The notes under the pieces: generated by a model
Told to the model about the DNA's origin: nothing
Seen by the model: the letters and a program-made list of their open reading frames with translations, nothing else
Database searches by the model: none
Translations under genes and position numbers: made by a program
DNA from: Nemertoderma westbladi
Lineage: Eukaryota; Animalia; Xenacoelomorpha
Length of the DNA: 55,622 nucleotides
Direction: 5' to 3'
NCBI GenBank assembly: GCA_032718475.1
Contig: JAUCBJ010006374.1
Coordinates: 1-55,622 of the forward strand
In this document: positions 1 to 55,622 of the stretch, piece by piece
How positions within the stretch are numbered: the stretch's first letter is position 1
How the letters are laid out: every line of letters starts with the position of its first letter

Positions 1-817
1 AGCTGTTATGCTTTACAGGAAACTAAAAGCAGCTCGAGACATGTTCCTAAAGGATAAATATTTAGCTAATATCTGCCCTGGCCCAGTTAAAGTTTCCGGA
101 GAAACCAAAGCAGTACCATATCCTTTCCAGTTACAAATTTATGAATTTAGTAAAACTGATGAGCCCGGAACTATGCCGGATGATACTCCGTCGCGGTTTG
201 CTGTTAGTAAAGTTTTGGCCTCATTGAAAGGCCGATATTCTATTACCAAAATATTTAGAAGGATGTAGTGTTTAACAGTTTTACTTACATGGACGTGTCA
301 TGCTGATCTATAATTATAGAACATAGTGTATTTTTTTCCAAGCCATATTATAATTGAACAATTTAGGTCTTTCGATCACCCATGTTCCTTAAAAATAATC
401 TAAGATAATATTAGCACCATTTTCTATTTCAGAATATGTTATCATTATTAAGCAGTTATTTTGTGTAAAACGATAAATTAAATTAGACACGAACAGTGTA
501 TTTCATATGATTAAAGTTTGAATTTAAAGCCGCTCATTAACTATTGTTACTAGAAAAAATGTAAACTCAGCTTCAATAAACGATCTGATATTGTACCTTC
601 TCCGCAGTAAAAGTTAAAACGCTAATACTGGGGTTGCTGCTATAAATAAAATACCGGAGTGAAAGTCATACAATAGAATCCGTTTGCTTTGGTACTGGTA
701 GTAATATCAAGAGAGTAATTCAGACACAATACCGGTACAGCCTAATACATAATTATATGTATGATATATATGAAATAATATATGATATGTTATGATATAA
801 TATAATATAATGTAATA

Positions 818-877
818 TTTATTTATATATAACGTAATTTTATATCATACTTCCAGCTGGAGTTATTTTAATTTATT
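818..877 (-). other. Candidate polyadenylation signals (AATAAA at 872-877 and 818-823) of the giant gene
   Basis: Plus-strand TTTATT about 290-350 nt downstream of the stop; the region is very AT-rich, so chance occurrence is possible. Confidence 0.4.
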
Positions 878-1169
878 TAATTATATTATTTTAAAAATTC
901 AGTAAACCTGGTATGATATTATACTGCATATAACAAGCACCATTAACATTCCGTTATTATTGATACGTTGTATTAAATAATACCTATTGGTAATACTGAA
1001 AATATATTTTCCACAGCCTAACCATGTAGTATTGATTTTGTAACTTATGGTTACGTCACATGTGGACTGATTACTCAATATTATTCTTAAGATGACATAA
1101 CAATGGGAAATAACAACTAATCTTATAAAGTTATTTCGAACTCTTATCATAGTTAAATATATTATCAAC

Positions 1170-4100
1170 TCAATCTATTTTCTGACAGGTTTCACCATTC
1201 CCTGCGTAGCCATCAATGCAAGTGCAAAAGAATCCACCATCAGCATCTGTACAATTGGCATTGATATCACAATTATGTGCATCAGCGTTGCATTCGTCCA
1301 CATTTGTACATGTAAATCCATCTCCAGTATATCCCATTATACAAGCACAAACATTTGTTCCAATAAAATTTAAGCAAATTGCGTTATCATCGCATAAACT
1401 ACAAAAATTTATAACATCACAGGTAGTTAATCCGTCTCCATCATATCCATCTTTACACTTACAGTTAAAACTCCCATTAGTATCAGTACAGATTGCATTA
1501 ACATGACAGTTATGGTTATCTTCAACACATTCATTTATGTTAGCACATATTGTACCAGTCATTCTGTAGCCACTGTGACAAGTGCAGATGTAGCTTCCCT
1601 CTGTATCAGCACAATCTGAATTGTCATCACATGAATCTAAATTTTGACTGCATTCATCCACATTGATGCAACTTTCTCCATTTCCACTATATCCCAAATT
1701 GCAAGTACAACTATATCCACCACCAACATCTGTGCAATATGCATTTAAATGGCAATTGTCTGAATTTTCTTCGCATTCATTTGTGTCTGTACAAGTAAAA
1801 CCATCACCAGTAAATCCATTAACACATATACATATATGTGTTCCATGAGAATTTAAACAAACAGCATTTATGTCACATTTATCATAACCCAATAAACACT
1901 CATTTACATCATCACAATTCGTTAAGCCATCTCCATCATATCCATCTTTACACTTGCAGTTAAAACTCCCATTAGTATCAGTACAGATTGCATTAACATG
2001 ACAGTTATGGTTATCTTCATCACATTCATTTATGTTAGCACATATTGTACCAGTCATTCTGTAGCCACTGTGACAAGTGCAGATGTAGCTTCCCTCTGTA
2101 TCAGCACAATCTGAATTGTCATCACATGAATCTAAATTTTGACTGCATTCATCCACATTGATGCAACTTTCTCCATTTCCACTATATCCCAAATTGCAAG
2201 TACAACTATATCCACCACCAACATCTGTGCAATATGCATTTAAATGGCAATTGTCTGAATTTTCTTCGCATTCATTTGTGTCTGTACAAGTAAAACCATC
2301 ACCAGTAAATCCATTAACACATATACATATATGTGTTCCATGAGAATTTAAACAAACAGCATTTATGTCACATTTATCATAACCCAATAAACACTCATTT
2401 ACATCATCACAATTCGTTAAGCCATCTCCATCATATCCATCTTTACAGTTGCAGTTAAAACTTACATTAGTATCAGTACAGATTGCATTAATGTGACAGT
2501 TATGGATATCTTCATCACATTCATTTATGTTAGCACATATTGTACCAGTCATTCTGTAGCCACTGTGACAAGTGCAGATGTAGCTTCCCTCTGTATCAGC
2601 ACAATCTGAATTGTCATCACATGAATCTAAATTTTGACTGCATTCATCCACATTGACGCAACTTTCTCCATTTCCACTATATCCCAAATTGCAAGTACAA
2701 CTATATCCACCACCAACATCTGTGCAATATGCATTTAAATGGCAATTGTCTAAATTTTCTTCGCATTCATTTGTGTCTGTACAAGTAAAACCATCACCAG
2801 TAAATCCATTAACACATATACATATATGTGTTCCATGAGAATTTAAACAAACAGCATTTATGTCACATTTATCATAACCCAATAAACACTCATTTACATC
2901 ATCACAATTCGTTAAGCCATCTCCATCATATCCATCTTTACACTTGCAGTTAAAACTTCCATTAGTATCAGTACAGATTGCATTAACATGACAGTTATGG
3001 TTATCTTCATCACATTCATTTATGTTAGCACATATTGTACCAGTCATTCTGTAGCCACTGTGACAAGTGCAGATGTAGCTTCCCTCTGTATCAGCACAAT
3101 CTGAATTGTCATCACATGAATCTAAATTTTGACTGCATTCATCCACATTGACGCAACTTTCTCCATTTCCACTATATCCCAAATTGCAAGTACAACTATA
3201 TCCACCACCAACATCTGTGCAATATGCATTTAAATGGCAATTGTCTAAATTTTCTTCGCATTCATTTGTGTCTGTACAAGTAAAACCATCACCAGTAAAT
3301 CCATTAACACATATACATATATGTGTTCCATGAGAATTTAAACAAACAGCATTTATGTCACATTTATCATAACCCAATAAACACTCATTTACATCGTCAC
3401 AATTCGTTAAGCCATCTCCATCATATCCATCTTTACAGTTGCAGTTAAAACTTCCATTAGTATCAGTACAGATTGCATTAATGTGACAGTTATGGATATC
3501 TTCATCACATTCATTTATGTTAGCACATGTTGTACCAGTCATTCTGTAGCCACTGTGGCAGGTGCAGATGTAGCTTCCCTCTGTATCAGCACAATCTGAA
3601 TTTTTATCACATGACTCTAAATTTTGACTGCATTCATCCACATTGACGCAACTTTCTCCATTTCCACTATATCCCATGTTGCAAATGCAACTAAATCCAC
3701 CATCAACATTTGTACAGTATGCATTAATATGGCAATTGTCTAAATTTGCTTCGCATTCATTTGTGTCTGTGCAAGTAAAACCATCACCAGTAAATCCATT
3801 AACACATGTACATATATGTGTTCCATAAGAATTTAAACAAACAGCATTTACATCGCATTTATCAGAACCCAATAAACACTCATTTACATCATCACAAGTA
3901 GTTAATCCGTCTCCATCATATCCATCTTTACACTTACAGTTAAAACTTCCCTTAGTATCACTACAGATTGCATTAACATGACAGTTATGGTTATCTTCTT
4001 CACATTCATTTATGTTAGCACATGTAGTACCAGTCATTCTGTAGCCACTGTGACAAGTGCAGATGTAGCTTCCCTCTGTATCAGCACAATCTGAATTGTC

Positions 4101-4995
4101 ATCACATGAATCTAAATATTGACTGCATTCATCCACATTGACGCAACTTTCTCCATTTCCACTATATCCCAAGTTGCAGGTACAACTAAATCCACCACCA
4201 ACCTCTGAACAGTATGCATTAACATGACAATTGTCCAAATTTGATTCACATTCATTTGTGTCTGTGCAGGTAAAACCATCACCACTAAATCCATTTATAC
4301 AGAAACATATGTGTGTTCCATAAGAATTAAAACAAACAGCATTTATATCACATTTATCAGAACCCAATAAACACTCATTTATATCATCACAAGTAGTTAA
4401 TCCATCTCCATCATATCCATCTTTACACTTGCAGTTAAAACTCCCTGTAGTATCACTACAGATTGCATTATCATGACAGTTATGAATATCTTCATCACAT
4501 TCATTTATATTTGCACATATAGTACCAGTCATTCTATATCCATTGTGGCAGGTGCAGATGTAGCTTCCCTCTGAATCAGCACAATCTGAATTTTTATCAC
4601 ATAAATCTAAATTTTGGCTGCATTCATCCACATTGACGCAACTTTCTCCATTTCCACGATATCCCAAGTTGCAAGTGCAACTAAATCCACCATCAACATT
4701 TGTACAGTATGCATTAATATGGCAATTGTCTAAATTTGCTTCGCATTCATTTGTGTCTGTGCAGGTAAAACCATCCCCAGTAAATCCATTAACACATACA
4801 CATATATGCGTTCCATATGAATTATAACAAACAGCATTTAAATCACATTTATCATGACCCAATAAACACTCATTTATGTCATCACAATTCGTTAATCCAT
4901 TTCCATCATATCCATCTTTACAAACACATGAAAAACTTCCAATAGTATCAGTACATATTGCATTAGAGTGGCACATATCTTGGTCACATTCATTG
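1170..4995 (-). repeat. Coding tandem repeat, 495-bp (165-aa) unit of four calcium-binding-type EGF modules, about 7.75 copies (31 EGF)
   Basis: Shadow ORFs recur at 1663, 2158, 2653, 3148, 3643 and 4633 (495-bp phase). Modules carry D/N-x-D/N-E-C and mostly C-x-D/N-x4-F/Y-x-C; one module per tetramer has H at the aromatic position. Confidence 0.95.
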
Positions 4996-7900
4996 GTGTT
5001 AATGCATGGATTTCCAGTATAGCCCTCATTACAGACACAAATGTTGTTGCCATCTATCTCAATACAGGCAGCATTTTGTTCGCAAATAGCTGGATCTGAG
5101 GTACATTCAACTACTTCTTCAGTTATAATACATGATCCTCCGTTTCCAGTGTAGCCCGGATTACAGATACAAATATCATTATTGGCAACTTCAGTACAGG
5201 CAGCATTTTGATCACAAATATTATGATCTGAAGTACAATCAACTGTATCACCAGTTTTAGTACATGTTCCTCCATTTCCTGAGTATCCCTGATTACAGAC
5301 ACAAATATCACTACCACCAACTTCTGTACAGGCAGCATTTTGGTCACAAATATTAGGACTTGAAGTACAATCAACTACTTCTTCAGTTTTAATACATATT
5401 CTTCCATTTCCTGTGTATCCCTGAATACATACACAATTGCCACTACCATCTATAACAATACAGATAGAATTTGGGTCACAAACACTATGATCTGAAGTAC
5501 AATCAACTGTATTATCAGTTTTAGTACATGTTCCTCCATTTCCTGAGTATCCCTGATTACAGACACAAATATCACTACCACCAACTTCAGTACAGGCAGC
5601 ATTTTGGTCACAAATATTAGGATCTGAAGTACAATCAACTACTTCTTCAGTTTTAATACATATTCTTCCATTTCCTGTGTATCCCTGAATACATACACAA
5701 TTGCCACTACCATCTATAACAATACAGATAGAATTTGGGTCACAAACACTATGATCTGAAGTACAATCAACTGTATTATCAGTTTTAGTACATGTTCCTC
5801 CATTTCCTGAGTATCCCTGATTACAGACACAAATATCATTATCACCAATTTCAGTACAGGCAGCATTTTCATCACAAATATTAGGACTTGAAGTACAATC
5901 AACTACTTCTTCAGTTTTAATACATATTCCTCCATTTCCTGTGTATTCCTGAATACATACACAATTGCCACTACCATCTATAACAATACAGATAGCATTT
6001 GGGTCACAAACACTAGGATCTGAAGAACAATCAACTGTATCATCAGTTTTAGTACATGTTCCTCCATTTCCTGTGTATCCCTGATTACAGACACAAATGT
6101 AATTACCACCAACTTCTGTACAGGCAGCATTTTGGTCACAAATATTAGGATCTGAAGTACAATCAACTGTATTTTCAGTACATGTTCTACCATTTCCTGT
6201 ATATCCCTGTTTACAGACACAAATATCACTTCCACCAACTTCCGTACAGGCACCATTTTCATCACAAATATTAGGACTTGAAGAACAATCAACTACTTCT
6301 TCAGTTTTAATACATATTCCCCCATTTCCTGTGTATCCCTGATTACAGACACAAATATCATTGCTACCAACTTCAGTACAGGCAGCATTTTCATCACAAA
6401 TATTCGGATCAGAATTACAATCCACTACTTCTTCCGTTTTAATACATGTTCCTCCGTTTCCTGTGTATCCCTGAATACATACACAAATGCCACTACCATC
6501 TATAACAATACAGATAGCATTTGGGTCACAAACACTAGGATCTGAAGTACAGTCAACTGTATCATCAGTTTTAGTACATGTTCCTCCATTTCCTGAGTAT
6601 CCCTGATTACAGACACAAATATCATTACCACCAACTTCAGTACAGCCAGCATTTTGGTCACAAATATTAGGACTTGAAGTACAATCAACCACTTCTTCAG
6701 TTTTAATACATATTCCTCCATTTCCTGTGTATCCCTGATTACAGACACAAATATCATTACCACCAACTTCAGTACAGCCAGCATTTTGGTCACAAATATT
6801 AGGACTTGAAGTACAATCAACCACATCTTCAGTTTTAATACATATTCCTCCATTTCCTGTGTATCCCTGATTACAGACACAAATATCATTATCACCAACT
6901 TCTGTACAGGCAGCATTTTCATCACAAATATTAGGACTTGAAGTACAATCAACCACTTCTTCAGTTTTAATACATATTCCTCCATTTCCTGTGTATCCCT
7001 GATTACAGACACAAATATCATTATCACCAACTTCAGTACAGGCAGCATTTTCATCACAAATATTAGGACTTGAAGAACAATCAACTACTTCTTCAGTTTT
7101 AATACATATTCTTCCATTTCCTGTGTATCCCTGAATACATACACAATTGCCACTACCATCTATAACAATACAGATAGCATTTGGGTCACAAACACTAGGA
7201 TCTGAAGTACAGTCAACTGTATCATCAGTTTTAGTACATGTTCCTCCATTTCCTGAGTATCCCTGATTACAGACACAAATATCATTATCACCAACTTCAG
7301 TACAGGCAGCATTTTCATCACAAATATTAGGACTTGAAGAACAATCAACTACTTCTTCAGTTTTAATACATATTCCCCCATTTCCTGTGTATCCCTGATT
7401 ACAGACACAAATGTCATTACCACCAACTTCAGTACAGGCAGCATTTTGGTCACAAATATTAGGATCTGAAGTACAATCAACTGTATCACCAGATTTAGTA
7501 CATGTTCCTCCATTTCCTGTGTATCCCTGATTACAGACACAAATATCATTACCACCAACTTCTGTACAGGCAGCATTTTGTTCACAAATATTAGGATCTG
7601 AAGTACAATCAACTACTTCTTCAGTTTTAATACATATTCCCCCATTTCCTGTGTATCCCTGATTACAGACACAAATATCATTATCACCAACTTCTGTACA
7701 GGCAGCATTTTCATCACAAATATTAGGACTTGAAGAACAATCAACTACTTCTTCAGTTTTAATACATATTCCCCCATTTCCTGTGTATCCCTGATTACAG
7801 ACGCAAATATCATTACCACCAACTTCTGTACAGGCAGCATTTTGGTCACAAATATTAGGATCTGAAGTACAATCAACTACTTCTTCAGTTTTAATACATA

Positions 7901-10900
7901 TTCTTCCATTTCCTGTATATCCTTGAATACATACACAATTGCCACTACCATCTATAATAATACAGATAGCATTTGTGTCACAAACACTTGGATCTGAAGT
8001 ACAATCAACTGTATCATCAGTTTTAGTACATGTTCCTCCATTTCCTGAGTATCCCTGATTACAGACACAAATATCATTATCACCAACTTCAGTACAGGCA
8101 GCATTTTGGTCACAAATATTAGGATCTGAAGTACAATCAACTACTTCTTCAGTTTTAATACATATTCTTCCATTTCCTGTATATCCTTGAATACATACAC
8201 AATTGCCACTACCATCTATAATAATACAGATAGCATTTGTGTCACAAACACTTGGATCTGAAGTACAATCAACTGTATCATCAGTTTTAGTACATGTTCC
8301 TCCATTTCCTGAGTATCCCTGATTACAGACACAAATATCATTATCACCAACTTCAGTACAGGCAGCATTTTGGTCACAAATATTAGGACTTGAAGAACAA
8401 TCAACTACTTCTTCAGTTTTAATACATATTCCCCCATTTCCTGTATATCCCTGATTACAGACACAAATATCATTACCACCAACTTCTGTACAGGCAGCAT
8501 TTTGGTCACAAATATTAGGATCTGAAGTACAATCAACTATTTCTTCAGTTTTAATACATATTCTTCCATTTCCTGTGTATCCCTGAATACATACACAATT
8601 GCCACTACCATCTATAACAATACAGATAGCATTTGGGTCACAAACACTAGGATCAGAAGTACAGTCAACTGTATCATCAGTTTTAGTACATGTTCCTCCA
8701 TTTCCTGTATATCCCTGATTACAGACACAAATATCATTACCACCAATTTCTGTACAGGCAGCATTTTGGTCACAAATATTAGGATCTGAAGTACAATCAA
8801 CTGTATCATCAGTTTTAGTACATGTTCCTCCATTTCCTGAGTATCCCTGATTACAGACACAAATATCATTATCACCAACTTCTGTACAGGCAGCATTTTG
8901 GTCACAAATATTCGGATCAGAAGTACAATCAACTGTATCATCAGTTTTAGTACATGTTCCTCCATTTCCTGAGTATCCCTGATTACAGACACAAATATCA
9001 TTACCACCAATTTCTGTACAGGCAGCATTTTGGTCACAAATATTAGGATCTGAAGTACAATCAACTGTATCATCAGTTTTAGTACATGTTCCTCCATTTC
9101 CTGAGTATCCCTGATTACAGACACAAATATCATTACCACCAACTTCTGTACAGGCAGCATTTTGGTCACAAATATTAGGACTTGAAGTACAATCAACTAC
9201 TTCTTCAGTTTTAATACATATTCTTCCATTTCCTATGTATCCCTGAATACATACACAATTGCTACTACCATCTATAACAATACAGATAGCATTTGGGTCA
9301 CAAACACTAGGATGAGAAGTACAGTCAACTGTATCATCAGTTTTAGTACATGTTCCTCCATTTCCTGTATATGCCTGATTACAGACACAAATATCATTAT
9401 CACCAACTTCAGTACAGGCAGCATTTTCATCACAAATATTAGGACTTGAAGAACAATCAACTACTTCTTCAGTTTTAATACATATTCCCCCATTTCCTGT
9501 ATATCCCTGATTACAGACACAAATATCATTACCACCAACTTCTGTACAGGCAGCATTTTCATCACAAATATTAGGATCTGAAGTACAATCAACTATTTCT
9601 TCAGTTTTAATACATATTCTTCCATTTCCTGTGTATCCCTGAATACATACACAGTTGCCACTACCCTCTATAATAATACAGATAGCATTTGGGTCACAAA
9701 CACTTGGATCTGAAGTACAATCAACTGTATCATCAGTTTTAGTACATGTTCCTCCATTTCCTGTATATCCCTGATTACAGACACAAATATCATTACCACC
9801 AATTTCTGTACAGGCAGCATTTTGGTCACAAATATTAGGATCTGAAGTACAATCAACTGTATCATCAGTTTTAGTACATGTTCCTCCATTTCCTGTATAT
9901 CCCTGATTACAGACACAAATATCATTACCACCAACTTCTGTACAGGCAGCATTTTCATCACAAATATTAGGACTTGAAGTACATTCAACTACTTCTTCAG
10001 TTTTAATACATATTCCCCCATTTCCTGTATATCCCTGATTACAGACACAAATATCATTACCACCAACTTCAGTACAGGCAGCATTTTCATCACAAATATT
10101 AGGACTTGAAGTACATTCAACTACTTCTTCAGTTTTAATACATATTCCCCCATTTCCTGTATATCCCTGATTACAGACACAAATATCATTACCACCAACT
10201 TCAGTACAGGCAGCATTTTCATCACAAATATTAGGACTTGAAGAACAATCAACTACTTTTTCAGTTTTAATACATATTCCCCCATTTCCTGAGTATCCCT
10301 GATTACAGACACAAATATCATTATCACCAACTTCAGTACAGGCAGCATTTCCATCACAAATATTAGGACTTGAAGTACAATCAACTACTTCTTCGGTTTT
10401 AATACATATTCTTCCATTTCCTGTGTATCCCTGAATACATACACAATTGCCACTACCATCTATAACAATACAGATAGCATTTGGGTCACAAACACTTAGA
10501 TCTGAAGTACAATCAACTGTATCATCAGTTTTAGTACATGTTCCTCCATTTCCTGTATATCCCTGATTACAGACACAAATATCATTACGACCAATTTCTG
10601 TACAGGCAGCATTTTGGTCACAAATATTAGGATCTGAAGTACAATCAACTGTATCATCAGTTTTAGTACATGTTCCTCCATTTCCTGTATATCCCTGATT
10701 ACAGACACAAATATCATTATCACCAACTTCAGTACAGGCAGCATTTTCATCACAAATATTATGACTTGAAGAACAATCAACTACTTCTTCAGTTTTAATA
10801 CATATTCCCCCATTTCCTGTGTATCCCTGATTACAGACACAAATATCATTACCACCAACTTCAGTACAGGCAGCATTTTGGTCACAAATATTAGGATCTG

Positions 10901-13900
10901 AAGTACAATCAACTACTTCTTCAGTTTTAATACATATTCTTCCATTTCCTGTGTATCCCTGAATACATACACAATTGCCACTACCATCTATAACAATACA
11001 GATAGCATTTGGGTCACAAACACTAGGTTCTGAAGTACAGTCAACTGTATCATCAGTTTTAGTACATGTTCCCCCATTTCCTGTATATCCCTGATTACAG
11101 ACACAAATGTAATTAACACCAACTTCAGTACAGGCAGCATTTTGGTCACAAATATTAGGACTTGAAGTACAATCAACTACTTCTTCAGTGTTAATACATA
11201 TTCCTCCATTTCCTGTGTATCCCTGATTACAGACACAAATATCATTACGACCAATTTCTGTACAGGCAGCATTTTGGTCACAAATATTAGGATCTGAAGT
11301 ACAATCAACTGTATCATCAGTTTTAGTACATGTTCCTCCATTTCCTGTATATCCCTGATTACAGACACAAATATCATTATCACCAACTTCAGTACAGGCA
11401 GCATTTTCATCACAAATATTAGGACTTGAAGAACAATCAATTACTTCTTCAGTTTTAATACATATTCCCCCATTTCCTGTGTATCCCTGATTACAGACAC
11501 AAATATCATTACCACCAACTTCAGTACAGGCAGCATTTTCATCACAAATATTAGGACTTGAAGAACAATCAACTACTTCTTCAGTTTTAATACATATTCC
11601 CCCATTTCCTGTGTATCCCTGATTACAGACACAAATATCATTACCACCAACTTCTGTACAGGCAGCATTTTGGTCACAAATATTAGGATCTGAAGTACAA
11701 TCAACTACTTCTTCAGTTTTAATACATATTCTTCCATTTCCTGTGTATCCCTGAATACATACACAATTGCCACTACCATCTATAACAATACAGATAGCAT
11801 TTGGGTCACAAACACTAGGATCTGAAGTACAATCAACTGTATCATCAGTTTTAGTACATGTTCCTCCATTTCCTGAGTATCCCTGATTACAGACACAAAT
11901 ATCATTATCACCAACTTCAGTACAGGCAGCATTTTCATCACAAATATTAGGACTTGAAGTACAATCAACTACTTCTTCAGTTTTAATACATATTCTTCCA
12001 TTTCCTGTGTATCCCTGAATACATACACAGTTGCCACTACCATCTATAACAATACAGATAGCATTTGGGTCACAAACACTAGGATCTGAAGTACAATCAA
12101 CTGTATCATCAGTTTTAGTACATGTTCTTCCATTTCCTGAGTATCCCTGATTACAGACACAAATATCATTATCACCAACTTCAGTACAGGCAGCATTTTG
12201 GTCACAAATATTAGGATCTGAAGTACAATCAACTACTTCTTCAGTTTTAATACATATTCTTCCATTTCCTGTATATCCTTGAATACATACACAGTTGCCA
12301 CTACCATCTATAATAATACAGATAGCATTTGTGTCACAAACACTTGGAACTGAAGTACAATCAACTGTATTATCAGTTTTAGTACATGTTCCTCCATTTC
12401 CTGTATATCCCTGATTACAGACACAAATATCACTACCACCAACTTTTGTACAGGCAGCATTTTGGTCACAAATATTAGGATCTGAAGTACAATCAACTAC
12501 TTCTTCAGTTTTAATACATATTCTTCCATTTCCTGTGTATCCCTGAATACAGACACAAATATCATTACCACCAACTTCAGTACAGGCAGCATTTTCATCA
12601 CAAATATTAGGATCTGAAGTACAATCAACTACTTCTTCAGTTTTAATACATATTCTTCCATTTCCTGTGTATCCCTGAATACAGACACAAATATCACTAC
12701 CACCAACTTCTGTACAGGCAGCATTTTGGTCACAAATATTAGGATCTGAAGTACAATCAACTACTTCTTCAGTTTTAATACATATTCCCCCATTTCCTGT
12801 GTATCCCTGATTACAGACACAAATGTAATTACCACCAACTTCAGTACAGGCAGCATTTTCATCACAAATATTAGGATCTGAAGTACAATCAACTACTTCT
12901 TCAGTTTTAATACATATTCTTCCATTTCCTGTATATCCTTGAATACATACACAGTTGCCACTACCATCTATAATAATACATATAGCATTTGTGTCACAAA
13001 CACTTGGAACTGAAGTACAATCAACTGTATTATCAGTTTTAGTACATGTTCCTCCATTTCCTGTATATCCCTGATTACAGACACAAATATCACTACCACC
13101 AACTTCTGTACAGGCAGCATTTTGGTCACAAATATTAGGATCTGAAGTACAATCAACTACTTCTTCAGTTTTAATACATATTCTTCCATTTCCTGTGTAT
13201 CCCTGAATACAGACACATATATCATTACCACCAACTTCAGTACAGGCAGCATTTTCATCACAAATATTAGGACTTGAAGAACAATCAACTACTTCTTCAG
13301 TTTTAATACATATTCCCCCATTTCCTGTGTATCCCTGATTACAGACACAAATATCATTACCACCAACTTCTGTACAGGCAGCATTTTGGTCACAAATATT
13401 AGGATCTGAAGTACAATCAACTGTATTATCAGTTTTAGTACATGTTCCTCCATTTCCTGTATATCCATTATTACAGACACAAATATCACTACCACCAACT
13501 TCTGTACAGGCAGCATTTTGGTCACAAATATTAGGATCTGAAGTACAATCAACTACTTCTTCAGTTTTAATACATATTCTTCCATTTCCTGTGTATCCCT
13601 GAATACAGACACAAATATCATTATCACCAACATCAGTACAGGCAGCATTTTCATCACAAACATTAGGACTTGAAGAACAATCAACTACTTCTTCAGTTTT
13701 AATACATATTCCCCCATTTCCTGTGTATCCCTGATTACAGACACAAATATAATTACCACCAACTTCTGTACAGGCAGCATTTTGGTCACAAATATTAGGA
13801 TCTGAAGTACAATCAACTACTTCTTCAGTTTTAATACATATTCCCCCATTTCCTGTATATCCCTGATTACAGACACAAATATCATTATCACCAACATCAG

Positions 13901-16900
13901 TACAGGCAGCATTTTCATCACAAACATTAGGACTTGAAGAACAATCAACTACTTCTTCAGTTTTAATACATATTCCCCCATTTCCTGTGTATCCCTGATT
14001 ACAGACACAAATATCATTACCACCAACTTCTGTACAGGCAGCATTTTGGTCACAAATATTAGGATCTGAAGTACAATCAACTACTTCTTCAGTTTTAATA
14101 CATATTCCCCCATTTCCTGTGTATCCCTGATTACAGACACAAATATCATTACCACCAACTTCTGTACAGGCAGCATTTTCGTCACAAATATTAGGACTTG
14201 AAGTACAATCAACTACTTCTTCAGTTTTAATACATATTCCTCCATTTCCTGTATATCCTTGAATACATACACAATTGCCACTACCATCTATAACAATACA
14301 GATAGCATTTGGGTCACAAACACTAGGATCTGAACTACAATCAACTGTATCACCAGTTTTAGTACATGTTCCTCCATTTCCTGAGTATCCCTGATTACAG
14401 ACACAAATATCATTATCACCAACTTCTGTACAGGCAGCATTTTCATCACAAATATTAGGACTTGAAGTACAATCAACTACTTCTTCAGTTTTAATACATA
14501 TTCTTCCATTTCCTATGTATCCCTGATTACAGACACAAATATCATTACCACCAACTTCTGTACAGGCAGCATTTTGGTCACAAATATTAGGATCTGAAGT
14601 ACAATCAACTACTTCTTCAGTTTTAATACATATTCTTCCATTTCCTGTGTATCCCTGATTACAGACACAAATATCATTACCACCAACTTCTGTACAGGCA
14701 GCATTTTGGTCACAAATATTAGGATCTGAAGTACAATCAACTGTATCATCAGTTTTAGTACATGTTCCTCCATTTCCTGAGTATCCCTGATTACAGACAC
14801 AAATATCATTATCACCAACTTCTGTACAGGCAGCATTTTGGTCACAAATATTAGGATCTGAAGTACAATCAACTACTTCTTCAGTTTTAATACATATTCT
14901 TCCATTTCCTGTGTATCCCTGAATACATACACAATTGCCACTACCATCTATAACAATACAGATAGCATTTGGGTCACAAACACTAGGATCTGAAGTACAG
15001 TCAACTGTATCATCAGTTTTAGTACATGTTCCTCCATTTCCTGAGTATCCCTGATTACAGACACAAATATCATTATCACCAACTTCAGTACAGGCAGCAT
15101 TTTCATCACAAATATTAGGACTTGAAGTACAATCAACTACTTCTTCAGTTTTAATACATATTCTTCCATTTCCTGTGTATCCCTGAATACATACACAATT
15201 GCCACTACCATCTATAATAATACAGATAGCATTTGGGTCACAAACACTTGGATCTGAAATACAATCAACTGTATCATCAATTTTAGTACATGTTCCTCCA
15301 TTTCCTGTATATCCCTGATTACAGACACAAATATCATTACCACCAATTTCTGTACAGGCAGCATTTTGGTCACAAATATTAGGATCTGAAGTACAATCAA
15401 CTGTATCATCAGTTTTAGTACATGTTCCTCCATTTCCTGTATATCCCTGATTACAGACACAAATATCATTACCACCAACTTCAGTACAGGCAGCATTTTG
15501 GTCACAAATATTAGGATCTGAAGTACAATCAACTGTATCATCAGTTTTAGTACATGTTCCTCCATTTCCTGAGTATCCCTGATTACAGACACAAATATCA
15601 TTATCACCAACTTCAGTACAGGCAGCATTTTCATCACAAATATTAGGACTTGAAGAACAATCAACTACTTCTTCAGTTTTAATACATATTCCCCCATTTC
15701 CTGTGTATCTCTGATTACAGACGCAAATATCATTACCACCAACTTCTGTACAGGCAGCATTTTCATCACAAATATTAGGACTTGAAGAACAATCAACTAC
15801 TTCTTCAGTTTTAATACATATTCCCCCATTTCCTGTGTATCCCTGATTACAGACACAAATATCATTACCACCAACTTCTGTACAGGCAGCATTTTGGTCA
15901 CAAATATTAGGATCTGAAGTACAATCAACTACTTCTTCAGTTTTAATACATATTCTTCCATTTCCTGTGTATCCCTGAATACATACACAATTGCCACTAC
16001 CATCTATAACAATACAGATAGCATTTGGGTCACAAACACTAGGATCTGAAGTACAATCAACTGTATCATCAGTTTTAGTACATGTTCCTCCATTTCCTGA
16101 GTATCCCTGATTACAGACACAAATATCATTATCACCAACTTCTGTACAGGCAGCATTTTGGTCACAAATATTAGGATCTGAAGTACAATCAACTACTTCT
16201 TCAGTTTTAATACATATTCTTCCATTTCCTGTGTATCCCTGAATACATACACACTTGCCACTACCATCTATAACAATACAGATAGCATTTGGGTCACAAA
16301 CACTAGGATCTGAAGTACAGTCAACTGTATCATCAGTTTTAGTACATGTTCCTCCATTTCCTGAGTATCCCTGATTACAGACACAAATATCATTATCACC
16401 AACTTCTGTACAAGCAGCATTTTGGTCACAAATATTAGGACTTGAAGTACAATCAACTACTTCTTCAGTTTTAATACATATTCTTCCATTTCCTGTGTAT
16501 CCCTGAATACATACACAATTGCCACTACCATCTATAACAATACAGATAGCATTTGGGTCACAAACACTTGGATCTGAAGTACAATCAACTGTATCATCAA
16601 ATTTAGTACATGTTCCTCCATTTCCTGTATATCCCTGATTACAGACACAAATATCATTACCACCAATTTCTGTACAGGCAGCATTTTGGTCACAAATATT
16701 AGGATCTGAAGTACAATCAACTGTATCATCAGTTTTAGTACATGTTCCTCCATTTCCTGTATATCCCTGATTACAGACACAAATATCATTACCACCAACT
16801 TCAGTACAGGCAGCATTTTGGTCACAAATATTAGGATCTGAAGTACAATCAACTACTTCTTCAGTTTTAATACATATTCTTCCATTTCCTGTGTATCCCT

Positions 16901-19900
16901 GAATACAGACACAAATATCATTACCACCAACTTCAGTACAGGCAGCATTTTCATCACAAATATTAGGACTTGAAGAACAATCAACTACTTCTTCAGTTTT
17001 AATACATATTCCCCCATTTCCTGTGTATCCCTGATTACAGACACAAATATCATTACCACCAACTTCTGTACAGGCAGCATTTTGGTAACAAATATTAGGA
17101 TCTGAAGTACAGTCAACTGTATCATCAGTTTTAGTACATGTTCCTCCATTTCCTGAGTATCCCTGATTACAGACACAAATATCATTATCACCAACTTCTG
17201 TACAGGCAGCATTTTCATCACAAATATTAGGACTTGAAGAACAATCAACTACTTCTTCAGTTTTAATACATATTCCCCCATTTCCTGTGTATCCCTGATT
17301 ACAGACACAAATGTCATTACCACCAACTTCAGTACAGGCAGCATTTTGGTCACAAATATTAGGATCTGAATTACAATCAACTACTTCTTCAGTTTTAATA
17401 CATATTCTTCCATTTCCTGTGTATTCCTGATTACAGACACAAATATCATTACCACCAACTTCTGTACAGGCAGCATTTGGGTCACAAACACTAGGATCTG
17501 AAGTACAGTCAACTGTATCATCAGTTTTAGTACATGTTCCTCCATTTCCTGAGTATCCCTGATTACAGACACAAATATCATTACCACCAACTTCTGTACA
17601 GGCAGCATTTTGGTCACAAATATTAGGATCTGAAGTACAATCAACTGTATCATCAGTTTTTGTACATGTTCCTCCATTTCCTGAGTATCCCTGATTACAG
17701 ACACAAATATCATTACCACCAACTTCTGTACAGGCAGCATTTTGGTCACAAATATTAGGATCTGAATTACAATCAACTACTTCTTCAGTTTTAATACATA
17801 TTCTTCCATTTCCTGTGTATCCCTGAATACATACACAATTGCCACTACCATCTATAATAATACAGATAGCATTTGTATCACAAACACTTGGATCTAAAGT
17901 ACAATCAACTGTATCATCAGTTTTAGTACATGTTCCTCCATTTCCTGAGTATCCCTGATTACAGACACAAATATCATTACCACCAACTTCTGTACAGGCA
18001 GCATTTTGGTCACAAATATTAGGATCTGAAGTACAGTCAACTGTATCATCAGTTTTAGTACATGTTCCTCCATTTCCTGAGTATCCCTGATTACAGACAC
18101 AAATATCATTATCACCAACTTCAGTACAGGCAGCATTTTCATCACAAATATTAGGATCTGAAGTACAATCAACTACTTCTTCAGTTTTAATACATATTCT
18201 TCCATTTCCTGTGTATCCCTGAATACATACACAATTGCCACTACCATCTATAATAATACAGATAGCATTTGTGTCACAAACACTTGGATCTAAAGTACAA
18301 TCAACTGTATCATCAGTTTTAGTACATGTTCCTCCATTTCCTGAGTATCCCTGATTACAGACACAAATATCATTACCACCAACTTCTGTACAGGCAGCAT
18401 TTTGGTCACAAATATTAGGATCTGAAGTACAGTCAACTGTATCATCAGTTTTAGTACATGTTCCTCCATTTCCTGAGTATCCCTGATTACAGACACAAAT
18501 ATCATTATCACCAACTTCAGTACAGGCAGCATTTTCATCACAAATATTAGGACTTGAAGAACAATCAACTACTTCTTCAGTTTTAATACATATTCCCCCA
18601 TTTGCTGTATATCCCTGATTACAGACACAAATATCATTACCACCAACTTCTGTACAGGCAGCATTTTGGTCACAAATATTAGGATCTGAAGTACAATCAA
18701 CTACTTCTTCAGTTTTAATACATATTCTTCCATTTCCTGTGTATCCCTGAATACATACACAGTTGCCACTACCATCTATAATAATACAGATAGCATTTGG
18801 GTCACAAACACTTGGATCTGAAGTACAATCAACTATATCATCAGTTTTAGTACATGTTCCTCCATTTCCTGTATATCCCTGATTACAGACACAAATATCA
18901 TTACCACCAATTTCTGTACAGGCAGCATTTTCATCACAAATATTAGGACTTGAAGTACAATCAACTGTATCCTCAGTTTTAGTACATGTTCCTCCATTTC
19001 CTGTATATCCCTGTTTACAGACACAAATATCATTACCACCCACTTCAGTACAGGCAGCATTTTGGTCACAAATATTAGGATCTGAAGTACAATCAACTGT
19101 ATCTTCAATACATGTTCTACCATTTCCTGTATATCCCTGTTTACAGACACAAATATCACTTCCACCAAGTTCAGTACAGGCTGCATTTTCATCACAAATA
19201 TTAGGACTTGAAGTACAATCAACTGTATCCTCAGTTTTAGTACATGTTCCTCCATTTCCTGTATATCCCTGTTTACAGACACAAATATCATTACCACCAA
19301 CTTCTGTACAGGCAGCATTTTGGTCACAAATATTAGGATCTGAAATACAATCAACTACTTCTTCAGTTTTAATACATATTCTTCCATTTCCTGTGTATCC
19401 CTGGATACATACACAGTTGCCACTACCATCTATAACAATACAGATAGCATTTGGGTCACAAACACTTGGATCTGAAGTACAATCAACTGTATCATCAGTT
19501 TTAGTACATGTTCCTCCATTTCCTGTATATCCCTGTTTACAGACACAAATATCATTACCACCAACTACAGTACAGGCAGCATTTTGGTCACAAATATTAG
19601 GACTTGAAGTACAATCAACTGTATCCTCAGTTTTAGTACATGTTCCTCCATATCCTGTATATCCCTGTTTACAGACACAAATATCATTACCACCAACTTC
19701 AGTACAGGCAGCATTTTCATCACAAATATTAGGAATTGAAGTACAATCAACTACTTCTTCAGTTTTAATACATATTCCTCCATTTCCTGTGTATCCCTCA
19801 TTACAGACACAAATATCACTACCACCAACTTCAGTACAGGCAGCATTTTGATCACAAATATTAGGATCTGAATTACAATCGACTATGTCTTCAATTTTAA

Positions 19901-22900
19901 TACATGTTCCTCCGTTTCCAGTGTAACCCTGATTACAGACACAAATATTACTACCACCAACTTCAGTACAGGCAGCATTTACATCACAAATATTCTGATC
20001 AGAATTACAATCAACTATATCTTCCGTTTTAATACATGTACCTCCATTTCCTGTATATCCCTGATTACAGACACAAATATCACTACCACCAACTTCAGTA
20101 CAGTCAGCATTTTGATCACAAATATTAGAATTTGAAGTACAATCAACTATATCTTCAGTTTTAATACATGTACCTCCATTTCCTGTATATCCCTGATTAC
20201 AGACACAAATATCACTACCACCAACTTCAGTACAGTCAGCATTTTGATCACAAATATTAGAATTTGAAGTACAATCAACTATATCTTCAGATTTAATACA
20301 TGTACCTCCGTTTCCAGTGTATCCCTCATTACAGACACAAATATCACTACCACCAACTTCAGTACAGGCAGCATTTTCATCACAAATATTCGGGTCAGAA
20401 TTACAATCCACTACTTCTTCCGTTTTAATACATGTTCCACCGTTTCCAGTGTATCCCACATTACAGACACAAATATCACTACCACCAACTTCAGTACAGG
20501 CAGCATTTTGATCACAAATATTAGGATCTGAATTACAATCAACTATATCATCAATTTTAATACATGTTCCTCCATTTCCAGTGTAACCCTGATTACAGAC
20601 ACAAATATCACTACCACCAACTTCAGTACAGGCAGCATTTTCATCACAAATATTCTGATCAGAATTACAATCCACTACTTCTTCCGTTTTAATACATGTT
20701 CCTCCGTTTCCAGTGTATCCCACATTACAGACACAAATATCACTACCACCAACTTCAGTACAGGCAGCATTTTGATCACAAATATTAGGATCTGAATTAC
20801 AATCCACTACTTCTTCCGTTTTAATACATGTTCCTCCGTTTCCAGTGTATCCCACATTACAGACACAAATATCACTTCCACCAAGTTCAGTACAGGCTGC
20901 ATTTTCATCACAAATATTAGGACTTGAAGTACAATCAACTGTTTCCTCAGTTTTAGTACATGTTCCTCCATTTCCTGTATATCCCTGTTTACAGACACAA
21001 ATATCATTACCACCAACTTCAGTACAGGCAGCATTTTCATCACAAAAATTAGGACTTGAAGTACAATCCACTACTTCTTCCGTTTTAATACATGTTCCTC
21101 CATTTCCTGTGTATCCCTGATTACAGACACAAATATCACTACCACCAACTTCAGTACAGGCAGCATTTTCATCACAAATATTCGGGTCAGAATTACAATC
21201 CACTACTTCTTCAGTTTTAATACATGTTCCTCCGTTTCCAGTGTATCCCACATTACAGACACAAATATCACTTCCACCAAGTTCAGTACAGGCTGCATTT
21301 TCATCACAAATATTAGGACTTGAAGTACAATCAACTGTTTCCTCAGTTTTAGTACATGTTCCTCCATTTCCTGTATATCCCTGTTTACAGACACAAATAT
21401 CATTACCACCAACTTCAGTACAGGCAGCATTTTCATCACAAAAATTAGGACTTGAAGAACAATCAACCACTTCTTCAGTTTTAATACATGTACCTCCATT
21501 TCCTGTGTATCCCTGATTACAGACACAAATATCATTACCACCAACTTCTGTACAGGCAGCATTTTGATCACAAATATTAGAATTTGAAGTACAATCAACT
21601 ATATCTTCAGTTTTAATACATGTACCTCCATTTCCTGTGTATCCCTGATTACAGACACAAATATCACTACCACCAACTTCAGTACAGGCAGCATTTTCAT
21701 CACAAATATTCGGATCAGAATTACAATCCACTACTTCTTCCGTTTTAATACATTTTCCTCCGTTTCCAGTGTATCCCTGATTACAGACACAAATATCACT
21801 ACCACCAACTTCAGTACAGTCAGCATTTTGATCACAAATATTAGAATTTGAAGTACAATCAACTATATCTTCAGTTTTAATACATGTACCTCCATTTCCT
21901 GTGTATCCCTGATTACAGACACAAATATCACTACCACCAACTTCAGTACAGGCAGCATTTTCATCACAAATATTCGGATCAGAATTACAATCCACTACTT
22001 CTTCCGTTTTAATACATGTTCCTCCATTTCCAGTGTATCCCTGATTACAGACACAAATATCACTACCACCAACTTCAGTACAGTCGGCATTTTGATCACA
22101 AATATTAGAATTTGAAGTACAATCAACTATATCTTCAGTTTTAATACATGTACCTCCATTTCCTGTGTATCCCTGATTACAGACACAAATATCACTACCA
22201 CCAACTTCAGTACAGGCAGCATTTTCATCACAAATATTCGGATCAGAATTACAATCCACTACTTCTTCCGTTTTAATACATGTTCCTCCGTTTCCAGTGT
22301 ATCCCTGATTACAGATACAAATATCACTACCACCAACTTCAGTACAGGCAGCATTTTCATCACAAATATTCGGATCAGAATTACAATCCACTACTTCTTC
22401 CGTTTTAATACATGTTCCTCCGTTTCCAGTGTATCCCTCATTACAGACACAAATATCACTACCACCAACTTCAGTACAGGCAGCATTTTCATCACAAATA
22501 TTCGGATCAGAATTACAATCCACTACTTCTTCCGTTTTAATACATGTTCCTCCGTTTCCAGTATATCCCTCATTACAGACACAAATATCACTACCACCAA
22601 CTTCAGTACAGGCAGCATTTTCATCACAAATATTCGGATCAGAATTACAATCCACTACTTCTTCCGTTTTAATACATGTTCCTCCGTTTCCAGTATATCC
22701 CTCATTACAGACACAAATATCACTACCACCAACTTCAGTACAGGCAGCATTTTCATCACAAATATTCGGATCAGAATTACAATCCACTACTTCTTCCGTT
22801 TTAATACATGTTCCTCCGTTTCCAGTGTATCCCTCATTACAGACACAAATATCACTACCACCAACTTCAGTACAGGCAGCCTTTTCATCACAAATATTCG

Positions 22901-25900
22901 GATCAGAATTACAATCCACTACTTCTTCCGTTTTAATACATCTTCCTCCGTTTCCAGTGTATCCCTGATTACAGACACAAATATCACTACCACCAACTAC
23001 AGCACAGGCAGCATTTTGGTCACAAACACTAGGATCTGAAGTACAGTCAACTGTATCATCAGTTTTAGTACATGTTCCTCCATTTCCTGTATATCCCTGA
23101 TTACAGACACAAATATCATTATCACCAACTTCTGTACAGGCAGCATTTTCATCACAAATATTAGGACTTGAAGAACAATCAACTACTTCTTCAGTTTTAA
23201 TACATATTCTTCCATTTCCTGTGTATTCCTGATTACAGACACAAATATCATTACCACCAACTTCTGTACAGGCAGCATTTTCATCACAAATATTAGGACT
23301 TGAAGTACAATCAACTACTTCTTCAGTTTTAATACATATTCCCCCATTTCCTGTGTATCCCTGATTACAGACACAAATATCATTACCACCAACTTCTGTA
23401 CAGGCAGCATTTTGGTCACAAATATTAGGATCTGAAGTACAATCAACTACTTCTTTAGTTTTAATACATATTCTTCCATTTCCTGTGTATCCCTGAATAC
23501 ATACACAGTTGCCACTACCATCTATAATAATACAGATAGCATTTGGGTCACAAACACTTGGATCTGAAGTACAATCAACTGTATCATCAGTTTTAGTACA
23601 TGTTCCTCCATTTCCTGAGTATCCCTGATTACAGACACAAATATCATTACCACCAACTTCTGTACAGGCAGCATTTTGGTCACAAATATTAGGATCTGAA
23701 GTACAATCAACTGTATCTTCAATACATGTTCTACCATTTCCTGTATATCCCTGTTTACAGACACAAATATCACTTCCACCAAGTTCAGTACAGGCTGCAT
23801 TTTCATCACAAATATTAGGACTTGAAGTACAATCAACTGTTTCCTCAGTTTTAGTACATGTTCCTCCATTTCCTGTATATCCCTGTTTACAGACACAAAT
23901 ATCATTTCCACCAACTTCAGTACAGGCAGCATTTTCATCACAAAAATTAGGACTTGAAGTACAATCCACTACTTCTTCCGTTTTAATACATGTTCCTCCA
24001 TTTCCTGTGTATCCCTGATTACAGACACAAATATCACTACCACCAACCTCAGTACAGGCAGCATTTTCATCACAAATATTCGGATCAGAATTACAATCCA
24101 CTACTTCTTCCGTTTTAATACATGTTCCTCCGTTTCCAGTGTATCCCTGATTACAGACACAAATATCACTACCACCAACTTCAGTACAGGCAGCATTTTC
24201 ATCACAAATATTCGGATCAGAATTACAATCCACTACTTCTTCCGTTTTAATACATGTTCCTCCATTTCCAGTGTATCCCTCATTACAGACACAAATATCA
24301 CTACCACCAACTTCAGTACAGGCAGCATTTTCATCACAAATATTCGGATCAGAATTACAATCCACTACTTCTTCCGTTTTAATACATGTTCCCCCGTTTC
24401 CAGTGTATCCCTGATTACAGACACAAATATCACTACCACCAACTTCAGTACAGGCAGCATTTTCATCACAAATATTCGGATCAGAATTACAATCCACTAC
24501 TTCTTCCGTTTTAATACATGTTCCTCCGTTTCCAGTGTATCCCTCATTACAGAAACAAATATCACTACCACCAACTTCAGTACAGGCAGCATTTTCATCA
24601 CAAATATTAGGACTTGAAGTACAATCAACTACTTCTTCGGTTTTAATACATATTCCTCCGTTTCCAGTGTATCCCTCATTACAGACACAAATATCACTAC
24701 CACCAACTTCAGTACAGGCAGCATTTTCATCACAAATATTCGGATCAGAATTACAATCCACTACTTCTTCCGTTTTAATACATGTTCCTCCGTTTCCAGT
24801 GTATCCCACATTACAGACACAAATATCACTACCACCAACTTCAGTACAGGCAGCATTTTGATCACAACTATTAGAATCTGAATTACAATCAACTATATCT
24901 TCAGATTTAATACATGTACCTCCATTTCCAGTGTATCCCTGATTACAGACACAAATATCACTACCACCAACTTCAGTACAGGCAGCATTTTCATCACAAA
25001 TATTCGGATCAGAATTACAATCCACTACTTCTTCCGTTTTAATACATGTTCCTCCGTTTCCAGTGTATCCCCGATTACAGACACAAATATCATTACCACC
25101 AACTTCAGTACAGGCAGCATTTTCATCACAAATATTCGGATCAGAATTACAATCCACTACTTCTTCCGTTTTAATACATGTTCCTCCATTTCCAGTGTAT
25201 CCCTCATTACAGACACAAATATCACTACCACCAACCTCAGTACAGGCAGCATTTTCATCACAAATATTCGGATCAGAATTACAATCCACTACTTCTTCCG
25301 TTTTAATACATGTTCCTCCGTTTCCAGTGTATCCCTGATTACAGACACAAATATCACTACCACCAACTTCAGTACAGGCAGCATTTTCATCACAAATATT
25401 CGGATCAGAATTACAATCCACTACTTCTTCCGTTTTAATACATGTTCCTCCGTTTACAGTGTATCCCTCATTACAGACACAAATATCACTACCACCAACT
25501 TCAGTACAGGCAGCATTTTCATCACAAATACTCGGATCAGAATTACAATCCACTACTTCTTCCGTTTTAATACATGTTCCTCCGTTTCCAGTGTATCCCT
25601 CATTACAGAAACAAATATCACTACCACCAACTTCAGTACAGGCAGCATTTTCATCACAAATATTCGGATCAGAATTACAATCCACTACTTCTTCCGTTTT
25701 AATACATGTTCCTCCGTTTCCAGTGTATCCCTCATTACAGACACAAATATCACTACCACCAACTTCAGTACAGGCAGCATTTTCATCACAAATATTCGGA
25801 TCAGAATTACAATCCACTACTTCTTCCGTTTTAATACATGTTCCTCCGTTTCCAGTGTATCCCTCATTACAGACACAAATATCACTACCACCAACTTCAG

Positions 25901-28900
25901 TACAGGCAGCATTTTCATCACAAATATTCGGATCAGAATTACAATCCACTACTTCTTCCGTTTTAATACATGTTCCTCCGTTTCCAGTGTATCCCTGATT
26001 ACAGACACAAATATCACTACCACCAACTTCAGTACAGGCAGCATTTTGATAACAACTATTAGGATCTGAATTACAATCAACTATATCTTCAGATTTAATA
26101 CATGTACCTCCATTTCCAGTGTATCCCTCATTGCAGACACAAATATTACTACCACCAACTTCAGTACAGGCAGCATTTTCATCACAAATATTCGGATCAG
26201 AATTACAATCCACTACTTCTTCTGTTTTAATACATGTACCTCCATTTCCAGTGTATCCCTGATTACAGACACAAATATCACTACCACCAACTTCAGTACA
26301 GGCAGCATTTTCATCACAAATATTCAGATCAGAATTACAATCCACTACTTCTTCTGTTTTAATACATGTTCCTCCATTTCCAGTGTATCCCTGATTACAG
26401 ACACAAATATCACTACCACCAACTTCAGTACAGGCAGCATTTTCATCACAAATATTCGGATCAGAATTACAATCCACTACTTCTTCCGTTTTAATACATG
26501 TTCCTCCGTTTCCAGTGTATCCCACATTACAGACACAAATATCACTACCACCAACTTCAGTACAGGCAGCATTTTGATCACAACTATTAGAATCTGAATT
26601 ACAATCAAATATATCTTCAGATTTAATACATGTACCTCCATTTCCAGTGTATCCCTGATTACAGACACAAATATCACTACCACCAACTTCAGTACAGGCA
26701 GCATTTTCATCACAAATATTCGGATCAGAATTACAATCCACTACTTCTTCCGTTTTAATACATGTTCCTCCGTTTCCAGTGTATCCCTGATTACAGACAC
26801 AAATATCACTACCACCAACTACAGTACAGGCAGCATTTTCATCACAAATATTCGGATCAGAATTACAATCCACTACTTCTTCCGTTTTAATACATGTTCC
26901 TCCATTTCCAGTGTATCCCTCATTACAGACACAAATATCACTACCACCAACCTCAGTACAGGCAGCATTTTCATCACAAATATTCGGATCAGAATTACAA
27001 TCCACTACTTCTTCCGTTTTAATACATGTTCCTCCGTTTCCAGTGTATCCCTGATTACAGACACAAATATCACTACCACCAACTTCAGTACAGGCAGCAT
27101 TTTCATCACAAATATTCGGATCAGAATTACAATCCACTACTTCTTCCGTTTTAATACATGTTCCTCCGTAACCAGTGTATCCCTCATTACAGACACAAAT
27201 ATCACTACCACCAACTTCAGTACAGGCAGCATTTTCATCACAAATATTCGGATCAGAATTACAATCCACTACTTCTTCCGTTTTAATACATGTTCCTCCG
27301 TTTCCAGTGTATCCCTCATTACAGAAACAAATATCACTACCACCAACTTCAGTACAGGCAGCATTTTCATCACAAATATTCGGATCAGAATTACAATCCA
27401 CTACTTCTTCCGTTTTAATACATGTTCCTCCGTTTCCAGTGTATCCCTCATTACAGACACAAATATCACTACCACCAACTTCAGTACAGGCAGCATTTTC
27501 ATCACAAATATTCGGATCAGAATTACAATCCACTACTTCTTCTGTTTTAATACATGTACCTCCATTTCCAGTGTATCCCTGATTACAGACACAAATATCA
27601 CTACCACCAACTTCAGTACAGGCAGCATTTTCATCACAAATATTCGGATCAGAATTACAATCCACTACTTCTTCCGTTTTAATACATGTTCCTCCGTTTC
27701 CAGTGTATCCCTCATTGCAGACACAAATATTACTACCACCAACTTCAGTACAGGCAGCATTTTCATCACAAATATTCGGATCAGAATTACAATCCACTAC
27801 TTCTTCTGTTTTAATACATGTACCTCCATTTCCAGTGTATCCCTCATTACAGACACAAATATCACTACCACCAACTTCAGTACAGGCAGCATTTTCATCA
27901 CAAATATTCGGATCAGAATTACAATCCACTACTTCTTCCGTTTTAATACATGTTCCTCCGTTTCCAGTGTATCCCTCATTACAGACACAAATATCACTAC
28001 CACCAACTTCAGTACAGGCAGCATTTTCATCACAAATATTCGGATCAGAATTACAATCCACTACTTCTTCCGTTTTAATACATGTTCCTCCGTTTCCAGT
28101 GTATCCCTCATTACAGAAACAAATATCACTACCACCAACTTCAGTACAGGCAGCATTTTCATCACAAATATTCGGATCAGAATTACAATCCACTACTTCT
28201 TCCGTTTTAATACATGTTCCTCCGTTTCCAGTGTATCCCTCATTACAGACACAAATATCACTACCACCAACTTCAGTACAGGCAGCATTTTCATCACAAA
28301 TATTCGGATCAGAATTACAATCCACTACTTCTTCCGTTTTGATACATGTTCCTCCGTTTCCAGTGTATCCCTCATTACAGAAACAAATATCACTACCACC
28401 AACTTCAGTACAGGCAGCATTTTCATCACAAATATTCGGATCAGAATTACAATCCACTACTTCTTCCGTTTTAATACATGTTCCTCCGTTTCCAGTGTAT
28501 CCCTGATTACAGACACAAATATCATTTTCACCAACATCAGTACAGGCAGCATTTTCATCACAAATATTAGGATCAGAATTACAATCCACTACTTCTTCCG
28601 TTTTAACACATCTTCCTCCCTTTCCAGTGTATCCCTCATTACAGACACAAATATTACTACCACCAACTTCAGTACAGGCAGCATTTTCATCACAAATATT
28701 AGGATCTGAAGTACAATCAACTGTATAACCAGTTTTAGTACATGTTCCACCATTTCCTGAGAATCCCTGATTACAGACACAAATATCACTACCACCAACT
28801 TCAGTACAGGCAGCATTTTCATCACAAATATTCGGATCAGAATTACAATCCACTACTTCTTCCGTTTTAATACATGTTCCTCCGTTTCCAGTGTATCCCT

Positions 28901-31900
28901 GATTACAGACACAAACATCATTTTCACCAACATCAGTACATGCAGCATTTTGATCACAAATATTAGGATCTGAACTACAATCAACTACTTCTTCCGTTTT
29001 AATACATATTCCTCCATTTCCTGTATAACCCTGATTACAGACACAAATATCACTACCACCAATTTCAGTACAGGCAGCATTTTGATCACAACTATTAGGA
29101 TCTGAATTACAATCAACTACTTCTTCAGATTTAATACATATTCCTCCATTTCCTGTGTAACCCTGATTACAGACACAAATATCATTGCTACCAACTTCAG
29201 TACAGGCAGAATTTTGATCACAAATATTAGGATCTGAACTACAATCAACTGTATCACCAGTTTTAGTACATGTTCCTCCATTTCCTGAGTATCCCTGATT
29301 ACAGACACAAATATCATTACCTCCAACTTCTGTACAGGCAGCATTTTGGTCACAAATATTAGGATCTGAAGTACAATCAACTACTTCTTCCGTTTTAATA
29401 CATATTCCTCCATTTCCTGTATAACCCTGATTACAGACACAAATATCACTACCACCAACTTCAGTACAGGCAGCATTTTGATCACAACTATTAGGATCTG
29501 AATTACAATCAACTATATCTTCAGATTTAATACATGTACCTCCATTTCCTGTGTATCCCTGATTACAGACACAAATATCACTACCACCAACTTCAGTACA
29601 GGCAGCATTTTGATCACAACTATTAGGATCTGAATTACAATCAACTATATCTTCAGATTTAATACATGTACCTCCATTTCCTGTGTATCCCTGATTACAG
29701 ACACAAATATCACTACCACCAACTTCAGTACAGGCAGCATTTTGATCACAACTATTAGGATCTGAATTACAATCAACTATATCTTCAGTTTTAATACATG
29801 TACCTCCATTTCCTGTGTATCCCTGATTACAGACACAAATATCATTACCACCAACTTCTGTACAGGCAGCATTTTGGTCACAAATATTAGGATCTGAAGT
29901 ACAATCAACTACTTCTTCCGTTTTAATACATATTCCTCCATTTCCTGTATAACCCTGATTACAGACACAAATATCACTACCACCAACTTCAGTACAGGCA
30001 GCATTTTGATCACAACTATTAGGATCTGAATTACAATCAACTATATCTTCAGATTTAATACATGTACCTCCATTTCCTGTGTATCCCTGATTACAGACAC
30101 AAATATCACTACCACCAACTTCAGTACAGGCAGCATTTTCATCACAAATATTCGGATCAGAATTACAATCCACTACTTCTTCCGTTTTAATACATGTACC
30201 TCCATTTCCTGTGTATCCCTGATTACAGACACAAATATCATTACCACCAACTTCTGTACAGGCAGCATTTTGGTCACAAATATTAGGATCTGAAGTACAA
30301 TCAACTACTTCTTCCGTTTTAATACATATTCCTCCATTTCCTGTATAACCCTGATTACAGACACAAATATCACTACCACCAACTTCAGTACAGGCAGCAT
30401 TTTGGTCACAAATATTAGGATCTGAAGTACAATCAACTACCTCTTCCGTTTTAATACATATTCCTCCATTTCCTGTATAACCCTGATTACAGACACAAAT
30501 ATCACTACCACCAACTTCAGTACAGGCAGCATTTTGATCACAACTATTAGGATCTGAATTACAATCAACTATATCTTCAGATTTAATACATGTACCTCCA
30601 TTTCCTGTGTATCCCTGATTACAGACACAAATATCACTACCACCAACTTCAGTACAGGCAGCATTTTCATCACAAATATTCGGATCAGAATTACAATCCA
30701 CTACTTCTTCCGTTTTAATACATGTTCCTCCGTTTCCAGTGTATCCCTGATTACAGACACAAATATCACTACCACCAACTTCAGTACAGGCAGCATTTTC
30801 ATCACAAATATTCGGATCAGAATTACAATCCACTACTTCTTCCGTTTTAATACATGTTCCTCCATTTCCAGTGTATCCCTCATTACAGACACAAATATCA
30901 CTACCACCAACTTCAGTACAGGCAGCATTTTCATCACAAATATTCGGATCAGAATTACAATCCACTACTTCTTCCGTTTTAATACATTTTCCTCCGTTTC
31001 CAGTGTATCCCTGATTACAGACACAAATATCACTACCACCAACTTCAGTACAGGCAGCATTTTCATCACAAATATTCGGATCAGAATTACAATCCACTAC
31101 TTCTTCCGTTTTAATACATGTTCCTCCGTTTCCAGTATATCCCTGATTACAGACACAAATATCATTTTCACCAACATCAGTACAGGCAGCATTTTCATCA
31201 CAAATATTAGGACTTGAAGTACAATCAACTACTTCTTCAGATTTAATACATATTCCACCATTTCCTGTGTAACCCTGATTACAGACACAAATATCATTGC
31301 TACCAACTTCAGTACAGGCAGCATTTTCATCACAAATATTAGGATCTGAACTACAATCAACTGTATCACCAGTTTTAGTACATGTTCCTCCATTTCCTGA
31401 GAATCCCTGATTACAGACACAAATATCACTACCACCAACTTCAGTACAGGCAGCATTTTCATCACAAATATTCGGATCAGAATTACAATCCACTACTTCT
31501 TCCGTTTTAAAACATGTTCCTCCGTTTCCAGTGTATCCCTCATTACAGACACAAATATCACTACCACCAACTTCAGTACAGGCAGCATGTTCATCACAAA
31601 TATTCGGATCAGAATTACAATCCACTACTTCTTCCGTTTTAATACATGTTCCTCCGTTTCCAGTGTATCCCTCATTACAGACACAAATATCACTACCACC
31701 AACTTCAGTACAGGCAGCATTTTCATCACAAATATTCGGATCAGAATTACAATCCACTACTTCTTCCGTTTTAATACATGTTCCTCCGTTTCCAGTGTAT
31801 CCCTGATTACAGATACAAATATCACTACCACCAACTTCAGTACAGGCGGCATTTTCATCACAAATATTCGGATCAGAATTACAATCCACTACTTCTTCCG

Positions 31901-34900
31901 TTTTAATACATGTTCCTCCGTTTCCAGTGTATCCCTGATTACAGACACAAATATCACTACCACCAACTTCAGTACAGGCAGCATTTTCATCACAAATATT
32001 CGGATCAGAATTACAATCCACTACTTCTTCCGTTTTAATACATGTTCCTCCGTTTCCAGTGTATCCCTGATTACAGACACAAATATCACTACCACCAACT
32101 TCAGTACAGGCAGCATTTTCATCACAAATATTCGGATCAGAATTACAATCCACTACTTCTTCCGTTTTAATACATGTTCCTCCATTTCCAGTGTATCCCT
32201 CATTACAGACACAAATATCACCACCACCAACTTCAGTACAGGCAGCATTTTCATCACAAATATTCGGATCAGAATTACAATCCACTACTTCTTCAGTTTT
32301 AATACATGTTCCTCCGTTTCCAGTGTATCCCTGATTACAGACACAAATATCACTACCACCAACTTCAGTACAGGCAGCATTTTCATCACAAATATTCGGA
32401 TCAGAATTACAATCCACTACTTCTTCCGTTTTAATACATGTTCCTCCGTTTCCAGTGTATCCCTCATTACAGACACAAATATCACTACCACCAACTTCAG
32501 TACAGGCAGCATTTTCATCACAAATATTCGGATCAGAATTACAATCCACTACTTCTTCCGTTTTAATACATGTTCCTCCGTTTCCAGTGTATCCCTGATT
32601 ACAGACACAAATATCACTACCAACAACTTCAGTACAGGCAGCATTTTCATCACAAATATTCGGATCAGAATTACAATCCACTACTTCTTCCGTTTTAATA
32701 CATGTTCCTCCATTTCCAGTGTATCCCTCATTACAGACACAAATATCACCACCACCAACTTCAGTACAGGCAGCATTTTCATCACAAATATTCGGATCAG
32801 AATTACAATCCACTACTTCTTCCGTTTTAATACATGTTCCTCCGTTTCCAGTGTATCCCTGATTACAGACACAAATATCACTACCACCAACTTCAGTACA
32901 GCCAGCATTTTCATCACAAATATTCGGATCAGAATTACAATCCACTACTTCTTCCGTTTTAATACATGTTCCTCCGTTTCCAGTGTATCCCTGATTACAG
33001 ACACAAATATCACTACCACCAACTTCAGTACAGCCAGCATTTTCATCACAAATATTCGGATCAGAATTACAATCCACTACTTCTTCCGTTTTAATACATG
33101 TTCCTCCATTTCCAGTGTATCCCTCATTACAGACACAAATATCACTACCACCAACTTCAGTACAGGCAGCATTTTCATCACAAATATTCGGATCAGAATT
33201 ACAATCCACTACTTCTTCCGTTTTAATACATGTTCCTCCGTTTCCAGTGTATCCCTGATTACAGACACAAATATCACTACCACCAACTTCAGTACAGCCA
33301 GCATTTTCATCACAAATATTCGGATCAGAATTACAATCCACTACTTCTTCCGTTTTAATACATGTTCCTCCATTTCCAGTGTATCCCTCATTACAGACAC
33401 AAATATCACTACCACCAACTTCAGTACAGGCAGCATTTTCATCACAAATATTCGGATCAGAATTACAATCCACTACTTCTTCCGTTTTAATACATGTTCC
33501 TCCGTTTCCAGTGTATCCCTGATTACAGACACAAATATCACTACCACCAACTTCAGTACAGCCAGCATTTTCATCACAAATATTCGGATCAGAATTACAA
33601 TCCACTACTTCTTCCGTTTTAATACATGTTCCTCCGTTTCCAGTGTATCCCTGATTACAGACACAAATATCACTACCACCAACTTCAGTACAGCCAGCAT
33701 TTTCATCACAAATATTCGGATCAGAATTACAATCCACTACTTCTTCCGTTTTAATACATGTTCCTCCATTTCCAGTGTATCCCTCATTACAGACACAAAT
33801 ATCACTACCACCAACTTCAGTACAGCCAGCATTTTCATCACAAATATTCGGATCAGAATTACAATCCACTACTTCTTCCGTTTTAATACATGTTCCTCCG
33901 TTTCCAGTGTATCCCTGATTACAGACACAAATATCACTACCACCAACTTCAGTACAGCCAGCATTTTCATCACAAATATTCGGATCAGAATTACAATCCA
34001 CTACTTCTTCCGTTTTAATACATGTTCCTCCATTTCCAGTGTATCCCTCATTACAGACACAAATATCACTACCACCAACTTCAGTACAGGCAGCATTTTC
34101 ATCACAAATATCCGGATCAGAATTACAATCCACTACTTCTTCCGTTTTAATACATGTTCCTCCGTTTCCAGTGTATCCCTGATTACAGACACAAATATCA
34201 CTACCACCAACTTCAGTACAGCCAGCATTTTCATCACAAATATTCGGATCAGAATTACAATCCACTACTTCTTCCGTTTTAATACATGTTCCTCCATTTC
34301 CAGTGTATCCCTCATTACAGACACAAATATCACTACCACCAACTTCAGTACAGGCAGCATTTTCATCACAAATATTCGGATCAGAATTACAATCCACTAC
34401 TTCTTCCGTTTTAATACATGTTCCTCCGTTTCCAGTGTATCCCTGATTACAGACACAAATATCACTACCACCAACATCAGTACAGGCAGCATTTTCATCA
34501 CAAATATTAGGACTTGAAGTACAATCAACTACTTCTTCAGATTTAATACATATTCCTCCATTTCCTGTGTAACCCAGATTACAGACACAAATATCATTGC
34601 TACCAACTTCAGTACAGGCAGCATTTTCATCACAAATATTAGGATCTGAACTACAATCAACTGTATCACCAGTTTTAGTACATGTTCCTCCATTTCCTGA
34701 GAATCCCTGATTACAGACACAAATATCACTACCACCAACTTCAGTACAGGCAGCATTTTCATCACAAATATTCGGATCAGAATTACAATCCACTACTTCT
34801 TCCGTTTTAATACATGTTCCTCCGTTTCCAGTGTATCCCTCATTACAGACACAAATATCACTACCACCAACTTCAGTACAGTCAGCATTTTGATCACAAA

Positions 34901-37900
34901 TATTAGAATTTGATGTACAATCAACTATATCTTCAGTTTTAATACATGTACCTCCATTTCCTGTGTATCCCTGATTACAGACACAAATATCACTACCACC
35001 AACTTCAGTACAGTCAGCATTTTGATCACAAATATTAGAATTTGATGTACAATCAACTATATCTTCAGTTTTAATACATGTTCCTCCATTTCCAGTGTAT
35101 CCCTCATTACAGACACAAATATCACTACCACCAACTTCAGTACAAACAGCATTTTCATCACAAATATTCGGATCAGAATTACAATCCACTACTTCTTCCA
35201 TTTTATTACATGTTCTTCCGTTTCCAGTGTATCCCTGATTACAGACACAAATATCACTACCACCAACTTCAGTACAGGCAGCATTTTGATCACAAATATT
35301 CGGATCAGAATTACAATCCACTACTTCTTCCGTTTTAATACATGTTCCTCCGTTTCCAGTGTATCCCTGATTACAGACACAAATATCACTACCACCAACT
35401 TCAGTACAGTCAGCACTTTGATCACAAATATTAGAATTTGATGTACAATCAACTATATCTTCAGTTTTAATACATGTACCTCCATTTCCTGTGTATCCCT
35501 GATTACAGACACAAATATCACTACCACCAACTTCAGTACAGTCAGCATTTTGATCACAAATATTAGAATTTGATGTACAATCAACTATATCTTCAGTTTT
35601 AATACATGTTCCTCCATTTCCAGTGTATCCCTCATTACAGACACAAATATCACTACCACCAACTTCAGTACAAACAGCATTTTCATCACAAATATTCGGA
35701 TCAGAATTACAATCCACTACTTCTTCCATTTTATTACATGTTCCTCCGTTTCCAGTGTATCCCTGATTACAGACACAAATATCATTTTCACCAACATCAG
35801 TACATGCAGCATTTTGATCACAAATATTAGGATCTGAACTACAGTCAACTGTATCACCAGTTTTAGTACATGTTCCTCCATTTCCTGAGTATCCCTGATT
35901 ACAGACACAAATATCATTATCGCCAACTTCAGTACAGGCAGCATTTTCATCACAAATATTCGGATCAGAATTACAATCCACTACTTCTTCCGTTTTAATA
36001 CATGTTCCTCCGTTTCCAGTGTATCCCTCATTACAGACACAAATATCACTACCACCAACTTCAGTACAGTCAGCATTTTGATCACAAATATTAGAATTTG
36101 ATGTACAATCAACTATATCTTCAGTTTTAATACATGTACCTCCATTTCCTGTGTATCCCTGATTACAGACACAAATATCACTACCACCAACTTCAGTACA
36201 GTCAGCATTTTGATCACAAATATTAGAATTTGATGTACAATCAACTATATCTTCAGTTTTAATACATGTTCCTCCATTTCCAGTGTATCCCTCATTACAG
36301 ACACAAATATCACTACCACCAACTTCAGTACAAACAGCATTTTCATCACAAATATTCGGATCAGAATTACAATCCACTACTTCTTCCGTTTTAATACATG
36401 TTCCTCCGTTTCCAGTGTATCCCTCATTACAGACACAAATATCACTACCACCAACTTCAGTACAGGCAGCATTTTCATCACAAATATTCGGATCAGAATT
36501 ACAATCCACTACTTCTTCCGTTTTAATACATGTTCCTCCGTTTCCAGTGTATCCCTCATTACAGACACAAATATCACTACCACCAACTTCAGTACAGGCA
36601 GCATTTTCATCACAAATATTCGGATCAGAATTACAATCCACTACTTCTTCCGTTTTAATACATGCTCCTCCGTTTCCAGTGTATCCCTGATTACAGACAC
36701 AAATATCACTACCACCAACTTCAGTACAGGCAGCATTTTGATCACAAATATTAGGATCTGAATTACAATCAACTATATCTTCAGATTTAATACATGTACC
36801 TCCATTTCCTGTGTATCCCCGATTACAGACACAAATATCACTACCACCAACTTCAGTACAGTCAGCATTTTGATCACAAATATTAGAATTTGAAGTACAA
36901 TCAACTATATCTTCAGTTTTAATACATGTACCTCCATTTCCTGTGTATCCCTGATTACAGACACAAATATCACTACCACCAACTTCAGTACAGTCAGCAT
37001 TTTGATCACAAATATTAGAATTTGAAGTACAATCAACTATATCTTCAGTTTTAATACATGTACCTCCATTTCCTGTGTATCCCTGATTACAGACACAAAT
37101 ATCACTACCACCAACTTCAGTACAGGCAGCATTTTGATCACAAATATTAGGATCTGAATTACAATCAACTATATCTTCAGATTTAATACATGTACCTCCA
37201 TTTCCTGTGTATCCCTGATTACAGACACAAATATCACTACCACCAACTTCAGTACAGTCAGCATTTTGATCACAAATATTAGAATTTGAAGTACAATCAA
37301 CTATATCTTCAGTTTTAATACATGTACCTCCATTTCCTGTGTATCCCTGATTACAGACACAAATATCACTACCACCAACTTCAGTACAGTCAGCATTTTG
37401 ATCACAAATATTAGAATTTGAAGTACAATCAACTATATCTTCAGTTTTAATACATGTACCTCCATTTCCTGTGTATCCCTGATTACAGACACAAATATCA
37501 CTACCACCAACTTCAGTACAGGCAGCATTTTGATCACAAATATTAGGATCTGAATTACAATCAACTATATCTTCAGATTTAATACATGTACCTCCATTTC
37601 CTGTGTATCCCTGATTACAGACACAAATATCACTACCACCAACTTCAGTACAGTCAGCATTTTGATCACAAATATTAGAATTTGATGTACAATCAACTAT
37701 ATCTTCAGTTTTAATACATGTACCTCCATTTCCTGTGTATCCCTGATTACAGACACAAATATCACTACCACCAACTTCAGTACAGTCAGCATTTTGATCA
37801 CAAATATTAGAATTTGAAGTACAATCAACTATATCTTCAGTTTTAATACATGTACCTCCATTTCCTGTGTATCCCTGATTACAGACACAAATATCACTAC

Positions 37901-39819
37901 CACCAACTTCAGTACAGTCAGCATTTTGATCACAAATATTAGAATTTGATGCACAATCAACTATATCTTCAGTTTTAATACATGTACCTCCATTTCCTGT
38001 GTATCCCTGATTACAGACACAAATATCACTACCACCAACTTCAGTACAGTCAGCATTTTGATCACAAATATTAGAATTTGATGTACAATCAACTATATCT
38101 TCAGTTTTAATACATGTACCTCCATTTCCTGTGTATCCCTGATTACAGACACAAATATCACTACCACCAACTTCAGTACAGGCAGCATTTTCATTACAAA
38201 TATTCGGATCAGAATTACAATCCACTACTTCTTCTGTTTTAATACATGTTCCTCCGTTTCCAGTGTATCCCTGATTACAGACACAAATATCACTACCACC
38301 AACTTCAATACAGGCAGCATTTTCATCACAAATATTCGGATCAGAATTACAATCCACTACTTCTTCTGTTTTAATACATGTTCCTCCGTTTCCAGTGTAT
38401 CCCTTATTACAGACACAAATATCACTACCACCAACTTCAGTACAGGCAGCATTCTGATCACAAATATTAGGATCTGAAGTACAATCAACTATATTTTCAG
38501 TTTTAATACATGTACCTCCATTTCCTGTGTATCCCTGATTACAGACACAAATATCATTACCACCAACTTCAGTACAGGCTGCATTTTGGTCACAAATATT
38601 CAGATCAGAATTACAATCCACTACTTCTTCCGTTTTAATACATGTTCCTCCGTTTCCAGTGTAGCCCTCATTACAGACACAAATATCATTGCTACCAACT
38701 TCAGTACAGTCAGCATTTTGATCACAAATATTAGAATTTGAAGTACAATCAACTATATCTTCAGTTTTAATACATGTACCTCCATTTCCTATGTATCCCT
38801 GATTACAGACACAAATATCACTACCACCAACTTCAGTACAGGCAGCATTTTCATCACAAATATTCGGATCAGAATTACAATCCACTACTTCTTCTGTTTT
38901 AATACATGTTCTTCCGTTTCCAGTGTATCCCTGATTACAGACACAAATATCACTACCACCAACTTCAATACAGGCAGCATTTTGGCCACAAATATTAGGA
39001 TCAGAATTACAATCCACTACTTCTTCCGTTTTAATACATGTTCCTCCGTTTCCAGTGTATCCCTGATTACAGACACAAATATCACTACCACCAACTTCAA
39101 TACAGGCAGCATTTTCATCACAAATATTCGGATCAGAATTACAATCCACTACTTCTTCCGTTTTAATACATGTTCCTCCGTTTCCAGTGTATCCCTGATT
39201 ACAGACACAAATATCACTACCACCAACTTCAGTACAGGCAGCATTTTCATCACAAATATTCGGATCAGAATTACAATCCACTACTTCTTCCGTTTTAATA
39301 CATGTTCCTCCGTTTCCAGTGTATCCCTGATTACAGACACAAATATCACTACCACCAACTTCAATACAGGCAGCATTTTCATCACAAATATTCGGATCAG
39401 AATTACAATCCACTACTTCTTCTGTTTTAATACATGTTCTTCCGTTTCCAGTGTATCCCTGATTACAGACACAAATATCACTACCACCAACTTCAGTACA
39501 GGCAGCATTCTGATCACAAATATTAGGATCTGAAGTACAATCAACTATATCTTCAGTTTTAATACATGTACCTCCATTTCCTGTGTATCCCTGATTACAG
39601 ACACAAATATCATTACCACCAACTTCAGTACAGGCTGCATTTTGGTCACAAACAATTGGATCTGCCTTACACTCCAATGTTTCTGCATCTTTCATTATAA
39701 TAAACATTTTTGAAAATTCTTCAACTTGGATAATTGAACGAGATGACAGAGGTTCGGTGACCACAACTATGTTTCCAATGAATATATGAAAGTGGTAAAC
39801 TCTTTTTCCAATGTAGTTA
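1170..39819 (-). CDS. Exon 6 (terminal, 38,650 bp) of a giant secreted hemopexin-like/multi-EGF protein: end of the hemopexin-like head, 263 non-Ca-binding EGF modules, 31 cbEGF-type modules, stop
   Basis: Uninterrupted 12,889-codon ORF of six-Cys EGF modules. The ORF-track start is TTG in intron sequence; the likely entry is the acceptor ctttgcag|T-AAC-TAC at 39819, matching the phase-2 donor of exon 5. Ends ...ETCQKID-TGA at 1170. Confidence 0.93.
4990..39680 (-). repeat. Coding tandem repeat, 132-bp (44-aa) EGF unit, 263 copies; consensus EEVVDCNSDPNICDENAACTEVGGSDICVCNQGYTGNGGTCIKT
   Basis: First-Cys codons of the first (39669) and last (5103) units are 34,566 bp apart. Adding back three in-frame 6-bp deletions gives exactly 262 x 132. 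Confidence 0.95.
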
Positions 39820-40132
39820 CTGCAAAGTACGGTAATCAAAAATATAATACTTTTTACACAACTTATAAAATAATACTAACTATAATAAAATAACAATATA
39901 TACAAATCATGAAAATAGACTCGTGTCAATAAGAATACATCCAACTTTCGTAAGCTAACATATTGTTTTTCAACAAAAAATCGTATTTTCATGAATCTCT
40001 ATTTACATACTTGCCCAACCGATACGAATGCAATTTCAAAACAGAAACAATTTTCAAACTCTAATAATAAATTGGAATACAAAGCTTATAAGCCTTCTAT
40101 GTAACGTCTATGACAGTGAGGTGCAATATTAC

Positions 40133-40250
40133 CTGATTACAGCATTCCATGGCGCAGAAGTAATAGCAGTTATTTGTGGAAATGCCACATCTATTGGTAC
40201 TTTGTATATCAGCCGCGAAGTTTCCAGATCATAAACATAAGCATGAATAT
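40133..40250 (-). CDS. Exon 5 (118 bp), hemopexin-like blades 3-4: (D)IHAYVYDLETSRLIYKVPIDVAFPQITAITSAPWNAVI(S)
   Basis: Strong polypyrimidine acceptor ttttttcttcttcag|AT and donor AG|gtaata. Phase 1 in and phase 2 out, compatible with both neighbours; open frame. Confidence 0.85.
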
Positions 40251-41444
40251 CTGAAGAAGAAAAAAACACAACTATATATGCAAATGGCAATACGTAAACC
40301 AATTCTGACATCAAAAACCGCTCCCTGCAGTTCTAACATAATTCCTGCAATTGTAATATTATCGTGGTTATATACTATATTTTATTGCCGCTGCAATAAA
40401 TATGGCAATATAATACAGTATAATGCAACAATATAATAGTCGCGGCAACTTCAGCACATACTGTAAAGTTATTATTTATAAATGTAATTACTAGCTAACA
40501 CCAACTAGCATATTGTACCGTTTCAGGAATTCCACATGCTTAAATTTTAGATAACTTACGAAATGTTTTAATAGTAGGCTCAAAATGTTATACTTCATAC
40601 CAACAAAATATGAGATATTCCATCAAAAATTTTAAAATCAAAAAATCAAAAAGAAATATTTACACAAAATCATTATTTTTATTAATTTTATGAATCTTTA
40701 TTTAACCCTATTTGGCACGGGGAGGGGGTTATTTTGGATTTTTGGTAATTCATCTGTATCTTTGAGATTTAATGGGCTATCCAACAGAGCAAAATGCCAT
40801 TTATATGGCTATGTTAGTTTTCGTGTTGTTGTCCATTTCTGGCACCCATATTCAGTATTTTTCGTACAAACAAACATTCTCAGTAGTCGTGGTAAAGAAT
40901 AATTGTGGTGTTGATATCCTCGCCCCTATTTTTACTTTTATTCACTATTATCGTTAGTGTAATCAACCCTCATAGACTGTTCAGTGTTAATTTACAAAGT
41001 TAAAATAAGATAACACTATTATTATCATTCTGACATAATAATTACATTACTTTTTACATAAACAAATACAAGTATAACTACTTCTACAATTTCCACAAAG
41101 GTGTACTGTCAAGTCAATGAGAAAAATGTGTATATCTTAGGCCATTTAGAAACCAAATTCATTTCAAATGTGTCATCTCATTCCTTTCAAATTCATTCAA
41201 CTTATTCCTCCCAGCCCATCCCGTAACTACGTTTTCTCTATACGCGTTGAGGTAAGAAGAGCGATATCTCTCGGTAAACTAGATAATCGTCTTGATTCGC
41301 AATCCGTCGTAGTCAGCCCGCACCGTCGGTCAGTTGTTTGTTTACTGTTTTATATGTCGTCGTTAAATCAACTGATCTTATACTACTCCCCGGCCAAACG
41401 AATAATTTCCGGTACCGGTAAAATAAGGTAACGCCTATATATAG

Positions 41445-41657
41445 CGCAGGTTCGAATCCGACTAAAGGCTGTGGAAATTTCGGTGCCTACTGTTGTGTCC
41501 CTAGGCAAGACACTTTAGACATTAGTGCCTATGATGGCCTATAATGGGAACCTGGCTTTGCTGGGGTAATGATAATAAAAGCGCTTTGAGTATGCCGAGC
41601 GTAGAAAAGCGCTATATAAATAACCAATATTATTATTATTATTATTATATTATTATA
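41445..41657 (+). mobile_element. tRNA-derived SINE (CORE-like centre, L2-like tail), 5'-truncated
   Basis: B box GGTTCGAATCC (41449-41459), CORE-like TGTGTCCCTAGGCAAGACACTT, L2-type tail AAAGCGCTTTGAG...GAAAAGCGCTATATAAAT, then (TAT)n. No clear A box. Confidence 0.8.
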
Positions 41658-41987
41658 TGTTTACCTGTACCGGTACAACAGTCTTAACTACTATTATGTG
41701 CTGCATGGACGACACTAACAGAACACCCCCACCCCGTCGTAAAACGTTCTACATCCTAATCTACTTAAAGAGTTACATAATTGTATTTTCGAATATTTTC
41801 GAAGTCTGAAGTAAATTGATAGTTTATCTGATGCCCTACACTAAGTACCGCCCTTAACAAATGATGTGCTTATCCCATGCCATTTATAATGCAGATGTAC
41901 CCTCAATAAAAAATAATTTGCGTATCTTAGTCCATGGACACATGTACATACACAATGTACCGTCAATAATAAATAATTTTCCTATAC

Positions 41988-42147
41988 CTGATGCCAGTAT
42001 AACATGACGAGATCCTCCATTATGGAAATAGGCAATCGAAGTTACACCATCTGGAATTGGCCCCCCTATAACATGTGAGTAATATCCAATCATATCAACG
42101 ACAAATTTACCATCGACAAATTTCATCCGCACATATTTACCTACAAT
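41988..42147 (-). CDS. Exon 4 (160 bp), hemopexin-like blades 2-3: IVGKYVRMKFVDGKFVVDMIGYYSHVIGGPIPDGVTSIAYFHNGGSRHVILAS
   Basis: Acceptor ttatttattacag|ATT and donor TCAG|gtatag. Phase 0 in and phase 1 out, joining exons 3 and 5 in frame. Confidence 0.82.
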
Positions 42148-42634
42148 CTGTAATAAATAAATATATTGGATGACATTTTAAAGAATATGGCTGATACTAT
42201 TATTGTAGAATGCTATGCTGGTAGCACATAAACTTTGGTACAAAAAACCAACAGATATAGTTGAGGGGCGAGCCATGAAAGTAAGCGAGCTTATCATACG
42301 GGTACCACTATCTCAACCTGTGTCTGTCGATATATTGATCTGTTGTTCTCTCTATTTCATACAAATATTTGAACGTTAATAACCCCTTTTAAGAAAATTA
42401 ATTATTTTCTACTATAAAATTAAATTAATAGTATTTAAAAATCATGCAGCTGGAATCCCCATACCCCAAATATACATTTTAATTCGTTCAAGTGATTTGA
42501 TTTAATAAATGTGTTTTAACAATACTAAACCGGTACCAAAATTAATAAGTAATTAAAACGGTACCAAAATTTGATACATTATTTCAAACTGCACAGTCAT
42601 TGGTCAACAGTCGATGGTAGGATGTGTGCAGCGG

Positions 42635-44110
42635 AGCTACTAGCTCGCTGCAGTTTGACTGGGAAGGGGGGATGCAGCTACTAGCTCGCTGCAGTTTGAC
42701 TGGGAAGGGGGGATGCAGCTACTAGCTCGCTGCAGTTTGACTGAGATGGGGGGATGCAGCTACTAGCTCGCTGCAGTTTGACTGGGAAGGGGGGATGCAG
42801 CTACTAGCTCGCTGCAGTTTGACTGAGATGGGGGGATGCAGCTACTAGCTCGCTGCAGTTTGACTGAGATGGGGGGATGCAGCTACTAGCTCGCTGCAGT
42901 TTGACTGGGATTGGGGGATGCAGCTACTAGCTCGCTGCAGTTTGACTGGGATTGGGGGATGCAGCTACTAGCTCGCTGCAGTTTGACTGGGAATGGGGAT
43001 GCACCTACTAGCTCGCTGCAGTTTGACTGAGATGGGGGGATGCAGCTACTAGATCGCTGCAGTTTGACTGGGATGGGGGGATGCAGCTACTAGCTTGCTG
43101 CAGTTTGACTGGGAAGGGGGGATGCACCTACTATCTCGCTGCAGTTTGACTGAGATGGGGGATGCAGCTACTAGCTCGCTGCAGTTTGACTGGGATTGGG
43201 GGATGCAGCTACTAGCTCGCTGCAGTTTGACTGCGATTGGGGGATGCACCTACTAGCTCGCTGCAGTTTGACTGAGATGGGGGGATGCAGCTACTAGCTC
43301 GCTGCAGTTTGACTGGGAAGGGGGGATGCACCTACTAGCTCGCTGCAGTTTGACTGATATGGGGGGATGCAGCTACTACCTCGCTGCAGTTTGACTGGGA
43401 TGGGGGGATGCAGCTACTAGCTCGCTGTAGTTTGACTGGGATTGGGGAATGCAGCTACTAGCTCGCTGCAGTTTGACTGAGATGGGGGATGCAGCTACTA
43501 GCTCGCTGCAGTTTGACTGGGAAGGGGGTATGCAGCTACTAGCTCGCTGCAGTTTGACTGAGATGGGGGATGCAGCTACTAGCTCGCTGCAGTTTGACTG
43601 GGATTGGGGGATGCAGCTACTAGCTCGCTGCAGTTTGACTGGGAATGGGGATGCACCTACTAGCTCGCTGCAGTTTGACTGGGATTGGGGGATGCAATTA
43701 CTAAATCACTGCAGTTTGACTGGGATGGGGGGATGCAGCTACTAGCTCGCTACAGTTTGACTGGTATGGCGGGATGCAGCTACTAGCTCGCTGCAGTTTG
43801 ACTGGGTTGGGGGGATGCAGCTACTAGCTCGCTGCAGTTTGACTGGGATGGGGGGATGCAGCTACTAGCTCGCTGCAGTTTGACTGGGATGGGGGATGCA
43901 GCTACTCGCTCGCTGCAGTTTGACTGGGATGGGGGGATGCAGCTACTAGCTCGCTGCAGTTTGACTGGGATGGGGGGATGCAGCTACTAGCTCGTTGCAG
44001 TTTGACTGGGATGGGGGGATGCAACTACTAGCTCGCTGCAGTTTGACTGGGATGGGGGGATGTAGCTACTAGCTCACTGCAGTTTGACTGGGATGGGGGG
44101 ATGCAACTAC
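42635..44110. repeat. Minisatellite, 40-42-bp unit GCAGCTACTAGCTCGCTGCAGTTTGACTGGGAWGGGGGGAT, about 36 copies (intron 3)
   Basis: Directly visible; the first two GCTAC motifs are at 42636 and 42677. Variation is mostly in the G-tract. Confidence 0.97.
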
Positions 44111-44404
44111 AGGATAGACAGGGATAGAGTTTTAACAGTTAAAGATATTCCATTGGGCTACAAATTAAAGTCACACCAAAATTGATGAAAAAAATTAATG
44201 AAAATTGATGAAAAAAAATTATTCAACACCAAATAAAATAAAGTCGCACAAATAAAAGTATTCAAGCAACAAACTAAATTTTCAACACCAAAACCAATTA
44301 TTGGACACCATAAAAACAATTATTCAACACCAAAATATATAAATGCTTCCAAAAACCAATGATTCACACCAAAATAAATGGCAAAACCCCAAAATAGATA
44401 CATT

Positions 44405-44595
44405 TTCCCCCATAATAATTAAATACTTAATCCCCCAAAATAAATACATAATTCCCAAAAATAAATACATAATCCCTCAAAATGAAGACTTATTCCCCAA
44501 AAATAAATACATATTCCCCCCAAAATACATAGATATTCCCCCAAAATATATGCTTATTCTCCCAAAATAATCAAATATTCTACCAAAAATAAACA
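44405..44595. repeat. Degenerate 21-bp A/C-rich tandem repeat (CCCCAAAATAAATACATAWTT-like)
   Basis: About 8-9 diverged copies visible; explains the periodic PKNKYII peptide of ORF 44343..44570. Confidence 0.7.
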
Positions 44596-44712
44596 GACTC
44601 TCAGTTGCAGACTATTGGTAGGAGGATCGTAGCTATTGACTAATGTCTGTATAGTGTCATCCAGTTTATCCTGAACAGCAAACCGATAATATATAACATG
44701 AATCAGTAATCA

Positions 44713-44985
44713 CTAGCAGACACGTTAGTGGGCCGTCGCGCAGCACGCGAACTTGAGCAAGTTCGAAACAAGTTCGATTTGAACTGGTGTCAAAAGTTCG
44801 AGAAGTATTTGCCCGTAACTTTCTAAAATATTGGAACTTTTACTCTAGTATGCCCATGCAAAATTTGGTTGAAAATGGTTAAAATCTTCAAAATATATTT
44901 ACGAATAAATTTTTGATTACAGACAGAAAAACAGACGGACAGACAGACAGACAGACGGACATGAAATTTTGCCTTATTTACTAAT
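44713..44985 (-). mobile_element. Non-autonomous Helitron-like element with internal (CTGT)n microsatellite
   Basis: On the minus strand: AT-rich 5' end, GTCCGTCTGTCTGTCTGT microsatellite, ATTTTCAACCAAATTTTGCA core, GC-rich subterminal segment and CTAG|T terminus at 44713. This layout is typical of short Helitron-derived repeats. Confidence 0.55.
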
Positions 44986-45679
44986 AATAATTGTGCGCTA
45001 AGGCTCGCCCTGACTGTGTGGCTCGCCCCACAGTCTATATCACAAGCGGGTTCATGGAGTACAGATTTAATTGCTGAATGGCTCCGCGGAAAATTTGAAC
45101 TGCACTTGTTTCTGTTTTGGCTACTTATCATAGTAGTATATCCAAAATAGTTTATTCCACAAAATTTTGGGCTAATTATTTTTCGTTTTGTTATAAATTA
45201 GATAAAGGCCTTTTACAAAAATTTGGGAACCAATTGGATTTAGGTTTCATATTTAAACAGCCATATTTTTAATGTTATTGACTGAAAATTTTCAAGAATA
45301 CAATCACGTCGACCTACAATGTCGATTTAGTGTAATGGTAGAAAAAAGTAAGTACTTAAAGGACCGTATGGCCTTTAACCCTTTAACTACAGCAAACGGG
45401 CGGTGCCCATTGATGATATGCGCGACGGACGAGCACCGCATGTCACTGTTCTATGCTTTGCAATAGTGATTTGTTATGTCGCCGGATTTCAATGTCAACA
45501 ATTTTCTGTAAACTGTGTTCCTAAATTAAGGTTTGGTTTTGGTTGAAAAAAGAATCCCGCCACTCTAACCAATTCCTTTCCCTAAATAAGAAATTTAAAT
45601 CAATTATTTAAAGTAAAAATTCGTAACATTATTTTGTTCAAAAATCTATCGAAGTAAACACGGTAAAGGTTATACTCAC

Positions 45680-45831
45680 TCCAACAATCAATAGTCGGTC
45701 CGCCAAATAGTCATAATAGCCGTCCAACACCTGGAAACCTTCATCCATCAACGGAAACTCATCAATGATTTTCTTCGGATATGACGGCAAGGTTGCACCA
45801 GTTTCTATATTCACTTTCCATGCGTAAAGTC
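45680..45831 (-). CDS. Exon 3 (152 bp), hemopexin-like blades 1-2: (G)LYAWKVNIETGATLPSYPKKIIDEFPLMDEGFQVLDGYYDYLADRLLIVG
   Basis: Acceptor cacccgcag|GA and donor GGA|gtgagt. G-x-Y-x-W...SYPKKIIDEFP resembles the hemopexin-repeat motif G..YW...GYPK.I...FP. Confidence 0.88.
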
Positions 45832-46013
45832 CTGCGGGTGTATTATATTTATATAGAATATTGTAATGGATAATTATAAGACTTAAAATACATAAAATAT
45901 AAGTAGAGAGAAACAATCAAGAACAAGCGCAACTGGAACTCCCAAGGTTGAATATTCTGAATCTAACCCTCATATCGCTTGTTGGGCACACAATTTACGA
46001 ATTGTAACATTAT

Positions 46014-46082
46014 CTGACCCCGAATCGAAACCAAGCAGAGGGGACAGAACGTTGAATGTCTTACCTAACCACCAGACTAGCT
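46014..46082 (-). pseudogene. Degenerate tRNA-like sequence (tRNA-Glu-like SINE head or tRNA pseudogene) in intron 2
   Basis: Minus strand reads TAGTCTGGTGGTTAGG (A box-like) ... GGTTTCGATTCGGGGTCAG (B box-like); the cloverleaf is not intact. Confidence 0.4.
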
Positions 46083-46137
46083 GAAGTCGAAAATCGTAAA
46101 ATTATATTGGTAAATTAAAAATACAAAGAATACACAC

Positions 46138-46275
46138 CTTTAAGTAAATACGCGTAATCCCATTTACGGCCGACGCGTTCTGGTGACGTAAACGCGGCTT
46201 GTATCGGAGGGGATAATTCCACTGAGTACAATTCTCCATGGCAACTAGATAAGCTGCTAACGATTAGGTAAATAT
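46138..46275 (-). CDS. Exon 2 (138 bp): signal peptide end and hemopexin-like blade 1: IYLIVSSLSSCHGELYSVELSPPIQAAFTSPERVGRKWDYAYLLK(G)
   Basis: Acceptor aatttaattttag|AT and donor AAAG|gtgtgt, phase 1/1. IQAAF...YAYLLKG resembles hemopexin IDAAF...TYFFKG. Confidence 0.85.
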
Positions 46276-46467
46276 CTAAAATTAAATTTTTATCATTTCG
46301 CTGATTTATTAGGAGTCCATGGCCAACTGACATGTGACAAAACCTTGTTTCAAAATTCGGAAACACAGAATTGTTTCACAAATAAAAATATGCACCTAAT
46401 TCAATAAGTAATTAGGAGCCCGAAAAATCTCAGGGATACTTTCTGTAAAACTCTCAGGATATATAAC

Positions 46468-48358
46468 ACTGACTGACTGACTGACTGACTGACTGACTGA
46501 CTGACTGACTGACTGACTGACTGACTGACTGACTGACTGACTGACTGACTGACTGACTGACTGACTGGCTGACTGACTGACTGACTGACTGACTGACTGA
46601 CTGACTGACTGACTGACTGACTGACTGACTGACTGACTGACTGACTGACTGACTGACTGACTGACTGACTGACTGACTGACTGACTGACTGACTGACTGA
46701 CTGACTGACTGACTGACTGACTGACTGACTGACTGACTGACTGACTGACTGACTGACTGACTGACTGACTGACTGACTGACTGACTGACTGACTGACTGA
46801 CTGACTGACTGACTGACTGACTGACTGACTGACTGACTGACTGACTGACTGACTGACTGACTGACTGACTGACTGACTGACTGACTGACTGACTGACTGA
46901 CTGACTGACTGACTGACTGACTGACTGACTGACTGACTGACTGACTGACTGACTGACTGACTGACTGACTGACTGACTGACTGACTGACTGACTGACTGA
47001 CTGACTGACTGACTGACTGACTGACTGACTGACTGACTGACTGACTGACTGACTGACTGACTGACTGACTGACTGACTGACTGACTGACTGACTGACTGA
47101 CTGACTGACTGACTGACTGACTGACTGACTGACTGACTGACTGACTGACTGACTGACTGACTGACTGACTGACTGACTGACTGACTGACTGACTGACTGA
47201 CTGACTGACTGACTGACTGACTGACTGACTGACTGACTGACTGACTGACTGACTGACTGACTGACTGACTGACTGACTGACTGACTGACTGACTGACTGA
47301 CTGACTGACTGACTGACTGACTGACTGACTGACTGACTGACTGACTGACTGACTGACTGACTGACTGACTGACTGACTGACTGACTGACTGACTGACTGA
47401 CTGACTGACTGACTGACTGACTGACTGACTGACTGACTGACTGACTGACTGACTGACTGACTGACTGACTGACTGACTGACTGACTGACTGACTGACTGA
47501 CTGACTGACTGACTGACTGACTGACTGACTGACTGACTGACTGACTGACTGACTGACTGACTGACTGACTGACTGACTGACTGACTGACTGACTGACTGA
47601 CTGACTGACTGACTGACTGACTGACTGACTGACTGACTGACTGACTGACTGACTGACTGACTGACTGACTGACTGACTGACTGACTGACTGACTGACTGA
47701 CTGACTGACTGACTGACTGACTGACTGACTGACTGACTGACTGACTGACTGACTGACTGACTGACTGACTGACTGACTGACTGACTGACTGACTGACTGA
47801 CTGACTGACTGACTGACTGACTGACTGACTGACTGACTGACTGACTGACTGACTGACTGACTGACTGACTGACTGACTGACTGACTGACTGACTGACTGA
47901 CTGACTGACTGACTGACTGACTGACTGACTGACTGACTGACTGACTGACTGACTGACTGACTGACTGACTGACTGACTGACTGACTGACTGACTGACTGA
48001 CTGACTGACTGACTGACTGACTGACTGACTGACTGACTGACTGACTGACTGACTGACTGACTGACTGACTGACTGACTGACTGACTGACTGACTGACTGA
48101 CTGACTGACTGACTGACTGACTGACTGACTGACTGACTGACTGACTGACTGACTGACTGACTGACTGACTGACTGACTGACTGACTGACTGACTGACTGA
48201 CTGACTGACTGACTGACTGACTGACTGACTGACTGACTGACTGACTGACTGACTGACTGACTGACTGACTGACTGACTGACTGACTGACTGACTGACTGA
48301 CTGACTGACTGACTGACTGACTGACTGACTGACTGACTGACTGACTGACTGACTGACT
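46468..48358. repeat. (GACT)n microsatellite, 1,891 bp, about 473 units
   Basis: Directly visible; I see a single substitution (A>G at 46568). Confidence 0.99.
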
Positions 48359-48916
48359 AACTCGTGCGAACGACTTAGTAACTCGTCCGAACGACTTACT
48401 AACTTTACTTCGATTGGCTAAATAATTGGTAATAAAAGTACAACCTTTTTAGCGGGATTTTCAATTCAATCTACAGCATTGTTGTTGATGGCATTATTGG
48501 TTGAAAATATTATTATCAAAAATATTAATAATATACATATCAAATTCCGATAGCACCGCCACCAGCCCTCCATACTACCACAGTTGGGAAAAAGTTCTAG
48601 AATAGCTACCGCCACCGCCACTGTAAAAGGTTAAATACAATTAAATACATAATCATTTATAACTAAAAATACTGATTAACGTAAAAACCCAACTAAACAT
48701 ACTTACAGCCTGAATCTGAAGACGCCAATCGTATTCAGCGATATCATATTCAGGGGTATCAGAGTATACAGGTAGGCCTATATCCAATATAATATTTTCA
48801 ACCAATAATGCCATCAACAACAATGCTGTAGATTGAATTGAAAAACCCGCTAAAAAGGTTGTACTTTTATTACCAGTATTATTTAGAGAATCAAAGTACA
48901 GTTAGCAAGTCGTAGT

Positions 48917-49207
48917 AAAGTCGTTCGCACGACTTAGTATGTCATTCACACGACTTAAGTCATTCGCCCGACTTAGTAAGTCGTTCGCACGACTTAGTAT
49001 GTCATTCACACGACTTAAGTCATTCGCCCGACTTAGAAAGTCGTTCGCACGACTTAGTAAGTCGTTCGCACGACTTAGTATGTCGTTCGCACGAGTTAGT
49101 TAAGTCGTTCGCACGACTTAGTATGTCGTTCGCACGACTTAGTAAGTCGTTCGCACGACTTAGTAAGTCGTTCGCACGACTTAGTATGTCGTTCGCACGA
49201 CTTAGTC
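48917..49207. repeat. Tandem repeat of a mostly 21-bp palindromic unit TAAGTCGTTCGCACGACTTAG, about 14 copies
   Basis: Directly visible; each unit is TAAGTCG-ttcgca-CGACTTA, an inverted repeat. Confidence 0.92.
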
Positions 49208-49459
49208 GGTTATCGTATCTTATATCTTGTAAACGTGCTTGATAATGAAGTTATTGGCTTCATATTATATTTTTGCTAGTGGTAGCTAAGTTGCATTTTT
49301 TATTATGTGGGGCGAGCCACAAAGTCAGCTAGCCTCACGCCTTGCAGTTTAGACAATTGTTTAGTTTACTTACTGCTGACTGACATAGTTCCTTGTAATA
49401 GTTATCACTACTTTCACGGCTTTCTAGTTATCACAATAATTAAGTACCGGTAAGTAGTC

Positions 49460-49698
49460 TAGGGTGAATGAGGGAGACTTGAACCCAAAAAGTTATAATT
49501 GCTCTAAAGAAAAAATAAATTAATTTGTCAATGTTGTTTCAACTTTATTACATTTATGATTGCTATCATTACGTGAGAGTTTGAGATTTTCAATCCTTAA
49601 ACTTTTTACCAATAATTCGCCTTTTCGAAAAAGCGTCAAGTCTCCTCCAATGTGGGGAGACTTGACACCAAGGGTGGGAGACTTGAACCCCCCTCGTA
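49460..49698. mobile_element. Possible DNA-transposon end or MITE fragment with repeated GGGAGACTTGA motifs
   Basis: GGGAGACTTGA at about 49472, 49655 and 49676, with an inverted TCAAGTCTCC at about 49636. No matching second end found. Confidence 0.35.
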
Positions 49699-49883
49699 TT
49701 CTTGTAAATGCGTACAAATCTACAGTACATGAGAGGTGAAATAATTACATGTTCAACATGTATATTATATAGTAGAGCAGAAAAAATGCACAAAAATACG
49801 ATTATTATTAAATTGTAAAATTATCATCCCAAATAATTAATAATATATAATAAAATAATAATAACAATAATTAATATTAAATT

Positions 49884-51235
49884 TGGACTAAAGGTCAACT
49901 AAAGCCTCTCCCCAAGAAAGGAGACCTCGGCATACCAACAAACTATTGTGGGATCTGTCTGCTTGTGGTAGCTGCCAAAATATACAATAAAATGATTCTA
50001 TATAGGATTAGGCCTCACATAGAGAAACTACTGCATAAGAGCCAAAACGGATTTCGACCAAGTAGATCAACAATAGCTCAGATACTTGCACTACGAAGAC
50101 TGATTGAAGGAATTAAGTCAAAGAATCTCCCCGCAGTCATGACTTTTGTGGACTTCAAGAAGGCATTCGACTCCATCCATAGAGGTAAAATGCTTGAAAT
50201 CCTAAGAGCTTATGGAATACCAGAAGTAATTGTTGCTGGCATTGGATTATTATATTGTGACACAGAAGCGCAGGTACTCTCACCAGATGGTAAAACAGAG
50301 TTTTTCTCAATCCTGGCTGGCGTACTGCAAGGTGACCCATTAGCACCATTACTATTTGTAATTGTGCTGGATTACGCAATGAGGACGGCCACAAAGGGTG
50401 AAGATCTGGGATTCACACTTCAAGAACGCAGAATTAGTAGATATCCGGCAACTACAGTCACAGACACCGACTTTGCGGATGACATCGCCCTGCTCTCTAA
50501 TACGCCAGCAGATGCACAGCTTCTACTAAATAAAGTGGAGAGGGCTGCTAAGGAGGTTGGATTGCATATAAATGCTACCAAGAGAGAATTCATGACCTTT
50601 AAGGTTGATGGAAACTTGACAACCACAAGACTAAGTTCTTTCAAGCCACAGTGGAAAGTGTATTTTTATACAGGGGTGAGACCTGGACACTGACTAAATC
50701 ACTTGAACAACGAATTGATGGTTGCTCTTGCTACACAAGACTACTAAGGGCAGCCCTAAACATCAGCTGGAGACAACACATGACAAACACCAAGCTTTAT
50801 TGTACAATACCACCTGTATCAAACACCCTCCGTGAATATATAATTATATGATGTTAGACAACCACGACTTTAGAGGGATTGTGATATTAATATGAAAACA
50901 ATAAAATAAAATAAATAAAATATAAAATATCTGAGGGAATAAGACCCCATTTCCTATTTTATTGTTTTCATATTAATACCCTCCGTGAACGCAGATTAAG
51001 ATTCAGTAGGCACTGCTGGCGAAGTAAAGACGAGGTCATACCAGATCTACTTCTCTGGCAACCAACTCATGGAAAGCGTAGTCGTGGAAGACCGGCCATA
51101 ACATATATAGATCAACTTGAAAGGGATACTGAACTTGGGAGAAACGAAATTGCGACAACTATGGAGAATCGGGAATCCTGAAGGATCTCATTTCCACTGT
51201 CCGAGTTCGCTCGACCTAGTACTGTAGTAGTAGTA
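49884..51235 (+). mobile_element. 5'-truncated, decayed non-LTR retrotransposon (RTE-like), reverse transcriptase to 3' end
   Basis: PLPKKGDL..NY.GI.LL, QNGFR, FVDFKKAFDS, GVLQGD.LAP and FADD motifs, then ESVFLY.GETWTL and HGKRSRGRP.TYID. Internal deletion and frameshift near 50620-50650, an insertion at 50837-50977, and a (TAG)n tail. Confidence 0.9.
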
Positions 51236-52623
51236 TCCCTACTTCTTGTAACATCAATGATTCAACCCTCTGTTTATGTTTCAGGATTGCAGCGATATCT
51301 TCTGCTGGGTTCAAATCAGGTGAATTACCTGGCCATTCATTATTTCCAAAGAAATCAATATTTGCATTCCGCAGTAGTGATTGGGTGGGAAGTGCGCTCA
51401 TACAAGGTGCACGATCATGGAGAAAATTACATTATTATTATCACGTAGGAATGGTATAACATGACGAGTTAGCACATCATCTCGAAAGTATTGGCCATTC
51501 CAGGATTCGCCCTGCTCCTTAATGATGAACATTAAGTACTTCACCGTGAACATAATAAATATCCCAATGCATTGCAGCCCACTTGGAACCTGGCGATAGT
51601 GAACATGATCTGGAATCTGGTCCAATCTAAAAGCCCAAACTCGATCATTTTGGTGGTTAGGAGGTCGCGTGGTCCAAACGTAAAACTTATCAAATGCATC
51701 CAAGATGCATGAAGTCTTCAGCATACCATTATCGCAAATTATCGTTCAACCGGATCCGATCTTCCCGGTTGTGATCTGTCAGAAGTGGTTCTTTATGACA
51801 TGAAAAGCGATAAGTTTCTGCCGCTTAAACTCCCGAAATACTGCGCCTAAACTCTTCCCCTTTCCCATGATTTCATCGATCTCCTTCATCACGCCACGTA
51901 CAGACTTCTGAGCCCGACCCACCATATTGGATACAATGTCCCGCGATTCCTGTGACAATGAGATAGGGCGTCCAGTTCCGTCTAGCATTTTGCAATTATA
52001 ACTATTTTTATTCCAATTACTCTTAACAAAGCTCTCGCTCCAACTGAGTTTTTTTTGCAACCCACGACTTTGTTATGAAATTCGCCTCTGAATTCCACGC
52101 CTCTCTGAAAGTTATTGCGCGAATTCTGTCAAACCACTGAACCGCGCTAGTATCATTATGTCGCAATTGGCTTAAGAACAATTTCATTATGCTAATAGTC
52201 AGGGTGTGGAATAAGAGAATTGTAGGTGGATTTTTTTTTATTAAACGATATTACAGTGATCTTTGAAAAATTGAATACTTGGAAAAATATGAAAAAAGCA
52301 ACGTTTGGCAAATGAATTAATCTCACTTACCTGTAGTCATCCGACAGACATACAGACAGTCATTCCTGAATTCGAAGGATATCAACCCGGTCGGTGGTGG
52401 TAGGCCTACTAACAAAAACTTTCAGTTTTGTACAAATTGTTCTGGTACAAATGGAACGCTTTAGAAATTGATTCACTGTGGTCGAAATCCTTGGTATAAT
52501 ATGACAAGAAATTTTGTACAGAGATCCGAAATTAAATTCCCTATCGAATGGTATATTACTTGACTGTTAACCGATATCGGAAGTGTCTGTACTAGAGGGG
52601 GGTCATCATTATGGAACACCCGG
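51236..52623 (-). mobile_element. Decayed Tc1/mariner-superfamily (ITm) transposon with DD37E transposase, 3'-truncated
   Basis: Frameshifted fragments DRIRAITFREA, GRPISLS, PNHQNDRVWA and FLHDRAPC...WPGNSPDLNPAE, with 37 residues between the second D and the E. TIR-like 5' end TA|CCGGGTGTTCCATAATGATGACCCC at 52623. Confidence 0.85.
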
Positions 52624-52625
52624 TA

Positions 52626-52690
52626 TACTTCGATTGGCTAAACATTATTGGTAATAAAAAAATACAACTAGTGGGTTTTTCAATTCAATA
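52626..52690 (+). repeat. Partial third copy of the foldback-element arm
   Basis: TACTTCGATTGGCTAAA...TTGGTAATAAAA..TACAAC...GGGTTTTTCAATTCAAT matches 48406-48470. Confidence 0.8.
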
Positions 52691-53107
52691 TAAAATAATG
52701 TAAAGTTGAATCTTAATAATGGCTAACTCAAGTCGGTCTGAAGTTCTCTCGTCTACGGCTAGAGGGCGAAATGTCTGAAAGTGAAATCTTTGACCCATTG
52801 CGTTTATTTATGATCCGTTCAAGCAAGCGAAAACCATAAATACATCCGAGTATTTGTGGGCTCGGTATTCAGTTCTGTATGTGACGTGCTGAGGGCCCAA
52901 CTTCATGTATTATATATTCTATCATTTAACGTTAAAAGCTTTTTAAAAAAGGTCCTAACATTTTTGATAGTAAATAGAGTACATGTAAGATGGGGCTTTG
53001 TCTTCCTTAAGGCTTCCAATCTCCAATTCTTTACAGTAGTTACGTTTGGCAATGGTAAAAATAAAATTAATGCTAGTGAAATAAATGTACAGGTATAATA
53101 TACTTAC

Positions 53108-53129
53108 AGATTATAGTTTGTATTATCAT
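53108..53129 (-). CDS. Exon 1 coding part (22 bp): ATG, MIIQTII; completes a 21-aa signal peptide MIIQTIIYIYLIVSSLSSCHG
   Basis: ATG in context aagaacATGa (A at -3), followed by a consensus donor T|gtaagt in phase 1, matching exon 2. Splicing gives a hydrophobic core and a plausible C-H-G cleavage site. Short exon, so less certain. Confidence 0.7.
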
Positions 53130-54689
53130 GTTCTTATCTAAAATGAATCTGGCGGATGAAGAAACGATTCGTCTCCAAAGGGTCCCAAAGGCATCCTTCG
53201 GATATTTTATTGTTTACTCATTCAAATATATAACATATAAATTTGATTAATTTATTAGAGTTCTATAAAAAAACATTTCCTTGACACAATTTACAATGAC
53301 GTGAGTTTAAGATAATGCCATGCCACATGTAAAATAATGTGTGATAAAGCTATGAAACTGAAAACATATTATTATTATTAAGTACTGCATACCTACTGTA
53401 GTAGGCCTACTGTACATGTGTACGTAGTGTATACAAACTACACTGTACGGCCTAGATAGGTGTGGCCTACAGTAATGCAAAAGTGTGTGGAAGGAATTCC
53501 TGCATTACGAATGTGTACATTAACATTTCCTTATAAAATAAAATATATATAATACAATATAAAAAATAAAAATCATATTTATATTATGGAAACGCATTGC
53601 ATATAGTATTAACTTAAACGATAATCTTACTCTAACAGCATTCATCCATTGTGATCTCATATAGTAGTATCCTATCACACATTGTAACTTTCAACAATAG
53701 TCTGAGGAGGCATATGGCCCAGTTTATGGAGGTTCGCATAGTTCCCAATGAGCTGGTTTGGTTCTAATCAACTAAAAAGATTCTATTGAATAATGTCTGC
53801 TTCAGTAACCAATGTCAACCAGGAGGTCGCTAGTAATAATAGTGGATAGACATTATATTATTATTTCAGTATTATTTATTTATTGACTCAAAATCAGCAA
53901 CATTTATATAAAAATGTAGCCTACATACAGTACCGGTATACGGGTACCTACAGTATACATCGACAACAAAACCGCCACTACGATACATCGTAGTGGTGCA
54001 TCGAAACACCACACAACTTCCATGGAATGTCTCATTGGTAGTACCTGCAGGGTGGGGCTCGATCACTACAGAGATTGTACAATGTAATGTACAATGTACA
54101 ATGTTAATGTGAGCTACTGTAGGTACATACAGTAGTTGATTACGGCTTGCGACATGTACAGTAGGTGTAGCCTGGATATTATTATTATCATTAAGTCTTG
54201 CTGTAGTACACCACGGCCTATGTGAAGCCACGGCCCTACTGTAGTTGGTGTACCGGTACCGCCTTGGCAGTCACGTCAGAGGCCGATTATATATATATTA
54301 TATGCGATATATGCATGACTTATGTGCATAACTTATATGTTTAATAAGTAATTAAACATTGCGTCCAGTAGTACCACAGTTATTCTTCGTCGTTATTGTG
54401 ATTCGTTGGTTCGAATGGAAAGGTGTCGTTGCAATGATTACACGTTCGTGGGGCCTTCGCGCAGCACGAGGCCCAGTTATGAGATACAAATTAAAATTGA
54501 GCGACTGTATCACAAAATCAGGTTTTGAGAAATTTACCCACACCACCAATCAATCAAAGAAAGGGGGACAGTACGTGTTCACCCCTTTTAATCCCCCCCC
54601 CCCCCCCACCCTTCCCAACCACCAATACATAACCGCGACATCATCTACCACCCACGGAAGGGTAGCACGAACTTATTTCCAATCGCACG

Positions 54690-54970
54690 TTCAATATGCA
54701 AAGCCAGGTGGTTTATAGGAATATAATAAACGCAGTACTCGTATTCATTATAAGCCTCGTTGCGTTCGTCCTGTTTTGTATTTAAATATATTTCTTAAAC
54801 GCAGGCTAGGACGTTCTTTATAATAATAATAACTAGGGATGCGATCAATATGTGAAGCCAGGTGGTTTATATAATAATTTAGTCAACGCAGTACTCGTCT
54901 TCATTATATGCCTCGTTGCGCTCGTCGCTTGTCCTGTTTTGTTATAAAATATTTTTCCTAAACGCAGACT
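54690..54970 (+). repeat. Diverged direct duplication, about 120-bp unit with about 155-bp period
   Basis: TCAATATG..AAGCCAGGTGGTTTATA...AACGCAGTACTCGT.TTCATTAT..GCCTCGTTGCG...TAAACGCAG occurs at about 54690-54807 and 54845-54969. Confidence 0.85.
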
Positions 54971-55622
54971 GACGATCTTTATACAGTTATAACTATGCGA
55001 AGTTTCGAAACTGTGCGAGTAACTGTTGATACATCTATGTGGATATGTGTGATATGTGGAGATGTGTGATACAACGCCAACGCATCTTATGCCGATGTAG
55101 TAATATGGGTATTGAAATAATATTAAATTAATGTACACTCTTAAAGCTGCAGCGAAAAAATGTAGCTAATTTCCTAGGTTACATATAAAATAATAATATT
55201 ATTTTTAAGAACATTAATTTTACTACTTTGCAAAAATTCAATTAAAAAATAACCAGACATAGATAAACTATTTCAGAAGCCTACACAACAGCCATGCCAT
55301 GGATAGTATTTATGTTATGATATCTGTCATTCACCTGAGATAGCAATACAACATTTATAGTGAATTTAAAGAATGCTGTCTGGGCTGGAATAGCAATGCT
55401 GGTTGTCTATTACTATTCCTCTCTGGTTAGTCTTAGCAACAACTCCCAGCCAGCAGCAGAGACTTGACCAATTAATCATTCCCAGCAACTGGGAATGACA
55501 CACACATCCCATCTATGTACCAGCATGTTGGCCAATAAATGAGCAGTATTTAATGAGAATAAATTTTTTTTGCCGTTTTAATTACTTTAGATCAATTAAA
55601 GACACAATTATTAAAGCAAATC

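Follow-up and report, generated by a model that had tools for sequence, protein, structure and literature searches.

A predicted secreted protein of 13,079 residues with an uninterrupted run of 294 EGF modules in Nemertoderma westbladi

The window, a 55,622-nucleotide stretch of Nemertoderma westbladi DNA (contig JAUCBJ010006374.1), carries an intact run of 294 EGF modules that is likely spliced to five small exons, giving a secreted protein of 13,079 residues that would act as a head-anchored structural tether or fibre. We give this reading as a whole a probability of roughly 0.55.

The EGF array and selection on its cysteines

The window had an N content of 0, and its minus strand held an open frame of 12,901 codons with zero stops (39875–1173). 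All 294 EGF modules contained six cysteines, and the 1,764 cysteines counted beyond the head equal exactly 294 × 6; the original prediction had put this number at about 1,760 if every module kept six. The spacing C-6-C-5-C-8-C-1-C-10-C was found in 284 of the modules. Along the frame, 263 acidic modules are followed by 31 of the calcium-binding (cbEGF) type, and both the count and the types that had been predicted were reproduced from cysteine spacing, motifs and Pfam. In the HMMER check proposed earlier, EGF_3 (PF12947) and EGF_CA (PF07645) exceeded the Pfam cut-offs in all three array pieces tested, which comprised ~2,050 of the 12,883 exon-6 residues. A three-module model from the acidic array resembled EGF structures, with EGFs of NELL1/2, Notch and uromodulin as the best Foldseek matches, at a pLDDT of 58 and with low TM-scores.

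Modules of the cbEGF type carry the motif [DN]x[DN][EQ] before C1 and [DN]...[FY] between C3 and C4. Among the last 31 modules the first motif was present in 30 and the full C3–C4 motif in 22; the score for both motifs in the first 263 modules was 0/263. With the calcium-binding motif missing from all 263 acidic modules, the sequence favours a flexible chain over a rigid filament.

We compared rare variants with expectation in the 258 regular units of the 263 acidic modules. No variant removed a cysteine (13.7 expected), added a cysteine (1.5 expected) or created a stop codon (5.1 expected); taken jointly, 0 such changes were seen against 20 expected (P ~2e-9). The cysteines are under strong selection. 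The remaining rare amino-acid changes occurred near the synonymous rate (ratio 0.87), and such a value near neutrality is expected of a spacer. The avoidance of cysteine changes and stops makes it very likely that the array is translated and that its product folds. The array thus serves as a natural experiment, in which amino acids drift almost freely while cysteines stay fixed, on which features a structural EGF module cannot lose.

The acidic units are ~90% identical, but 194 of the 258 are distinct, and exact duplication extends over at most 469 nt. Unit types are zoned along the acidic array, and divergence climbs with distance from 0.09 to 0.14. The zoning, the distance-linked divergence and the distinct units are consistent with real tandem growth, which probably proceeded by repeated local duplication of the 132-nt unit within one exon. 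In the cbEGF array, identity was 89% at lag 4 versus 37–41% at lags 1–3.

The predicted gene model and its hemopexin-like head

Joined, the six predicted exons (Table 1) comprise 39,240 nt and encode 13,079 aa (1.35 MDa) with a single terminal stop. All five predicted introns are GT-AG, with phases 1,1,0,1,2. The claim that five small exons join the giant open frame in phase was borne out on recomputation, the predicted splicing yielding the exact protein length and intron phases claimed. By crude ad hoc scores, at most 2% of 1,169 GT sites score above each of the five donors, and 12%, 9%, 2.4%, 0% and 0.5% of 1,152 AG sites score above the respective acceptors, that of exon 5 being the top score.

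Table 1. Features of the predicted gene, in positions of the window
Feature	Positions	Strand	Description
Predicted exon 1	53108..53129	-	Start codon + 7 codons; first part of signal peptide
Predicted exon 2	46138..46275	-	138 nt, phase 1-1; remaining signal peptide + first half of hemopexin-like blade 1
Predicted exon 3	45680..45831	-	152 nt, phase 1-0; second half of blade 1 (YPKKI motif) + start of putative blade 2
Predicted exon 4	41988..42147	-	160 nt, phase 0-1; putative blades 2-3; strong acceptor; donor position uncertain
Predicted exon 5	40133..40250	-	118 nt, phase 1-2; putative blade 3-4
Giant exon 6	1170..39819	-	38,650 nt; last 49 residues of head + all 294 EGF modules + stop codon
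Acidic EGF_3-type array, 263 modules	5004..39671	-	132-nt, 44-aa unit; without calcium-binding motif; net charge ~-1,615
Calcium-binding-type EGF array, 31 modules	1185..4988	-	Four-module super-repeat of ~495 nt; Pfam EGF_CA match
Candidate polyadenylation signal AATAAA	818..823	-	~350 nt past stop; weak

Exon 1 gave, with exon 2, the most hydrophobic N-terminus among 12 short candidates running from an ATG to a phase-1 donor, and the exon 2 donor ranked first of 558 open phase-1 donors by hemopexin-profile score with exon 3. GC content was 0.44 in exon 2 (flanks 0.32 and 0.35) and 0.43 in exon 3 (flanks 0.26 and 0.24). Where exon 4 ends is uncertain, since any of four phase-1 donors could be used (42111, 41988, 41961, 41901), and 42111 scores slightly above the modelled 41988. 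The AATAAA is weak evidence because its region is AT-rich. A scan of 39800–55622 against Rfam gave 0 matches. An acceptor at 53148 suggests an extra untranslated exon upstream of exon 1.

An alternative exon 2 at 48825–48703 (13,074 aa) added no hemopexin score and was replaced by the one in Table 1; its acceptor and hydrophobic part belong to an 87-nt inverted repeat (99%), both within a single arm. The arms of this repeat also resemble a third copy near 52630–52700.

Of all 19-residue windows in the entire protein, residues 1–19 are the most hydrophobic (mean 1.75; next elsewhere 1.54), and signal-peptide cleavage was predicted by eye after residue 21. The 13,079-aa predicted protein contains no membrane segment, RGD or furin-type site, and its C-terminus lies 4 residues beyond the last EGF module. 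It is predicted to be secreted without a membrane anchor. The N-terminal hydrophobic window and the selection on cysteines, both read from sequence, support the earlier claim of a signal peptide and an unanchored, disulfide-rich EGF chain. If cleavage follows residue 21, the mature chain would have zero spare cysteines for cross-links.

The head spans 225 aa on exons of 40–53 codons, which is consistent with four blades by size only, and cysteine is absent between residues 20 and 246. A four-repeat hemopexin-like head had been claimed, and the sequence supports it only in part. Blade 1 matched a hemopexin profile built from bacterial repeats only (hhalign probability 46%, E 2e-4, 0/150 shuffles as high), with z = 7.8 compared with z ≤1.8 for LY, FG-GAP, RCC1 and Kelch profiles, the Kelch control being a weak profile of 3 sequences. 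Blades 2–4, in contrast, gave no signal against the hemopexin profile (46 and 76 of 150 shuffles scored at least as well). Similarity among the four exon-encoded head blocks was not significant (p 0.16–0.97, with the rejected 48825–48703 as the exon 2 block). Pfam, including PF00045, returned 0 matches to exons 2–5 and the start of exon 6, scanned singly so that exon borders halved each blade. The head fragment at the start of exon 6 had a pLDDT <50 in a single-sequence model.

No relative of the head was found in the sequence, structure and metagenome searches made. None of 33 candidates was a homologue of exon 3, and PDB sequence searches with exon 3, exon 4 and part of exon 2 gave nothing below E 0.29. 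In the Atlas, exon 4 had no usable match; exon 3 reached a best score of 0.85 among mixed families that included a few propeller repeats and no hemopexin, which we treat as leads only. Head searches among 1.84 billion representatives produced five matches, all of them unrelated repeat proteins with summed weak matches, and a single match in metagenome locus L025 was a 23-residue chance match; all were rejected.

Comparison with known EGF and hemopexin proteins

Hemopexin (PEX) domains occur in vitronectin and MMPs, and in animals a disulfide from blade 1 to blade 4 closes the PEX domain. That disulfide is missing from the predicted head, which has no cysteine. The MMP prodomain and zinc catalytic domain are likewise absent, as the model leaves only ~10 residues from the signal peptide to blade 1. 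The head resembles the PEX domains of PRG4, vitronectin and MMPs in one recognisable hemopexin-type blade, but it is N-terminal, cysteine-free and below Pfam detection, and no protease, somatomedin-B or mucin domain lies beside it.

Among the closest known systems is octovafibrin from the egg thread of Octopus bimaculoides, in which 29 non-calcium EGF modules lie between two lectin domains and the protein forms load-bearing fibres (PMC10336842). The two share a signal peptide, an N-terminal globular domain, uninterrupted six-cysteine EGF modules without a calcium motif and the lack of a membrane anchor. They differ in module number (29 versus 294), in their ends (C-type lectin at both versus one hemopexin-like head here), in C1–C2 spacing (4 versus 6 here) and in the cbEGF tail, which octovafibrin lacks. 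No lectin domain was matched in the head. By this analogy, the protein would most likely function as the octovafibrin-type structural EGF proteins do, at ten times the length.

Further analogues among EGF-repeat proteins are scallop Sbp9, with 49 EGF-like repeats, mussel mfp-2 and sea-star Sfp3/4, as the cited passages describe them (PMC12817120, PMC9382459). In the same passages and those on Barbatia bcbp-1/2 and the sea-urchin fibropellins (PMC11697411, PMC10336842), these holdfast and cohesive proteins are secreted and mostly tandem EGF with small binding domains, either terminal or internal; they have 16–49 repeats where a number is stated, and CBD, FAMeT, WSC, C1s-like and avidin companions. 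The word hemopexin was absent from the main text of the papers on EGF-repeat holdfast proteins that were searched for it.

Drosophila Dumpy also places ~300 EGF modules in a single megadalton extracellular protein, but its 308 EGF modules are mixed with 185 DPY modules and it is membrane-anchored (PMC8520396; bioRxiv 10.1101/2025.09.16.676614). Fibrillin shares tandem cbEGF modules, here confined to the last 31, whereas the eight-cysteine TB or hybrid domain of fibrillin and LTBP is missing: all post-head cysteines lie in six-cysteine modules, and the last 1,400 aa gave no TB match. The original prediction that fibrillin TB and Dumpy DPY, ZP and TM companions are absent agreed with the frame, where none was seen up to the stop.

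The searches made found no hemopexin-plus-EGF protein and no EGF run >69 modules. It is possible, at a little short of even odds, that the architecture is new: a strongly diverged, cysteine-free hemopexin propeller joined to the longest uninterrupted EGF run yet seen (294 modules, all in one exon of 38.6 kb), the whole being a polyanionic thread nearly one micrometre long and anchored by its head. If so, a disulfide-stapled chain would do the job that falls to a mucin or collagen domain elsewhere. The protein would extend tandem-EGF structural proteins ~tenfold beyond octovafibrin and place a Dumpy-sized EGF count in a single uninterrupted, unanchored chain with 882 disulfides per molecule. 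Because a gene of this kind would come out in pieces in short-read transcriptomes and the long-protein search gave no match >7,854 aa, others may hide in long-read genomes.

Proposed function and alternative explanations

We propose that the chain would fold during secretion, in the secretory pathway, as a row of 294 beads with three disulfides stapling each one. The globular head, probably of hemopexin type, would bind a partner or surface, docking or oligomerising like the terminal domains of octovafibrin and lubricin. The 263 calcium-free, highly negative modules with 8-residue linkers would form a flexible, extensible chain, in which length and cysteine pattern would matter more than exact sequence, and the 31 calcium-binding modules a stiffer tail, for which lateral packing would be possible in fluid rich in calcium. 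Since octovafibrin has two binding ends and this protein one, our guess is that end-to-end assembly needs the cbEGF tail as partner. An EGF module measures 2.7–3 nm, and simple arithmetic on that figure brings the chain, if extended, near one micrometre. The net charge of the chain, near -1,800, opposes packing without cations. Its probable role is that of a fibre or surface coat.

Another reading is a lubricin-like brush that does not bear load. The head could sit on epithelium, egg or mucus while the negative EGF chain formed a hydrated, slippery, anti-adhesive layer. In lubricin, according to the cited passage, the hemopexin-like domain serves as anchor and is accompanied by an extended domain of negative charge (PMC13218872). 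A charge of ~-6 per module, 15% Ser+Thr, 2.8% Lys+Arg and the single globular end fit such a brush, which we nevertheless consider unlikely: there is no mucin-type Pro/Thr/Ser domain or somatomedin-B domain, and strict selection on 882 disulfides would be needless. The published O-GlcNAc (EOGT) consensus, C5-XX-G-[YFL]-[TS]-G-X2-3-C6 (PMC5388531, PMC3650022), fits just 1 of 294 modules, its core being followed by four residues before C6 in 266; O-fucose and O-glucose motifs were found in 0/293.

An error at one end of the gene model is quite unlikely. The small exons might belong to another transcript or be spliced otherwise, as 7 one-exon and 24 two-exon in-phase links exist by chance between exons 3 and 6, yet each of the four top-scoring two-exon links runs through acceptors 42147 and 40250 of the model. 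Splicing is needed because the open frame leading into the array closes 56 nt upstream of the exon-6 acceptor, and the signal peptide and blade 1 each arise only across a junction. At the other end, just 1,169 nt follow the stop, and donor-like sites at 1463 and 2466 could lead a Dumpy-like chain into a ZP domain or membrane anchor beyond the end of the window. These sites are background, because the giant exon has 61 similar ones, and the last module is complete before the stop and AATAAA.

Very unlikely, in our view, is an acidic biomineral matrix protein whose Asp/Glu-rich chain binds calcium and templates or inhibits the growing carbonate of a skeleton, shell or tube. Asp+Glu make up 17% of residues, the calculated pI is ~4, the 31 calcium-binding modules would suit that role, and EGF domains are plentiful among Lingula shell proteins in the cited passage (PMC4595640). 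The acidity, however, is spread across folded modules with no low-complexity clusters, no chitin-binding, ZP or lectin domains were seen with Pfam, and the use of extreme length is not obvious.

The near-identity of the units might also suggest an assembly artefact of inflated length or a dead, untranslated coding satellite, but this is extremely improbable given the distinct units, the 469-nt limit to exact duplication and variants that, unlike errors or neutral drift, avoid cysteines and stops.

The EGF array

AT-rich throughout and with an N count of 0, the window carries GT-AG introns and mobile-element remains; its introns and module types point to an animal, probably an invertebrate. Its minus strand contains a stop-free frame of 12,901 codons (39875–1173). 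One coding exon of 38,650 nt is predicted here, with a third-position GC of only 14%; the largest human exons, at ~17–22 kb, are shorter. Cysteines beyond the head numbered 1,764, exactly 294 × 6, which bears out the ~1,760 cysteines of the original prediction; its 263 acidic and 31 calcium-binding EGF (cbEGF) modules were also confirmed. The first 263 modules were acidic 44-residue units, and linkers were 8 residues long in 259 of 293 cases. The last 31 were of calcium-binding type, with an acidic motif before C1 in 30/31 versus 0/263 in the first array. Pfam assigned EGF_3 and EGF_CA, the two families originally named for the array, in the three pieces scanned (~2,050 of 12,883 exon-6 residues). 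Three modules were also modelled from a single sequence (mean pLDDT 58), and this model matched EGF structures of NELL, Notch and uromodulin.

We compared 258 regular units (5/263 were left out for odd length or position), and 194 were distinct in DNA sequence. The longest exact duplicate within the giant exon was 469 nt. Unit types were zoned, divergence was ~0.09 for neighbouring units and climbed to 0.14 over the whole array, and the cbEGF part had a super-repeat of four modules (lag-4 identity 89%). Together, the distinct units, zoning, rising divergence and super-repeat are the pattern of local tandem duplication. Among rare alleles (present in 3 units or fewer), the non-synonymous rate was 0.87 times the synonymous one (70 and 22 changes, respectively). 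These alleles included no cysteine loss (the rate of the remaining changes predicts 13.7), no cysteine gain (1.5 expected) and no stop (5.1 expected); the chance of all three zeros was about 2e-9, in a calculation that treated transitions and transversions separately and left sequence context outside. Sequencing errors or a dead repeat were set aside because neither would spare cysteines. The allele data argue strongly, though indirectly, for an array that is translated and passes disulfide quality control; they also indicate that, apart from cysteines and stop avoidance, little in each module is constrained.

Gene model and head

Exon coordinates, which the original prediction lacked, were rebuilt here. 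In an unbiased scan, 558 open phase-1 donors were each joined to exon 3 and scored with the hemopexin profile; the exon 2 donor at 46138 ranked first. The resulting predicted model encodes exactly 13,079 aa (1.345 MDa) with phases 1,1,0,1,2, the length and phases first proposed. A different exon 2 (48825–48703) was discarded; it is located inside an inverted-repeat element. Judged from hydropathy and by eye, a signal-peptide-like start, the protein's most hydrophobic 19-residue window, forms where exon 1 joins exon 2; among 12 short candidates for the first exon, exon 1 had the highest hydrophobicity.

Head residues 22–246 (225 aa) contained no cysteine. Single-exon searches of Pfam, PDB, representative-protein, metagenome and Atlas collections found no relatives, with exon borders splitting each putative blade and so lowering sensitivity. 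Our hemopexin profiles comprised bacterial PF00045 repeats from 8 of 301 genomes (22 repeats in one, 28 in another; no animal sequences). Their source proteins, L002–L024 (from G295, G231 and six other genomes), are bacterial hemopexin-repeat proteins that served the profile only; one 850-aa frame held 11 hemopexin matches. The spliced head scored 6.5 bits against the bacterial profile (3/5,000 shuffles as high). Using hhalign, a full blade aligned over residues 10–65 (probability 46%, E 2e-4, 0/150 shuffles as high), with IQAAF and YPKKI at expected blade positions. Four other propeller-repeat profiles did not match the head (z 1.8 or less versus 7.8 for hemopexin). Blades 2–4 alone gave no signal with the hemopexin profile (shuffles scored as high in 46 and 76 of 150 cases), and the three blades and the second half of blade 1 showed no significant mutual similarity. 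One hemopexin-type blade is supported by the alignments and, as judged by size, the head would likely form a four-bladed propeller. Of the four-repeat head originally proposed, blade 1 was upheld and blades 2–4 gave no signal.

Relatives and proposed role

With the end of the head and six modules as query, 113 proteins of 551–2,000 aa were recovered from 7,986 scored candidates, at identities up to 49%; PF00045 was listed for none. A search for long proteins (5,500–17,500 aa) gave 55 hits among 480 candidates; these reached 7,854 aa at most, and PF00045 was absent from the domains listed; lengths of 2,001–5,499 aa fell outside both searches. The in-house hemopexin profile matched none of the 173 fetched proteins, in which the longest uninterrupted EGF run was 69 modules (P0115, soft coral; in-house pattern). 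No hemopexin protein with many EGF modules was found among these 173 with the bacterial profile. The papers listed in literature searches, which did not extend to subscription journals, included none describing this architecture. No head of this kind on an EGF chain was found in our searches.

Octovafibrin has 29 non-calcium EGF modules flanked by two lectin domains and assembles end to end into egg threads, its disulfides giving stiffness and toughness (PMC10336842). It is the closest described design. Holdfast proteins with tandem EGF repeats include Sbp9 (49 repeats), mfp-2 and Sfp3/4 (PMC12817120, PMC9382459, PMC11697411). Dumpy is similar in EGF count, but its 308 EGF modules are intermixed with 185 DPY modules and it is membrane-anchored (PMC8520396, bioRxiv 10.1101/2025.09.16.676614). 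In lubricin, a negative chain is anchored through a hemopexin-like end (PMC13218872). By their defining domains, the present protein is not fibrillin, Dumpy, an MMP or octovafibrin, in keeping with the companion domains first reported absent. It is a real, intact, unusual variant of the tandem-EGF structural protein, at extreme scale.

Because of the parallels with octovafibrin, holdfast EGF proteins, Dumpy and lubricin, we propose, with a probability of roughly 0.55, a tether or fibre in secreted material: the head would dock or oligomerise, the acidic chain (about −6 charges per module) would be flexible, and calcium would stiffen the tail. An EGF module is 2.7–3 nm long, and the fully extended chain would reach 0.8–0.9 micrometre. 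A lubricating brush, to which the lubricin parallel would also apply, seems unlikely. It is more doubtful still that the model has the wrong gene end. Chance in-phase links between exons 3 and 6 (7 one-exon, 24 two-exon) count against the gene model, and exon 4 has four candidate donors, which would allow a head shorter by 41 residues or longer by as many as 29. GC of exons 2–5 was above that of their flanks, splice sites were mostly high-ranking by crude in-house scores, and at the 3′ end a complete last module is followed by four residues, a stop and AATAAA at 823. All splices are predictions, and further exons may lie past the window end. A biomineral matrix role for the acidic chain is slightly less probable again. 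The published O-GlcNAc consensus (PMC3650022, PMC5388531) matched a single module of the 294; its core, lengthened by one residue, occurred in 266, which we treat as a possible lead only.

Other elements in the window

Predicted exons and other features of the window
Feature	Position	Strand	Location	Remarks
Exon 1	53129–53108	−
Exon 2	46275–46138	−
Exon 3	45831–45680	−
Exon 4	42147–41988	−
Exon 5	40250–40133	−
Exon 6	39819–1170	−
Foldback-like element	46468–49210		intron 1
LINE-type reverse-transcriptase fragment	49881–50690	+ (antisense to gene)	intron 1	Pfam RVT_1, E 3e-32
Candidate Tc1/mariner-type transposase remnant	51250–52000	−		broken frames; by eye
GC-rich 41-nt minisatellite	42635–44110		intron 3	36 copies, 92% match
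Short (ACAG)n microsatellite	44919–44961
Two direct copies, ~155 nt	54688–54970		upstream of exon 1	82–90% identical in parts

The foldback-like element mimicked a signal-peptide exon. Its arms (87 nt, 99%; 48427–48513 and 48789–48875) enclose 275 nt containing a small GT-AG intron-like stretch. Inverted arrays with a 21-nt unit and an (ACTG)n microsatellite (474 copies over 1.9 kb) flank this structure, and a partial copy of the arm is present near 52630–52700. One piece scanned of the candidate transposase remnant had no transposase match in Pfam. The setting of the (ACAG)n microsatellite presumably resembles that of Helentron-associated non-autonomous elements. The ~155-nt direct copies are possibly regulatory or a small repeat, and the minisatellite units yielded several chance in-phase mini-exons.

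Follow-up and report, generated by a model that had tools for sequence, protein, structure and literature searches.

A 38.65-kb reading frame of 294 EGF modules is the predicted last exon of a spliced gene in Nemertoderma westbladi

A 38,650-bp stretch on the minus strand of Nemertoderma westbladi DNA encodes 294 EGF modules, every one of which has kept its six cysteines. It probably forms the final exon of a gene with introns and is probably translated from end to end, yielding the rod of a protein of 13,025 residues or more that we predict to be a secreted structural tether or filament. Secretion is deduced from the disulfide-type modules only. The DNA analysed, here called the window, comprises 55,622 nt without any N, and the positions of its features are collected in Table 1.

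The stop-to-stop frame extends from 39875 to 1170 on the minus strand (12,901 codons) and is terminated by a lone stop. Since a pyrimidine-rich acceptor ends at 39820, the coding stretch runs from 39819 to 1170, and over this length we found no stop, frameshift or interruption, exactly as the preliminary description had claimed. The remaining two minus-strand frames of the same DNA contain 308 and 2,598 stops, so that base composition does not explain the open frame. All cysteines of the exon are accounted for by 293 regularly spaced six-cysteine modules and one shortened six-cysteine module, which shows that no intervening sequence is present. The view of this locus as a single intronless exon is correct in that the coding stretch, as predicted from the DNA, is unbroken, but the gene itself is predicted to be multi-exon, with the stretch as its final exon. 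Four predicted exons can be joined in frame by GT-AG introns to give 13,025 codons and one stop. The contigs of the DNA runs contain no spliced joints at the predicted introns, as expected for DNA. The earlier estimate of an mRNA of about 39.5 kb stands as a lower bound, since the coding sequence measures 39,078 nt when counted from 45831, to which the distance from the stop to the AATAAA at 823 is added.

Table 1. Positions of observed and predicted features in the window
Feature	Position	Strand	Remarks
Predicted upstream exon	45680..45831	-	152 bp, phase 1 to 0; requires another exon further upstream
Predicted upstream exon	41988..42147	-	160 bp, phase 0 to 1; AG/GT
Predicted upstream exon	40133..40250	-	118 bp, phase 1 to 2; AG/GT
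Splice acceptor	39820..39839	-	Pyrimidine tract + CAG, phase 2; fits phase-2 donor of exon 40250-40133
Predicted terminal coding exon	1170..39819	-	38,650 bp, ending with the stop, which 12,882 complete codons precede; ~1.32 MDa
Unique cysteine-free exon start	39672..39819	-	49 residues, end of head domain
Internal donor-like GTAAG	39666..39670	-	Phase 1, at array start
132-bp tandem array	5004..39671	-	263 EGF modules of 44 residues (Pfam EGF_3)
495-bp higher-order repeat	1419..4988	-	7.2 copies; four different calcium-binding-type EGF modules per copy
Two unique terminal EGF modules	1170..1418	-	One shortened; followed by four residues and TGA
TGA stop	1172-1170	-	Four residues past last EGF module
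Candidate polyadenylation signal AATAAA	818..823	-	~350 nt past stop; A/T-rich surroundings, may be chance

The modules of the exon follow a simple order, with 263 non-calcium EGFs, then 31 mostly calcium-binding-type EGFs, and then the stop. Most are spaced by 44 residues (259 modules), the others by 42 (9), 41 (21), or 40, 39 and 79 residues (one each). Pfam EGF_3 scored 84.5 bits at the array start and 206 and 247 bits in the two other stretches scanned (curated cut-off 28.5), and EGF_CA scored 147 bits at the 3' end of the exon. Of two calcium-binding motifs, D/N-E/Q ahead of the first cysteine and C-x-D/N-x4-F/Y-x-C, neither occurs in any of the 263 modules of the 132-bp array. Among the 3' modules, 30 of the 30 matched contain the first motif and 22 of 30 the second. 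A single-sequence structure model of low confidence (mean pLDDT 54), which served solely for confirming the EGF fold, resembles the EGF arrays of NELL2 and Notch. The best local identities in a protein search were 48–49%, to generic EGF arrays, among the best 120 of 550 matches; a second search gave at most 45% among the best 120 of 250. Both searches were limited to proteins under ~2,000 residues, and no ortholog was among the matches listed.

Fibrillin and LTBP genes carry one EGF module per exon, and fibrillin-type genes had been the comparison chosen in the preliminary description. This comparison is apt for the last 31 modules, which share the calcium-binding consensus with these proteins, and the best database matches among those listed are indeed named fibrillin-like. 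It does not extend to the 263 of 294 modules without calcium motifs, or to the gene structure, since here 294 modules follow one another without intervening sequence. Fibrillins and LTBPs also contain eight-cysteine TB or hybrid domains between their EGF runs, whereas the Pfam scan returned no TB family in the stretches scanned and each cysteine of this exon sits in a six-cysteine module. A transmembrane segment or ZP domain is likewise absent at the 3' end of the exon (1170..1418).

The proposal that the array grew by unequal recombination within the exon gains support from the relationships among its units. Units differ by 12% on average and by up to 30%, and this divergence rises with distance along the array (Spearman 0.31, a value reached in 0 of 200 permutations), which fits local unequal exchange. 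For 165 of 259 units the closest relative lies at most 10 units away. The array shows regional subfamilies and short higher-order periods; in the 495-bp repeat, the last copies differ by 0.6–4% and the first by 8–10%. Length changes in the array preserve the frame and amount to three 6-nt deletions. We suggest that a founder exon, already intronless and with several different EGF modules, would have grown through successive rounds of local unequal crossing-over and conversion, in 132-bp steps (495-bp steps at the 3' end). In a terminal exon the spliceosome would need to define one acceptor only, and exon definition would then set no limit to length.

Cysteine changes have been purged along the entire array, while the remaining amino-acid changes build up at a roughly neutral rate. 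Of 49 private variants, none loses or gains a cysteine or creates a stop, against 8.6 expected; with stops left out, the comparison is 0 against about 6 (P = 9e-4). Cysteine avoidance is also evident among the 81 variants present in up to three units (P = 4e-5), and none of 93 first- or second-position alleles lies in any of the 12 columns, out of 88, that belong to cysteines, although these counts are not fully independent events, since the units share descent. Non-cysteine replacements number 39 against 30.7 expected and synonymous changes 10 against 9.7. The 40 units with a private base are spread over the quarters of the array (9, 12, 7 and 12). That private mutations occur in all quarters and spare the cysteines indicates that the array is translated over its whole length; that cysteines are fixed while other replacements drift suggests that surface sequence counts for less than fold and length. 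The array can thus be read as a natural record of mutation accumulation.

Full translation of a constitutive exon has to be weighed against two readings that invoke additional splicing. Many transcripts might splice out large in-frame parts of a real, coding array in the manner of exitrons, and 38.65 kb would then be the longest form. The phase-1 donor-like site at 39670 and the phase-1 acceptor-like sites that recur along the array (one type in 63 + 10 + 2 + 2 copies, a second in 17 + 9) are in keeping with such splicing, and the EGF exons of Drosophila dumpy do show extensive alternative splicing (PMC2930355). Nevertheless, we consider this reading fairly unlikely: the whole exon contains only four GT[AG]AG sites (39670, 3937, 2465 and 1462), none of them in the 132-bp array beyond its first bases; joining 39670 to the commonest phase-1 acceptor would delete the first cysteine of a module; and cysteines are conserved in all four quarters. 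The other reading has the gene continue downstream from 1462 or 3937 into further exons, for example for a membrane anchor, so that the giant exon would be internal and, in all transcripts or a part of them, would lose 0.3–2.8 kb. The complete donor consensus, GTAAGT, is present in phase 1 at both sites, and the protein would otherwise end four residues past its last EGF without an oligomerising or anchoring domain. Yet the two sites are Cys-Lys-Cys codons of the repeat, two intact and divergent six-cysteine modules lie in frame between 1462 and the stop, and the AATAAA follows at 823; on this evidence we judge a downstream continuation unlikely.

The array, at 34.7 kb, exceeds a typical accurate long read, and an assembler could have over-expanded it or joined two haplotypes, in which case the true exon would be much shorter. 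Such an error should leave kilobase-long identical or near-identical segments, whereas the longest exact repeat is 469 bp and the best self-matches contain 20 mismatches over 2 kb and 202 over 5 kb. With 198 of the 259 full units distinct, and private variants shunning cysteine codons as sequencing errors would not, over-expansion appears very unlikely; allelic variation in the length of the array is, on the other hand, likely. The near-neutral rate of non-cysteine replacement would also suit a satellite recently amplified from an EGF gene and no longer translated, its frame open only because the copies are young. We find this scarcely credible, because units so divergent contain no stop, frameshift or cysteine change, and the neighbouring non-coding satellites in the window carry indels.

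DNA runs provide a further view of the contig. Single contigs from each of runs X1, X2 and X3, which come from two studies, span 39670–40735 or beyond and thereby cover the acceptor boundary of the giant exon; those of X1 and X2 show no difference from the window over this interval and that of X3 shows four substitutions and an 8-base gap, with X2 and X3 being one sample and one of the three runs possibly the window's own source. Of 388 sampled words from 700–5600, fractions of 0.71, 0.59 and 0.51 are present in X1, X2 and X3. No run of RNA was among those listed with these words, which carries no information on expression. Run X4 contains 0.35 of the words but covers only 9 of 30 bins of 39670–42620, all of them multi-copy; this pattern is compatible with an RNA library of 3' bias, with shallow DNA sequencing or with a diverged individual.

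If the exon is kept whole, as we prefer, the modular order suggests how the protein may work. Its cysteine-free head of at least 190 residues would bind a partner. The 263 acidic non-calcium EGFs would form a long spacer; EGF modules are 2.5–3 nm long, and the extended spacer would measure 0.7–0.9 micrometre. The 31 calcium-type EGFs would form a stiffer tail, as in the holdfast and matrix proteins that marine invertebrates build from EGF arrays. A bolder version, which we offer tentatively and think somewhat likelier to fail than to hold, is that this is the longest animal coding exon on record and constitutive, that its product is one chain exceeding 1.3 MDa, in which 294 disulfide-bonded EGF domains (882 disulfides) follow a propeller head, and that it founds a lineage-specific family of extracellular tethers of nearly a micrometre, with the number of repeats inside the exon determining their length.

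The closest architectural parallel is found in the Balbiani ring genes BR1, BR2.1, BR2.2 and BR6 of Chironomus, which are about 40 kb long and encode secretory structural products by three short 5' exons, with three 5' introns, and one constitutively spliced tandem-repeat coding exon of about 35 kb, exon 4 (PMC2654125, PMC3028071, PMC4192438). The likeness consists of short 5' exons and one repeat coding exon of at least 30 kb; it is one of architecture, predicted in our case, and not of homology. In those genes exon 4 lies inside the gene and is followed by a short last exon, whereas the Nemertoderma exon is predicted to be terminal with the frame stopping inside it at 1170; the donor-like sites at 1462 and 3937 cast doubt on the absence of a last intron and exon. 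The preliminary description set the exon against human ones, and its figures are sound (MUC16 exon 3, >21,000 nt; TTN, >17,000 nt; PMC3467050), but its surprise at the size is not supported, since the proper benchmark is exon 4 of the Balbiani ring genes (PMC2654125, PMC3028071), the longest coding exon in the literature surveyed. That benchmark is slightly exceeded here by canonical six-cysteine EGF domains if the exon is kept whole, and 260-fold amplification within one exon would then be open to folded domains rich in disulfides as well as to mucin- or silk-like repeats. Spider AgSp1 (two exons of similar size, 42,270 bp together; PMC6553539), flatworm Mlig-ap2 (14,794 residues; PMC8621496), MUC16 and TTN are also very long repeat-built coding sequences, but none of their repeats are EGF arrays and the documented exons of AgSp1, MUC16 and TTN reach about 21–22 kb or less. 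The articles listed in searches of the open literature, a comparison that does not extend to the exon sizes of PKZILLA-1 (17 exons), describe neither this gene nor a coding exon of greater length; the exon is possibly a length record among coding exons. Short-read assemblies and annotation probably overlook such genes, and this one could serve to study how terminal exons are defined, how cryptic splice sites are suppressed and how megadalton chains are secreted.

Other giant or repetitive EGF proteins resemble the predicted product in part. Drosophila Dumpy is giant, extracellular and rich in EGF modules, and all eleven visible missense alleles change cysteines (PMC2930355); unlike the present exon, with EGF modules only, it has 78 coding exons, DPY modules, a C-terminal ZP domain and a membrane anchor. 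Tandem EGF arrays recur in marine holdfasts, and a review describes long arrays in secreted cohesive materials for mussel mfp2, scallop sbp9 (49 tandem EGF-like repeats), octovafibrin and sea star sfp3/4 (PMC12817120). The Nemertoderma exon has six times the module number of sbp9, and the likeness observed to the holdfast proteins is confined to the EGF module.

The head, encoded by the upstream exons and the exon start, is possibly a hemopexin-like propeller, judging from one match to a hemopexin-blade motif at 45820, in exon 45680..45831, which is the only match in the six frames of the window. Its internal repeat is not significant (scores reached by 255 and 27 of 300 shuffles). The three head exons, scanned singly and thus with putative blades split, gave no match in Pfam or the PDB, and database searches revealed no relatives, the five matches of one search being unrelated repetitive proteins. 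The window contains neither a recognisable start codon for the gene nor a signal peptide, and 29 phase-1 donor candidates upstream of 45900 yielded no convincing first exon, which may lie outside the window. One exon candidate (48825-48703) overlaps an 87-nt inverted repeat (99%) and was discarded for that reason. Another, 52408/52405-52331, has a consensus phase-1 donor and a weak likeness to the head (score reached by 82 of 2,000 shuffles), and we note it as a lead only.

The minus strand carries an open frame of 12,901 codons, running from 39875 to a TGA at 1172–1170 and free of internal stops and of N; the remaining two minus-strand frames across the same DNA contain 308 and 2,598 stops. 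A pyrimidine-rich CAG acceptor ends at 39820, which places the first 19 codons of the frame upstream of the acceptor and leaves a coding part of 38,650 bp (39819–1170). Frame and acceptor position thus bear out the preliminary description of a 38,650-bp stretch (1170..39819) without a stop. The term "single exon" is predicted to hold for this unbroken coding stretch but not for the gene, since three short predicted exons join it in frame. Their phases run on consistently to the giant exon's phase-2 acceptor, and the four exons joined by coordinates give 13,025 codons with one stop. The exon at 45831–45680 requires one more phase-1 exon upstream; the 29 upstream candidates checked as first exon include no convincing one, and a signal peptide was not detected. 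On the minus strand, AATAAA at 823 lies downstream of the stop. The giant frame is real and under selection and, in this gene model predicted from DNA, is most likely one terminal exon that is translated whole, a reading we consider fairly probable.

Features of the EGF gene and of the surrounding DNA (positions in the window)
Feature	Position	Strand	Description
Predicted upstream exon	45831–45680	−	AG/GT ends, phase 1/0
Predicted upstream exon	42147–41988	−	AG/GT ends, phase 0/1
Predicted upstream exon	40250–40133	−	AG/GT ends, phase 1/2
Unique start of giant exon		−	49 cysteine-free residues; precedes array
132-bp array	39671–5004	−	263 EGF modules
495-bp higher-order repeat	4988–1419	−	7.2 copies of four different modules
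Exon end	after 1419	−	two unique modules and four residues
Possible additional upstream exon	52331–52408	−	consensus CAG/GTAAGT phase-1 donor; weak head-domain likeness
Short frame	2–268	+	88 codons, open from window edge to TAG; convergent with EGF gene
GC-rich 41-bp minisatellite	42635–44110		36 copies; within predicted intron 45679–42148
(ACTG)n microsatellite	46468–48362		1.9 kb, 474 copies, 99% perfect, unusually long and clean; upstream of exon at 45831
Foldback-like element	48351–49210		87-nt inverted arms (48427–48513, 48789–48875), 99% complementary, flanked by oppositely oriented 21-bp tandem repeats; apparent clean 86-nt GT-AG intron (minus strand) at centre
LINE-type reverse transcriptase fragment	49881–50693	+	270 aa; Pfam RVT_1, E 3e-32
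Tc1/mariner-like transposase remnant	51270–51960	−	broken, by eye; weak DDE_3 match, E 0.068
Short intronic stretches	40760–40860, 41450–41650, 42244–42540		contig depth thousands-fold above flanks in public DNA runs X1–X3

All 293 modules matched by spacing pattern contain exactly six cysteines, and one shortened module accounts for the six cysteines left over in the exon. EGF_3 and EGF_CA score far above Pfam cut-offs in the three stretches scanned, and a 269-residue model built from a single sequence (mean pLDDT 54) matches PDB EGF arrays. By sequence motif, calcium-binding modules are absent among the 263 of the array; of the matched 3′ modules, 30 of 30 have the acidic motif ahead of their first cysteine and 22 of 30 the hydroxylation motif. 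The exon-coded chain (12,882 aa, 1.32 MDa) is strongly acidic, with 2,160 D+E versus 361 K+R, and contains six N-glycosylation sequons. The 190-residue head resembles hemopexin blades by eye, and a blade motif matches just once across the six frames, at 45820. Single-exon queries to Pfam, PDB, Atlas and two protein searches returned no relatives. Its internal repeat is not significant (score reached by 255 of 300 shuffles, or by 27 of 300 with the candidate exon at 52331), and the hemopexin-like head is a lead.

Forty-nine bases are private to one unit, comprising 39 non-cysteine replacements and 10 silent changes; none causes cysteine loss or gain or a stop, versus 8.6 expected from the observed spectrum. 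If stops are disregarded, openness having been the criterion by which the frame was picked, P is 9e-4 for private variants and 4e-5 for the 81 variants present in at most three units. The cysteine columns (12 of 88) hold none of 93 alleles at codon positions 1 or 2. Because units have common ancestry, counts beyond those of private bases are not independent. Units carrying a private base number 40 and are spread over the array quarters as 9, 12, 7 and 12, and three 6-nt deletions are the only length variants. Since cysteine-avoiding variants occur in all quarters, selection acts on the disulfides across the entire array, and the remaining replacements are nearly neutral. The visible missense alleles of dumpy described in PMC2930355 likewise change cysteines (11 of 11).

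Donor-like sites together with recurrent phase-1 acceptor-like sites make exitron splicing or a downstream exit possible on paper. Only four GT[AG]AG sites occur in the exon, at 39670 (phase 1), 3937 (phase 1), 2465 (phase 0) and 1462 (phase 1). An in-frame exitron could start at 39670 and end at phase-1 acceptor-like sites in about a hundred units, but its commonest joint would remove the first cysteine of a module. Transcripts could also exit at 1462 or 3937 into downstream exons; against this, two intact modules follow 1462, and position 823 carries an AATAAA.

Divergence between units climbs from 8.8% at lag 2 to 14.5% at lag 200 (Spearman 0.31; as high in 0 of 200 permutations), and for 165 of 259 units the closest relative is at most 10 units away. 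Subfamilies are grouped in zones, the 3′ half shows short higher-order periods, and the most diverged units are those at the array edges. Local unequal exchange leaves this signature of divergence and zoning, and the earlier proposal of growth by intra-exonic unequal recombination is supported. Because at least seven different EGF types in the 3′ part have no intron between them, the founder exon was probably already intronless before the recent expansion. Terminal exons are exempt from the size limit of internal exons, as stated in PMC3467050.

When an assembler over-expands an array, long stretches of identical sequence remain. In this array, 198 of the 259 full-length units are distinct at the DNA level and 157 at the protein level, and units differ pairwise by 12% on average; no exact repeat exceeds 469 bp, and the best self-matches of 1, 2 and 5 kb contain 4, 20 and 202 mismatches. 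The public DNA runs X1–X3 come from two studies (X2 and X3 from one sample), and one may be the window's own source. Single contigs of X1 and X2 cover the unique flank and the acceptor (39670–40821) with zero differences; one from X3 (39670–40735) has four substitutions and an 8-base gap, the sole exonic change being Lys to Arg, as read from the codon. Of 388 words sampled from 700–5600, X1, X2 and X3 contain shares of 0.71, 0.59 and 0.51. Copy number probably varies between alleles, and the array count is that of the assembly.

The human exon sizes used as a benchmark in the preliminary description agree with PMC3467050, but the Balbiani ring (BR) genes of Chironomus are the closer comparison. 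BR1 and BR2 are described as having three introns in their initial 3 kb, an exon 4 of 35 kb, constitutive splicing and secretory products (PMC2654125, PMC3028071, PMC4192438). The present gene is predicted from DNA to work in the same giant-exon manner; its exon is about 10% longer than this best-documented precedent found, an extreme form of an already known gene type. Other large genes reported include spider AgSp1 (two similar exons, coding 42,270 bp; PMC6553539), flatworm Mlig-ap2 (14,794 aa; PMC8621496) and PKZILLA-1 (17 exons; 10.1101/2024.01.29.577497). Searches of literature outside subscription journals listed no report of this gene and no coding exon of greater length. The product is predicted to work like EGF-rod matrix proteins, but it belongs neither to fibrillin (TB domain absent) nor to Dumpy (DPY and ZP domains absent). 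Marine holdfasts repeatedly use tandem EGF arrays, examples being mfp2, sbp9 (49 repeats) and octovafibrin (PMC12817120). The protein matches listed (120 of 250 and 120 of 550, with subjects of up to about 2,000 aa) are generic EGF arrays, with best local identities of 45% and 49%, respectively.

The window has a GC content of 35% and predicted spliceosomal introns; together with the LINE and the DDE-transposase remnant, these would be in keeping with an invertebrate animal. Pfam and PDB searches with the 88-codon frame gave no match; an Atlas feature search gave a score of 0.97 against short phage-capsid-like clusters in which 41–84% of members carry PF19821, with recognition under the threshold, which makes this a lead only. 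The thousands-fold depth on three short intronic stretches points to high-copy short interspersed elements.
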